63,449 nucleotides of DNA, filler included, from Reclinomonas americana ATCC 50394 (GCA_048213135.1; 5 parts of 3 records of this genome joined end to end with filler, not necessarily neighbours in it), one strand, 5' to 3'. Numbered from the whole stretch's first letter, positions 1 to 63,449 are shown. Made by a program: numbers and translations. Notes: generated by a model from the sequence alone, not told the origin.

Positions 1-400
1 GATCTCGACGAGAGTAGGAGAGAGAAGAGACGAAGAAGAGAGAGAGAGAGAGTGACAGAGAGAGAGAAAGAAAGAGAAAGAGATCAATGACTGCAAAAGT
101 AACCTGTCAACTCAGAGCCACGCTGAGTGTGCGCGCCACCGATGTTGTGCTTCGCATTAGAGGCAATGTGAAGAGTTTGAAGAAGATGGAGACCAGACAC
201 GTTTTTTATGTCGCTTGTGCTGCAGAAGATTGCCTCTCTGTTCATTTCTCTGTGCCTTCAGCACATTGCTTCAAGCTACTCTCGCTGTTCCCTCACCAGC
301 TTTATATCTCCTGTCGCCTCCGCAGTCGACACCTTTCCTTCACAAACGCACGATCTGCGATGTTGATTTTCCCTCCCTCCCCCACTTTCCCCTCTTCCAG

Positions 401-1783
401 AGTCCTCCCTGGTCGACTCCATCAACGGCGCCCGCCAGGCCAGCGGCGCCAAGGAAATGATTCGCGTGGCGCTGGATGTCAGCGACAATTACCCCGAGTG
501 CGCCAAGTCCATTATCAATCAGGGATCAGGTGCGGCCTTTCCTATCTCTTCCCTCTCCTCCTCCCTTCCTTCCCTAACACCTCCCTCAGTGGCGGAGGTG
601 CCGCTCGACATGCCCTACGACAAGGTGGTGCTCGGCGGCACCTTTGACCGCCTGCACCCGGGCCACAAGCTGATGCTGACCAATGCGGCCATGATCTCCG
701 GCCGCAGCGTGACCATTGGCGTCACCTGTTGCGTCCGCTCCCTCCCCCCCACCCGCCCTTTTCCTCCCGCTACTAATTTCCTCTTCTCATTAGCCGAGGA
801 GATGCTGCACAACAAGTCGTACAAGGAGCACATTCTACCGCTGGAGCGCCGCAAGCAGGACGTGATTGACTTTCTGAAAAGCGTCAACCCGAAGCTCGAC
901 TGCACGTGCACGACGCTGTTCGAGCCGTGGGGACCGACGGTTACCGATCCGCGCTTCCAGGCGCTCGTGGTGTCGGAGGAGACCAAGGCCGGTGGCGACA
1001 AGATTAATGCGTTGCGCGCGGAAAAGGGCATGGAGCCGATGGCGTTGCATGTGATTCCGCTGATTGAGCCGTCCAGGTGTGCGGGAGGGGAGACAAGAGG
1101 AGAAGGGGGTAGAGGGGTGGAGGAGAAGGGTGGAGGAGAAGGGAGGAGGAGAGGAGAGGAGAGGAGAGGAGAGAAGAGGAGAGGAGAGGAGAGGAGAGGA
1201 GAGGAGAGGAGAGGAGAGGAGAGGAGAGGAGAGGAGAGGAGAGGAGAGGAGAGGAGAGGAGAGGAGAGGAGAGGAGAGGAGANNNNNNNNNNNNNNNNNN
1301 NNNNNNNNNNNNNNNNNNNNNNNNNNNNNNNNNNNNNNNNNNNNNNNNNNNNNNNNNNNNNNNNNNNNNNNNNNNNNNNNNNNNNNAGAGCAGAGGAGGA
1401 GGAGGAGGGGAGAGGAGAAGAGGTGAGAGGAGCCAATTGGAGTTTCAGAAGCGACTTTGAAGACTGGCAGAGGTGGCGGAGTGGTGTTGGTGCGAAGCAA
1501 GTGTGTTATGCGATTCATTCACCGTCTCGGCCTCGTTGCTCATACTCTCTGACCGTTGCAGAGCCCACTCCGCGCCCAAGATCTCGAGCACGGAGATAAG
1601 AAGGTGCATTCCAGCTTCGTTCACTGCGTCGGTAGAAGATATGAGTCGCTCACCCCACATCCCGAACATGCAGGCGACTGGTGGAAAAGGCAGCGGCGCG
1701 AGCGCAAGCTGCTGCAGCTGCTGCGGCTGGGGACGACTGACGCGGATGTTTGGGGGACAGCACGATGTATTTATTTGGATTGA
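401..1783 (+). CDS. CAB4: Phosphopantetheine adenylyltransferase (eukaryotic PPAT, Cab4/COASY-type), 5'-partial, spliced
   Basis: Motifs VVLGGTFDRLHPGHK (HxGH), GPTVTDP, LVVSEET, INALRAEKG and KISSTEIR. Exons approx. 401-529, 590-727, 794-1076, 1562-1603, 1635-1783. All introns are GT-AG. Confidence 0.88.
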
Positions 1784-2000
1784 GATTGAATTGCGGGTTT
1801 TTGACAGCACAGGTCTCACTCCCGCAGCAGTGATCGTACTTCCTCTCTGCGAGGGGGGAGGGGAGAAGGGGGGGAGGGAAATGTGAGTGACAGAGAATGA
1901 GAAGAGAGAGAGAGAAAGGAAATCTGCTCTCGTATTCTGTTCATCCCTCTCGCTCTTCTTTTCGCTTTTCTTGGCAGGCACCCGTTTCACTCTCTTGCAT

Positions 2001-2183
2001 ACCTCGTCCCTGTATCGCTTCTCCTGTTGTTCAATGCGGGTAGAGTGACTTTTGGCGTCACCAACAGAAGAGTACGCAACTGCTTTCTCCCTCTTTCTCT
2101 CGCTGCACTGAGTGCCTAGGCACCACCGGTTCACCACTGTCTCACTAAGCATGCAATACGCTCCGTTGTCTGCGAGCGCGTGC

Positions 2184-2226
<43 letters not shown>

Positions 2227-2446
2227 CTCTCATTCTGTTCGCCTCTCTCCTATCCCCCATGTCTCCCTCCCACCTTATTTCTCTCCTACCGTCTCTCCCT
2301 CCCTCTTTCTCTCTTTTTTTCTCGCACTGTCCCCTCTCAAGCACCAAAGCACAGAAGGTGTCTGCGCCACCTTTCGACGACTGCCACTCTCTCACTGACA
2401 TCTCTCCCACTGTGACTTTTTCCAATCTTCCTGTAAGATGTCTTTC

Positions 2447-2497
<51 letters not shown>

Positions 2498-3570
2498 CCT
2501 CCTCCTCCGTCTCCTCGTCGACGTACGACGTACGACGTGTACGTACGACGACGACGACGAGAGAGAGAGNNNNNNNNNNNNNNNNNNNNNNNNNNNNNNN
2601 NNNNNNNNNNNNNNNNNNNNNNNNNNNNNNNNNNNNNNNNNNNNNNNNNNNNNNNNNNNNNNNNNNNNNNNNNNNNNNNNNNNNNNNNNNNNNNNNNNNN
2701 NNNNNNNNNNNNNNNNNNNNNNNNNNNNNNNNNNNNNNNNNNNNNNNNNNNNNNNNNNNNNNNNNNNNNNNNNNNNNNNNNNNNNNNNNNNNNNNNNNNN
2801 NNNNNNNNNNNNNNNNNNNNNNNNNNNNNNNNNNNNNNNNNNNNNNNNNNNNNNNNNNNNNNNNNNNNNNNNNNNNNNNNNNNNNNNNNNNNNNNNNNNN
2901 NNNNNNNNNNNNNNNNNNNNNNNNNNNNNNNNNNNNNNNNNNNNNNNNNNNNNNNNNNNNNNNNNNNNNNNNNNNNNNNNNNNNNNNNNNNNNNNNNNNN
3001 NNNNNNNNNNNNNNNNNNNNNNNNNNNNNNNNNNNNNNNNNNNNNNNNNNNNNNNNNNNNNNNNNNNNNNNNNNNNNNNNNNNNNNNNNNNNNNNNNNNN
3101 NNNNNNNNNNNNNNNNNNNNNNNNNNNNNNNNNNNNNNNNNNNNNNNNNNNNNNNNNNNNNNNNNNNNNNNNNNNNNNNNNNNNNNNNNNNNNNNNNNNN
3201 NNNNNNNNNNNNNNNNNNNNNNNNNNNNNNNNNNNNNNNNNNNNNNNNNNNNNNNNNNNNNNNNNNNNNNNNNNNNNNNNNNNNNNNNNNNNNNNNNNNN
3301 NNNNNNNNNNNNNNNNNNNNNNNNNNNNNNNNNNNNNNNNNNNNNNNNNNNNNNNNNNNNNNNNNNNNNNNNNNNNNNNNNNNNNNNNNNNNNNNNNNNN
3401 NNNNNNNNNNNNNNNNNNNNNNNNNNNNNNNNNNNNNNNNNNNNNNNNNNNNNNNNNNNNNNNNNNNNNNNNNNNNNNNNNNNCGTACCGTACCGTACTC
3501 GTACCTCTCTCCTACTACTACGTACTCTCCTCCTCTCGTCGTTACTTACTTACTCTTCTACGTACGTACG

Positions 3571-3629
<59 letters not shown>

Positions 3630-3881
3630 CTCCCTCCTCTCTCTCTCTCTCTCTCTCTCCCTTTCCCCTGTACCCCTTACCCTCATTCCCCTTCCCCTCC
3701 CTTCCCCCTTCACCCCCTTCAACCTCCTTCCCCCCAATACGCAACGACGCCAACTCCCAATCAATATCCCTCTTGCCCGTGAGCAGCGACAGCAAGTGCG
3801 CGGCCAGTGGCGTCACTCTCTTCTCACACTCTTCCTCGCGATCACATGCATGCATTCTCATCAATGCAGACACCATAAACA
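2001..3881 (-). CDS. Possible hypothetical spliced gene convergent with PPAT (gap inside)
   Basis: Exon-like blocks flanked by splice signals: approx. 3746-3880 ending TC|GTTGCG (donor 3745), approx. 2345-2430, and approx. 2081-2170 ending GCA|GTTGCG (donor 2080). No recognisable domain; boundaries uncertain. Confidence 0.3.
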
Positions 3882-4295
3882 TATCGTCGTGCGTGGCCAG
3901 CGGAGAGCAAGGCGACGACGACGACGACGATGGCAACGTGCACTCATCCTCTGCACCACAGCTCCACTCATAGTAAGAGTCATTACACTGTGTGTGTGAG
4001 AGAGAGTGTGTGTGTAAGAGAGTGAGAGTTTCTCCGGTCGACTTGGCACACAACAAACGTAACTGCCCAATCCCACTCATCTCCGAGAGTGGGCGAGTCG
4101 ACTGCGAGCGGCGATGTCATGTGTGCAAGTGTGGGAGGTGTGCGTGTGTGATGAAAGTGAAAGGGGGGTTTTCCGTGATTGATTCCGCGAACGCGAGCGT
4201 GGTGGTGATTTGTCATTGTCCATTGCAAACCCATCGCGTGAGAGAGTGTGTACTTGTCACTGTTGTTTTCCCTGCCGACTCTTGATCACGAAAGC

Positions 4296-7200
4296 ATGAG
4301 GTGTGCAATCCTCTTTGGCGCAAGAATGCTTGAGAAATGTCTCTAATGTGTCTCTGGTGTGCATGTGCAGTGCTGCTCGGAAGCAGACGCGGAGGAAGAG
4401 AGCGTGGGAGATGGGGAGGGATGGCGATGTGAAGGCACTGCGCGAGTTGGTTGCGCGTAAGGGCGCTCACACGCTGTTGAAGAAAGTGGAGATGAGTGAG
4501 CATGGCAGATCTGCATTTTACTCGGCCGCTGCGAGTGGCCACCTGCCTGCGTTGGAGTATTTGTGGGAGGAGAGCGGAGTCGGGCCACAAATCGCACAAG
4601 CGGTCTGTGACGGTGGCTGGACGCCGCTGATGACGGCTGCCAACTGTGGGCGTCTTCGCGCAGTGGAATGGCTGCTTGCCGATGAGCGACGATGCCCGTC
4701 GGAGATGGTGCGGGCGGGCACCAATGACGGTGCTAGCAATCCGCAGTCCACGGCACTGCATTATGCTGCCTTGCGTGGTCATGAAGCCGTTGTGCGACTC
4801 CTCGCCACTCGCTTTCCCGACCTCATTCCCATGGTCGATCATAAGGGCAGGACTGCGGCTGAGGTGGCACGCGAGAATGGCAAGCAGCACGTGGCCGAGT
4901 TGCTCGACGGCCTTGCTGCACAGCCAGCACCGGTACAACAACCGCCGCCGCCAGCACCAGCAGCAGGAGCAGGTGCGGTCTCGTCGCCTGTATATTTGTG
5001 CACACTGCCCTATCACAATGCCCACCATTGCCGTGCTGCTTATTTGTGGCCTTTCGGACCGAGCAGTGCCAGCACATCAGGTGAGGAACTGCCATATCGC
5101 GTTTCGCTGTTTGGTCTTCCTCTGCATCTTCTCACATCGCCGTCCACCACATTGTCCAGGCGGCCGCTCCATTGACCGACAAGGACGAGTTGATCGCTCT
5201 GCTCCAGCGAGACCTTGCCGCGGCGCAGCAGGAGCGACAGGCATACGTACAAACCGTGGCGCGACTGCAGCAAGTCAATGCAGAGTCGCAACAACAAGTC
5301 ATCCAACTGCGCGGCCAGCTTGTCGTCGCGAAGCAGCAAGTGGAACAACAGAATGCCACCGTGGCGCAGCAGCAGCAAGTTAATGTGGAGTGGCAGCAAC
5401 AAGTCAACCATCTGCGCGGCGAGCTTGTTGTCGCGCAGCAGCAAGTAGAGCGACAGAGTGCCACTGTGGCGCAGCTGCAGCAAGTCAATGTGGAATGCCA
5501 GCGCACTGCCGACGAGCAACGGCGGCTGGTGGTTGAGTGGCGGGATCGATCTGTCCAGCTGCAGCAGGCACTCACCGTCGCTCACGAGGAACCGAGGCAG
5601 TTGCGAGAAGAATGTGGGGCGTCGCTGGAACGCATGGACGAGCTGCGGCAGGCGGAGCATGATCGAGCAGAGCGTCTTGCCGTCGACTTGCGGCTGGTGC
5701 ACGCGCAGCTCAATGAGCGAGGTGATTTTCAAGGTTTCAGTCTGTGTGTGCGTTCGTGTGTCAGCTGCGTTTTTTTGACCATCTCTTCGACAGTGCCGCT
5801 GACGGTGTTCACGTGGGAGCAAGTGCGCGCGATGAGCGACAACTTTCGACAGCGAATTGGGGGTGGTGGTCAAGCGGAGGTGTATGCTGGTCGGTGGATG
5901 GAGGCGGAGGTGGCGGTGAAGGTGTTTGACCTTGCAGCCGAGTGGTGCATTGACTCGTTTGCCGATGAGGTGGGTGGTGGAGAAGGAGAAGGGGGGAGAA
6001 GGGGGGAGAAGATGAAGGGGAAGGGGGAGGGGAAGGGGAAGGGGGAGGGGAAGGGGGAGGGGAAGGAGTGAAGAGGGAGAAGAAGAAGAAGAAGAAAAGG
6101 AGAGGAGGAGGAAGAAAGAAGAAGAAGGAGAAGGAGAAGAAGGAGAAGGAGAAGGGAGAAGGAGAAGGGAGAAGAAGAAGAAGAAGAAGAAGAAGNNNNN
6201 NNNNNNNNNNNNNNNAAGAAGAAGAAGAAGGAGGAGGAGAAAGGAGGAGGAGGAGGAGAAGAAGAAGAAGAAGAACAAGAAGAAGAGGAAGAGGAAGAAG
6301 TGAGGAAGAAGAATAGGAAGGAGGAGGAGGAAGAGAAGAAGGAGAAGAATAAAAAAGATGTATGAGAAGAAGAAGAAGGAAGAGGAAGAAGAAGAACAAG
6401 AACAAGAAAAAGAAGAAGAAGAAAGAATAAGAAGAACAAGAAGAAGACGCGCAAGAAGACGTAGGAGGCGGAGAAGGAGGATAAGGGGAAGGAGAGGAGA
6501 AGGAGAAGAAGAGCTGAAGGGAAGTGCGTTATTCTCACTTAATTGACGACGCAGTTGGAGAAGCTCCACAAGTTGGCGGTTCCCGGCACGGTGCGAATGA
6601 TTGGGTTTGCGGAGGCCAACCATGGCGAGCGGTGCATTGTGCTGGAGGGAATGAGGTGAGTGAGAACTGGCAGAGAAGAGAGGAGAAGGGAGAAAGTAAT
6701 GACGAATATGAGTGAGTGAGACGTAGCAAAGCCAGATCGACAGCGCGCTCGAAACAATGTGGGATTCTCATCCTCGTCCTCGTTGCATCTGTCTCCCATT
6801 CCGTCAGTCCGCACAACCTGGAGCATCGGCTGCTGGAGCATGAGATCCATGGACTGCCGGTGATGTCGATTGAGGATCGCTTGAGTTGCATTCTGCGCTG
6901 TGCGGAGGTGGTGGACGCCATGCACAAGTTGCGTGATTTACGACGGGAAATCTTGCCTCCTCGCTTGCCATACTTACTGATTGTCTCTCTCCCCCTTTTG
7001 TGTGTGCATGTTCTCACAGACTGGACAAGGTGCGATTGCTTGCATTGTGAATCGTTGTCTATTGATGGCTGCTGATTATGTCCATGCTACCTTGCTTGCA
7101 TTTTGCTGGTGCATCCGGAGCAGCCCCGTGCGTTTTCCTCGATGATGAACATCAAGCTCTTGCATCATGTCGCTGATTTCTCTTTTATGTGATGCTGGCA

Positions 7201-7998
7201 GTGGTTCATCGCGATCTGAAGCCTGCCAACATCCTGTTTGACCGGCACAACCGAGCATTCGTCTCGGACATGGGAGTGGCGCACTGGTTCCCGGTGCACA
7301 AGGTGCGATGCCTCTTCGCTCTCCACTCCCCCTGCTTTCGTAGTACCAACAATCTCTTTGTGTGAAGACGCACGACAGCGTTGGCTACGCAGGCGACCCC
7401 AAGTACGCCGACCCAAAGGCGCTACGCGGTCAACTGCGTCCGAGTGCCGATGTGTACTGCCTCGGTCTGCTTATGCTGCAGCTTTTGTGTGGCAAGCCGA
7501 TCAGCGAGGTGCACACGATGCTGGAGGAGATGCTGGAGATGAACGAGCAGGATGTGGGTAATTTTGCGCTGGAGATTGCGGATAGAAGTGTGGGTCGCAT
7601 GTGGCCTGATCCGATGTGCGAGCAAATCGTGCGACTGTGTTTGCGGTGCGCGTGTCAATTGAGATCCAGCTGCTACTGCTTCTCCAACTCATTGTTTCTG
7701 TGTTGTTGTTGGTTGCAGGTGCGTGGATCAGCGAGATGCACGTCGTCCCACTGCCGCGCAGCTGGTGGTCGGGTTGCGCGATTTGCCGGCACTGTGGGGG
7801 CGTCGATCGTGCATGGCGTGCGATAGTTTGCGCACCACGTGCCTGCATCCGTGCTGGCATCAAGTGTTGTGCCGCGGGTGTGCGCAAGAGTTGGTGACGG
7901 CGCGTGGCCAGTGCCCGATGTGTCGAGTGGTGGTCGAGCGATTTGACGAGGGCGAGGATTTTGGATATTGCGTGTATGAGGGGCCGCCGCCGAAGTGA
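4296..7998 (+). CDS. Ankyrin repeat / coiled coil / IRAK-Pelle(RLK)-like protein kinase / C3HC4 RING protein
   Basis: ANK motifs GWTPLMTAA, STALHYAA, GRTAAEVA; Q-rich coiled coil; kinase FTWEQV..IGGGGQAEVY, VAVK, VHRDLKPANILFD, DMG, YADP, DVYCLG; RING CMAC..PCWHQVLCRGC..CPMCR. Predicted exons 4296-4300, 4371-4972, 5067-5080, 5160-5733, 5794-5969, 6555-6655, 6808-6927, 7020-7029, 7124-7127, 7202-7302, 7368-7645, 7719-7998. Confidence 0.85.
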
Positions 7999-8601
7999 AG
8001 GGAGGAGGAGAGGAGGAGGAGGAGGAAAGGGGAGAAGGGAGGAGGGAGGGGGGAGGGGGAGGGGGAAGGGGAGGGGAGGGAGAGGGAGAGGGAAAGGAAT
8101 GCAGAAATATAGCAATGTTGGTGTCAGAACACATAGGAAAAACCAGAAAGCCAGGCATGATCATGAATTGGAGAAGCAATTAATTGGTAACAATGCGACG
8201 TCGCAGTATATGTGCGACCATTTGTATTGCAGTGGAAGCATCCCTGGTTAAGTGCAGCTGGCAGTTCGAATGGAGAGGAGGAGACGTACTTGGTCGCGCG
8301 CCTTGTCAAGACAACAAGACGTCGATGTCCGCTGCGTCCAGAACATAGACAGTTCAGATTGTCACAGTTCAAAAATACTCCCGTGACTCCGTCTCGGCAG
8401 ATCCAAGCGCCCAGTTGTGACTCGAGCGCACAACAGGCGGCAGCAGAGGCGGCATAAAGAGAGAGGATTGCTGTGTCACTGCAGTCGATCGATCTCGGGA
8501 GTACGAGATGATTAGATTGTGCGCTGGCATGCGAGTGGCTGTGTGTTGAAGTGGAGACGGTTCTCGCGCTCACTTTCATGTGTGTTTCTTTGCTTCCACA
8601 G

Positions 8602-11600
8602 ATTTACCGCTCGTGAAATCGAGGAGCAGAGGATGCAAGTGTGCCAGATGGCAAAAGATGGCGACTTGAAGGCATTGCGTCAAAGAGTGGCACGCAACGG
8701 AGGAACGAGCTTTCTGCTGAGGAGGGCGAATGTCGAAGCCGCTGATACATATGGCTCGGTCTTTCACTGCGCTGCTGTCGAAGGCCATGTCTACGTGTTG
8801 GAGTATTTATGGGAACTTGACGTCGGCGCCCAGCTGGTGCATATGGTTGCAGGCGGTGGCTTGACGCCTTTAATGGGAGCTGCCGCGCGCGGGCAACTGC
8901 GAGTGGTGAAATGGTTGCTTGAGGATGAGGGACGATGCCCGCCAGCGATGGCGCGGATGGTCTCCACAGACCGCGACGTGATTCCGCAGTCTACCGCGCT
9001 GCATCACGGTGCCGTGCATGGTCATGTTGCAGTTGTCAACATCCTCGGGACCCGCTTTCCCGATCTCATTCCCATGGTCAACAAACAGGGCAAGACAGCG
9101 GCTCAGTTGGCTGCCGACAACAAGCAGTGGCGGGTGGTTGAGCTACTCGATCGTCTTGCTGCACAGCCTCAGCAACAATTGCAGAACCAACAATCTTTTT
9201 CTCCTCCCTCACCGCGACCGCAGCCAGGTGAAGTCTCAGGCTCCTGCTTCGTTCACTTCGCCGCTTATTCGACTCACATTTTTAACCTTTTGTATAATTC
9301 GTGACGTGCAACAGAAAGCTTTCGCGACCGTGTTTCGTGAGTACCTACGGTTTCCCATGCGTTTGTACAATTTCCCACTCTCATACACGTGTGTTGTTTG
9401 TCTATTGTTGTTGTCAGCACTCCTCATCTACGATTGAGAAGGGCAGCGTGGAATATGGGGACACTTGGCGCCACGGATGCACTGCGCCAGTTGGTGGCGC
9501 ACGAGGGAGCGTGCACTCTGCTGAAGCGAGAGGAGTTGACAGAGCTTGGCGGCTCGGCTTTTCATTGTGCCTCTTGGAAAGGCCATCTCTCTGTGTTGGA
9601 ATACTTGTGGGAAGAGAGTGGCGTTGGGCCGCAGCTCGCGCTGATGGTGGACAACTGTGGCCAGACGTCGCTAATGTTGGCTGCGGAGAAGCACCTGCAC
9701 GTAGTGGAATGGTTGCTTGTCGATGAGCGACGATGTCCGCTGGAGATGGTGTCAGCGGTTACAAGTGACGTTTCCTCCAGTCCGCAGTCCACTGCACTTC
9801 ATTATGCTGCCGCCGCTGGTCACGAAGACGTCGTGCAACTCCTCGCTACTCGCTTTCCCTATCTTGTTCCCATGATCAACAAGAAGGGCAAGACGGCAGC
9901 CGATCTGGCACATGACAAGGGCAGGCGACAAGTAGCCGAGTTCTTTGAACGCCTCGCTGTGGTGCAATCCCAAGCAGAACAAGAGCAACAAAAACAACAG
10001 CACCAACAACAGCAGCTGCAGCAACACCAGCAACTACAAGAACAACAGCAACGGCAATTGGAATGCCCGCAAGTCAACTCATCGTTAACGCAGCCTCATT
10101 GCCCGCCACCAGGTGTGTTTTGTTCGCGTTTATTTCTAGCTCTGATTATCCTGTCTTTTCTCACATCTCTCCTCGCTTTCGTGAAAGTCTCAGCGCAAGT
10201 ACTGCCGGTAAGAATGACATTTAATAGTGGTGACTATGAATCGACATTATTTGTTTCACTGCTTACACCACTAGGTTCTTTCCCGACGCTGCAGGTGGTT
10301 GACGATATCACGTGCACTCCAGAACGCCAACTCTCTCTCATGAACGCGCTCAATTTTCAGCTGCAGCATGAACTTGCTGTCGCGCAGCAGGAGCGACAGC
10401 AGCAACAGCTGGAGTGGGATCGACAACGGCGGGAGCAAGAAACCACGGTTACTCTGCTTCAGCGATTCAATGCTGATCTCCAACAACGCACGGCCGATGA
10501 GGAGCAGCGCAATGCCGAGCTGCGCCGAGCTGATGCTGAGCGACAGGAGCAGGTTGCGCGATTGCAGCAAATTGTGACTGAGTTGCAACAAGACAACGCT
10601 GTGTTGCATCGCTCGATAGTGGAGTGGCAGCGAGAACATGATGCGAGCCAGCAGCAGGTCTCCCAACTGCAGGCTGAGCGAGGTTTTATTGCTTTGCAGC
10701 TGGCCGAATCCGTGCACGACAAGCGTGAACTCTCTGCGCTTCTTCAGGAGAGCAACCGACTTGTCTCCCAGTTGCGACAGGAACTCCTCCTCGCGCAAGG
10801 TTTGGTATTTCTCGTCGTCGTCCTGTAGCTTTTTTCGTCCGGTTCTCTCTCCCGTTCTCTCTTGCTCTCTCTCTCTCTCTCGTACACGCACACGCACACA
10901 CGCGTGCGTACAGGCACGCATACACCATCACATGCTGACACATTCCACAGTTGGCACTTCGGTGCAGCGGTTCGAATGGTCCGAGATTGTGCAAGCCACT
11001 GACTCATTCTCGCCACGCCTGAAGATAGGTGGTGGCGGTCAGGGTGCCGTCTTTATCTGTTACCTCCGCGAGGTTTACGTGGCTATCAAGGTGCTCGATC
11101 CCGCTGCTCCATGGACGAAAGAGTCCTTTGAGACCGAGGTCTGTGTTTCTCCCTCTCTTGCTTATTTTTCCCTCTCTCTCCCTTCTCCCCTCTATTTCGT
11201 CTCATTATTCTTTCAATGGTCGCAGGTGGCGACTCTCGGCCGCCTGCACGACCGTCGCGTCGTCCCTCTCGTAGGCTATTCTGTGGGCGACGATCAAGAA
11301 CGCTGTATCGTTTACAAAGCACTGCAGTGCGTATCCATGTCATTCATTTTTGCACACGCATTCTCTGCAACATAATCACTCTGCAAGCATAGAGTTCTCA
11401 ACCTTGAAGATATGCTGCTACTGCCGTGCGCTGGTCGTGCGCCACTTTCTGTCGTGCAGCGCGTGCAGATTGGACTCGGACTGGCCGAGGCCCTCGTGTT
11501 CTTGCATAAGGTTTGTTCGATGCATAGCAAATCATCTCTAGCTACATATGCTCGGTTTGTGTGCCCTCCTTTTTTTGTGCTCTCGATCCTTTGTTGCTGC

Positions 11601-12267
11601 TCTTTGTCTCTCCGTGTCTCACGTGTTTTCAACTTCCCACTTCACTCTCTCCCTATGTCCTCAAACTCTCATTGAGTTTTCATGATCAAGAGTTCTGCCA
11701 CCCCTTCACTCACCGCCTCTTGCAGAACAATGTTGTGCACCGCGACATCAAGCCATCCAACGTTCTTCTCGATCACAGATTGGAACCTTGTGTCGGTGAC
11801 TTTGGTGTTGCGCGGTCAATTGCTTGTGGCAGGGTTCGTCTGGCCGAGTCATTGGGCTCGTTTCCCTCTTTCTCTCGTTTCCCACTGTCTCACTTTCTCT
11901 CGCCACGCAGACGACGACCGCTGCCGGCACGCTGGACTACATGGACCCACTGGCGATGCGTGCGAGGGTTCCGCATCCGGAGCACGACGTGTACAGCATG
12001 GGTGTTGTGCTGGTGCAGCTGGTCACCGGCAAACCAGTGGGGGCGGTGGTGGATTTGTCAGTGGCATGGGATCGCTCTGCGGCTGCACTGGTTCCCATGG
12101 AGTTGGTGGACGGTGGAGCAGAATGGACGGCGCGCGTCGCCGAGCCAATGTTTGAAATCGGCATGCGGAGCATGAGCATGAGACGCGATCGGCCGACGGC
12201 GCAGGAGGTGCTCGACAGGATGCGGGCCATTCGCGACGCTTGTGGGCAGTTTACGCTGGAGCTTTAA
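8602..12267 (+). CDS. Paralogous protein with two ankyrin modules, a coiled coil and an IRAK-Pelle-like kinase (no RING); start uncertain
   Basis: Two ANK modules (approx. 8630-9170 and 9430-9960) clearly homologous to that of the upstream gene (LEYLWEESGVGPQ, DERRCP, PQSTALHYAA, TRFP). Coiled coil 10300-10800. Kinase FEWSEIVQATDSF..IGGGGQGAVF, VAIK, HRDIKPSNVLLD, DFG, GTLDYMDP, DVYSMG, RPTAQEV. Stop TAA at 12267. Confidence 0.85.
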
Positions 12268-12689
12268 TGAATGGGAGGAAGGCCTCGGTCCATTGCAATT
12301 GCTCCTCTCAGTTTTGCAATATGAACCTCTTTGGATCGTGAGGTGAAGATTGCAGTTCGGAGGAAAGCTGCCGCTGCGCTCAAGACTGCATTATGTTGGT
12401 CATTTGCCCGAGTGTTGGTGAATGCGCAAGTGTCGAGGGAATGCCGATCCGCCAAACCTGTCGCAGGTTGTCAGAAACAGAAATAGTTCTTGATTCTCAT
12501 CCTTCGTTGCAGCCTGCATTGCTTCCGCGGCTCAGTGGGCACTCTCCTCACAGTGATAGGCTTGCGACGAGGGTCACCTCCGCTTGAAGACAACACTTGC
12601 CGGATTCCTTTCATGAGACAGGACTGGCTCTGCCGTATTCACTCATTTTTCTGCCAAGTCGGAGAGGAGAGCGGAACACCGTGTCGCCC

Positions 12690-14774
12690 ATGTCGGCCGA
12701 CGAGGTGGCGGAGCTGAAGGCCCTCATGGACGCCCTCCTTGTCCCTGCATCGCTGCCTCGAGACGAACGCTCGCGAGGGGCGTATGGTCTCAAGTTGGCG
12801 ATGGCGAAGGTCAACAGCGTGGCGAGGATGATCGTCAAGGTGCTGTTTGTTTCTCTCTCTCTCTCTCTCTGTGCATGTGTGTGCATGCGCAAGTGTTGGC
12901 GCGTCTAGATCTGTCAGGTTCACTCCTTGTCATGAATCCTTTGTGGACCATTCCTCCCCTCCCTCTCCCTTTCTCACTCTCTCGTCTCTCTCGCACACAC
13001 GCACACGCACATACAGCCTTGCTACTGCATGCAGTGCCTTTTTTTGTGCATGTGCCCTTTTTTGGACTCTCACACGCCCTCTTTTTCTCTTGCTCTCTCT
13101 CTCTCTCTGTTGATGTTGTCGCGTGCAATCATCTGCTTCCTTGTTGGCCTCCCTGATGTGCTGCACATGCGTCCTCTCTCTGGCATTCGCGACATGTGAT
13201 CGAGAGAGACCTGCCATTTGCCACATACAGAGAGAGGGAGGGAGAGAGAGTGAATGAGCGAGTGCACTCTGTTTGTGGCGACCCTATTGTCGCATGCGTC
13301 CTTGTGGTGCTCTCTCAGCTAATCTATGTTTCTTTCCTCCTCCATCCCCTCTCCTCTTCAATCCCTCCCCTCCTCAATCCGCCTTCTCCTTCTCCTCCTT
13401 CTNNNNNNNNNNNNNNNNNNNNTCCTCCTCCTCCTCCTCCTCCTCCTCCTCCTCCTCCTCCTCCTCCTCCTCCTCCTCCTCCTCCTCCTCCTCCTCCTCC
13501 TCCTCCTCCTCCTCCTCCTCCTCCTCCTCCTCCTCCTCCTCCTCCTCCTCCTCCTCCTCGATTTCCTCCCCTCTTCAATCTTCGTCTTCCTCCTCTTCCT
13601 TAGTAATCCTTTCGTCCTCTCCTTGTTCTTCCACTCTCGATCACTTGTCCTTCCCTTTCCTTCTCCCCCCGGCCCCCTCTCACTTGTCCCTGCCCGCCGC
13701 TATGCACAGATCCGACAGCTGCGCATTGTGCCCACGCGTACGGGGCCGGGGAGCACTTACGCCCAGCTATTGGGTTTCTCTGGTCGACGTGAACCGGTGC
13801 CCGGAGAGGTGCCCAGCACCGGCCGTGTACGCAGTCTGAGCGACAGGCGGTACATTCCATCGGAACTCGCTATGCGCTCTGGCATCTCGCTTCTCGCTCG
13901 CGACAGCGACTCCAAGCGTCAGCAACGCGCACGCATTGGTCTGTCTGCCGACTACGATATCGAATCCGAGCCGAGCGAGGACGCGGTGCGCAGTTTCTTG
14001 ACCAACTTCCCCCCTGTTGCGATAAGTTAGTGCAGCAGGGGAGGAGGGAGGTCAGGGGACTGTGCGTTGCGTTCCTTGCTTCGGCACCGGTGACGAGCGT
14101 ATGTCGGCGGGTGGATCAGGGAGTGGCGTGGCGATGGAGGAGGGAGGGCATGAGGAGGATGAGGACGAGGATTGGGAGGATGATGAGGAGGACTGGGAGG
14201 ATAAGGAGGAGGATGCGGATAAGGAGGAGGCGGATGAGGAGGAGGAGGATGAGGACGAGGATGAGGAAGATGAGGAGGAGGACGAGGATGAGGACGAGGA
14301 TAGGGACGAGGAGGAGGAGGANNNNNNNNNNNNNNNNNNNNNNNNNNNNNNNNNNNNNNNNNNNNNNNNNNNNNNNNNNNNNNNNNNNNNNNNNNNNNNN
14401 NNNNNNNNNNNNNNNNNNNNNNNNNNNNGGAGGAGGAGGACGAGACTGAGGAGGGTGAGATGGAGGTGGATCAGGTGGAGCCCTATGGCGGCAGCCTTGC
14501 AGATCTTTTCCCACGCCGGTATGGCCATGCCCATTCCGACGACAGCCGTTATCCGATCCGAAGCCTCCGCCGCTCACCGAAGCGGTTCGCTGGCCCTACT
14601 CCGCGCTGGAGTAACGGCTTCATTTCGCCCTTGAATGAGCGGGGCTCGCCCTTCGATGATGACGACGACGAGATGCTGTCGCCTGCAATGCTGCTGAAAC
14701 AGCTTCCCGACCAGATCATGTGGGTCTCGATTGCGTCTAATATTCCACTGTTTGAGGGTAGCGAGGCGTGGTGA
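12690..14774 (+). CDS. Hypothetical spliced protein with a long acidic (D/E) tract
   Basis: Coding-like exons 12690-12839 (AAG|GTGCTG), 13710 to approx. 13990 (CAG|ATC), and approx. 14036-14774 with a D/E-rich run. A gap lies inside; no recognised domain. Confidence 0.4.
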
Positions 14775-14965
14775 TTAGGAAGATTGTGAATGGCAGTGTG
14801 TGTGCTGCAACCGTGCGGTAATATTAAGCCTCCGTTTGCAAGCTGAATGAATTCTCCATCCAATTTTTTCATGTAGAAACTCACAACACACATTCCCTCC
14901 TCCTTCGACCATCACCCTGCACGGTACGCCGCAAGAGGATCCGCTCCTCACGACAAACGTGCCCT

Positions 14966-16356
14966 CTACCGGCGTGGCGGACCGCCACGGCCACCTCGGA
15001 AACCACCGCCTCCGCGACCACCACGGCCGCCACGACCACCACGTGCTCCTCGTCCACGGCCACCGCCTGTGTGATGGGGAAGAGGGATGAGGGTGAGGGG
15101 AGAGGGAGCGAGGGAGTGAGGGAGAGAGGGAGAGGGAGAAATCATTGAGCAGGGCACTGTGAACGAAACATGTGAGAGAAGCCTCTCTAGCCACGTACAA
15201 CAGTGACACGCAAGAAGAGGACAATGACGAAGCAAGCGATGCAAGATGTGGAATGGCGACAGAAAGACAGAGAAAGAAAGAGAGACGACATGCGCGATGC
15301 GTGAGATGAAAACGAAGCACAACAGGCTTCAGAGAAAAGAAGAAATGGTAACGAGGTCGAACGGTGTGTGCAATTCGAGAACGGACGAAGATTAAACGAC
15401 GCGAAAACACTGCAAGAGGATGCATGATAGCAACCAGCTCGACAAGAGCGCGAGCTTGAGTGAAGAGAGAGAGAAAGTACGATATCAACATCGCAAACAG
15501 ATAGCAACGCGAGAAAGACTCGAGGCCACAAGNNNNNNNNNNNNNNNNNNNNATGCACAAAGGGAGGAGTGTGCTCAGTGGACATGGCCGACATGACACG
15601 CGCACTTTTTTGTGACACACACAGGGAGAGGGAGGCGGAGGGGAGGGAAAGGGAGGGAAAGGCGTGCTCTCTCGTGCGCAACTCTCACGATGTGCGCGAA
15701 GAGTGGCAAAAATGACAATGAGGCCAATTGCACAATGACATGCAAGTGGTGACTGCCGCGTCGTGCATGCTCTTTCACTTGCGCTCTCTCTCTCTCTCTC
15801 ACACACACACAAACACACACAAACACACAGTGCGCGTATGTGCATGCACGCAACGAGCGCGCACGTGTGAGTCCAATTGAAGTGTGCACACAAAAGTGAC
15901 TTTCACACGCACAAGCATTCTCTCTTGTGCGCGCACACGCTCTCTCTCTCTCTCACACACAAACACACACACATACACACTCACACAGTGCATGAACGCA
16001 AGAAGCGCACACGTGAGCCAATTGCACAAAAGTGACTTTCACATGCACAAGCGTTCTTGCGCGCGTACACACACACTCTCTCTCTCTCACACACACACGT
16101 ACACTATGTGCGCGTTGAATGCACGCAAGGAGCGCGCACACGTGAGCCCAGTTGAACACAAAAGTGACTTTCACGTGCACAAACGTTCTCACTTGCGCGC
16201 GCGTTCACGAATACTCTCCCTCTCTCTCACACAGACACACGCACACACACACACTCACTCTCTCACACTGTGCACGCACGCAAGGAGTGCGGACGAGAGA
16301 GCCCAATGCACAAAAGTGACTTCAGCCTCGCTCACTCACGCACGCGCGCGCACACG

Positions 16357-16391
<35 letters not shown>

Positions 16392-17004
16392 TTACTCACT
16401 ATGTACACGTGTGCGCACATGTGTGCATCGTGGCACGAGTCATTACAACGTCGACCACACACACAAAGACATGCAAATTGCAAGTGCGCGCTCTTCTCAC
16501 TCACTCTCACACGCACGCGCGCTCTTTGCCTATGTGTGTGCGTGAGTAAGAGAGAGAGAGAGAGAGAAAGAGTGTCTATGCACAGTGAGACAATCGTCTG
16601 AGAGGCAACATGCAGCAAGACATGCATGCGCGTTGTGCTGTCTCACTGCTGCTGTTTGCTTGCTCTCAGTCTCTGTGTGTGTCTCTGTGCGCAGATGCAT
16701 GTGTGTGCGTCTCTCTCTCTCTCAGTGTGCAAGAGTGTGTAACTCACCAACAATCGTTCCATGCACAGTGGTGCCGTTCTTCAGCTCCAGCGTGACTGTC
16801 TCGTTGGACAGCTTCATCAAAAACCTGTGAGTGAGTGAGATGAGTGAGTGAGCACATGAAGAGAGAGAGACAGTGAGAGAAAGAAGAGAGAGACATGTCA
16901 CACTAGACGCTCACTGCAAAACCGTGCGCATGTATGTGTCTGTCTATGTACAGGTGAGCGCGTGTCTGTGTGAGTGTGAGCGAGACGCACCGCACGAGCT
17001 TCAT
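14966..17004 (-). CDS. SNRPD1: Small nuclear ribonucleoprotein Sm D1
   Basis: Exon 1 (17004-16991) plus exon 2 (16824-16748) give [31 protein letters not shown], the conserved SmD1 N-terminus. The last exon (15066-14966) encodes the RG tail [13 protein letters not shown]. Middle exons were not found and may lie in the gap at 15533-15552. Confidence 0.88.
15840..16330. repeat. About four degenerate 130-150 bp tandem units in the SmD1 intron
   Basis: CACAAAAGTGACTT(T)CA recurs at approx. 15890, 16025, 16157 and 16309. Each copy is preceded by a GCACGCAA-like block; CACGTGAG occurs in the first three. Confidence 0.75.
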
Positions 17005-17106
17005 TTGTCGCGTGTTTGTGTCAAGAGTGCGTGTGCAGTGCGTGGACAATGGTGTGTGGGACGGTGGGATTGCATTGATTGTTTCGGTTTCTTCGTGCGT
17101 GAGAGA

Positions 17107-17786
17107 ATGGGGTGGATTTCGCTTGTGTTGACGGTGATTATCACGGCGGCGTCGACGAGGTATACGCTGCGGACGGTGGATCGTGTGAAGGTGTGAGAGG
17201 GGAGGAGAAGGGGTGGAGGAGAGGGGGAGAAGGGGAAGGGGTAGAGAAGGGGGTGGAGAAGGGGAGGAGAAGGGGAGGAGAGGGGGAGGAGAGGGGGAGG
17301 AGAGGGGAAGGAGAAGGGGGTAGAGAAGGGGAGAAGAGGGGGAGAAGAGGGGGAGGAGAGAGAGAGAAATGGGAGACACACGCACAGTGAGAGAGAGAGA
17401 ATATGGCGAAGACAGCTGCAGTCACCGAGAAGGATCAAGAAGAGAAGGAAGCAAGGGAGACGCTAACAGTCAGAGAGAGTGGGAGAGTGATTGAGACAGC
17501 TACAGAAACAGAGAAGGAAGTGAAGCAAAACATGCAGTCAGCGAGAGAGAGAGAGAGAGGACCAAAGACAAAGAGAGAGACTGAGAAAGCTGCAGCCACA
17601 GAGAAGGATCAAGAAGAGAGAGACTTGCAGTCCGAGAGAGAGAGAGGGAGAGAGAGAAGAGAGAGTGACTGAGACAGCTGCAGACAGAGCAGGATCAGGA
17701 AGTTTAGCAAGAGCAGTCAGCAAGAGAGGGAGAGAGGAGAGAGAGAGAGAGAGAGAGAGAGAAAGATCAAGAACAGAGAGACTTGC

Positions 17787-17820
<34 letters not shown>

Positions 17821-19531
17821 NNNNNNNNNNNNNNNNNNNNNNNNNNNNNNNNNNNNNNNNNNNNNNNNNNNNNNNNNNNNNNNNNNNNNNNNNNNNNNNN
17901 NNNNNNNNNNNNNNNNNNNNNNNNNNNNNNNNNNNNNNNNNNNNNNNNNNNNNNNNNNNNNNNNNNNNNNNNNNNNNNNNNNNNNNNNNNNNNNNNNNNN
18001 NNNNNNNNNNNNNNNNNNNNNNNNNNNNNNNNNNNNNNNNNNNNNNNNNNNNNNNNNNNNNNNNNNNNNNNNNNNNNNNNNNNNNNNNNNNNNNNNNNNN
18101 NNNNNNNNNNNNNNNNNNNNNNNNNNNNNNNNNNNNNNNNNNNNNNNNNNNNNNNNNNNNNNNNNNNNNNNNNNNNNNNNNNNNNNNNNNNNNNNNNNNN
18201 NNNNNNNNNNNNNNNNNNNNNNNNNNNNNNNNNNNNNNNNNNNNNNNNNNNNNNNNNNNNNNNNNNNNNNNNNNNNNNNNNNNNNNNNNNNNNNNNNNNN
18301 NNNNNNNNNNNNNNNNNNNNNNNNNNNNNNNNNNNNNNNNNNNNNNNNNNNNNNNNNNNNNNNNNNNNNNNNNNNNNNNNNNNNNNNNNNNNNNNNNNNN
18401 NNNNNNNNNNNNNNNNNNNNNNNNNNNNNNNNNNNNNNNNNNNNNNNNNNNNNNNNNNNNNNNNNNNNNNNNNNNNNNNNNNNNNNNNNNNNNNNNNNNN
18501 NNNNNNNNNNNNNNNNNNNNNNNNNNNNNNNNNNNNNNNNNNNNNNNNNNNNNNNNNNNNNNNNNNNNNNNNNNNNNNNNNNNNNNNNNNNNNNNNNNNN
18601 NNNNNNNNNNNNNNNNNNNNNNNNNNNNNNNNNNNNNNNNNNNNNNNNNNNNNNNNNNNNNNNNNNNNNNNNNNNNNNNNNNNNNNNNNNNNNNNNNNNN
18701 NNNNNNNNNNNNNNNNNNNNNNNNNNNNNNNNNNNNNNNNNNNNNNNNNNNNNNNNNNNNNNNNNNNNNNNNNNNNNNNNNNNNTCTCTCGTACACGCGC
18801 TGACTTGCTTCTGCACTGTCTCTCCCTCTCTCCTCTCTCTCTCTCTCTCTCCCTTCTCCCCCTCACCCCTTCCCCTCACCACAGGAAAAATACCTGGCCT
18901 CCCCCCTGACAATCGTTCGCGCTCTGCTCGGGTTCCCCGTTCGCGCTGGTTCGTCTCCACCCCTCTCCCTCTCCCTTTCACCGCTCACGCCCCATCACAG
19001 CAATCAAAGACCGCAGCTCGTCGTCGGCCCCTTCGACCACGACGGAGGTGTTGAGTTGCGTGACCACTCTCTGCGCAATGATCATGCACGTATGTAACGA
19101 TTTGCTCTTTCCAGACGCCGCTTCGAGCCGCTTGCTGAACATGGCCGAGCGAGTCACTCGTCGTTGCGTTTCTCTTCACCCTATCCCTTCAATGGCGCGT
19201 GCACTCACCGCGAGCAGGCGTGGAGGAGACACTGCAGTCGCGTCCTTCTCCCACCATCACCGGTGCTGCCTCTGTCGCACCGCGCGTGGTTATCGAGGAA
19301 GTGGACGATGATGACGATGTCGAGGAGGAGGAGGAGGTGATTGTGCGGAGACAGCAGCCCGTGGCGGCGGCGGCGCCACCGAGTGTGAATGTGGGCGCGC
19401 TGTTTGCACGCCTGCGCGACTTTGTCACGGCGGACGATTTGGTGCCGCCAGTGCCGCGGGGGTCGCAGCGGCCGCCGCCGGCGAGGGGGGTGGTGGATGG
19501 GAGTGCCATTCCGTCGTTGCGGAGGAGGTGA
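17107..19531 (+). CDS. Hypothetical protein with N-terminal hydrophobic segment, divergent from SmD1
   Basis: Putative exon 1 MGWISLVLTVIITAAST..VK|GTGTGA. After the gap, frame-consistent exons 18885-18914, 19001-19054, 19115-19162 and 19218-19531 (GKIPGLPPDNPIKDR..RVVIEEVDDDD..). The link across the gap is inferred. Confidence 0.5.
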
Positions 19532-20007
19532 TTGAGAAGGGGGAAGGGGGAAAGGGTGGGGAAGGTAAAGGGCATGTGTGTTAGAAAGGGGCGTTTTTTG
19601 TGCGATGAGATGTGTGTACTTAGGAAGAGGTGCAAGTGTTTGGGATGCGGCGAGTTACTGGGAAGAATGTGCACGTATCTGGAAAGCGAAGAAGAGGTGC
19701 CTGTGTATGTGGGAATGGCGCGTAGCTGGGAAGCGGGGCATGCGAATTTGAAGAGCGGCGCTTATTGCGGGAAGACGGGACTGCGTATTTCGGAAGCTGT
19801 GCGTACGTTAGGGAGAGATGCTTGTGAATTTGGGATGTGGGAAACGGAGCGCATACACGAAGAGGTGCAGGTGGCTATCTCTTGTGTGCTTGCCGATGTG
19901 AACCTGCCGAGTGATATCTCCACTGGAGCGATATCTGCCCCCGTTGTGATTTCCTCACCTCCCCAGAAGCGAGTTCACGCAAGCAGTCACTTCGCCATTC
20001 ATGGCAC

Positions 20008-22131
20008 TTACATTCTCATAAACACATGGAGGAACGCAAAAGAGATGTTGCAAGCGATGCCAGTGAGGATGCCCATTTTCATGCGGTGCGACACACTGCG
20101 GTGGAAGATCTGCGCCGGAGGAGGTGAGCGCGACGTAGGAGAAGGGAAGGAGAAAGAAGACGCACCCACAGCAGCATGAAAAAGTTGAGCAGAAATCCCA
20201 ACACAATGCCAAAGAAGAGGTCCTTTTGTGAGCCGTACAGAGTGCGCGGTGAGGCGCTGCTGGCCATTTGTTGTTCCTCTCGGATGCGCTGGAGGCGTTG
20301 GGCCATCGGGTGGGCTGCAGAAAGGGAAAGGGCGGGGGTGAAGGAGAAGGGAGGGGAAGGGAGAAGAGAGAGGGGAAGAGGAGCAGCAACCGTGTGAGTA
20401 GAGGAGGGACGAGAGGAATACATAAGGAACAGGAGGAGACAATATTTGCAGCTGACGAACAGAAAGGATGTCGACTGAGAATGGAGGGTCAATGATATCC
20501 ATCTCCAGATAGAGCATCGGATGATGAGAGAGGAAGAAGTACGCAACAGGAGGAGACTGTATTTGCAGCTGACGAACAGAGCAAGTAAAGGAAGGATGTC
20601 TACTGAGAGAAAATGGAGGAGGGTCAATGATATCCATCTCCAGATGGAGCATCGAGATAAACATGGATGCAGCAAGAACGATAGTGTGGAAACGATGGCC
20701 GCAGGATATCAAAGAGGACCATCCGAAGCGGGACAAAAAACGAGGAACAGGGAGAGAGGGAGAGAGCACGATGCAAGATTATGAGTGTGGAGGATTACAG
20801 AAGAGAGACAACAATGGAAATAAAAGCGAGAAGCGTGAGAAACAGAGAGTGGTGAATAACTTAACGCAGAGGTGAGCGACAAAGGCAAGGCGAGGAGAAG
20901 CGTCCGAGTTGAGGATGTGGCATTGGACTGTAGAATAATGTGACGCAACTGAGGCGAGATCTCGCGTCACTGTTGGCACCGTTGCTGCCGCCAGACTCAA
21001 TGTCGGCGTTGGAGAACCATTGTTCCTCGATTTCCAGGAGCCATGGGCTCACCTGTGATCAAGGAAAGAGATGAGAGCGGGAGACGAGAGAAAGGAAGGA
21101 GTCTGGATCAATGGATCATTGTCGGCCGCTCACTTACACCAGTCTTCTCTCAATCCTCTTTCCCTCCTCGCCTCTCTCTCTCTCCATTTCCCCTCCTCCT
21201 CCCCCACTCACCGGCCCTCCACTATACACTGGCCTCCCATGAAAGCGTATCCTCGTCGCCAACACCTCCGCCGGCGTCGATCCATAGTCGAGCAGGCGAT
21301 CCAGGCCACGCGGCCCTACATTCTCCCTCTGTTGCTGCTGCTGTTGCTGACCAGCGGCCGGTGCTGGTGGTGGTGGAGGCGCATCAGACACAGCGCAGTG
21401 CAGTGCCTGGCCCTCGCGCACGCCAGTTGCCGCGAGTGTGTCGTGATCTGAGGCGCCACCGCGGAGGATGCGGCCGTTGAGGATCACGCGGAGGTGTTTG
21501 GTGGGTGGGAGAGAGGCGGCGAGGCGGATCTGTGGGGGAAGGAGAAGGGAGGAAGAAGGAGAAGGGAGAATGGGGTGAGGGAGGAGAAGGGAGGAGAAGG
21601 GGGGTGAGTGGGAGAAAGAGAAGGGAGAAGGGAGTGAGGGATGAAGAAGAGAGCGAGTGAAGGGAGAAGGGGGTGAGGGAGAATGAGAAGGGAGAAGAGG
21701 GAGAAGGGAGGAGAAGGAGAAGGGGGAGACGGAGACAAGAGGAGGGACGACCGAGAGCAGCATGAGGAGAGAAGAGTGAGGAAGAGAGGAAGAAGAGACT
21801 GAGAGAGAGAGAGAGAGAGTGAGAGTGAGAGTGAGAGTGAGAGAGAAGAGAAGAAAGGAGAAGAAGCGGGAGCATGGGTAGAATGAGAGTGAGTGAGGAG
21901 GAGAGAAAGAACTGAGAGATAGAAAGCAACAAGAGGAGAGAAGAGGGAAGATAGAGAGTGAGTGGAGAAGGGAGGGTGATAGGGGAGAAGCACAGCAAGT
22001 GAGAGACAGAGAGGCGAGGCAGGGACTGAGCGGAGGGAGAGAGTGAGAGAGAGCAGACAACTGTCACATTTCTCTCTTCCTCTCGTCCTCGAATACCTTC
22101 TCTCTCGCACACATGCACACATGTACACTCA

Positions 22132-22207
<76 letters not shown>

Positions 22208-22359
22208 TCACTCTTCCTCCCTTCCCTCCCTTCCCTCTCCCTCTCTCACGCAACTGCTTCAATCAGATCATTCACACTATCTCTCTGCAGCACCACTTCA
22301 ACAGTCACTGTTGCTCCAGTCGACAAGTGCACAGTGAGCGCGCAAGTCGCCGCACTCAT
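20008..22359 (-). CDS. DSC3: DSC3-like (DUF2407) ubiquitin-like-domain membrane protein
   Basis: Spliced UBL domain MSAATCALTVHLSTG..DSVNDLIEA|IRLAASLPPTKHLRVILNGRIL..LHCAVSD; PRGLDRLLDYG..EV..IRFH; LEIEEQWF; C-terminal TM helices DLFFGIVLGFLLNFFMLLW..MKMGILTGIACN. Five exons; exon 1 is 22359-22255. Confidence 0.8.
20430..20660. repeat. Approx. 115 bp direct duplication inside a DSC3 intron
   Basis: TATTTGCAGCTGACGAACAGA..GGGTCAATGATATCCATCTCCAGAT..AGCATCG occurs twice. Confidence 0.75.
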
Positions 22360-23473
22360 TCTTTCAATAGGACAGTTTTCGGCAATGACTCAGCTGGTTT
22401 TGGCGCGCTCAAGCTCGAAGAGAAGTGAATGGCAGCTGTGGAGAGCAAGTGCGCTGTAAGTTCACGTATGCTTGGGCCTTGCAGCGGAGAAGCCGATGTT
22501 TACGTGCAACAGAACCGATTTATCGATATCGATCGCTGCGCAATATCGGCACTGCACGTTGAAAGCTCCAAGAGACACTCACAGCAAAAGCCTACGACTC
22601 CCAGGTACTGCTGTGCTTGGTGGGTATGCCAGATGCTGCGCGCTGGAGACTGAATTCAAATTCGAACTGCTCTTGCAATATTGTCGTCCTCGCAGCTGCT
22701 GTTCTGCAGCTGCGTTCTCTTTCGTAATTCGTCAGCAAGTCCTGCTTTCCAGCCACCACGTTATGTGAGAACTCACCACTTGAGTTGGCCTTGCAATGTG
22801 AATGGGAATTCGAATTGCAATCTCGATATTGTCGTCCATGCATTCACTGTTCTGCAACTGCGTTTTCTTTCTCACGCCTCAGCAATACACTACTTGAGCT
22901 GAGCTGCTAAAAATATAAGAGTCCACCACTTGACTTGGCCTTTCTATGTGCTTGGGAATTCGAACTGCAATTTCGTCATTGTCGTCCTTGCATGCAGGCG
23001 CTGCTCGGTAATTTCGCTTTGCTTCACAATTCGTCAGTACACCCTCCTAATTAGCTGCTACATGATGCGAAAACTCACCACTCGACTTTGTATTTCTTCG
23101 TGCCCGAAACCTGATATTGATCACGGAATCGATTTGCAGTTGCTGAACCTTGCAGGCGCTGCTTTGTAATTACGCTTTTTTATGTCGCCCTCGCTAATAC
23201 TTCACACTCAACTACTCAGCGGCAAGCGCGACTTTGCCATCGTGGACATTTCCATGCGATGACTCACGACGATCTGTCCATGTACGTTGATTGTGGTGTG
23301 ATTTTTGAGGTGAAGTCACATGGCAGCTGCGGCCTCGAATGTGCTGCGAGTGCCTGCGCGGTTGTATCAACAACGAGAGCGCGTGGTGGTTCCTGATCCG
23401 TTGAAGAAGAAGGGTGAGGCAAACAGAGAGAGGGAGAGAGAGAGAGGAGGGAAGGGGGAAGGGGTGAGGAGGA

Positions 23474-23519
<46 letters not shown>

Positions 23520-23531
23520 ACGACTAGTGCG

Positions 23532-23631
23532 NNNNNNNNNNNNNNNNNNNNNNNNNNNNNNNNNNNNNNNNNNNNTTAATTAATTAANNNNNNNNNNNNN
23601 NNNNNNNNNNNNNNNNNNNNNNNNNNNNNNN
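23532..23631. other. Artificial contig linker (N-TTAATTAATTAA-N); also at approx. 51243, 59221 and 60899
   Basis: Identical six-frame-stop 12-mer embedded in runs of N at four places. Confidence 0.95.
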
Positions 23632-23751
23632 TGCAGCATCGACATGAACCAAGGATGGTCGAGGGTAAAAGACACGACACAGTCAGACGATGAACGGACC
23701 GGACAGCAAACCACGCTGCAGGTACCAGAACAGCAGAAAGGTCATCGCAAC

Positions 23752-26700
23752 TTGTAGCACACGCCATAGGTCGCACCCGGGGTGACACCCGTGACATTGA
23801 TTACATACTCAGTGTCCGTGTTCGACACAAATGCACCAATAGTGACACCGGCTGCTTGTGCACCTGTCGCGCACGTCGTGCCGCCAGTGGTGTCAATGAT
23901 GACAATTGAGTCCATGTTGGAAAGGCTGTGAGAAAGAGATGTCAGTTGAAAGCGGAAGCAGCAAGCCAGGGGAAAAGCAACTGACCCAAATCCGGTAATA
24001 GTCAGAGGAGTGACGAGTGTCTTCACAACCGAGGCCGGCGCGAAGGACGTCGTGCCTTGAATGTACAGCAGTCCTGGAGCCGTGGCAATGGGAAGTGCAC
24101 CAATCCTGCAAGAAACCAGTCAGACGTCACAATCAGACTTGCAGACCTAGCAAGCAGAAAAGGATTCCACTCACTTGACGCAGACTTTGAAGGATCCTGC
24201 AGTGGTACCGCGCACCGGCACGTTCAGTGTTTGAGTGTTGGGCGAGGTCACCGTTCCTGTTGACAAGAGGGATCAGCTTCTCAATAAAGATGAGCAAGCA
24301 TGTCATACGACGCACCGACAGTGATGCTGGCATCCGACGTGGGGCCGCAAGCCGCCGCAGACGCCACGATGGTCACCGTGTCGGTGACGGCCAGGCCGTC
24401 ACCAGCAATCGTCAGCGTTGTGTCGGTGGTGGTGCTGGGGGCGATGGACTGGTAGTAGGGAAGGGGGTGAGGAGGACGGGAATGGGGGAGAGAAGGAAAA
24501 GGGGGAAGAGGAAGGAGGAAGAAAAAGGGGGAGTGCAAGGGAGTTAAAGGGGAGTGGAAGGGGGAGTGGAAGAGGGAGTGGAAGGGGTGAGTGGAAGGGG
24601 GAGAGAAAGGGGGAGTGAAAAGGGGGAGGGAAAGGGGGACGGGAAAGGGGGACGGGAAAGGGGGAAGGGAAAGGGGGAGCGAAGGGGGTGAAAGGGGGAG
24701 TGAAAGAGGGAGGAGATGAGGGAAGGAGAAGGGGAAGTGGAATGGGGAGAATGAAAGAGAAGGGGGAAGAAGCGAAGGGGAAGCAACGGGAAGCGTAAAC
24801 TGGAGAGTTGGGAGGAGTGCGCATTCGAGAAACAGGTAAGACGAAGAGACAAGACCTTTGGTGTAAACGAGCCCGGACCCGCTGCCGTGACGAGTCCACC
24901 GGTAACAGCGACAGGTGTACCAGTGGCCGAGAAGCTGACGCACACATTCGAGTCAGAATACAATCGGTCTCTGCGTTTCATCACCCGTTTGTCACCCCCT
25001 ACGCAACGCAATGCACAGCGAGAAATTCTGCGCCGTGTTCGACGTAATGGACACAGTGATTTGCTGGCTAGTACCGCCCGCCGGTGGAGTCACAGTCACT
25101 CCGGCAGCGGCCATTGGGGTGGGAGAGCAGGCCGTGTTGGCCACGACCGCGGTCACCACATCACTGTCGTGTGTGAGCAGTGGTACCAGATGACGGAGAA
25201 GAGGCGCATTAAACGAAACTTCGTGCCCAGACCCGATCCATTGATGGAGACCACCGTGGCAGTGCCGACCGGGATGGTGGACGGAGAGATACTCGTGGTG
25301 CCTGTGCACAACGCTGTCAGGAACTAAATGCGGACAACTGTGCATTGGCACACGCACCCTGCACGTCGAGAGAGCCACCGATGGCCGCCAGCGAGCCCAC
25401 CGTCTTGAAGCACAGGAAGTAGCTGCCAGTGGCGGCGTTGGTGGTGGTAAGCGAAAAGACGTAGGTGGTCGCCGACGGGGCGGTTGGTGTGGCTGTTGGA
25501 AGGGAAGAGACAGGATGGTGAGTAAGCTGTGTTGAAAAGCATTCAATTGAAGGCAAACGAACCAGTCGCAAAACCAGTGGCTGCAGTGGCGCAGGCATTC
25601 GTCGTTGACACTTGCACGGTGGTGGTGGCCACGGTCAAACCGTAGCCGGTGAGGGTGATTGACGTGGTGCCGCTGGCCGGGACGCTCTGTGGCGGGGGAA
25701 GGAGGAAATGAGACGAAGGAAAAGAGAGACAAAGGGAGAGGGAGAGGGGGAGAGGGAGAGGGGGAGAGGGAGAGGGAGACGGAGAGGGGAGAGGGAGACG
25801 GAGAGGGAGACGGAGAGGGGAGAGGGAGACGGAGAGGGAGGAGAGGAGAGGAGAGGAGAGGAGAGGAGAGGAGAGGAGAGGAGAGGGAGACGGACAGAGA
25901 CAGAGAGGTAAGGCAAGAGAGAAAGAGATACAGAGAGGTAAGGAAAGTGCAAGATAATTAAGGTGAATTGAGATGGAAAGCAGAAAAAGAGAAACGACAG
26001 GCAAAGATGCAACGAATGGTATTCGTGGAGGGCGAAGGTGGGTGCAGGATTGAGAAAAGCGACATCAAGGGCGCGCTCTCTTTGTCGCTCACACTCGCTT
26101 TCTCTCTTTATCTGTCTATCTGTCCCTCTCTCTCTCTCTCACTCTCTTTCTCTTCGTCTCTCTCACTCTCTGGGTGCAGCACGTACCAGAGGAGAGAACG
26201 ACGTGGCGCCCGAGATGGTGAGCTGACCACCATTCACAGGAATCGGAGATGCCGCACCCGGAAGCCTGTGCCATTTCAAGTAAGCCACCCATCTGAAAGC
26301 AATGCTGCTCAAATCAACGCAACGTGATGCACAGCGTGACCAGTGCGCCAGCAGCAGAGACAGCCGTCGATGTGACCGACAGCGTCGCCTCCGTGCTTCC
26401 GGTAAACGTGGGCATCGCACCGATGGTGATGCTGGCCGGCTGGGCGTCACCGCAATTGCCACTGGTGACGGCCTTGAAGGCGTCGCCCATGGCCAGACCG
26501 AAGCCAGTGACAATCACATTGGTGGCGGCGTTCACTTGGATTTCGGTGGGCGAGAAGGTGGTAGTGCCTGCCAGCGGAGAATAATCAGTAACCACAAAAA
26601 TGGAAGAGGGGGGTGAGCAATCCATACCAGCAACAGTGAGGACGCTGCCTGCGGCCGTGTATGTGGCTCCACCACCAAAGCTGCAATGCACAAAGCACGT

Positions 26701-29700
26701 AAGCTGCAGCGAATCCCATTGTTGCTCTTTCCTCTTCATCTCACACTCACCTGATGCAAATGGTGAAAGTGCCAGCGACGGTCGACTGCGCCTGAATGTT
26801 CACCGGCAGCAGAATGGCCGTCGGCGCGGGATTGGTACTCAGCGTGGCGGTCACATTGGCGGCCGGCGTGGGATTGCCGTTGCAGGCCGTGGCTGCGGTG
26901 CCGCTGACAATCTTCACCACGTCGTTGGCAGAGAAACCGGTGCCGGTGATGGACACGAGGGTGGTCTGGCCGGCGTTGATGGTGGCGGGGGTGAATGCTC
27001 CGGCGCCTGAAGAGGAAAAGGGGGTGGTAAGGGAAAGGGTGGTAAAGGAAAGGGTGGTAAGGGAAAGGGGTGGTGAGGGAAAGGCGGTGGTATGGGAAAG
27101 GGTGGCAAGGGAAAGGTGGTAAGGGAGGTGGTGGAAAGGGAAAGGGTGGAGAAGGTGGTAAGGGAAAGGAGAGGAAGCAAGAGGAGAAGGAGAGGAGAGG
27201 AGTGGAGTAGAGAGGGGAGGGAAGGAAAGGAGAGGAGAGGCAAGGTGAGGGGGAAAGGAGAAGAGGGAAGAGGAGTGAAGAGGAGAGATGAGAGGAGGGG
27301 AGAGGAGAAGAGAGAAGTAGAGAGGAAAGTGGAGAGATGTGCAATAAGAGAAGGGATGCAAAGAGAAGGGAAACGAGAGGAGAGGAGTGAAGAGAAGAGA
27401 GTGGGAATAAGAGAGTGGTGAAAAGATATGAAAAAAGTTCGGATAAACCGAAGGATTGGAAAGGAAAATGATGAAATGAAAGAGGGAAGGAGAGGAATGC
27501 AGAAGAGTGCATGCTCAGTGTTCTCGTGCAGAACCTGCACGCGTGCTGCACATCGTCAACGAACAATAGAGAGGAAACACGAAAAAGGAGACAAGATTGC
27601 GGGATGAGAAGCCCGATGCAATTGCTACTGGAGAGCAGCGAGAAAGAAAGGAATATTTAGGAGTGAGACGAGTCGAAACAAGAGCAACTCACCTTGGATG
27701 TAAAGGAAGTTCGGCGAGGGCAGCTGCGTGTAGGCACCGCCGGTAGTCCTGCAAATCAATTCGTGTGAGTTCAAGTGGGGGATTACGCGCCGTTTCTCCT
27801 TTCCGCCTCATCTTTTCACTCCTCGCTCACCTCTCTCTGCATTAGCTATTCATCTCTCTCCCATCTCCCGCCATCTCCCGATCATTTCGCTTCTGTTATC
27901 TCCTCCCCCTGTCCTCTCATCTCCACCTCAGTTCTCTCCTCCCCCTGTCCTCTCTTCCGCTCCCCTTCTCCCTCGATCCCCTTCTGCTCTCCTATCCTCT
28001 TCTCTCCTCTCCTTTCCTTTCCTTTCCTCTCCTCTCCTCCCCTTTCCTCTCCTCTTCTCTGCTCTTCTGTCGCCCGTCGCAACTGGTAGCACACAGCAAA
28101 CGTTCCGGCGGCGGTACCAGTAGCGCTGAACGACAGAGTAGTTCCGTCGCCACTCGGCGTGATGGCGGCTACGAATGAATGTGTAAGCAGGAGTACACGA
28201 CAATCCAAGTGAACAAGAAAAACGCAACAGACGGTGACCGTGGTCGCGTCGTTGGCGCAATTCACATTGGCGGAGTTGGGCACAACGCGCACCAAGTTAC
28301 CAGCAGCAAAGCCGACGCCAGTCAACGTCACTGTGGTGGCCGCGGCGGGGATGGAGACCGGGGAGAGCGAGCTGGCGCCCGACAGGACGAGGGTGCCCGT
28401 GATGGCCACGCTGGCGGCGGCGCCCGTGTACCTGCGGATCGATAGTCACACACCAAAGACAAGAAAAAGCACAAATTGAGAGCCGCGAGTCGCAACTTGA
28501 TGCACACGGAGAGATTCTGCGGCGTCGTGCTGGCGGTGATGGGCACGGTGAGACCGGAGGCCGAGGTGGCTACATTGCCGAGAGTGATGCCACCGGGGGC
28601 GGCCGCAGTGCATGCCGAGCCCGAGGGCACGACCGTCACCACGTCACTGCGCCACAAAGTAAGACACTGACATCACCCCCACTGTGTCCCTTACAATGAC
28701 AACGCAACGTGGCCTGCAGTCCAGTGCCGGTAATGGTAACCTGCGTCGCAATGCCCACTTGCACATTCAGCGGGGAGAAAGTGGAGGCGCCGGTGACGGC
28801 CAGCGAGAGGCCCGAGACGGCAACCGAACTCGACGTGCCAATCTTGTAGCACACCGTGTAGAGTCCAGCGGGGGCGGTGGTCGAGTTCACCGTCGCCGTC
28901 AACACTGTGTCGCCCATGGTCGAGGTCGGCGCCGTGGCCGTTATGGCCGGCACAGCGGTACCCGTGCATGCTGCATTGGCGCCGCTGATAAACGTGAATT
29001 GCACGTTGGCGGCTACGAGGCCGACGCCGGTGAAGGACAGAGTGGTTCCGGTGTTCGGCAGCACCGAGGTGGGCGAGAAGGTGTTGATGCCGTCGACGGC
29101 AAAGGAGCCGCCCAGCCAGAGAGAGTACGCCTCGCCGGTGGCCAGTCTTGGAATAGGGGAAGGGGGAAAAGGGGAAAGGGGAAAGGGGAAAGGGAAGGGT
29201 GAGGGGAGGGTGAGAGAAATGAATGATAAATTATGTTGAGTGGGAACGGGGAAAGGTGAAATGAGACCGGGTGAGGAAGAAGAGCGAACGGCGGTATACG
29301 GTGAACAGGTGAAGAGGCGAAAGAGGGAAGGGGCGACAAGATGAGAGAGGAAGGAAAGGGAAAGGTGCGAACAGAGGAAAAACAAGAGAATAGAGTAACA
29401 GAAGCAGAGTGCAAAAGAGAGGAAGTCAGAAAAGCATGCAGTCGACAACTCACCGAATGCACAGATTGAGCGACTGCGCCTTGGTTGACGTCATGTTGGC
29501 GGTGAGATTGGTGGCGCCAGTCGAGGCGATGCCGGCAAATGACGTGTTCCCGTCCGCAGCGCCACTGCAGTCGCCTGGGGCGACCACCGCCATGAGCGCG
29601 TCCGATGCCGCCAGACCGGTACCCGTGGCCTTTTCGTAACAAAGAGGAATGTAAGCAGTCTGCGTGATGCTCACTTTGTGAAAATCCACTCACCGTCAGT

Positions 29701-32505
29701 GGCACCGCCGTGCCAATGAAACCGCTGTTCGGCGTGTACGACGTGACACCTGCGCGAGAAGACAAGAAAATGAGCACGACCGCTGCCACCAGTTCCCTTC
29801 TCAGTCTCCATGCTTTCCGCACCATTCACAGTGATGCCCGTCGAGGCAGCCGTCGAAGCGTAACCCGTGATCACGTAGCACAGCGTGTAGGCACCGGGCT
29901 TGGTGGCGGTGGTGGCAAACGACAGCGTGGTGGCCGTGGCCGTCACGGCGCCGACTGTGACCGAGGTGTCGGCGGTGCCGGGGCAAGTGGCATTGGCGCC
30001 GGCCACGTACGCCACGGTGGGAGTGCCGGTGTAGACGCCAGTGGCAGTCACAGTGGTCTGCACATTGGCACTAAAGGTGGCGGGAGCCACCGACGTGGTT
30101 CCGTAGACGGTCAAGAGCAGGTTCGGGACGGCGCTAAAGGTGTTGCCGCCGTTGGGGGCGTAGCACATTTTGAGGATTTGGGCGGTGGGTGATGTCACGG
30201 TGAAGGAGAGGTTGGTGGCGCCGGTGGAGGCGAAGGTGGTGACCGTCACGCCGTTGGCCATGGCTTGCGTGCAGTCGCTGAGAGGGGGGGAGAGGACAAG
30301 GGGTATGAGGGGAAGGGGGTATGAGGGAGAGGGGGGTATGAGGGGGAGAAGGGGGAGAGGGAAAGTGGGTATGAGGGAGAAGGGGGAGAGAAGGAGGAGG
30401 GGGTATGAGGGAGAAGGGGGAGAGGTAAGAGGAGAGGAAAGGGGGAAAGAACAGGGGGAAGGAACAGGGGGAAGGAATGGGAAGAAATTGGGGAAGGAAA
30501 AGGGGGAAGGAAAAGGGGAAAGGAACAGGGGGGAAGGAAANNNNNNNNNNNNNNNNNNNNAGGAACAGGGGGAAGGAACAGGGGGAAGGAACAGGGGGAA
30601 GGAATAGGGGGAAGGAATAGGGGAAGGGGAAGGGGAAGGAAAAGGGGGAAGGAAGAAGGGAACAGGGGGGAAGGAAAGGGGACGAGGAAAGGGGGAAAGG
30701 GAGATGAAAGCAGGGGATAAGGAAGGACTAAACAGAGAACTGGGATGGGAGACAGAACGGCGACAGGCGGACAGAGGGGACAGTATGAAGTGTATAGAGA
30801 GAGTTCAGCAAAGGGAAGAGAGAAGGAAGAACAGTGGAGAGCGGAAGCACACTATGAAGAGCAATATGGGGAGCAGGAAAGGAACTCAAAAAAGGAAGAG
30901 CGGGGAAGAGAACAGTGTGCAAACACTTAGAAGGCCCAGAAGCATGCATGAAACAGAGAGACGGGTTGTTCCAGAAGCACAGGATATGAGGAACAAGCGC
31001 ACAGCGAAACGAAAAGATTGCAGATACTGAGCGAAGAGGATCAGAGCAAAACACGGTAAGAAAGATGAGATATCAACGCAACCTGGCCTGCGGGACCATC
31101 TTGATCTGCTCATTCGCCGCGAGATTGGTGCCGGCGCATACAATGTTGACTGCCGCGCCCATGAAGCCGACGACAGGTGCAAAGCTGGCAATGCCGTCCA
31201 CGGTGAAGGTGGAGGAGGCGAGGGTGGCCGGCAGCGTGCCGACCGTGTAGCACACTGCGATGCGGGAAAAGAGTGAGTTGATACAAAAAAAGCAAAGCAC
31301 GCTGACTCTTCCTGTTCTGCTCTCTCTCTCTCTCTCATCCCCCGCTGAGCACCTGAATAGACACCCGCATTGGTGCCGGTGGTGATGGTCACGGTGGCGG
31401 TCGTGCCGTTCAACGTCACTGCGCCGACCGTGAAGGAGTTGTCGCCCGTGGCGGTGGCGCAGTTGGCGTTGGCGCCCGCCACAAAGGAGATGGTCATGGA
31501 GCCGGTCAGGCCAATGCCGTTGAAGGTGAAGTTGGTGGCGGTGGCCGGGGCGGCGGAGGCGGGGGTGTAGGAGGAGACGCCGGTGACCTGGGAAATGGGG
31601 GAAGGGTGGGAAGGGGAAGGGCGGGAAAGGGGAGGAAAGGAGAAGAGCAGGAAAAGAAGAAGAGGAAGAAGGAGGAGGATGGGGGACAAGTGGACCTAAA
31701 CAAGGAAGCACAGCGCGATTCACGAGAAAGTATAGCAAGGGATTAGAGATCGTAATCATATGCTTGCAGGGAGAAAAGAACTAAGAGAGTGGAGAGAGAG
31801 GAGAGAGAGAGGAGATAGAGAGAGAGAGGAGAGAGAGAGCGCGCGCGCTGAACACGCAGAGCAGGCCACATTAGAGGGCGCAGAGAATATGACGATAAAA
31901 AATTCAGCAGGAATCAGAGACCGCAGTCAGTGTGTTGCGCGGAGACAGAGATGAAGGGAGAAAACAAGTAAAAAGAGAGAGGGGAGACCCGCAGAGTGGT
32001 CACACTAAGGGCACAGAGAATACGACAACTCAACACGAAAAAGAGAGATGTCATGTGAGCAATAGTCAGACAGACAGTGCAAGGCAAAAAGGAGAGCGAG
32101 GGAGTAGAGCTGCAGAGAGACGCGGAGAAGAGAGAGATAGCACTGTAGATGCACACACCGTCAGCGTCTGCGTGCCGAGCTGGACAAACGAGGCGGCGCC
32201 AGCAGGTCTGCAAGAACGAGTCAGCGCGTTGTAAATCGCAAGAAATTGCATAACTCACGCAACTGAATGCACAGCATGACCGTCTGCGGAGTCGTCGTGG
32301 CGAAGGTGACGCTCACTTGCGTGGCCTGCGTGACATTGGCCGCCGTCACCGTGACGTTTCCGACAGCAGCGTCCGTGCAGGCACCAGTACTGGCGACGGC
32401 CTTGATGCCGGTGACCGCGCCGAGCGGGATGTTCGAGCCTGGGCAAGAGGGGGAAGGGGAGTGAGACGGAGGGGAAGAAAAAGGAGAAGAAGGAGAAGAA
32501 GAAGA

Positions 32506-32578
<73 letters not shown>

Positions 32579-33320
32579 NNNNNNNNNNNNNNNNNNNNNN
32601 NNNNNNNNNNNNNNNNNNNNNNNNNNNNNNNNNNNNNNNNNNNNNNNNNNNNNNNNNNNNNNNNNNNNNNNNNNNNNNNNNNNNNNNNNNNNNNNNNNNN
32701 NNNNNNNNNNNNNNNNNNNNNNNNNNNNNNNNNNNNNNNNNNNNNNNNNNNNNNNNNNNNNNNNNNNNNNNNNNNNNNNNNNNNNNNNNNNNNNNNNNNN
32801 NNNNNNNNNNNNNNNNNNNNNNNNNNNNNNNNNNNNNNNNNNNNNNNNNNNNNNNNNNNNNNNNNNNNNNNNNNNNNNNNNNNNNNNNNNNNNNNNNNNN
32901 NNNNNNNNNNNNNNNNNNNNNNNNNNNNNNNNNNNNNNNNNNNNNNNNNNNNNNNNNNNNNNNNNNNNNNNNNNNNNNNNNNNNNNNNNNNNNNNNNNNN
33001 NNNNNNNNNNNNNNNNNNNNNNNNNNNNNNNNNNNNNNNNNNNNNNNNNNNNNNNNNNNNNNNNNNNNNNNNNNNNNNNNNNNNNNNNNNNNNNNNNNNN
33101 NNNNNNNNNNNNNNNNNNNNNNNNNNNNNNNNNNNNNNNNNNNNNNNNNNNNNNNNNNNNNNNNNNNNNNNNNNNNNNNNNNNNNNNNNNNNNNNNNNNN
33201 NNNNNNNNNNNNNNNNNNNNNNNNNNNNNNNNNNNNNNNNNNNNNNNNNNNNNNNNNNNNNNNNNNNNNNNNNNNNNNNNNNNNNNNNNNNNNNNNNNNN
33301 NNNNNNNNNNNNNNNNNNNN

Positions 33321-33395
<75 letters not shown>

Positions 33396-36300
33396 CAGGG
33401 AGACAGAGAGACAAAGAGACAGAGGGAGGGAGAGAGAGAGAGGAGAGAGAAGAAAAGAAAGAAAGAAAGAAAGAAAGGAAGCAAGAAATGAAGAGAGAGA
33501 GAGAGAGAGAGAGAGTAACTGCGAGTAGCCTCCTCATTCTTTGTTCATGCTCGAAAGAGAGGCGGTTGAGAAAGGTAGAAACATAGCAGCGGTACGACTT
33601 TCCACGCCCAGGGGAGCAGGGACAGAACAGCACCTATCTGCGTGCGAGAGAAGAACGCCAGACTCACTGATAGATGTCCCCGCTTCCTACAAAAACAGCA
33701 TACCTGTGCCCGTGATCGCCGTGGTGGTACGATTGGCATCATTCACCGCCACCGTGGTTGGTGAAATAGAGGTGAAGCCTGCACAGAATAAAGTGAGCGC
33801 TCACCCAACCTCTACGTTATTGAACAAGCGAAACGCACCGCCCACAGTCAGCTGCGACAGCGAGGCCCAGTTCAGGCCGGGGATTCTGCGACAAGTTCGC
33901 GTGAGCAAACCAAGCACACAAGGACGAATTTCACATTGCCGCGCAACTGGTAGCAAATGTAGTACGAATTGCCAATGGCCGCCGCGGACGGAGTCAGCGC
34001 CGCCAGCAGTGTCGTCGTCTGCGGGGTAATAGTGCCAATGGTAATGTCGGTGGTGGTGGTCAACGTGCTGCAGTCGGCCACTGGCATTTTGCCGATCTTG
34101 ATGAGCGTGTTGGTCACCAGACCCTGGCCGGTCAGCGTCACTGTGGTGGCAATGGTGGCGAGAATGCCCTGCGGGCTGAACGACGATGCGCCGTTCACCG
34201 GAAAGCCGCCGCTTGGGACGGCCACAAATGCCGCCGAGCCGGAGAATCTGTGCCATCAGCAGTGAGCAGAAGAGTGTGTGTGTGTGTGTGCGTGACGTGG
34301 CATCCCTCCAAGTCGCAACTGGAAGCACAGCGCGAGGGTGGCGATGGGAGTTGTGCCTGTTATAGTGGCTGTGTAGGTGACGTTGGCGGTAGTGGGATTG
34401 GTGATGGTGATGGAGGCGGCGGCGGCGCTGGCGCATGTGCCGTTGCCGCTGGTGTCGACGACTTTGAGGGTGTCGTTGGCGGTGAAGCTGCAGAGAGGGA
34501 AAGGAGAAGGAGGAAGGGGTGAGGGGGAAGCAAAGGGGGAAGGGGAAGAGAGTGAAAAGGAGAAGGCGGAAGAATAGGGGAAGGGGGTGAAAAGGGGAAA
34601 ACAGAAGAATAGGGAAGAAGATGGTGGGGGGATGGTGATGTGCAGGGAACGGGGAGGACGAGGGAAGTGGAAACAAAAACGAAACGCATAAAAAACTATC
34701 AAGGATTGAAGAAGAAGGGAGACACATGAAGGTACAATACTCGAAAATACGAAGGGCTGACGAGAAAGAGCGAAGGGTTGCGACAGGGCTGGAGTGCGAG
34801 AGTGGGGACGACAACGAATTGACATACAAAACGTAGACACGTGTAAGAGAGAAGTGAGACACAGAGTAAAGTGAAAGGAATAACTGGGGAAGGGGGGCGG
34901 CAGAGAGAGAAAGAGAAAAGAAGAAGAAGAAAGGAGATAATGAAGGCGCAAAGTCGAAAAAACGAAGGGCTGGCGTGAAAGATCGAGTTGCGACCAGGCT
35001 GGAGTGCGAGAGTGGGGACGACAACGAATTGACACACAAAGCGTAGAACACGTAAGGGAGAAGTGAGTCGCAGAGTAAAGTGAAAGGAGCAACTGGAGAA
35101 GGGGGGCGGCAGAGAAAGAGAGAAGAAGAAGGGAGGAAATAAATGAAGACAAAATACTCGAAGAAACGAAGGGCTGACGAGAAAGAGCGAGGGGTTGCGA
35201 CAGGGCTGGAGTGCGAGAGTGGGCACGACAACGAATGTTGAAGGAAAGAAACTGGATTTGACACACAAACGTAGCAGACGCAAGACAATAGTGAGTCGCA
35301 GAGCAACGTGAAAGGAATAACTGGAAGGAGGGCGGCAGAGAGAGAAGACTTCGGAGATTGGACAGGATTACACGAGACAGAGCAGGTTGATGAAGCTGAG
35401 ACAAATAACTCACCCGAAACCATTGATCTGCGCAAAATAGAGAAATGGAAGGTGAGCATGTTGCCGCAACGAGTTGTGGGACAGTGGCTCACTCACCGTC
35501 AGCGTCGTCGCGGTATTCACCAGCAGTTGTGGGTTGTTGGGAGTGACGCTAGTGGTGCCTGCACCACATGGTGTGTGAAATAATGGGACAAACAGAGACA
35601 TCTCAGGAATATAAACGCACCTTGCACGTACAGGGTCCCGGGCACGCTGTAAAACTGGGAGCCAGTGGTCCTGATGGTTTGCGAGTTAGAGCGCGTCTAG
35701 CGACACGAGATTAATTGGAGGACACTCAACTGTATGCAGATGGTGTAGGCGCCAGCAGTTGTTCCAGTCACAGGCGCAGTGGCATTGGTGTCTGTGGGGG
35801 TGACGGTGCCTGGAGGAATAGGGGGAAATGGGTGAGTCACGAGAAAGATGGCAGAGAGAGAGAGAGAGAGAGAAAGAAAGAANNNNNNNNNNNNNNNNNN
35901 NNNNNNNNNNNNNNNNNNNNNNNNNNNNNNNNNNNNNNNNNNNNNNNNNNNNNNNNNNNNNNNNNNNNNNNNNNNNNNNNNNNNNNNNNNNNNNNNNNNN
36001 NNNNNNNNNNNNNNNNNNNNNNNNNNNNNNNNNNNNNNNNNNNNNNNNNNNNNNNNNNNNNNNNNNNNNNNNNNNNNNNNNNNNNNNNNNNNNNNNNNNN
36101 NNNNNNNNNNNNNNNNNNNNNNNNNNNNNNNNNNNNNNNNNNNNNNNNNNNNNNNNNNNNNNNNNNNNNNNNNNNNNNNNNNNNNNNNNNNNNNNNNNNN
36201 NNNNNNNNNNNNNNNNNNNNNNNNNNNNNNNNNNNNNNNNNNNNNNNNNNNNNNNNNNNNNNNNNNNNNNNNNNNNNNNNNNNNNNNNNNNNNNNNNNNN

Positions 36301-37829
36301 NNNNNNNNNNNNNNNNNNNNNNNNNNNNNNNNNNNNNNNNNNNNNNNNNNNNNNNNNNNNNNNNNNNNNNNNNNNNNNNNNNNNNNNNNNNNNNNNNNNN
36401 NNNNNNNNNNNNNNNNNNNNNNNNNNNNNNNNNNNNNNNNNNNNNNNNNNNNNNNNNNNNNNNNNNNNNNNNNNNNNNNNNNNNNNNNNNNNNNNNNNNN
36501 NNNNNNNNNNNNNNNNNNNNNNNNNNNNNNNNNNNNNNNNNNNNNNNNNNNNNNNNNNNNNNNNNNNNNNNNNNNNNNNNNNNNNNNNNNNNNNNNNNNN
36601 NNNNNNNNNNNNNNNNNNNNNNNNNNNNNNNNNNNNNNNNNNNNNNAAGGAGTGGGGAGAGAAGGAGTGGGGAGAGAAGGAGTGGGAGAGAGGGAGTGGG
36701 GAAAGAGAAGGAGTGGGGGGAGAAGGAGTGGGGGAGAAGGAGTGGGGGGAAGGAGTGGGAAGAGACAAAGTGAGGAAATAGTCGGAGTGGGGGGAAGGAG
36801 TGGGAAGAGACGGAGTAGGGGGACACAGAGTGAGGAAAGAGTCGGAATGACGGAAGAGACGGAGTGAGAGAAACTGAGAGAGGGAGGATAGCGATTCGGG
36901 AAAGTTGTGAGCAGGATGACGGGACGCAGCGGGTTGCAGGCGAGGGAAATTCAACAGGGAAAAGGAAAATGCAGAAGAAAGAACGAACAGAATCACTGTG
37001 CGCTTCTGTTTCTCTGCATGACAGAGAGAGAATGAAATGAATCTTTGACTCAAGCAACATGCGTGCAAATGCGAGGGGACTCGTCTTCCTATTCTGACGT
37101 TACCCCACTATTGCGTCTCCATAACGTAGACTTCCCACTCTCACTTTCCCTTGCCTCATGCGAACTCACCAAATGAGGCGCCAGTGGCTGCCGCCGCAGT
37201 GCTGCACTGGCCACTCGCGTCAATAACTTTGAAGGTCGCGAAGGCAAGGCCAGTGCCGGTGACGGTGACGGTGGTGGTGGCCACGGCGATCGACTGCGAC
37301 ACGTGTGAGAATTGGAGAAAGCGAGTGCTTGAGTTGGTGCGACTCACCGCCGGCGAAAACTGCGAGGCCACCACGACGGCCAATGCACCGACATTTGTGT
37401 ATGTGCCCGTGCCGGCCTCGTCAAAGCAGAGAACGCCGGAGAAGGACGTGTTAGGCACGGTGATGGAGAAGGTGAGCACGGTGCCGCCGTTGGACAGTGC
37501 GTTGTTGGCAAAGGTGAAGCCGGCGGCATCGTTTCCGGAGCAGTCGGTGGCTGTGCGGGCGGCCACCTGCGACGGGCAAAGGGAAAGTGAGCGAAAGGGA
37601 TAGGGGGCAGCGAGGAGAAGGAGGGAAGAATTCAAGCTCTTGCGGAATAAGCTGAGAGTCACAGCAGGTGTTCAAATGACTGACTGAACGGGAGAGAGAG
37701 AAAAAGAGAGGAAGAGAGAAAAGAGAGAGGGGCGAGGAGAGAGTAAGCTATTCTCTCTCTGCGATTTCGTTAACCGTTCGNNNNNNNNNNNNNNNNNNNN
37801 CTACTCTACTTACTTACTTCCTACTCGTC

Positions 37830-37874
<45 letters not shown>

Positions 37875-38533
37875 GGACAAGTCTGCCTCGATAACTTTCT
37901 CTCATCCTCCCTCTGCTCGCCCCGAAGCAGCTTGTCCCTCATCCCCCTCCCTCTCTCTCTCACTCTCTTTCTCTTTCTCTCTCGCTCTTGTCCCACGAAT
38001 GCATTTTTCCGACGTCGACTGGACACGCAACAGTCGTTCCCGTAAACGTCGTGCCTCCCGCTCCCGTAACCGTCACCCCCGCAGTGGTCGATCCCGGAGC
38101 AAACCCACTCTGCGAGAGGGTTACCGTGGCGCTCGCACCTACGCGGAAAGGAAGAAGAAAGAAAGAAAATTCAGTTTCGTGAGTGATGTGCCGCACGACA
38201 TGTCGCACACGCACAAGGGGAGAGGGAAGGGAGAGAGTGTGTGAGAGTGAGAGAGACAGGGAGAGGAGGGAGAGAAGGAGAGAGAGGGAGAGAAGAGGGA
38301 GAGGAGGAGGGAGGCAGACACTCTCTCTCTCTCACACACACACAAACTCACAACTCACTGCGCACACTGCACACGCACTGCACACACTGCTCACCCTATC
38401 ACTCACACACTCACACACACACACTCTCTCTCTCTCTCACACACACACACACTCCTCTTCTCGTTACGCAACCAATGATCAAGTGGAGCAGAAGCACCAC
38501 AAGGAGCACCAGCGAGGTCGATGTCGACTTCAT
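23752..38533 (-). CDS. Giant secreted/cell-surface protein with at least 18 tandem ~95-aa Thr-rich IPT/TIG-like (Ig-fold) repeats, 3'-partial
   Basis: Signal peptide MKSTSTSLVLLVVLLLHLIIGASA (exon 38533-38473 joined to the exon starting at 38138). Repeat consensus S(F/I)SP-x6-9-T(V/L)TxTGxG..VV..C..T..(Y/F/L)xxC(Y/I/F). More than 35 frame-consistent exons. Truncated by the contig linker near 23580. Confidence 0.82.
34740..35340. repeat. Approx. 200-220 bp unit, three copies, inside an intron of the IPT-repeat gene
   Basis: CGAAGGGCTG..GTTGCGAC..GGCTGGAGTGCGAGAGTGGG..ACGACAACGAAT recurs at approx. 34750, 34963 and 35167. Confidence 0.8.
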
Positions 38534-39317
38534 TCGTGGTACACTGCTTTGCTTGCTTGCTTGCTGCACACACAGACGGAAGCACAGAGTTGAGTGTCGC
38601 AGTCATGTCGGAGTAATTTTCGCATCGTGGTGCGCAACTGATCGAGCGTGTGCAGTGTATGATAGAGAGAGTGAGTGAGAGGGATAACACGCACGCAGAC
38701 GGGTGCACACGGTCCGCTCCGCGGTCAAGTGTGGATGCAATTAGTCCTGCGTTCGGAATGCAGTCAATATGGCGCGACGTCGAGAGACAACAACAAAGTC
38801 GGTGTGAGCAGCCGACTGTGTGAAAGCCGCCCCATTCGTGGTAGTCAAAGAGAAACTGCAACCGCATTGCAGTTTCAGTTTCAGACTTCGCGGAGCAGCA
38901 ATTAAATGCATCCGAAGCGACTTCGACGTAAAGTCCTTCGCATAACACACGGTTGATTGACTTTGCCTCCAACAACAATGCATCAACCAACAAACTTGCA
39001 ACAGCTGTCTTGATGACCAAGCCCAACCAAATCCAAGTCATCAACATAAACTCCAGCCTTGGGACAGCGCGCGGCAGGTCTCTTGTGTGGTGTTAACATG
39101 TTGCAAGGGACGATCTGCTGCGAGAAGGTGGTGTACAAAGGCCACTGTCGGCAAGGGACATGCGGGCATTCACCATGATGCTAAGATGTCGTGTCTTGTC
39201 TGAGCCACACCACAATCGCAGCGCGACGGAAACGTTCGTCTTCCCCTTCCTTCCCCTCCCTCTCCTTCTCCTTCCCCCTATCCCCCCTTCCCCCGCAGTC
39301 AATCTACCCCATTTCCT

Positions 39318-42300
39318 TCACTCCTTGAACGCCACAAACCGCCGCAACATCGCCGCCTGCTCCGACGACCACTCAAAATCCTCCAATCTCTTGTGAAAGG
39401 CGGCCGTCACCGCATAAATGTACGAGCGCATCTCCCGCGAAACGCGCGCCACCTGCGGCCTCAACGCCCACGTCGATTCGGCGGGTCGCTGCTGCTGCTG
39501 NNNNNNNNNNNNNNNNNNNNGGCTGCTGCTGTTGCGACGACGTCACCTGGTGCAGCTCGTCGACGCGCAGCAGGCCGCCGAGCAGGCTGCACAGGAGCGG
39601 GTGCCAGTTGGCCTGCACCACGCCAAACTGGTCCTCGACGTACGACTTGACCATGAACACGGAGAGCACCTGCGACGACCACAGCGCCAGCTGGTGATAC
39701 CGGAAGACGGCCTCGAAATCGGTGGGCGCGTCACCCGGCGCCACAAACTGCTGCCACGCCGTGTTCATCGACTCGACGAACTCGCCGCGCGCCTTGCGAT
39801 CGACGGTGATCTTCCACAGCAGGCGCGGCCACGTCACCGTCAGCGCCTCCACCAGGCGCGGCAGCGACGAGAACGCCGAGGGCGCCTGACCGAATTTAGC
39901 GCCCACCTGCGAGCGCGCGGCGTGATATCGCGCCAAATCCTCCCGCGCCTCCAGCACCGAGTCGACGAGGATGCGTCCGGAGGTGACGGTGCGCTCGCGG
40001 AAAATCGGCACGCGATTCTCGTCGCGATTGTCCACCGGGCGGCAGCGACCGGCCTCCGCGCGCAGCGCCGNNNNNNNNNNNNNNNNNNNNNNNNNNNNNN
40101 NNNNNNNNNNNNNNNNNNNNNNNNNNNNNNNNNNNNNNNNNNNNNNNNNNNNNNNNNNNNNNNNNNNNNNNNNNNNNNNNNNNNNNNNNNNNNNNNNNNN
40201 NNNNNNNNNNNNNNNNNNNNNNNNNNNNNNNNNNNNNNNNNNNNNNNNNNNNNNNNNNNNNNNNNNNNNNNNNNNNNNNNNNNNNNNNNNNNNNNNNNNN
40301 NNNNNNNNNNNNNNNNNNNNNNNNNNNNNNNNNNNNNNNNNNNNNNNNNNNNNNNNNNNNNNNNNNNNNNNNNNNNNNNNNNNNNNNNNNNNNNNNNNNN
40401 NNNNNNNNNNNNNNNNNNNNNNNNNNNNNNNNNNNNNNNNNNNNNNNNNNNNNNNNNNNNNNNNNNNNNNNNNNNNNNNNNNNNNNNNNNNNNNNNNNNN
40501 NNNNNNNNNNNNNNNNNNNNNNNNNNNNNNNNNNNNNNNNNNNNNNNNNNNNNNNNNNNNNNNNNNNNNNNNNNNNNNNNNNNNNNNNNNNNNNNNNNNN
40601 NNNNNNNNNNNNNNNNNNNNNNNNNNNNNNNNNNNNNNNNNNNNNNNNNNNNNNNNNNNNNNNNNNNNNNNNNNNNNNNNNNNNNNNNNNNNNNNNNNNN
40701 NNNNNNNNNNNNNNNNNNNNNNNNNNNNNNNNNNNNNNNNNNNNNNNNNNNNNNNNNNNNNNNNNNNNNNNNNNNNNNNNNNNNNNNNNNNNNNNNNNNN
40801 NNNNNNNNNNNNNNNNNNNNNNNNNNNNNNNNNNNNNNNNNNNNNNNNNNNNNNNNNNNNNNNNNNNNNNNNNNNNNNNNNNNNNNNNNNNNNNNNNNNN
40901 NNNNNNNNNNNNNNNNNNNNNNNNNNNNNNNNNNNNNNNNNNNNNNNNNNNNNNNNNNNNNNNNNNNNNNNNNNNNNNNNNNNNNNNNTTGACAGCACGT
41001 CCACGTACTTTTGGCATTGCGACGACAGGCGGCTCCACCGCTCCCGCGTGTGGTCCTCAAACACGACAGCGCGGAAGCGGCGATCGCTCAGCGCGCGGTC
41101 GGACACGTAGAGCAGGCGCAGATGCTCCATGTACAGGTCGTCGTCAAAGGCGCGCAGCCACAGCGGGTCGTTGCCGGGCAGCGACACTTTGAGTTGCGCC
41201 GGGGCCATGCGCTCAAAGTCGAGGAACTCGGTGAGGAGGATCTCGCGGAGGTGGAAGTTGAGTTCGAGCAGGAAGGTGGCAAAGGTGGCGACGGCGAAGA
41301 GGTGGGTGTGGAAGGTGAACCAGCTATTTGGGAAAAGGGAAAGGGGATTTTGGAAAGGGAGACATGACAGAATGGGGCAGAGGTGTGTGGGACGCAACTG
41401 TGGCTGCGCAAAATTCCAAAACCAATTCGTGACGAGGAAGCCAATCACCGTGTGCCACCCGCCCACCAACGCCTCCAGCGCCACCTGCGGCAGGCGTTGT
41501 CGCAAGCGTGCCACCCGCGAGAAGCGCGGCACCGGCGGGAACGAGTAGCAGCGGTCGGTGGCGTAGCCCTTGCGCAGCGCAAAGCCAATGCCACACAGGC
41601 ACGCCACCCACGCCAGGCAGCCGACCGGGTACTCCTCCGACGGAATGATGAGCCACGACGACACGAGGGCGCCACTTGCTGCTGTGTTAGTAGTCGAAGT
41701 CGCCACTCCCACAACCGTCTCGCCAGCGAGGAGGAGTGGGGCGGCGGCGGCCGCGTAGAGGGCGTACGAGGCGAGGAGTTTGGCGGACAGCACGTAGCGC
41801 TTGGCCAGGCGCACGAGCCAGTGCGTGCGGACGGCGATGAGGCCGCCGGTGCCGCCGGGGAGGAAGTCGAAGAGGAAGGAGAGGGCGCGGCCGGCAAGAG
41901 TGCAGCCGAGCACAACCCTGTTGAAAGGGAAAGGGGGATAAGGGAAAGGGGGCGAGGAGGGAAAGCAAGGGAGGGAGGAGGAGGAAAGGGAGGGAGGGGG
42001 AGGAAAGGGAGGGAGGGAGAGGGAGGAAGACAACAGATCTGGTTGCTCAGAGTCAAGGAGAGGACAGCAAGACGCAAGTGACAGTGCGAGAGTGTGTTGG
42101 AGAAAGCACGCAGAAAACAGGCCAAGCTGTCCACGGTCCACAAGCGTCAAGATTCAGAGAGAGAGAGAGAGAGAGACCTCAACGACATCAGCAACAAAGC
42201 AAGATGAGCAGAGTCAAGGAGAGTAGTGCAACAAGGCATAGCATGAGATCACGAGACAAGTGTCAAGCAACAGTGCGAGAGAGCGAGACAGGAGCAGGAA

Positions 42301-43809
42301 GACACCAGTCTGCAAGAATGAAGAGACAGAGCGAGCGAAAAAGAGAGGCGGCAACGAGATCAACAGCGAAGCATGCTGACCAGAGTCAATAATAGAGAGA
42401 AACACGAGTGTCAAGACATCGCGAGGAAGCAGGAGAAGATTCACGCTGATCGAGAGTCAAGTCAAGAGAAAGAACGAGGGAAAGAGCAAGATCGTCAATG
42501 GATAGTCAAAGAGGGAGCCTGATGCTCGACAGGAGCCCACAAAGCAAGACGTAAAGAGTCGAGAGTCAGCCGGAGAGAGAGAGAGAGAGAACAGGGTCAA
42601 GAAGAGAGGGAGTGAGAGAGAGAGAGTCAGAAGGCCAAGCAGATCAGAGTCAAGTAGAGCGCAGCACGAGCGCGAGTCAGCCGACAGATAATGCAGTCAA
42701 GAATCAAGAGTCACAACGAGGGAGAGAATGGGAGGAGGGAGGGAGACAGAGAGAAATCAACGACACACAAGCCAAGCTGTTCAGAGAGCAAGAAGAGTGC
42801 GAGAGACAACTCGTCAAGAATCACGAGACAACTCGTATCGAATGCATCAAAGCACACACACTCCACCACCCGATCCCGCTCACCATATCGCCGCAAACGA
42901 CCACGTTACTGCATAAAACGCAAACAAACACAAGCTGTCAGCCATGTCCCAACACACTCTCTCTCACACACACACTCTCACACTCTCATTGTGCGTGCAG
43001 ACACGGCCACGTGGCGCAAGAAGTGTGCATGTGTGTGTGAGAGAGAGTGAGTGCGAATGCGCGTGGTGTGTGCTTCTCATCTGTGGATGCACTTGTCTTG
43101 CAGTTGTCTCTTCGAGCCCTTCTACAGCGTTGCGTGCTGTGCGTGCGTGTGTGCGTGTGTTTGTGTGTGTATGTATGTATATAAGTGTGCGTGTAGGTGT
43201 GCGTATGTGCGTGTGTGTGTGTCAGCTCGTGCTCTTCTCATGCATGCACTTGTCTTCGCGCCTTTCCACAGCATTGCGTATCTCTCTCTGTGTGTGTGAG
43301 TGTGAGTGTGAGTGTGTGTGTGTGCGTGTGTGTGAGAGGGAGAGAGAGCGAGAGTGCGTGTGCGTCAGAGTGTTCGCTCTCCTCTGCATGCACTTGTCTC
43401 GCAGTTCTCGTGCCCTCAGTCTCTGTGCATGTGCTGTGCGTGCGTGTGTGTGTGTACGTGTGTGTCAGAGTGTGTGTATATCAGAATGCCTGCATGCAAC
43501 TTCATCTCACTTCTTGTGCACTTGTCTTGTCGGTGTTCTCTCTGTGCCCTTCATGTGCAACAGCTGTACGTGCTCTCTCTCTCTCTCCCTCTCCTCTCCC
43601 TCTCTCTGCACCCTCTTCCTCCTCCCACTCCGCGCGCAACATTGACTCGCGCTCTCCCCGCCCATTGTCGCGCTCGACGAAGAAGGCGAAGAAGAGACAA
43701 GGCGCACGAGCACACTCAGCGCAGCGCACACTGCCGCGCCGCCCACACACGACCAAAAGTCGCTGACAATCGTGCGCAGTTGTCGCACCTCGCCACCCCA
43801 CGCTTCCAT
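39318..43809 (-). CDS. NDC1: Nucleoporin NDC1 (TMEM48)
   Basis: Several N-terminal TM segments; C-terminal VKSYVEDQFGVVQ motif (NDC1 S..ED.(F/Y)GVVQ); terminal YIYAVTAAF..MLRRFVAFKE*. Exons 43809-43641, 42908-42884, 41917-41399 and 41323-39318 (with gaps). Confidence 0.72.
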
Positions 43810-43899
43810 ATTGAGAAAGAGAGAAGGAGACAAGAGGGAGAAAGACGCGCTCACAGGCGATGATATGAAACAGGGGGGGTCCGTCGGTCGGTGGGACAA

Positions 43900-44870
43900 G
43901 TGGAAATGCAAGATAAATGAAGGCGTTTTGCAGCTGTTGCTGCTTGGCTTGCAACTTGCACACTCTTGTACTCACATTCTATGAGGAGAGAGCGAGAAAA
44001 AACAACACAGTTTGCTTGTTTTGCGATCAAAATGCTCCGTCGATCGGTGGATTAGTGGAAATGCAAGTTTGCAAAGAGCGTGTGCAGCTTTTGCCCTTTG
44101 GATTACTACTCGCTTGTACATGCACTTCTCATTCCCCGCAGAGAGAGCGAGAAAAAGTCAACCCTGCTTGTGTTGCGCGATCAAAGTGCTCCGTCGATCG
44201 GTGGATGTGTGGAAATGCAAGAAAATGAAGGCGTTTTGCAGCTGTTGCTGCTTGGCTTACTAGTTGCACACCATTGCACTCACACTCCATCAGGAGAGAG
44301 CGAGAAAAAACAGCACAGTTAGCGTGTTTTGCGATCAAACTGCTCCGTCGATCGGTGGATGAGTGGAAATGCAAGTTTGCAAAGGGCGTTTGCAGTTTTT
44401 GCCCCTTGGATTACTACTCGTTTGTGCGTGCACTTCTCATTCCCCGCAGAGAGAGCGAGAAAAAGTCAACCCTGCTTGTGCTTGTGATCAAAGTGCTCCG
44501 TCGATCGGTGGATGTGTGGAAATGCAAGTTTGCAAAGGGCGTGTGCAGCGGCTGCTCATCGCTGTACTACTCGCTTGTACGTGCACTTCTCATTCCCCGC
44601 AGAGAGAGCGAGAAAAAATCAACCCTGCTTGTGCTTGTGATCAAAGTGCTCCGTCGATCGGTGGATTAGTGGAAATGCAAGTTTGCAAAGGGCGTTTGCA
44701 GTTTTTGCCCCTTGGATTACTACTCGCTTGTACATGCACTTCTCATTCCCCGCAGAGAGAGCGAGAAAAAGTCAACCCTGCTTGTGCTTGTGATCAAAGT
44801 GCTCCGTCGATCGGTGGATGTGTGGAAATGCATGTTTGGAAAGGGCGTGTGCAGCGGCTGCTCAGCTGAA
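43900..44870. repeat. Tandem array of ~153 bp units, about six copies
   Basis: GCGAGAAAAA at 43992, 44147, 44300, 44455, 44608 and 44761. Each unit contains GATCAAA.TGCTCCGTCGATCGGTGGAT..GTGGAAATGCA. Confidence 0.9.
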
Positions 44871-45034
44871 CTACGTGCACACTGTTGCTCTCTCGCCCTC
44901 TCACTTTCCAGCGGAGAAAAACGCAATCCTTTGCCTGTTTTTATTTCATTTTATTTGAGATGAGTGTGCTCCGTTGGTCGAGTGGGCGGGTGGATTTTCG
45001 TGTGACTCTGTGTGTGTGTTTGAGTGAGCGCAAC

Positions 45035-45639
45035 ATGGCGTCGTCCACTGGTGAGTGGCATTTAGTGCGGAGGGTGGGAGAGAGTGAGAAGAGAGAGAGA
45101 GCACGTTTTGCTTGTGTTTGTGAGAAAGTTGGCGGGCATGTCTTGTTGCAAGTTGCCGCGCGAGAGAAAGACGCAGAGAGTGAGTGTGAGTGAGAGAGAG
45201 AGAGACAGAGAATGAGAGAGAGTGAAGAGGCAGAGAGAAGGGAGACAACAAGACGAAGAAACACATGCATTCCCTCTCTCATACACACACGCAGTGAGAG
45301 AGGCACACTTGCAGTGACACCGAGGCAGTGTGTGCGAACGTGTGAGAGAAAGCCATTCAGCTTGGGATTCGTCCTTGCTCTCTCTCTCTCTCACTCTCTC
45401 TCTCTCTCTCGCACACAAGGAATCCCTGCAAGACAGAGTGACTGACATTCTCCCTCCCTCTCTCTCCCTCTCTCTGTTTACCTGTTTGTCTCGCACAACA
45501 CACACACATACACTGTCAGAGTGAGAGTGTCTCCCCGCAGAGAGAAAGCCTCAACACGAGAAGAAGGCAATGCTTATTCATGTCTCTCTTTCTTTCTCTC
45601 TGTTTGTTGTCTATCTCACACAGCACCCATGCACAAAAG

Positions 45640-45674
<35 letters not shown>

Positions 45675-46323
45675 CGAGGTAGNNNNNNNNNNNNNNNNNN
45701 NNNNNNNNNNNNNNNNNNNNNNNNNNNNNNNNNNNNNNNNNNNNNNNNNNNNNNNNNNNNNNNNNNNNNNNNNNNNNNNNNNNNNNNNNNNNNNNNNNNN
45801 NNNNNNNNNNNNNNNNNNNNNNNNNNNNNNNNNNNNNNNNNNNNNNNNNNNNNNNNNNNNNNNNNNNNNNNNNNNNNNNNNNNNNNNNNNNNNNNNNNNN
45901 NNNNNNNNNNNNNNNNNNNNNNNNNNNNNNNNNNNNNNNNNNNNNNNNNNNNNNNNNNNNNNNNNNNNNNNNNNNNNNNNNNNNNNNNNNNNNNNNNNNN
46001 NNNNNNNNNNNNNNNNNNNNNNNNNNNNNNNNNNNNNNNNNNNNNNNNNNNNNNNNNNNNNNNNNNNNNNNNNNNNNNNNNNNNNNNNNNNNNNNNNNNN
46101 NNNNNNNNNNNNNNNNNNNNNNNNNNNNNNNNNNNNNNNNNNNNNNNNNNNNNNNNNNNNNNNNNNNNNNNNNNNNNNNNNNNNNNNNNNNNNNNNNNNN
46201 NNNNNNNNNNNNNNNNNNNNNNNNNNNNNNNNNNNNNNNNNNNNNNNNNNNNNNNNNNNNNNNNNNNNNNNNNNNNNNNNNNNNNNNNNNNNNNNNNNNN
46301 NNNNNNNNNNNNCGTCGTACGTC

Positions 46324-46373
<50 letters not shown>

Positions 46374-49300
46374 AAGTGATGTTTCCACTGTTCTTGAGAA
46401 TTCACTTTTGTCCTTGTTGTTGTTGCAAGTGAGCTGTGTGCCAGTGTGAGTGCCATTTGGCCTCCTCCTTCTCTCTCTCTCTCTCCCTCTGTTTCTCCTT
46501 CTCATCGCCTTCCTTCCCCCTTGCCCCCCTTTTGCTCACGCTCCTTCCCCCTGTCCGCAGAGCCCGCGAGGAAGCCGAGGCCGCCGCCGCCGCCGCCGCT
46601 GCTGCCGTGCCTACCGACGCCGACGCCACCGCCACCGCCGCCGATGGCGAGGAAGGCACCGCCACCGCCGGCGATCCCACCAGCCCCGCCTCAGTGACCA
46701 GTCCGAGTGGCAACGGTGCGGCGTTTGTCGCCCCCGCCGCGGCGATGCCCAAGTACCGCGTCATTGACGAGGATTCCGACGAGGACGAGGACGAGGATGA
46801 GGATTTCAAGGAGCGCGACGAGCAGACGGCGCTCATTCAAAAGCACGACGCCAACACACGCACGACGGTGCGCAATCTGCGTCTGCGCGAGGACACGGCC
46901 AAGTACCTGTACAATCTCGACGTCAACTCGGCCTACTACGACCCGAAGACGCGCTCCATGCGTGCCAATCCGCGCCCCGACAAGGAGATGACCGACACGT
47001 CGTTTGCCGGCGACAATATTGTGCGCTTTTCGGGTGACGCACCAAAAGTGCTGGAGGCGCAGGTGTTTGCGTGGGAGACGGCGGAGAAGGGTGCCGATGT
47101 GCACATGCAGGCGCAGCCGACGCAGTTGGCGGTGATGGAGAAGGTGGTGGCGCAGCGCAAGGCCGAGCTGAGGGAGAAGCAGAATAAGAGTTGCGCCGGG
47201 AGGGGAGAAGGAGGGGGAAGGGGGGAGGGAAGGGAGAGAGGAGAGGAGAGGGTAGAAGAGAGAGGAGTGCCTGTTGGTGTGAGAGCGAGAGCGAGAGAGA
47301 GAGAGGGACAAAGAATGCAGGGGCAGCAGTGAGAGGGGAAGATATAGAGGGATGGCGAAGAGAGAGAAGTGAGAAGGGAGAGTGAGTGGTAGTGAGAGAG
47401 ANNNNNNNNNNNNNNNNNNNNNNNNNNNNNNNNNNNNNNNNNNNNNNNNNNNNNNNNNNNNNNNNNNNNNNNNNNNNNNNNNNNNNNNNNNNNNNNNNNN
47501 NNNNNNNNNNNNNNNNNNNNNNNNNNNNNNNNNNNNNNNNNNNNNNNNNNNNNNNNNNNNNNNNNNNNNNNNNNNNNNNNNNNNNNNNNNNNNNNNNNNN
47601 NNNNNNNNNNNNNNNNNNNNNNNNNNNNNNNNNNNNNNNNNNNNNNNNNNNNNNNNNNNNNNNNNNNNNNNNNNNNNNNNNNNNNNNNNNNNNNNNNNNN
47701 NNNNNNNNNNNNNNNNNNNNNNNNNNNNNNNNNNNNNNNNNNNNNNNNNNNNNNNNNNNNNNNNNNNNNNNNNNNNNNNNNNNNNNNNNNNNNNNNNNNN
47801 NNNNNNNNNNNNNNNNNNNNNNNNNNNNNNNNNNNNNNNNNNNNNNNNNNNNNNNNNNNNNNNNNNNNNNNNNNNNNNNNNNNNNNNNNNNNNNNNNNNN
47901 NNNNNNNNNNNNNNNNNNNNNNNNNNNNNNNNNNNNNNNNNNNNNNNNNNNNNNNNNNNNNNNNNNNNNNNNNNNNNNNNNNNNNNNNNNNNNNNNNNNN
48001 NNNNNNNNNNNNNNNNNNNNNNNNNNNNNNNNNNNNNNNNNNNNNNNNNNNNNNNNNNNNNNNNNNNNNNNNNNNNNNNNNNNNNNNNNNNNNNNNNNNN
48101 NNNNNNNNNNNNNNNNNNNNNNNNNNNNNNNNNNNNNNNNNNNNNNNNNNNNNNNNNNNNNNNNNNNNNNNNNNNNNNNNNNNNNNNNNNNNNNNNNNNN
48201 NNNNNNNNNNNNNNNNNNNNNNNNNNNNNNNNNNNNNNNNNNNNNNNNNNNNNNNNNNNNNNNNNNNNNNNNNNNNNNNNNNNNNNNNNNNNNNNNNNNN
48301 NNNNNNNNNNNNNNNNNNNNNNNNNTCGTGAGGTGTCACGGAACCGAAGGGGGACATGGGAGGAATAAGAGAGAAGGGAAGTTGTGAGTTGTGGTAGCCG
48401 GTTTGAAGTTTGGCGAGAGAGAAGAGGCGAGAAAGAAAGAGAGAAACCAGGAAGAGCGCGATACAGAAAAAACGGGGGCGAGAGAGAAGTCATTTTCTCC
48501 AAGTGTTGTTACTCACTCACGTGAGAATGCAGTGAGAAGATGGAGGTGATTAATGTTTCAAGAGAATACAGACCGACAGGCACACACAGAAAGAGAGAGA
48601 GAAAAAAACCAGGAAGAGCAATACTTTGTCCGAGAGAAATTTCACTCCCCTTTAAAGGTTACTCACTCCCTTCCCCCCTCCACCCACCCCCGCAGTGCTC
48701 CTGGAGAGGTACGGCGGCTCGGAGCACATGACCAAGGTGCCGGAGGAGTTGGTGCTGGCGGCGTCGGAGCGCTACGTGGAGTACGGTGCCGACGGCAAGC
48801 CGCTGATCAAGGCCAAGGGGCCGGTGATTGCGCGCAGCAAGTACGAGGAGGACGTGTACGTGAACAATCATTCGTCGGTGTGGGGCTCGTACTGGAAGGA
48901 TGGCCAGTGGGGCTATTCGTGTTGCAAGTCGCTGTCGAAGGACTCGTATTGCCGCGGACCCAAGTAAGTTTTGAAGAGGGAAAAGGAACTGGGTGTCGTG
49001 CTCGCTCACTTTTTCCCCTTTCGCAGTGCGCGCGACTCGGAGGACGACCTCATCGCGGAGATGATTCGGCGCAAGGAGATGGAGCTGGAGCAGAAGCGGT
49101 TGGCGGACGAGGCGGCGGCGGCGTCGGGGAGCAAGAGTGGGCGGAGAAAACGCGGGCGTAGTGAGGAGAGTGGCAGCGGGAGTGGCAACAGCGACGACGA
49201 TGACGAGGAGTTGGAGCGGAAGCGCAAGGTCAAGGAGGCGATGCGGCGGGAGCAGGAGCGCATTCGGCGGCTGCGGGAGGAGGGGTTGGCGGATGATCGG

Positions 49301-49417
49301 AAGCGCGGGTACAATTCGTTGGCGGGCGACTCGGAGCATCATGTGCGGGAGGAGGATTTGGAGGCGTTTATGTTGACGAGGGAGCATTATGATGATCCGA
49401 TGAGGAAGGGGAAGTGA
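45035..49417 (+). CDS. SLU7: Pre-mRNA splicing factor SLU7
   Basis: TVRNLRLREDTAKYLYNLDVNSAYYDPKTRSMR, QVFAWE, QAQPTQ, LERYGG, SKYEEDVYVNNHSSVWGSYWKDGQWGYSCC, DDPM. Exons 46561-47189, 48696-48963, 49027-49417. Putative first exon 45035-45050 (MASST|); the remaining N-terminus is probably in the gap. Confidence 0.93.
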
Positions 49418-49708
49418 TGAGGGGGGGATTAGGGAAAGGGAAATGAAGGGAATTGGAGAAGGTGGTTGGAGCGAGATGTGAGTCCTTGTTGACGCGCTCT
49501 GAGACGTCTACGATGCCAGGTTGAAAGTTTCCACGATCCACAGCCTCACGAAGCACAATACAACACGAAGTTGGAGACGAGGGGAGAAACATGCTGCGTG
49601 ACATGGACATTACGAGCGCGGCGCATACTCATTCGCGAATCTGGATCCCCTCTCCCAGCCAATTCCTGGTTTCATTCTCTACGCAAGATATGCTCGCCAC
49701 TCCAACAC

Positions 49709-51045
49709 TTACGCCGACTCGGGCTTGCGCAAAAAGTAAATGTGATACTGCGAACCAAATCATGAGCTCCCAAACACACTCGCACAACACACAAAGCAAC
49801 TCAACGTGGAACATCTCCCCGATGCGCTTCACCGTCATCTCGAACGGGTGCTCGCTGAGCCATGGTCGCAGGTGCGGGAAGGCAAAGGAGATCTGCGTGG
49901 GGAGTGAGTCGGCGCGGGTGGGGCTCGCATGGAAAGCACAACCACGCACCTGAATGTACGTGCCGCCAGGGCGGAGCACGCGGTACACCTCGCGTAGCGT
50001 CCTCGCAATGTCGGCCATGCACTCCTCGCTCTTGTCGACCTGGTGGAGAGGGGAAAGAGCGAGAGGGGAAGGAGAAGGAACGGATGAGGACAAAGAGCAC
50101 ACAAAGTGAAGTGCGATAAATCCAGGGCATCGCTAATCAGAGAATGATACACCAAGTGATGAGACAAAACTTCCAGCGCATCCAGCGTGCCCTTGTCAAG
50201 CACCACGTCGTATGAGCCATCGGCATCGTCGCGCAGGTCGCGAATGTCGGCCACACGCCCTGCAAGAAGGGAGTGAGCAGAGAGCAATCAAGGCGCGTAG
50301 TGGTGACGGACAGCCCGATGAAAGAGAGAGAGAGAGAGACAAAAGCGTGACTATTCCACGAAACGGGGCAGAAAGCAATCATGAAGCAGAATCAGGAAGC
50401 GTCGACAACTGCAATGCTCTCCAGAAATGCGATTGAGGCAACGATTGCTAAACAGATGGCCATGCGCAGAAAGATCGTGCTCAGATGCGACGAGAACGAA
50501 GAACCAAAGAGAGAAGTGAGAGATGAGAAACAACAGGCGCAGCACAGGTCACATGAGACGAAGAATAGAAAAGCCCTCGCTGAACTCTGTGCTGCCCACG
50601 AAACATGTCATCTCCGGTCGCTTCTCCTGCATATTGCGGATGACCACGTCGCTGAAATCGACATTGACGAGGTTGGTGTAGCCTGCACCGCACATGAGTC
50701 TGCACGTAAAGGCTGATTCAACAGGAGCACACCGCACCAGCATCGTACAAGTCGGCCGACAATGCTATCACACAAGGTGAGCGCGACGTCGCAACACTCT
50801 CTCAAAGACAGAACACACGCAACTGCTGTTCCCACAGCCCAGATGCAGAATGCGGTCCTCGGGCTTCATCGCCGGCCTTCGAAGAAGAGACTCAGAACAA
50901 CGTACAATGAGTGACTTAGCTGAAAGTACGACGCACCGCAGGTGCTCTTCCAGATCAGACCATCGCTTGAACCACTGCTATGGAGTGAGATGACGGTGTG
51001 GACAACAGGCGTAGTACATCACACGCAACATCGTACGACTCCTCC
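49709..51045 (-). CDS. Class I SAM-dependent methyltransferase, EEF1AKMT4/METTL13-N family, 5'-partial
   Basis: Spliced EESYDWFKRW..ILHLGCGNSTLSADLYDAGYTNLVNVDFSDVVI..WRVADIRDL..YDVVLDKGTLDAL..EVYRVLRPGGTYIQISFAFPH..FHYHIYFLRK. Confidence 0.88.
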
Positions 51046-51141
51046 CTGCGACACAGAGAAGAAGAAGTGGAAGGGTGAGAAACGATGCGCGCTCCGTCAA
51101 CATCACCAGTGCCACACGGAGACGAGAGAAAGGACAAACAT

Positions 51142-51178
<37 letters not shown>

Positions 51179-51409
51179 GGAGGGAGGAGAGAGAGACGNN
51201 NNNNNNNNNNNNNNNNNNNNNNNNNNNNNNNNNNNNNNNNNNTTAATTAATTAANNNNNNNNNNNNNNNNNNNNNNNNNNNNNNNNNNNNNNNNNNNNTT
51301 TCGCTCTCTGCTTCTGTTGAGGCACAAAACACACACACACACACAACACACACGCACACACACACAGTCTCTCTCTCTCACACCCTCGTTCTCTCTCTTT
51401 CTCAATCTC

Positions 51410-51995
51410 ACTCGTGCACGGAGCTTGTCTCTCAATCTCTGTCTCTTCCTCGCACTGCCCACACTCATTCGGCCTCTCTTGCTCTCTCATCAGTCACCTT
51501 CATGCACTTGTCTCTCTCGCTTGCTGCTCTTTTGCCCTCTCCTCTCTTCCTTCGTTGCCCTTCTTATCCATTGCCTGCATTCACTCAACCTCTCAATCCC
51601 TCTCCTTTTTCCCTTGTTCCCTTTATCCCACTGTTTGCCCCTTGGTGTTCTCTCACCCTCACAATCAAGCGTCCTGTCTCTCTTTCTGTCTCTCTTGTGT
51701 ACACACACTCTTTCTCTCTCTTTCTCGCTCGTGCATGCAGCTTGTTTCTCGCCACGCTCTCTGCCTCTTCCTCGCACTGCCCACACTCATTCGGCCTCTC
51801 TTGCTCTCTCATCAGTCACCTTCATGCACTTGTCTCTCTCGCTTGGTGCTCTGTTGCCTTCTCCTCTCTCCTCATCTCCCTCCCTCGTTGCCTTCTTATA
51901 CATGGCCTGCATTCACTCACCCTCTCATTCCCTCTCATTCTTGTTCTCTCTCTATCACACTGTTTGCACCATGGCGTTCTCTCCCCCTCACAATT
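51410..51995. repeat. Approx. 320 bp direct duplication, pyrimidine-rich
   Basis: CTCTTCCTCGCACTGCCCACACTCATTCGGCCTCTCTTGCTCTCTCATCAGTCACCTTCATGCACTTG at approx. 51443 and 51765. Confidence 0.8.
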
Positions 51996-52034
51996 TGACC
52001 TCGTGTCTCTCATTCACTCATTGTGTGTCATCAG

Positions 52035-55009
52035 GTGGTCGCGGTGGCATGGGTGGAGGCGGTGGCGGAGGCCGCAGCGACTTTTCCGCGACAATCAACG
52101 AGCCACCACCAAGCTTTCCGGTGAGAGAGAGGGGGACAGCACCTGAAACGCTCAGTGTCAGAGTGTCAGTTCGTTTGGGTGGCGTCGTTCTTGTCTATTG
52201 TCTCTCGAATCTGTGAGCTCCACGGACATAGAGCCACCTTGCACGCATGAAAAGAGAGCGCAACGGACGTGCTTGGACGAGAGAGAGAGAGACGCTTGTC
52301 GTTTGCTCGTTTTCGCGCACTTCGTTCTCCTTCTAATGGACAGTGACAGTCAATCCTCTCCTCCTCCTCCTCCTCTTCTTCTTCGTCGTCTTCTTCTTCT
52401 TGTCCTTCTTGTTCTTCTTCTTGTTCTTCTTCTTCTTCTTGTTCTTGTTCTTGTTCTTGTTCTTGTTCTTCTTGTTCTTCTTGTTCTTGTTCTTGTTCTT
52501 GTTCTTCTTCTTCTTCGTCTCCTCCTCCTTCTCCTCCTGTTCTTCTTCTTCTTCTTCTCCTCCTTCTTCTCCTCCTCCTCCTCCTCCTCCTCCTCCTGCT
52601 CCTCCTGCTCCTCCTGCTCCTCCTCCTCCTCCTCCTCCTCCTCCTCCTCCTCCTCCTCCTCCTTCTTCTTCTTCGTCTCCTCCTTTTTCTTCTTCTTCCT
52701 CTCTCCCTTCACCCCCCCCCTTCTCCTTTCCCGCCCTCACTCCCTTCTCCCTTCATCAGGAACGCACGCTCATCCGCGCTCCCAACGACGAATCCACCGA
52801 CGTCGGCCGCCGCCTCGTCGAATTCGCCAACGAGCTGCAGCAAATGTACGTGCGCTGCACCTACAACCCCTCCGAGTTCTCCCTACCCGGCCGCAGCTCC
52901 CAAAAGCCCCGCGTGCGGCTCATTCGCGGCGTCGGTCTGCTGCCGCCACCCGAGTTGGCGGAGGATTTCGACAAGAATCCGCGGTTGTTGCCGCCAGAGT
53001 TGTTGCCGAGTTGCGTGAGGAAAGGGGAGGGGGGATGGAGGGGAAGGAGGTGACGAAGGGATGTGCTTCTTGTGCGCCCAGTTGCATCTCTCGCTCTCTC
53101 TCTCTATTAATCCGAGTTTCTCGCATGTCGTGAGCTTTTGCTTCTCTCGCAGCGTATCTTCCTCTCTCCTTGCGTCTCTCCAGGTTTCTGTGCGCACTCT
53201 CACATTCATTGAGTCTTGCAGGTCTTTCTCTCTTCGCCGTACTTACCCTCTTGTCTGGTGAGCCCTGCATCTCTCCCTGCAGCTCTCTCACCCTCTCTTC
53301 TTGTTTTAATCGGGCTTCTGTTGCTGTACTGGAAGTGCACCCTCACACTCCAAGAGCCTTTGTATCTTTCACTGCGTCTCTCTCGCACCCCCCTCATTTC
53401 TAACCGGGTTCTGCTCCTTCATTTCTCACTGTGTCGCGCCCACATGCCTTCTCGTATCCTCTCCGCCGGTGCTCGTGTGGCGTGCTCCTTCCTAGCTGCT
53501 CCTTCATTTCTCACTGTGTCGCGCCCACATGCCTTCTCGTATCCTCTCCGCCAGTGCTCGTGTGGCGTGCTCCTTCCTAGCTGCTCCATCATTTCTCACT
53601 GTGTCGCGCCCACATGCCTTCTCGTCTCCTCTCCGCCGGTGCTCGTGTGGCGTGTTCCTTCCTAGCGTTGTTCGCATGTTGAGGAACCTGTCATTCTACT
53701 GGAACTCGTCTCGCCTGCAAGCGCATCTCTGCTCCTGTGGCAACTCGCCCTCAACACGCTCTGCATTCCTTGACCCGTTGCATGTGTCTTTCTGGGTTTC
53801 CTTCTGTGACAAGCACGCCCTAGTTTTCATGAGCCTCTTGTTCCTCACTCTGCTGCTGCGCGCAGCCGCCGAGGCCTTCGAGTCCGGTCGACGCATCCAG
53901 AAGCGAGAGAACTTGAACGAGACGTTTGAGCAGTTGCAGCGGCAAGAAAAGGACATGGAGACTGTTACGTCTGCCAGGTGCAATTGCCTGATGGCACTGT
54001 CTCATGCTGCGATACAACAGAGGAGAATGGAACTCGGGCAGAGCGCGGACGATGAGGAGCAAGTGGCGCCAGAGGAGGAGATGGACGCGGAGGGCGACGA
54101 AATGGAAGGTGTGTTTGCGCACTCTCTCGCGCCCTGTCGTTCCTTCTGGTGCAAGCTGGCGTCGCACATTCTCCACACTGTCATCACTTGACGTCTGCTG
54201 TTGCCACCATCACTGTCTCTTGCTTCTCTCACTGCTCTCACTTCGCTTCTTATGTGCCGCGCGTACTTACTCCCTTGTCTCTTGAAGCTCGACGAGTTTC
54301 TGTCTTCTCATTGTTCTCTCCCTCTCGTCTTCTCGCAGCTGTCTTTGTTTCTCTCTCTCATGCTCTCTTTATCCTTTGCTGTGTGGCCTGTTTTCTTGTC
54401 ACGATCGGGCCTCGAACTCCTCCTCTATCCTCGCCTTTCTTTGTCTCTCCTTGTCTCTCCTTCGCTCTCCTTCTCTCTCTGTCTCTCTCTCGTCGTCTTT
54501 CATTCTCTCTCCTTGTCTTTCCTTGTCTTTCCTTGTCTCTCCTTGTCTCTCCTGCTCTCTCCTTGTCTCTCCTTGTCTCTCCTTCGCTCTCCTTTTCTCC
54601 CTTGTCTCCCTTTCTCTCCTTGTCTCTCTCTCTCTCCTTGTCTCACCTTGTCTCTCTCTCGTCGTCTTTCCTTCTCTGTCCTTCTCTCTCCTTCTCTCTC
54701 CTTTTTCCCTTCTCTCTCCTTCTCACCTGGTCTCTCCTTCTCTCCCCTTGTCCCTCATCCCCACTCCCTACCCCTTCCCCCCTTTTCCCCTTTCCCTTTT
54801 CCCCTTCCCCCCTTCCCCCCTTTCCCCCTTTCCCTCTTTCGCAGAGGACATTCGTCGCGACCTCAACGAACAAGTCGACGACGACGACGAATACGACGAG
54901 GACGACGACGACGAAGGCGGTGCGTCCCCCTCCCCCCATTCTCCCTATCCCCTGCTCCCACACCCTCTCTCACTGTCTTTACGATACAGACGAAGGCGGC
55001 GTATACTAA
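52035..55009 (+). CDS. POLR3G: RNA polymerase III subunit RPC7/C31, 5'-partial
   Basis: N-terminal GRGG, PPPSFP, RLLPPELLP and an acidic C-terminus ending DEGGVY*. Exons 52035-52120, 52760-53009, 53865-53963, 54021-54108, 54845-54919, 54990-55009. Confidence 0.72.
53410..53665. repeat. 85 bp unit, three tandem copies, in an RPC7 intron
   Basis: CTGCTCC.TCATTTCTCACTGTGTCGCGCCCACATGCCTTCTCGT.TCCTCTCCGCC.GTGCTCGTGTGGCGTG.TCCTTCCTAG occurs three times. Confidence 0.9.
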
Positions 55010-55095
55010 CAGTCGCCAGCCAAGAACAAAAAAATACACAATCGAATGATGTTTGCAAACCACTTCTGTACACTCTTTCCACCCTTCCCGTTTTC

Positions 55096-57322
55096 TTAGT
55101 ACACAGCCGAGGTCGTCATGAGCGGTGGCCGACTCATGGCCGACGGCGCCGTAGCAGTGCGCTTGGACGGCGACGAAATGCCGCGCGACGGTCCACTCGA
55201 CGCCGACGCCGACACGGTCACACTGCTGCCCGTCACTCCACTGCGAACAGACGACGACGCCGTCGACACGCGCGATGGCGTGCCCTGCTTGGGCAGGTCG
55301 CGCGGGTTGTGCATGCGATCGACGCGACATGAGTCCGTGGGAAGCGGGTTGGTGAAGCCGCCTGGTTGCCAAACAAAAGAGGAGAGTGAGATGTCGTAAA
55401 GGGGAGAGATGGAGGCTTCCGAATTATGCAGATGGAGATGACTGGTGTTGCAGTGCAAGACTGGGAGATGGAGAGAGAGAGAGAGAAGGAATGGAGAGAG
55501 TCGAGCCAAGAGCCAGAGAGACAAGAGTCAAAGTCAATGCGACAGTGAGAGAAACACAACAATTCAAGTCGGCACGAGACAAGAGAGTTGAGGAGAGAGC
55601 TAATGGTTCGTCGAACTCATTGAGAGAGATGTTGTTCCAACTCCACATGAAGATCAGTAACACGTTGTGTTTGCAGAACACAAAGAGCAGAAGCAAGACA
55701 GCAGACAGAATCCCCTCCTCACCCCACCCTCCCCTTCCCCCCCCCCCCCTTCCCCCTCCCTTCTCCCCACCCCCCTTCCCCTTCCTCCCCTCCTTTCCCC
55801 CAACTGCACCTCTGGCAGCCATGGCGCTCAGCGTCTGCGTCTGCGGCTGCATCCTGCGCGGCGACACCGTCGGCGACACACTCTTCTTCAGCGGCGACAG
55901 CTGCTCGGCCAACGACAGCTGCATCTGCGGTGGCGGATTCTGCACGCGATCCACCGACGCCACCACCGTGTGCACCGACGTCGGCAGCACGTGATTCGGC
56001 TTGGCCGTCACCACCCGACTGCGCCCGTCGCTGTCCAGGGGCGCCTGCGGCGGCAGCGACGCCATGAACTGCTGCGTGCGGCGCAGCGTCTCGCGCTTGT
56101 GGGCCTCGGAGCGCTCGTGCAGCTCCACCACGCGGTCGGCCAGCAACTCGCGATGGGTGACGGTGGTGCGGAACATGTTTTGCGCGAGGCCTTCGCGGTT
56201 GCACGCGGGTCGGTCGTCGACCAGAGAGTGGTAGCTGGGAAGGAGGGGAAAGGGGATGGGGGAGGGTGAGGGGGAGAGAGGGGAAGGAGAAGAGACGAGG
56301 CGAGGAAGACAAAGAGATGGGAGTCAAGAGGAGAGCGACAGAGGCAGACACGTCACGTTCTCTCTCTTTCTCTCAAAACTAACGAGAGAGAAAGACGAGA
56401 GAGATACAATGCAACGAATAACACAGCGACAGGAGCGACACAAAGACAGGCTGGACACTGAGACAAGAGTGACACGACGACAGGAGAGATACAGCGATAC
56501 GGGCGACGCGGTGACAGGAGCGACACGGTGACATGAGAGACATGGCGAGAGGCGCGACACGGAGGCAGGAGCGACCGTGACACAGAGAGACACGTTGAAA
56601 GGAGTGACACGGCCATACAATCCAGCAACATGAGCGACACAGCGACACGAACGACACGGTGGCAGGAGCAATATATAGACCGAAGAGACACAATGACAGG
56701 AGCAACACGGCGACGAGAGCGACAATGTGGCATGAGCGACACGGAGACAGGAGCGACAGTGACACAGATAGACACGTTGACAGTGCGACACAGCCATACA
56801 ATCCAGCATCATGAGTGACACAGCGACACGAGCGACAGTGACACGAGCAACAACGACAGAAGCGAGACTGCGAAACACGTGACGTGGTGACAGCAGCCAC
56901 ACGGTGACACAGCGACACAGCAAGCGAGAACTCTCTCTCCCTCTCCAGCGAGACGCAACGTGCTCAGCAAGTCCCTCTCACGAGCCGGCGACGGCGCAAA
57001 CGTGACCAGATCGCCGCCCTGCGGGTGATGATAGGCCACACGACGGCGACCAAATGCAGCGGATCCCACTTGTTGGTGTTGCTTTCTGTGCGACAGAGAG
57101 AGAGTGAGGAGAGAGCAAGCACAAGAGATAGGAGAAAAGATCACAAAGAAGATCTCCAAACGGAGACACAGAAGAGAGATAGAGAGAGAGAGAGAGAAGC
57201 AAGACTAGTGTAGGCACAGAGAGAAGGAGCAACCAGAGAGAATCAACAACGAGAGCAAGCACAAGAGACAGAAGTGAGTGATCGAAATGAAGATGAAGAT
57301 CTCCAAAACACAGTGAGACAGT

Positions 57323-57362
<40 letters not shown>

Positions 57363-58003
57363 GAGACAGAGACAGAGAGAGAGACAGAGACAGAGAGAGA
57401 GACAGAGAGAATAGCGAAGACGCAGAGAGGAGAACCAGAGAGGAGGAGCAATCAGAGAGAAGCACCGACAAGAGCAAGCACGAGAGACAGGAGAAAAGAT
57501 CACGCGGAAGATGAAGATCACCAACACACACATAGAGAGAGAGAGAGAAGGAGAAGAGTATGGATCCAGAGAAGAGCAAGAAGAACACGACACGCAGCGA
57601 CAAGAGCAACCACACTAGACTCGAGAGAACGATCACAAAAATGAAGATCTCCAAACGGAGACAAAGAAGAGAGAGGGGAGAGAGAGAGAGAGAGAGAGAG
57701 AGGAGAGCGAAGACACAGAGAGGAGGAGCAACCAGAGAGAGCAAGCACACGAGACAAGACGTGTTCGGTAACCAATCTCCTTCCAAACACCCTTCTCCCT
57801 CTCCCCCACCCTTCTCCCACTCTTCTTCCCCTTCATCCATCGCGCAACTGCTCATGATACCAGTCAATCACGCGCGTCGGCGCCTTGACCTCGGCATGCC
57901 TATACGCCGAGATCCGCACCGCACCAACGCCCACAGTGGCCGCGCGTGCTCGCGGCGACACGGAGCGCACTCGCGGACGCGCGAACGTGCCGGTGAATGG
58001 CAT
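55096..58003 (-). CDS. Hypothetical basic, Ser/Pro-rich protein (4 exons)
   Basis: Frame-consistent chain: 58003-57849 (CA|GTTGCG), approx. 57085-56960 (AC|GTTGCG), approx. 56233-55810, approx. 55360-55096. A-rich context before the ATG. No domain recognised. Confidence 0.6.
56340..57760. repeat. Degenerate minisatellite-like intronic repeats
   Basis: Recurrent GCGACAC(A/G)G motifs at 56340-56930; recurrent GAAGATCTCCAAA / AGAGCAAGCAC units at 57100-57760. Confidence 0.6.
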
Positions 58004-58224
58004 TTTTTTCACAGGCACGCACGCACGCACGCGCAACACAAGAAGAAGAGGAAAAAAACGCAAGAATGAGAAGCAATCAACGGACTCGTGCCGTCTAAAA
58101 ACTCACTGTGTGTGAGTGAAATTCAAAACGCACGCGCGTGAGCGAGCACTCTATGTGTGTATTCTTCCACGCTCTTTTCTGTGCGGCCTCGTTGCGTGCG
58201 AGATAGAGGCTGGTGCGGCAGTGT

Positions 58225-58610
58225 GACACAGGTGAATCGCTTTGATGTGCGCTGATAACATCGTGGTGTCATCCGAACGCATCAGTCATCCCGCATCGAT
58301 CTTCATGCTCCTCTGTCAGTGCCATCTCGTTTCTCTCCTTTTCCTTCATTCCCTCAGCTCTTCTTGTTGACGGTGCTTCGAATCCCTATGTGAATCACCT
58401 TTGATGTGCGCTGATAACATCGTGGTGTCATCCGAACGCATCAGTCATCTCTCGTCGCTCCTCTGTCTCTCTTCCTGCTTCTCTGTCAGCGCCACCTTGC
58501 TCCTCTTCCTGTTCCTTTTCAGTATGCAGTCTTCCTGCGGCTGTGTGGCACAGGTGAATCACTTTGATGTGCGTTGAAAACATCGCGGTTGTCGCACCGT
58601 CACATCATCT
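58225..58610. repeat. Three copies of a ~60 bp block at ~160 bp spacing
   Basis: GTGAATC.C.TTTGATGTGCG.TGA.AACATCG at approx. 58232, 58390 and 58554. Confidence 0.75.
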
Positions 58611-59578
58611 TTCATTTCTCGCGCGCAAAGGTACGCTTGCGTCATCCTCTCACACGCACTCACATGCTCTTCTCATGCTCTCTTTCTTTCTCTCTTTATT
58701 TCCTCCTTCTTTTCTTTCTTCCTTCATTTCGTGCTCTGCTGATCTCATTCTCTCTCAGTTCCTCCTTTCATCTGTATCATCTGTATGTTTCTCACTTGCT
58801 TCCTTTCCCTCTCTTGCTCTGTCTCTCTCTCTCTCTCTTTGTTTCTTCCTTCTTTTCTTCCTTCATTTCGTGCTCTGTCCTTCCATTCATCTCACTCTCT
58901 CTCTCTCTGACGCGTTTTCTCTCTTGCTTCCTTTCCATCCTTGCCCCCATCCCCTTCTGCTTCACTCACAGCTCTCTTTGTTTGCCTTGCCCCATTTTTC
59001 TTTTTCCTTTCTTTCCCTCCCTTTCCGCGTCATCCTTTCTTCCTTGTTTCTTGCTCTCTCGCTCTCAATTTTCCTTCCCTCGCTTCCCTCCATTCTTTGT
59101 CCCTCTTCATTGCTTCCTTCGTTTCTCGCTCCCTTTCTTCCTTCTCCCCTCTCCCTCTCTCTCTCTCTCTCTCTCTNNNNNNNNNNNNNNNNNNNNNNNN
59201 NNNNNNNNNNNNNNNNNNNNTTAATTAATTAANNNNNNNNNNNNNNNNNNNNNNNNNNNNNNNNNNNNNNNNNNNNAGCTCTCTCTCTCTCTCTCCGCTC
59301 TCTCTCTCTGTGTCTCTTGTGGGAGGGTCTCTGTCTGCGAATCTGCACCCTTCCCTCGTGCTCTGTTTCCCTTTTCCATTCTCTCCTTTCGTCGTGCCCC
59401 CCACTGTCACCCGTTTTTCCTTCTCCCCTCCTCTCTCTCCCCCCTCTCACTCTCCCCTCCCTCCCTCCCATCTCTCTCTCCTCCTTCTCCCCCGTACCTC
59501 CCTCTCTCTCCTCCCTCTCTCTTCTTCCTCCCTCTTACTGTTCCCCTTTCCTCACCCTTCCCCTCACTACGACCACAG

Positions 59579-60854
59579 CTCCACCGCGACCCCAACGCCT
59601 ACCTCCTGCACCACGTGTTGCCGGGCGAGGAGGAGCGGCGCAGCGCATGGTCCGACGACGAGCACGCCATGTTTCTCGGCGCGTTGCGAGCGCATCCTCC
59701 GCGCGACATGTGGGGTCTCTTCTCGGCGCACGTTGTCGGCCGCACGGGCGAGCAGTGCCACAGCTACTACCAGTTCCTGCTGTCGCAGGGCGTTGTGCGT
59801 GACCCGGCATTTGTGGATGAGAGTGGCGCGTACACGGCCGTGCCGGTGCGTCCTCCTCGTTGCAGCGTGACATCCATCTCTTATCGCAGTCGCTCATTTC
59901 CTCTCCTGAGCAGCAGCCGCACGTCAAGAGCGAGGACAGCAAGAGTGGTGCGGAGATTGTCGACGAGCGGCCGATCACCGAGCTGGTCACTCGACCGGAG
60001 CCGATGATGGACGAGTCAGTGGAGCCGCCGCCGCAAGAACAACCCGCTGCGACCGAGGATGCAGCAGCATCTGCTGCTGCTGCTGCCGCACTCAAGACCG
60101 AGGACGCCGCGGCGCCGACTGTGGTCCACGTCCAGGGCACCGCTGTCGCCGAGCCGCTCCTGCTGCCTCCGCTGCCGGCGGATCACACGCCGCTGACGAC
60201 TTCGGTGGTGGTCACGCCATCACCACCACCACCTCCACCGCCACCACCACCACCACCACCTGCGGCGGCGCCTGCCGCTGCCGCTGCTGCGCCCGCGCTG
60301 CCGACCGCGGCCATGAATGCCGCCTCGCTCATGTCGGCATTGGCGACACCGGGAGCGCTGCCGTCGTTGTCGTCGTCTGCATTGGCGGCGCATTTGGCCA
60401 GCCGCGTCCTCCAAACACCGAGTGGCACGCCGGTCATGCTCTCCTCGTCGTCCCTGCCGGTGCTAATGGCATTGCATCAGCAACAGCAGCAGCAACAGCA
60501 ACAACACCAACAACAACAGGGAGGAGCCGCGTCCGAAATGCCACCGCTGCCGTCAGTCAGCAAGCTGGTGAGTTGTGATGTTCTTTGTCTCGTGTGTGTG
60601 TCCGGCCACCTCACTTTCTCCCTGCCAGATTGCCGACACGCAGCGTGCCGTTGGCATTCCGCTTGCTGCTGCTGTGCCGGCAGATAAGAAAAAGAGGCGG
60701 CGTGAGCCCGGCGCCGATGGTGACGGTGGCGAAGAGGATGGTGAGCCGGTGAAGAAGGCTCCGCGCAAGAAGGCCTCCACCGCCACGGGAGTCCCATCGG
60801 CGGCTGGGATCGCCGGCGCAGGTGCAGGCGCCACTGGCACCGCTGCGACGGCGG
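59579..60854 (+). CDS. Single Myb/SANT-domain protein with P/A/Q-rich tail and basic NLS-like motif (partial)
   Basis: HRDPNAYLLHHVLPGEEERRSAWSDDEHAMFL..WGLFSAHVVGRTGEQCHSYY..VRDP; later KKKRRR..PVKKAPRKK. Bounded by contig linkers. Confidence 0.72.
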
Positions 60855-61051
60855 NNNNNNNNNNNNNNNNNNNNNNNNNNNNNNNNNNNNNNNNNNNNTT
60901 AATTAATTAANNNNNNNNNNNNNNNNNNNNNNNNNNNNNNNNNNNNNNNNNNNNACCACCACGACGGTTGGTTTGGTTCGGGTCGGAGTGTCGTACGTAA
61001 CTTAACGTCGTCGTACGAAGTAAGTACGACGTAGTAACGACGTACGTCGTC

Positions 61052-61108
<57 letters not shown>

Positions 61109-61279
61109 TTGCACTGTCGGCCTGGAAAGCGAACAACGTGCTCTCACTCCCCTCACACACTCCCCTCACACTCTCTCTCCCTCTCTCTCCCTCACGCACA
61201 CTCACCAAGCAAGTGCAAACTCATTCTCCGCACACACACTCACTCACAAAACTATGACTCAACAAAAATCCCGCAAAAA

Positions 61280-63124
61280 ATGCAAAGGGGGGTTTGCCAG
61301 CGAATTGAACTTCAACTCGCACGAATGCAGAGTGGAGGCGACCGCACCAAACAACACCTCGAGGACTTGACATCCTTTGTCGTCGACGAGAAGAAGAATG
61401 CAAGTAACGCGCGCGCACACTCACACAAACACAAAAGTCACTCTCTCACTGACACACTCTCTCTCACTCACTCACTCACACGCAGGTGACATACAAGTGG
61501 TACAGCATGGTCGCTAGCATCTCCTTTGACGAGAGCAAGCAGTTGCGTTTTGTCACACACACACGCTCTCTCACACACTCAACTCTCACTCACACGCATT
61601 GACACAGATTGCTTGAGCGTTTGGTCAAGCAAGCAGGCGACAAGGTTGTGGCGACATACATGGTGCACGGGAAGCAGCGCGAGAGCGGTCAGCGCACAGT
61701 CACAGTTGTCACACAAGCGCAATTGCCAGGTGCGCACGTTCACCATCAAAGTCACTTTCATCACATGTGTGCTCAACCTTTTATTATGCCGCGCAGTTCA
61801 TCTACAGTCCATGGACGCGGGTGCGACAGTGTCTGTGTACAGCGTATCTCCGGCCCCGCGAGCTTCCATGGTCGCGCGCGTGCTGGGCGCGGAGTTGTAC
61901 GCGGCCGATGGAGAGCGGGCGGCCGAGGAGGTGCGGCGTGACGTGTCGCAGGCGGTGGTGGCGTTGCGTGGCATGGTGGCCAACTTGGCGGTCTCGGAGA
62001 ATGTCAGTGTGTTGGGCGCGCGAAAGGCGCTAAAGGTGAGCGCGTTATTGCAGTCCTCTTGTGTTTCTACACCGGTGCTCACTTGTCTCTTTTGATGAAG
62101 ACGCCCTCGGATCTGGCGCGTACGGCGAGTGCAGCGCGCTCCAACACCAACGAGTACATGTATCACAGCGAGCAGATGGGCGAGAACAAGGCCGCCAAGT
62201 CGGTGGTGAAGAAGCGGAATACGCTGGAGGCCATGTCTGCTCGTTTCGTGGACTTGGCTGTCTTCGCTGCATTTGTTGCATGTTTGGCTCACGAGATTGC
62301 CCGCTTCCTTTGGCAGGCATGGGTGCGGCGCCCAAGACACCTGCGCTGGTAAAGGACGAGCCGGAGCGACCGGCGGATGAGGAGGGGGAGGCGGACGATG
62401 CGGAGATGCACCAGTCGCAGGGAGAGGATGACACGGCGGCGACGGCGGCCACCTCGTCCGCACCCTCGTCGCAGTCCGATAAGAAGGCGAGCGTCGCGGC
62501 CGTCAAGAAGCCGCAGGCACCGAAAGGCAATGTCCTCGGCGCCATGTTTGCGCGACAGGCGGAGCTGGCCAAGTCGGCACCTCCCAAGCCACCACCACCG
62601 CCGCCGCCACCAGCGGCACCCGCCGGCAAGGTGCGGCCGGGGTCGGCAACCATTGCGGCCACCAAAGCCGCCGAGGTGGCGGCGGCCAAGAAGACAGCGG
62701 GCAAGAAGGGCAAGAAGGGCGCGCCGCAGAAACCACAGCAGCAGCAGCAGGAGCTGTCGGCGAAGCGGCGTGTTCTCGAGTCGGATTCGGAGGATGAGGG
62801 AGAGGATTCGGATTTCCAGTCGAGCCCGCGGAGACCACACGGTGCGTGTTGTTCCTCTCTCTTGCTCTCTCCCATCTCCCTCCTCGCTCATTGCGGCGTT
62901 CGACAGAGAAATCGGCGTGGAGCGACGACGAAGATGAGGACGGAGAGGGTGGTGGTGGCGTGGGTGGCGGTGCTGCAGTGGGAGTGGCCGACGATGAGGT
63001 GGAGGTGGTGAGCGATCGCCCGCATTCCCAGTCGCAAGGCTCCGCCTCCGACATGGACCAAAGGAAAGCAGCGACCGACGATGTGGTGATGGTGGTGGAG
63101 GATGATGCCGATGAGCAGCAGCAA
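61280..63124 (+). CDS. POLD3: DNA polymerase delta subunit 3 (POLD3/Cdc27/Pol32), 3'-partial
   Basis: N-terminal winged-helix pattern FVVDEKKN|VTYKW..SKQLL..ATYMVHG..V(S)VYSV, followed by a long K/A/P- and acid-rich disordered region. The PIP box is not reached in the window. Confidence 0.68.
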
Positions 63125-63261
63125 GTTGAGGGGAAGGGGAAGGGGAAGGGGAACGGAGAAGGCAAGGGGAAGGGGACTGGAGAAGGGGAAAAAGAAGGGG
63201 AAGTGAGGGATAGTGTGTGTGAAAGTGCGTGTGCGAGAGAGTGCCAGCGAGCGAGCGAGCG

Positions 63262-63314
<53 letters not shown>

Positions 63315-63449
63315 GACGGACGACGTACGTCGTCGTACGTACGTAACGTAACGGAAGGAAGGTACGGACGGACGGAACGGAACGGAACGGTAAGGTAAGG
63401 TAGGTAGGTAGGTAGGTACGGTACGTACGGTACGGACGACCGTACGTAC

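Follow-up and report, generated by a model that had tools for sequence, protein, structure and literature searches.

The window, the whole 63,449-nucleotide stretch of Reclinomonas americana ATCC 50394 DNA analyzed here (GCA_048213135.1; five parts of three records joined with filler), carries many introns, mostly short, together with long low-complexity tracts, and the normal donor in it is GC-rich (GTGCGT); the collections searched contained no close relative. Its genes include a PPAT-like gene, an ankyrin/coiled-coil/kinase gene, a SLU7 gene, an NDC1-like gene, a methyltransferase gene and a gene made of TIG-like repeats. A preliminary description of the window proposed that, when an exon does not end in G, the intron commonly starts with an extra T, as in GTTGCG. 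We defined this extra-T form as GTT..G, with G at +6 and no G at +5. The hexamer GTTGCG occurs 63 times in the window against a mean of 32.0 expected (standard deviation 5.05, maximum 46, in 100 dinucleotide shuffles), and it was found at all 28 coordinates, and on the strands, at which it had been reported, 26 times after A, C or T and twice after G (31082 and 38472). The other reported motifs are likewise present, namely GTTGAG at 35730 and 49805, GTTTCG at 25219, 50604 and 62243, GTTTTG at 50170 and GTTACG at 53964. At 19055, 61542, 53964, 22254, 43640 and 31082, the motif is in place as a putative donor. The gene models read through the exonic copies of H//GTTGCG (a double slash marks the position of the exon-intron boundary) at 1011 and 5600.

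Genes were modelled with a finder written with no knowledge of donors except GT, referred to below as donor-blind; all junctions given here are models, and their introns have GT-AG ends by construction. Some donor-blind picks were made with a 50-nt minimum intron (28496 and 62243). Among 47 confident donor-blind introns, the 20 donors that follow G comprised 15 with G at +5, none of the extra-T form and 5 others, while the 27 that follow another base comprised 2 with G at +5, 16 of the extra-T form and 9 others (Fisher p = 9.0e-6 for the -1 base versus the extra-T form). The same association was observed over all 114 predicted introns (p = 0.0019), and no such link exists among all 6500 GT dinucleotides of the window, of which 39 of 1293 after G and 198 of 5207 after non-G have the extra-T form (p = 0.19). 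The proposed dependence on the last exon base was therefore borne out by models blind to the donor, as was the estimate that about a third of introns are of this kind (16 of 47, or 34%, of the confident donor-blind introns). The totals of about 60 donors after G and about 7 normal-register donors after non-G were not reproduced, about 30 normal donors being modelled here. Of the 35 sites listed as extra-T donors, 19 were picked donor-blind, 16 being missed, and 22 were picked with a position-independent donor matrix.

Sixteen predicted donors did not conform to the rule; 5 of them had a rule-conforming donor in the same phase no more than 45 nt away, and several more proved to be errors of the prediction. 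With curated donors, the association gave p = 5.5e-11 without the paralogous positions of the repeat gene described below and p = 5.7e-8 without that whole gene, values that are inflated because the lists were assembled after the pattern was known, so that the donor-blind test is the fair one. Outside the repeat gene, G stands at -1 in 0 of 15 curated extra-T donors and in 15 of 16 normal donors, with at least 11 different genes involved. A coding model may disfavour the codons that arise from GTTGCG and so end exons there, and only four extra-T donors (728, 28708, 28228 and 25219) have a check free of this bias. Taken together, the gene models indicate that the extra-T donor class is real, large and tied to the last exon base.

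The repeat gene, whose donors considered here lie on the minus strand, allowed several junctions to be placed by a profile of the TIG-like units. Three extra-T donors inside such units were picked donor-blind, namely, C//GTTGCG at 28703..28708 (62-nt intron), which outscored the only other stop-free pair against the repeat profile (59.2 vs 33.6 bits), T//GTTGCG at 28223..28228 (60-nt intron), the best of 24 pairs (58.1 vs 40.2 bits), and A//GTTTCG at 25214..25219 (56-nt intron), the sole stop-free pair within 48 nt (57.4 bits). The same profile selected normal donors, with G//GTGCGT at 24309..24315 inside a TIG-like unit (59-nt intron; best of 7 pairs, 51.7 vs 31.6 bits) and G//GTTCGT at 25556..25562, which combines T at +3 with G at +5 (70-nt intron; best of 6 pairs, 44.7 vs 36.6 bits).

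Further introns of this gene lie at one paralogous position, where 9 copies with an exon ending in A or C have the donor GTTG[C/A]G, 2 copies with an exon ending in G have GTGAGT, and 1 copy with an exon ending in A has GTGAGT. These introns vary in length (56-335 nt) and sequence, with a constant seven-letter start. Donor-blind extra-T picks were A//GTTGCG at 28491..28496, after Cys-Ile (65-nt intron, 50-nt minimum), at 34314..34319 (72-nt intron), at 33942..33947 (62-nt intron) and at 28078..28083 (335-nt intron), and C//GTTGCG at 25002..25007 (73-nt intron) and at 26318..26323 (58-nt intron), the last also by sequence reading. The repeat profile ends at state 79 at 34319, 33947, 28083 and 25007. 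After splicing, the Cys-to-SP spacing is 24 residues at 28496 and 25 residues at both 34319 and 26323; repeat units without an intron have 23-25 residues. The extra-T donors at 32263, 23751 and 35730 each close a repeat unit at the same position. The normal donor G//GTGAGT at 29447..29453, also picked donor-blind and with a spacing of 25 residues, shares this position with the extra-T donors, and the exception A//GTGAGT at 24168..24174 comes from the model with the position-independent donor matrix.

Extra-T donors were also placed in other genes. In the PPAT-like gene, T//GTTGCG at 728..733 on the plus strand opens a 66-nt intron ending at 793, picked donor-blind and ranking first among 25 frame-compatible GT-AG pairs; with a profile built from 70 homologues it scored 230.8 bits, a small margin of 3.6 bits over the runner-up (227.2), with 219.1 for read-through. 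Other donor-blind picks include A//GTTGCG at 41393..41398 on the minus strand (75-nt in-frame intron) in the NDC1-like gene, a family named by Pfam on the exon downstream of this intron, and C//GTTTCG at 5101..5106 on the plus strand (59-nt intron) in the ankyrin/coiled-coil/kinase gene, a site absent from the preliminary description. C//GTTTCG at 62243..62248 on the plus strand (74-nt intron, 50-nt minimum) and T//GTTGCG at 38026..38031 on the minus strand, whose 465-nt intron contains a 20-N gap, were obtained in the same way. The methyltransferase gene, on the minus strand, is assigned to its family only through a weak match to Methyltransf_11, which lies on a later exon. There, T//GTTTCG at 50599..50604 (345-nt intron) was picked donor-blind, a reading of the frame restoring a Trp codon across the junction, and C//GTTGAG at 49800..49805, which opens the last intron (58 nt), was found donor-blind in the first runs and by reading. 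Two sites come from reading only: A//GTTGCG at 50818..50823 (59-nt intron), missed by the gene finder, stands directly after the GCGNS codons as the sole GT near that motif, with one acceptor yielding an open frame, and T//GTTGCG at 51024..51029 opens a 52-nt intron; as read, both agree with the methyltransferase frame and motif order. Several sites had been described as fixed by conserved proteins. The donor at 728 is the best choice by the homologue profile, 50823 fits by reading only, and the SLU7 case fails, as homology leaves the donor at 47190 unfixed and its acceptor lies beyond a 924-N gap.

A few sites depart from the rule. G//GTTGCG at 38467..38472 on the minus strand has the extra-T form after G and was picked donor-blind, but its upstream exon scores low (3.8). 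A//GTAAGT at 48964..48969 on the plus strand, in the SLU7 gene, is a normal-register donor after non-G (63-nt intron) and the best of 8 pairs, with 163.9 bits against the SLU7 homologue profile versus 143.7 for the next pair. The listed donor A//GTTGCG at 6928..6933 on the plus strand is a misfit, having phase 2 where the sole acceptor (7201) before the kinase VHRDLKP exon needs phase 1; a 10-nt mini-exon proposed at this place runs into a stop. Donors outside both classes are G//GTCTTG at 24856, G//GTGCTCA at 31352, C//GTGATT at 6933 and C//GTGAAC at 10725.

Comparison of the two classes revealed a displacement of the intron side. Normal donors (n = 30) have G at -1 in 28, G at +3 in 26, G at +5 in 28 and T at +6 in 24 cases, and extra-T donors (n = 29) have T at +3 in 29, G at +4 in 24, G at +6 in 29 and T at +7 in 21; C occupies +5 in 26 of 29 extra-T donors, compared to +4 in 13 of 30 normal ones. 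The summed Jensen-Shannon divergence between the intron-side columns is 0.35 with a one-base shift and 2.84 without it, the informative columns being only +4, +5, +7 and +8 since T+3 and G+6 define the extra-T class. From +3 on, the extra-T motif is thus the normal motif displaced by one base, as had been suggested. On the exon side, the -1 position of extra-T sites (A15 C8 G1 T5) resembles the -2 position of normal sites (A13 C9 G3 T5), and positions -2 to -4 fit a shifted and a bulged register alike (divergence 0.100 vs 0.106).

The remainder of the intron is common to both classes. Median lengths are 66 and 66.5 nt (Mann-Whitney p = 0.49), a pyrimidine occupies intron position -3 in 25 of 25 extra-T and 24 of 28 normal introns, CTCAC, CTCAT, CTTAC or CTGAC occurs 8-40 nt upstream of the 3' end in both classes, and the pyrimidine fraction of the 3' tract is 0.67 in extra-T and 0.75 in normal introns. 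Both classes show the U2-type features GT-AG, an open frame after removal, a YTNAY-like motif and YAG, and removal of the intron gives the best homologue or profile score at 728, 48964, 28708, 28228, 25219, 25562 and 24315. Because length, 3' end and branch-like motifs are alike, we assign both classes to one U2-type spliceosome. U12-type introns, with the donor motif [A/G]TATCCTT, also form a second distinct donor class within the same genes. This identity was rejected for the extra-T introns, whose donors are GTTGCGT and not of the TATCCTT type, whose 3' regions are as in the normal class, and whose share is far above the 0.36% that U12-type introns represent in humans (PMC4856993).

A single reading of both donor types can be proposed. 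Exons with a terminal G are followed by introns starting GTG[C/A]GT, with G at +5, and those with a terminal A, C or T by introns starting GTTGCGT, in which G stands at +4 and +6, C at +5 and T at +7. The normal site taken from -1 runs G-G-T-G-C-G-T and the extra-T site taken from +1 runs G-T-T-G-C-G-T, one and the same seven-letter stretch with G or T in second place. The same recognition RNAs would read this stretch in one fixed register, U1 first and then U6 for the GCGT part, and cleavage would be placed before its first GU. G at +5 of the intron also pairs with U6. Where the exon lacks a terminal G, G+1 of the intron would fill the slot of G-1, U+2 would face the base that normally pairs with G+1, all that follows would lie one base further from the cut, and catalysis would tolerate the extra U. 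That these are ordinary U2-type introns with two 5' ends, under one fixed-register reading of a common seven-letter stretch, has in our view close to an even chance of being correct. We hold as plausible, though tentatively, that about a third of U2-type introns are recognized with an offset of one nucleotide from the universal register, with U1 and U6 on GCGU one base further from the cut, G+5 moved to +6 and the register set by one exon base, or alternatively that the snRNAs have evolved a 5'-ACGC-type recognition sequence. The former, if true, would mean that the first GU, rather than the snRNA helices, sets the cleavage site.

Pairing with U1 was computed with ViennaRNA against a short motif representing the canonical 5' end of U1, from which the organism's own U1 may differ. 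With this canonical U1, the minimum-energy duplex of CA//GUUGCGU adopts the +1 shifted register in its mismatch form at -6.3 kcal/mol, no better than the -5.9 of a normal-register site without G-1, and extra-T sites without CA upstream (CU//, AC//) have about zero U1 energy in any register. Given these values, the avoidance of the normal register after non-G exons is not accounted for by U1 pairing alone. The shifted U1 register put forward in the preliminary description is predicted for CA//GUUGCGU, with negligible pairing where CA is lacking and an exon side that does not separate shift from bulge. No U1, U5 or U6 gene lies within the window, which leaves the adapted spliceosome or variant snRNA of the preliminary description an inference.

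A bulged U would explain the intron-side displacement equally well: G+1 and U+2 would keep their normal U1 and U6 partners, one U (+2 or +3) would be flipped out, GCGU would pair normally, and the dependence on -1 would reflect the need for a fuller intron-side helix where the exon G is missing. The tighter constraint on C+5 in the extra-T class looks as if intron pairing compensates, and a register with a single nucleotide bulged at +2/+3 has been validated in humans (PMC4856993, Figure 1C legend). This reading nevertheless offers no reason for an extra U only at non-G -1, where a strong normal-register site would serve equally, and such G+5 donors are rare after non-G (2 of 27, donor-blind); the minimum-energy duplex with canonical U1 moreover took the mismatch form instead, and we regard a bulge as rather unlikely. 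Dedicated snRNA variants, with a second U1 (perhaps also U6) complementary to GUUGCGU, would give each class its own reader in the normal register. Such a reader would not itself explain the exclusion of G at -1 (1 of 29), the window holds no snRNA gene of any kind, and the two classes do not differ in the remainder of the intron, all of which speak against it, while the near-invariance of GTTGCGT over seven positions suggests full Watson-Crick pairing and canonical U1 pairs negligibly with most extra-T sites; overall, we judge this explanation improbable.

The pattern might instead arise from gene-model fitting, through a coding model that closes exons ahead of GTTGCG and through repeated counting of one duplicated exon-intron unit. 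Nine extra-T donors do share one paralogous position in one gene, nearly half of the listed sites (16 of 35) went unrecovered donor-blind, several model donors are wrong, and the junctions are models. However, the association persists outside the repeat gene, the paralogous introns differ in length and sequence but keep their seven-letter start, copies ending in G at that position have the normal donor, and homologue or profile continuity, blind to both donor sequence and coding statistics, selects extra-T donors; an artefact is accordingly given a very low probability. Descent of the extra-T introns from one inserted element or intron family with its own 5' end, which their strongly uniform start might recall, is hardly credible, as inspection found no similarity beyond the first seven bases, the 3' parts are like those of normal introns, and the exclusion of G at -1 would be left unexplained.

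Atypical human 5' splice sites that pair with U1 in a shifted (+1) register were reportedly described by Roca and Krainer in 2009, and one-nucleotide bulge registers at +2/+3 by Roca et al. in 2012. Shifted U1 registers (PMC4856993) and a shifted U6 register (PMC11162779) are documented in humans, as are registers with one bulged nucleotide at +2/+3 (Tan et al. 2016, PMC4856993), and validated noncanonical registers together are estimated at about 1.5% of human sites (PMC4856993). The extra-T sites resemble the human +1 shifted sites in the extra U after GU, the consensus one base downstream and the G+1 at the pairing slot of G-1, but they differ in forming 16 of 47 confident introns, in being tied to the last exon base, and in a GC-rich motif in which G+5 is replaced throughout the class, with a U1 pairing that is predicted only. 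With the bulge sites they share the look of a consensus into which one base has been inserted between +2 and +5 (in the wording of PMC11162779), yet bulge sites in humans are rare and scattered, with no -1 rule reported in the consulted portions, whereas the class described here is major and rule-bound. A displaced register would then exist as a rule-bound major class rather than as rare exceptions, providing a natural system for asking whether the 5' cleavage site is set by the U1 helix, by the U6 helix or by recognition of GU, and a stringent test of the tolerance of the catalytic core for an extra nucleotide after GU. If a variant U1 or U6 were found instead, the system would be an instance of snRNA and splice code evolving together. 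Splice-site models that have learned G+5 would put about a third of this lineage's donors in the wrong place, and its gene prediction therefore requires a donor model with two classes.

Two major 5' splice-site classes, AG//GUNNN on the U5 side and NN//GURAG on the U6 side, have also been distinguished (PMC9803359; review PMC11732430; LUC7 paper PMC11842720). The likeness lies in the stronger and more constrained intron side of sites without an exon-end G. Those two classes, however, are described as overlapping and sharing one register, whereas the intron side moves by one base in the window; moreover, normal donors here have both G-1 (28 of 30) and G+5 (28 of 30) and do not follow that split. 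The words "shifted" and "bulge" are absent from the consulted text of the review (PMC11732430). At a tandem donor of STAT3, a suppressor U6 shows pairing one register off the canonical one (PMC11162779), a single human site aided by a downstream element, in contrast to the genome-wide class proposed here.

Extra-T donors, which begin with GTT and carry G at +6 rather than at +5, had been proposed to follow exons whose last base (-1) is A, C or T, and normal donors, with G at +5, to follow exonic G. All motifs listed in support of this rule are present at the positions and on the strands reported, and GTTGCG occurs 63 times vs 32.0 expected, a count reached in 0 of 100 shuffles. We predicted introns with a donor-blind gene finder that combined a three-periodic order-3 Markov coding score, iteratively trained from Pfam-supported open frames, with an acceptor matrix and a 50-nt minimum intron, the only donor information being GT. 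The final run predicted 114 introns, 47 of which passed confidence filters (both flanking exons at least 8, acceptor at least 2, no better exon on the opposite strand). The dependence of the extra-T form on a non-G exon end held under these conditions: none of the 20 confident introns after an exon ending in G had an extra-T donor (G at +5 in 15, other in 5), compared with 16 of the 27 after A, C or T (G at +5 in 2, other in 9), with Fisher p values of 9.0e-6 (extra-T class) and 2.0e-6 (G+5 class). The link was weaker yet present in all 114 predictions (p=0.0019), and among short introns only (n=29) the extra-T form was used in 0 of 13 after G vs 13 of 16 after non-G. No link was seen in the background of 6500 GT dinucleotides in the window (extra-T in 39/1293 after G vs 198/5207 after non-G, p=0.19), and exact GTTGCG made up 11/47 confident donors vs 63 of about 6500 GT sites. 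When a donor matrix was added whose positions are independent, so that it has no means of encoding the -1 link, the counts were 0/23 after G vs 16/25 after non-G. The estimate that about a third of introns use extra-T donors was likewise borne out (16/47 confident donor-blind introns), all proportions here resting on a 63-kb sample and modelled junctions.

Simpler approaches were uninformative. A Viterbi model of codon usage only did not distinguish the strands, a list of all GT..AG pairs with open flanks returned only noise, and in a model-free test of the -1 base on k-mers, microsatellites overwhelmed any signal. A local flank-score test spread the listed sites over ranks between the top 0.1% and the top 94%, and was non-discriminating because it set no penalty for removing coding sequence.

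Several junctions were also placed by homology, independently of donor sequence and coding statistics. For the PPAT-like gene at the start of the window (plus strand), a profile of 70 homologues, gathered with the read-through frame, ranked the 728/793 intron at the top of 25 frame-compatible GT-AG pairs (230.8 bits vs 227.2 for the runner-up and 219.1 for read-through). The preliminary description had held that several extra-T sites are fixed by conserved proteins, which the PPAT ranking favors by a small margin; for SLU7 it is wrong, since 109 pairs lie within 0.4 bits of each other at the first intron donor, 47190, which homology thus did not place and whose acceptor falls past an N gap. 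The second SLU7 intron is clearly fixed by its homologue profile (163.9 vs 143.7 bits), and its donor, A|GTAAGT at 48964 (plus strand), is established as a genuine exception to the rule. In the giant minus-strand gene of TIG-like units, a profile of 79 states, derived from contiguous open frames, ranked the modelled pair first at the extra-T donors 28708 (59.2 vs 33.6 bits) and 28228 (first of 24 pairs, 58.1 vs 40.2 bits), and left only one stop-free pair at 25219, also extra-T. The modelled pair likewise came first at the normal donors 25562 and 24315; a linker junction at 25357 was not placed by this profile.

The same repeat gene provides a comparison at a single paralogous intron position, which is interrupted in at least 12 units. 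Nine units ending in A or C all carry GTTG[C/A]G (34319, 33947, 32263, 28496, 28083, 26323, 25007, 23751 and 35730), counts that are not independent of one another, and two units ending in G carry GTGAGT (29453 and 26750), while the unit at 24174 ends in A yet carries GTGAGT. As counted on translations, in which the junction follows Cys-[Ile/Tyr/Phe], the spacing from this Cys to the next S/T-P is 24-25 residues across the spliced junction vs 23-25 in intron-less units. The introns at this position vary in sequence and in length (56-335 nt); the seven-letter start is kept or re-created to match the exon base. With the paralogous sites dropped from our curated lists, -1 is G in 1/20 extra-T vs 26/27 normal donors, and outside the repeat gene in 0/15 vs 15/16. 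These lists (29 extra-T and 30 normal donors) were assembled after the pattern had been seen, with predictions judged wrong left out, so their significance is overstated, and it is the donor-blind test that gives a fair measure.

Taken site by site, the core of the original observation is solid, and its totals and some of its sites are not. Of the 35 listed sites, 19 were picked by the donor-blind finder and 22 with the donor matrix; 19055, 61542, 53964, 22254, 43640 and 31082 stand as candidate donors only, and 6928 is contradicted by a phase clash, since just one acceptor precedes the kinase HRD exon and it requires a different phase. One extra-T donor, C|GTTTCG at 5101, was absent from the list. 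A base-by-base reading of the small methyltransferase gene, guided by what we take to be the motifs of this family, gave the donors D|GTTGCG, G|GTGCGT, A|GTTGCG, G|GTGCGG, T|GTTTCG, A|GTTTTG, G|GTGCGT and C|GTTGAG, in that order; for A|GTTTTG, an alternative in the same phase, G|GTGTAT, lies 21 nt downstream. Pfam gave one weak match to single exons of this gene (Methyltransf_11), and phmmer searches of the PDB with methyltransferase and PPAT exons returned matches too weak to place junctions.

Among the 47 confident predictions, 31 obey the rule and 16 depart from it; for five of these 16, a same-phase donor that conforms lies within 45 nt (null rate 928/5957). Model errors were recognized at 26199, 6632, 7294 and 24311, in place of which G|GTACGT at 26186, G|GTGAGT at 6656, G|GTGCGA at 7303 and G|GTGCGT at 24315 are the donors, and at 7995, where two genes had been merged. 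Besides 48964, real or likely exceptions are A|GTGAGT at 24174 and G|GTTGCG at 38472 (both minus strand), together with four donors outside both classes whose positions are set by continuity of the frame or domain: G|GTCTTG at 24856 (minus strand), G|GTGCTCA at 31352, and C|GTGATT at 6933 and C|GTGAAC at 10725 (both plus strand).

The anatomy of the two curated classes points to a single kind of intron. Normal donors (n=30) have G at -1 in 28, G at +3 in 26, C, A or T at +4 in 13, 11 and 5, G at +5 in 28 and T at +6 in 24. Extra-T donors (n=29) have A, C, T or G at -1 in 15, 8, 5 and 1, G or T at +4 in 24 and 5, C at +5 in 26, G at +6 in all 29 and T at +7 in 21, and are the more tightly constrained. 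The intron-side columns of both classes coincide after a one-base shift (0.35 shifted vs 2.84 unshifted). Intron lengths are alike (medians 66 and 66.5, p=0.49), and the YAG ends and CTNAY-like motifs are the same, which rules out U12-type introns; an ambiguity of one base at the borders is also ruled out, as moving both ends by one alters the mRNA and yields TT..GC termini. The introns are thus of a single kind that can start in two ways, and not the product of a second spliceosome. Two exonic sense-strand copies on the plus strand, C|GTTGCGC (1011) and A|GTTGCGA (5600), are not donors in the gene models, and both are without T at +7.

Read from -1, a normal site is GGTGCGT, and read from +1, an extra-T site is GTTGCGT. 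We favor a reading in which the recognition RNAs would see one window in one register, with the cut made before the first GU. The proposed register corresponds to the +1 shift in U1 pairing that has been reported at rare sites in human (PMC4856993, PMC11162779). Duplex prediction by ViennaRNA, with a canonical U1 5' end, which may not be the organism's own, placed CA|GUUGCGU in this register at -6.3 kcal/mol, which does not improve on the -5.9 of normal-register pairing when G-1 is absent, and contexts without CA upstream had predicted energies of about zero; canonical U1 pairing energy therefore does not explain the rule. Three explanations remain: the organism's U1 may have a GC-type recognition sequence, which would fit the near-invariant GCGT; the rule may be imposed by U6, U5 or proteins; or variant snRNAs may be present. 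The U6 ACAGA box contacts +3 to +5 (PMC11732430), and since the G that pairs with it lies at +6 in extra-T sites, we infer that U6 also shifts or that a U bulges. At one human site, U6 has been found to pair in a shifted register (PMC11162779). Exon-side positions do not tell shift from bulge. The preliminary interpretation is partly supported, in that a large class with a displaced motif depends on the last exon base; an adapted spliceosome or a dedicated variant snRNA may account for it.

The component parts of this pattern are already known. Shifted and bulged registers are estimated at about 1.5% of sites in man (PMC4856993), in contrast to about a third of introns here, and donors have been split into exon-side and intron-side classes (PMC11732430). 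A word search of the literature, supplements being outside its scope, found no description of a major donor class that uses a displaced register and is set by the last exon base; such a class may therefore be new, though an earlier genome paper could have described it.

The window, part of a draft eukaryotic assembly, contains 6,539 N in 23 gaps, filler included; four gaps (23532-23631, 51199-51298, 59177-59276 and 60855-60954) each consist of 12 bases flanked on both sides by 44 N. No tRNA genes or Rfam families, snRNAs included, were found within its 63,449 bases. The gene inventory, drawn from Pfam and our own models, comprises the PPAT-like gene, three tandem paralogous ankyrin/coiled-coil genes (4411-12267, plus strand), the repeat gene (about 23.7-38.6 kb, minus strand), NDC1, SLU7, the methyltransferase gene and several genes without a family. 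A protein kinase domain follows in two of the ankyrin/coiled-coil genes, and the third continues into a RING-like end rich in Cys; the worst-fitting donors, 6933 and 10725, are located in the kinase parts. In searches of protein collections, the best relatives of SLU7 are only 57-66% identical, with no near-identical protein and no sign of a close relative of the organism, and the named ones come from chytrid and zygomycete fungi, cnidarians and a choanoflagellate. An NDC1 exon scanned against metagenomes gave no match. An intergenic tandem array of 153-bp units (43880-44864, plus strand; 5.5 copies, 81-88% alike, also scored as 306/308 bp) showed only chance-level matches in an Rfam scan, and an 85-bp repeat (three copies, 97% alike; 53411-53666, plus strand) lies within a modelled intron.

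The repeat gene is built from 20 or more TIG/IPT-like units, each about 100 residues long, with introns recurring at two fixed positions of the unit, and one of its exons found no longer-protein relatives in a set of 5.8 billion proteins. One of its long introns contains 2.5 copies of a 210-bp repeat (34708-35236). Long introns of 400-700 nt at 25700-26180 and 24450-24850 (minus strand) carry low-complexity sequence rich in purines close to the donor, and long tracts rich in pyrimidines ahead of the acceptor.

Follow-up and report, generated by a model that had tools for sequence, protein, structure and literature searches.

The analysed window is a stretch of 63,449 nucleotides from Reclinomonas americana ATCC 50394 (GCA_048213135.1), assembled from five parts of three records joined end to end with filler. 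In total, 54 splice donors were modelled in five genes of the window, 36 of which belong to a gene of tandem repeats and 18 to the four others (a methyltransferase gene, SLU7, and two kinase genes). The main features are listed below; in all junction strings, the slash marks the predicted exon-intron boundary.

23752-38138, minus strand: modelled part of the repeat gene, 36 exons (spliced model, repeat alignment and Pfam)
23532-23631, no strand: linker at a contig join (44 N, TTAATTAATTAA, 44 N), cutting off the 3' end of the repeat gene
49709-51045, minus strand: methyltransferase gene, nine modelled exons and eight introns, 172-aa frame ending in a stop
47190-47195, plus strand: SLU7 donor AAGA/GTTGCG with the acceptor at 48695/48696, homologue spacing kept
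48964-48969, plus strand: canonical SLU7 donor after A, CCAA/GTAAGT (model)

The spliced model of the repeat gene (38138..23752, minus strand) encodes 1736 aa without a stop in 36 exons; its 5' end was not found by modelling in the window. The exon finder did not score the donor hexamer and allowed GT-AG introns only, so that the GT and AG ends follow from the way the models were built. The model contains 18 repeats of 84-104 aa each, in agreement with the number of IPT-like repeats given by the first-pass annotation, and their resemblance to IPT/TIG domains stays below the Pfam cut-off. Three of five single-exon pieces matched Pfam TIG (PF01833) with E values of 0.0015-0.0076 and 16.7-18.9 bits, the other two had no match to this family, and none of the five reached its gathering cut-off of 20.9 bits. 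The single-sequence predicted fold was all-beta, with low confidence (pLDDT 49). The label "IPT-like" is used here for a resemblance that is only weakly supported.

Twelve of the 18 repeats were said to carry a phase-2 intron at one position, with a donor that changes register according to the last exon base. All 12 junction strings were found to read as described on the minus strand, including the single exception, a canonical AA/GTGAGT donor after A near 24174. In the repeat alignment, the 12 introns fall into the same column (column 0), in the second codon past the last Cys. The donor-blind exon finder recovered 11 of the 12 sites; the twelfth, at 26323, emerged once a 79-nt exon that had been missed (26265-26187) was added by hand. 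The phase-2 repeat-end introns, all with predicted junctions, are the following:

35725-35730, minus strand: CA/GTTGAG (GTT class), 60 nt
34314-34319, minus strand: CA/GTTGCG, 72 nt
33942-33947, minus strand: CA/GTTGCG, 62 nt
32258-32263, minus strand: CA/GTTGCG followed by TGAGT, 56 nt
29448-29453, minus strand: canonical CG/GTGAGT, 307 nt
28491-28496, minus strand: AA/GTTGCG, 65 nt
28078-28083, minus strand: CA/GTTGCG, 335 nt
26745-26750, minus strand: canonical AG/GTGAGT, 70 nt
26318-26323, minus strand: AC/GTTGCG, 58 nt, followed by the hand-added exon
25002-25007, minus strand: GC/GTTGCG, 73 nt
24169-24174, minus strand: canonical AA/GTGAGT with A at -1, 69 nt
23746-23751, minus strand: last repeat-end donor, AA/GTTGCG, read from the sequence; its acceptor is lost in the linker 23532-23631

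Nine GTT-type and three canonical donors thus occupy one homologous position, where the intron interrupts a variable codon (Gln, Lys, Thr, Ala, Arg or Ser) after its second base. Five further intron columns are each common to two to six repeats. The GTT class was defined as GTT(G/T)NG, with T at +3, G at +6, and a base other than G at +5; neither the class definitions nor the gene models made use of the -1 base. Other donors of the repeat gene include the following:

28223-28228, minus strand: GTT class, TCT/GTTGCG, phase 1, column 82, 60 nt; sole in-frame GT-AG solution
37164-37169, minus strand: canonical, TTG/GTGAGT, phase 1, column 82 (repeat alignment)
24310-24315, minus strand: canonical, TCG/GTGCGT, phase 1, column 82 (repeat alignment)
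28703-28708, minus strand: GTT class, CAC/GTTGCG, phase 2, column 55, 62 nt (repeat alignment)
25214-25219, minus strand: GTT class, GAA/GTTTCG, phase 2, column 55, 56 nt; sole in-frame solution
31077-31082, minus strand: CAG/GTTGCG, phase 2, 805-nt intron with a 20-N gap; the one GTT-class donor after G (model)
38026-38031, minus strand: GTT class, ACT/GTTGCG, phase 0, 465 nt (model, predicted junction)

The donor at 38031 is the least certain, being located in the repeat that diverges most and having five other in-frame solutions. In column 82, the GTT-class donor 28228 is homologous to the canonical donors 37169 and 24315. Phase 2 was found in 12 of the 14 GTT-class donors of the repeat gene.

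The GTT class also occurs outside this gene. In the methyltransferase model, one clean 172-aa frame runs through all eight introns, five of which start with GTT-class donors (T/GTTGCG at 51029, A/GTTGCG at 50823, T/GTTTCG at 50604, A/GTTTTG at 50170, and C/GTTGAG at 49805) and three with canonical donors, each after G (50936, 50737, and 49949). Exon 6 of this model matches chain 2pxx_A, and two consecutive exons match adjoining positions of one Pfam profile. The GTTGCG junction of SLU7 gives a gapless alignment with eight of eight homologues. The rough models of the two kinase genes contain four donors each, none of the GTT class (0/8).

The donor class is tightly coupled to the exon-final base. 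G at +5 was found in 31 of the 54 modelled donors, 28 of them preceded by an exon-final G; the GTT class comprises 20 of the 54, and one of these follows G (Fisher p=5.8e-10, five genes). The exceptions are the GTT donor 31082 after G and the canonical donors 24174, 48964, and 11327 after A. The repeat gene contributes 36 of the 54 donors, so that many of them share a common descent; the coupling was retained without the 12 repeat-end introns (p=1.1e-6), among the 24 remaining donors of the repeat gene (p=6.8e-4), and among the 18 donors of the four other genes (p=0.0023). The 12 repeat-end sites alone, which are related by descent, gave p=0.045. Moreover, all six phase-0 exon ends ahead of non-GTT donors end in G, and G-ending codons make up 22-57% of the four-codon families concerned (Thr, Ala, Leu); selection at these silent sites (P=0.0027) is counted as further support. 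The coupling holds as a rule throughout the modelled donors of the window and is not specific to the repeat-end intron, so that the repeats illustrate it without proving it.

To what extent the GTT-class junctions are constrained was evaluated on 13 GTT-class donors (23751 lacks an acceptor), for which all in-frame GT-AG alternatives up to 45 nt away were listed. In seven of the eight repeat-end cases examined, just one alternative retains the acceptor without bringing in residues translated from the intron; it is situated 9 nt upstream, and the conserved Cys is lost with it. For 35730, no such alternative was found within 45 nt, and donors 28228 and 25219 have no in-frame GT-AG alternatives at all within this distance. 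The spliced repeat ends share alignment columns with six intron-less repeat ends, with short gaps at most. From these models, we infer that the GTT-class junctions are used in vivo. The hexamer itself is insufficient: plus-strand copies of GTTGCG at 4450, 5600, 7773, 10553, 10771, and 11807 fall in kinase exons of the rough models, and the site at 6928, AA/GTTGCGTGATT, cannot be joined in frame, which requires a GT five bases further on.

The base profile of the GTT class is offset by one position relative to the canonical one. On the intron side, G at +4 (17/20) compares with G at canonical +3 (22/31), and T at +7 (14/20) with T at canonical +6 (25/31). On the exon side, the -1 composition (A11 T4 C4 G1) resembles canonical -2 (A11 C10 T6 G4) and is unlike canonical -1 (G28 A3), and -2 (A10 C8 G2) resembles canonical -3. 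The consensus of the class is sharp, with GTTGCG in 15 of 20 donors and C at +5 in 17 of 20 versus C at canonical +4 in 14 of 31; this strong +5 C is not predicted by a pure one-base shift.

Otherwise, the introns of the two classes are the same. Short introns are 52-73 nt long in the GTT class and 54-73 nt in the canonical one, a CTNAY branch-like motif near the 3' end was found in 16/18 GTT-class and 20/23 canonical introns versus 30/112 control windows, and all acceptors are YAG or AAG in both classes. The pyrimidine fractions are 0.65 and 0.74, respectively. These introns have the features of the U2 type (GT...YAG, branch motif, pyrimidine-rich tract), their ends being fixed by modelling. 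Introns of the U12 type carry RTATCCTT at the 5' end and a TCCTTAAC-like branch site. This minor type was rejected, as ATCC at +3 to +6 is absent from all 20 GTT-class donors and the branch-like motif is CTNAY as in canonical introns. Mean pair scores of intron interiors were -0.182 within the GTT class, -0.178 for mixed pairs, and -0.170 within the canonical class (shuffled, -0.235; best pair, 0.15); past the first 7-8 bases, pairs of GTT-class introns show no greater similarity than mixed or canonical pairs, and no terminal repeats were seen.

The first-pass annotation argued against two unrelated intron families, and this view is borne out: both donor types occur at one position and phase in columns 0 and 82, and lengths, CTNAY motif, YAG acceptors, and interiors indicate one intron population. 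The two donor types are thus supported, on the alignment of predicted sites, as states of the same introns. Its further suggestion, that homologous introns co-evolve their register with the -1 base, stands as regards the tight coupling; the coupling is not peculiar to the repeat-end intron, and the repeat tree cannot prove independent switches. The topology is star-like, and a clade of the two G-type copies never appeared: an intron-less repeat is the partner of the repeat upstream of 29453 (support 97/93), and the repeat upstream of 24174 is that of the one upstream of 26750 (support 80/84). A forced single clade was not rejected, either for both G-type copies (AU p=0.0585, protein; 0.24, DNA) or for all three canonical copies (AU p=0.0565, protein; 0.10, DNA).

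The most probable reading (probability about 0.6), based on the sequence and predicted junctions, is that a genome-wide second donor class behaves like a "+1 shifted" U1 register. Two mainstream GT-AG donor classes would then exist, the canonical G/GT(G)(A/C)GT and a second one, N/GTT(G)(C)G(T). The latter would be the seven-base signal G-K-T-N-N-G-T with T replacing the second G, cut one base further 5', ahead of the sole remaining GT. The first intron G would take the role of the exon-final G, and the exon-final base would therefore be free; a junction codon supplying G would go with the canonical donor, and one supplying A, C or T with the GTT form. The repeat-end intron would have been duplicated along with the repeats of the IPT-like gene and, because it lies on the second base of a variable codon, would be found in both donor states. 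By analogy, the signal would be read by the 5' end of U1 snRNA in the shifted register. With the standard U1 5' end taken from PMC4856993, which may not be that of this organism, the shifted register gives the better pairing for 14 of 20 GTT-class sites and the canonical one for four, with two equal, whereas for canonical sites the canonical register is the better one in 31 of 31; the RNAduplex means with this same U1 are -1.85 kcal/mol for the GTT class versus -7.2 kcal/mol for canonical sites. The broader proposal, with odds slightly short of even, is that the one-base-shifted donor is a standard second intron start in this lineage, used by about a third of introns in one fixed binding register, with the cut before the first GU of G-K-U-N-N-G-U. 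If true, introns can follow any exon-final base, lifting the usual coding constraint on exon ends; of the 14 GTT donors of the repeat gene, 12 are in phase 2, where G would restrict the amino acid. On this proposal, the sharpness of the GCG core may reflect a change specific to the lineage, affecting U1, U6 or a protein that binds 5' splice sites.

Two other explanations concern the reader of the signal. A second recognition RNA, i.e., a variant U1 or another snRNA complementary to GUUGCG and acting in its own ordinary register, would suit both the sharp consensus of the class with its strong +5 C and the weak pairing with standard U1. It is nevertheless unlikely: a single reader accounts more simply for the exon-side offset and for the correspondence of +4, +6, and +7 with canonical +3, +5, and +6, and Rfam gave no match anywhere in the 63-kb window, though this is far too little sequence for judging snRNA content. 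Slightly less likely still is a bulged register, with the usual U1 contacts at G+1 and U+2, the additional U at +3 left unpaired as a bulge, and base pairing again from +4 onwards. Such registers are well documented for human cells (PMC4856993, PMC9311317), and with standard U1 the pair counts of the bulged register are as good as those of the shifted one (weighted 14.7 versus 14.2; nine sites better in each, two ties). However, a bulge keeps the exon-final base paired to C9 of U1, so that G is expected there, as in 28/31 canonical sites, and it was found in 1/20 of the GTT class, whose exon-side profile is moved by one base.

It is improbable that the GTT-class sites are artefacts of the gene models, with junctions lying elsewhere or at other end dinucleotides. 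The exon finder permits GT-AG only, all junctions are predicted, and GTTGCG occurs within rough kinase exons and once where it is unusable in frame; against this stand the SLU7 spacing (8/8 homologues), the methyltransferase frame open across eight introns, alternatives that are absent or remove the conserved Cys, and the common columns of spliced and intron-less repeat ends. Inheritance alone, by which the nine repeat-end GTT donors copy one ancestor and the link among the 12 introns is chance plus descent, would agree with p=0.045 for these sites and with a star-like tree in which a canonical single clade is not rejected (AU p 0.06-0.24). This explanation has a very low probability, since the link persists without the 12 introns and in other genes, and is seen at a second homologous position (column 82) and in silent third codon positions. 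The least plausible option, already disfavoured, is a mobile or recently spread "introner"-like family with GTTGCG at the intron end: one hexamer does start introns of unrelated genes, but beyond the first 7-8 bases GTT-class pairs are no more alike than other intron pairs, and terminal repeats were not seen.

Intron positions can be inherited via tandem domain duplication, a pattern resembled here by 12 of the 18 repeats, which share one intron column and phase; unlike in simple inheritance by duplication, the copies differ in donor class at two columns. In the classical pattern of compensation, which takes place within one register, a missing -1G goes with stronger +3 to +6 positions. This fits three sites here (AA/GTGAGT, AA/GTAAGT, and CA/GTGCGT), whereas in the main pattern -1G and +5G occur together and a non-G at -1 goes with a conserved G at +6. 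The interdependence of exon-final G and +5G reported in PMC8283771 is similar in that the exon end and the intron positions past +2 are not independent and one side can compensate for the other. Bulged-nucleotide and asymmetric-loop U1 registers (Tan et al. 2016, PMC4856993) likewise place an additional intron base between GU and the conserved G downstream of it, but retain the exon-final G contact, whereas here the exon-final G is nearly absent (1/20). The closest likeness is to a register described for atypical human 5' splice sites, the "+1 shifted" U1 pairing, an established mechanism (PMC4856993, citing Roca & Krainer 2009), in which the cut is made at a GU whose G pairs in place of the exon-final G, every contact further downstream is displaced by one base, and GU is followed by T/U; the human test oligonucleotide was ACA/GUCAAGUAUA (Tan et al. 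2016, PMC4856993). The same paper gives about 1.5% of 201,541 human sites for all validated noncanonical registers combined, compared with 20 of 54 modelled donors here. The consensus also differs, being GTTGCG(T) with a strong +5 C, predicted from sequence, rather than a GUNAAGU-like site.

At the ends of 12 of the 18 repeats in the minus-strand repeat gene, a phase-2 intron lies in one column of the repeat alignment, in the second codon past the last Cys. Its donor has two forms: nine copies, all after exon-final A or C, have GTTGCG (eight) or GTTGAG (one), while GTGAGT occurs twice after G and once after A. These 12 junctions were proposed in the first-pass annotation (35730, 34319, 33947, 32263, 29453, 28496, 28083, 26750, 26323, 25007, 24174, and 23751), and all the strings are present exactly at these positions. 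The six intron-free repeat ends read straight through, and the spliced ends share their columns, with short gaps at most. For 13 donors of the GTT class (GTT(G/T)NG with G at +6), all in-frame GT-AG pairs within 45 nt were considered as alternatives. Eight of these 13 donors lie at repeat ends. At seven of them, the sole alternative keeping the acceptor without intron-derived residues was a GT 9 bases upstream, in the Cys codon, the use of which would remove the conserved Cys; the eighth, 35730, had no such alternative. Translation of GTTGCG as coding Leu-Arg ahead of a downstream donor was rejected, since the in-frame options add intron-derived residues and mostly remove conserved positions from the repeat that follows. 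The donor pattern at the 12 repeat-end introns is confirmed for junctions predicted from the DNA. The repeat at 31254-31587 (minus strand) lacks the repeat-end intron; in its place, 10 nt upstream of the usual site and one codon ahead of the Cys, is a 101-nt phase-1 intron with the odd donor CAG/GTGCTC (slash, exon-intron boundary), which could be either a separate intron or a displaced repeat-end intron.

The exon model of the repeat gene was obtained with a dynamic-programming exon finder, and all gene models admit GT-AG introns only. The first version, which rewarded GTTGCG, was replaced to avoid circularity by a donor-blind one scoring every GT equally. Eleven of the 12 sites were found by the donor-blind finder; the remaining one, 26323, appeared once a skipped 79-nt exon (26265-26187), encoding the expected repeat segment, was added by hand. 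Three more boundaries were hand-corrected against the repeat consensus (acceptors 25686 and 25301, donor 31352). The final model comprises 36 exons (38138..23752, minus strand) encoding 1736 aa without stops, with 18 repeats of 84-104 aa. Three of five single-exon pieces matched the Pfam TIG profile, all below its cut-off, and a single-sequence fold of one and a half repeats was all-beta but poor (pLDDT 49); therefore, "IPT-like" denotes no more than a resemblance. No homologues of the repeat protein were found among longer proteins at E ≤ 0.001 with one 145-aa exon as the query. The window, a draft eukaryotic scaffold, has numerous N gaps and includes the following non-coding features:

23532-23631, 51199-51298, 59177-59276, and 60855-60954: linker of 100 bases (44 N, TTAATTAATTAA, 44 N), four identical copies
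24440-24800, 25700-25900, 27010-27400, 29150-29400, 30290-30700, and others, plus strand: purine-rich microsatellite tracts in introns

The linkers are six-frame stop spacers of the kind stringing contigs together; each marks a contig join, and adjacent pieces may therefore stand in arbitrary order. The linker at 23532-23631 cuts off the 3' end of the repeat gene, and no extra repeats were found past it or upstream of 38138. The long introns of the gene are full of plus-strand purine-rich microsatellites (GGGGAA-like, GA runs) and are therefore strongly pyrimidine-rich on the coding strand; several N gaps fall within these tracts. A 926-nt intron contains a 210-nt tandem repeat (34708-35236; 2.5 copies, 83% matches), every copy of which bears GTTGCG on the opposite (plus) strand.

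The coupling of donor form to the exon-final base (-1) extends beyond the repeat-end intron. Among the 36 donors of the repeat gene, 20 are canonical, with G at +5 (GTGAGT, GTGCGT, and the like), 19 of them preceded by exon-final G; 14 are of the GTT class, 13 of them after A, C, or T, and two fit neither class. Besides the repeat end, four more intron positions within the repeat have GTT-type donors. At column 82 (phase 1), one repeat has TCT/GTTGCG (28228) at the same place as TTG/GTGAGT (37169) and TCG/GTGCGT (24315) in two others; like the repeat-end intron, this column serves as an internal control, and it gives an identical result. At phase-0 exon ends before non-GTT donors, the silent position is G in 6/6 cases (P = 0.0027 from the gene's own codon usage). 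Four other genes in the window contributed donors:

46561-49417, plus strand: SLU7 gene (splicing factor), tail to tail with the methyltransferase gene (49709-51045, minus)
51045..49709, minus strand: methyltransferase gene, reading through 8 introns in a 172-aa frame to the stop
4300-8000 and 8500-12270, plus strand: two paralogous ankyrin-kinase genes with ankyrin repeats, a long glutamine-rich coiled coil, and a kinase domain

The five genes yielded 54 donors, 36 of them from the repeat gene. Of the 54, 31 are canonical (G precedes 28 and A precedes 3), 20 belong to the GTT class (one preceded by G), and 3 are of other types. The link between donor register and the -1 base is real (Fisher p = 5.8e-10); it persists without the 12 repeat-end donors (p = 1.1e-6) and in the four genes other than the repeat gene (p = 0.0023). 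The window contains 63 copies of GTTGCG versus about 32 expected, and GTGAGT and GTGCGT are enriched similarly.

The methyltransferase gene has five GTT donors (T/GTTGCG, A/GTTGCG, T/GTTTCG, A/GTTTTG, and C/GTTGAG) and three canonical ones (G/GTGCGT or G/GTGCGG). Its exon 6 matches a solved human protein (2pxx_A, E 0.04), and a pair of successive exons fits neighbouring positions in a single Pfam methyltransferase profile. The remaining exons, compared singly with solved structures, gave no match or irrelevant ones, which does not validate the junctions, and a 49-aa query covering an exon retrieved no homologues. In SLU7, donor AAGA/GTTGCG (47190) joined to acceptor 48695/48696 gives the gap-free spacing of 8/8 homologues; the best identity of the exon to any protein found was 63%, in a collection that showed no close relative of the organism. 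The ankyrin-kinase genes, the first of which ends in a RING-like Cys/His motif, are rough models, from which only the donors within the kinase domains were counted, after manual re-reading: 8/8 are non-GTT, 6 of them after G. In the first gene (6917-7210, plus strand), the exon ahead of the HRDLK motif ends CAC AA/GTTGCGTGATT. The GTT-type donor at 6928 allows no in-frame join to the next exon, and only a GT 5 bases downstream works (TTGC/GTGATT, 6933); the site is possibly a decayed or moved donor, or reflects a pseudogene or a missed micro-exon. The paralogue has the corresponding intron one codon position off, with the donor AAG/GTTTGT. Since the 6928 site is unusable in frame and several GTTGCG fall in presumed exons of these roughly modelled genes, the hexamer alone is insufficient as a donor.

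Position by position, the GTT class resembles the canonical class moved by one base. G occupies +4 in 17/20 GTT donors versus +3 in 22/31 canonical donors, C or A occupies +5 in 19/20 versus +4 in 26/31, and T occupies +7 in 14/20 versus +6 in 25/31. On the exon side, the -1 base of the GTT class (A11 T4 C4 G1) resembles the canonical -2 base (A11 C10 T6 G4), and its -2 resembles the canonical -3. Because the profiles match after this move, one signal, G-K-T-N-N-G-T, fits both classes, and cleavage would occur before the first GT within it. The introns themselves are alike: short ones measure 52-73 nt (GTT class) and 54-73 nt (canonical), CTNAY is found near the 3' end in 16/18 GTT-class and 20/23 canonical introns versus 30/112 control windows, and the acceptors do not differ. 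In their interiors, two GTT-class introns resemble each other no more than introns of different classes do. Together with the shared length, CTNAY, and acceptors, this rules out two unrelated intron families, as the first-pass annotation had argued, and likewise an introner-like family and U12-type introns.

The same annotation regarded the repeat-end introns as homologues switching register under compensatory selection. The coupling stands; independent switches within the repeat family are not provable. In the protein tree of the repeats, which is star-like, the closest partner of the repeat preceding 29453 is an intron-less one (support 97/93), those preceding 26750 and 24174 group together (80/84), and a minimum of two donor-class changes is obtained. 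The two copies ending in G are thus apart in the tree, yet forcing them into one clade was not rejected (AU p = 0.0585 for protein, 0.24 for DNA), nor was a clade of all three canonical copies (0.0565 and 0.10). AA/GTGAGT (24174) and CAG/GTTGCG (31082) could represent intermediates of such switches.

The donor pattern agrees with the prediction of the "+1 shifted" U1 register, in which pairing moves by one base. PMC4856993, citing Roca and Krainer (2009), describes this register for rare human sites. The first G of the intron would pair where the exon-final G usually pairs. With the standard U1 5' end (ACUUACCUG), which may not be the organism's own, 14/20 GTT-class sites show better pairing in the shifted register than in the canonical one, and 31/31 canonical sites favour the canonical register. 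Three findings speak against a simple reading. Overall pairing of the GTT class with this U1 is weak (-1.85 versus -7.2 kcal/mol for canonical sites); C at +5 is strong (17/20 versus 14/31 at canonical +4), which a shift alone does not predict; and a bulged register, with the U at +3 looped out, scores as well as the shifted one. The bulge would retain the exon-final G contact, yet this G is nearly missing from the GTT class, so the shift is favoured and the bulge appears improbable. Reading of the GTT class by a variant U1-like RNA is also unlikely, though marginally less so. A search of the window against Rfam gave no match, which at 63 kb carries little weight. The shifted register thus remains the preferred reading.

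How the exact cleavage site is positioned with respect to U1 binding has long been asked, and in humans the shifted register is studiable at few sites only. If the reading is true, an organism with a third of its introns shifted would offer natural material for testing this on a large scale: one gene holds the same intron in both states, selection for the matching exon end is visible at silent sites, and the junction codon predicts the donor class. Gene finders trained on G/GTRAGT would mis-model such genomes. The GTTGCG consensus of the GTT class appears to be new; full-text searches turned up no description of such a donor class, which is weak evidence that none has been published, and the organism's own literature may cover it. 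The shifted register is already known from rare human sites, and according to PMC4856993 all validated noncanonical registers together make up about 1.5% in human cells; what is apparently new is the scale, the GTT class here accounting for 20 of the 54 modelled donors.
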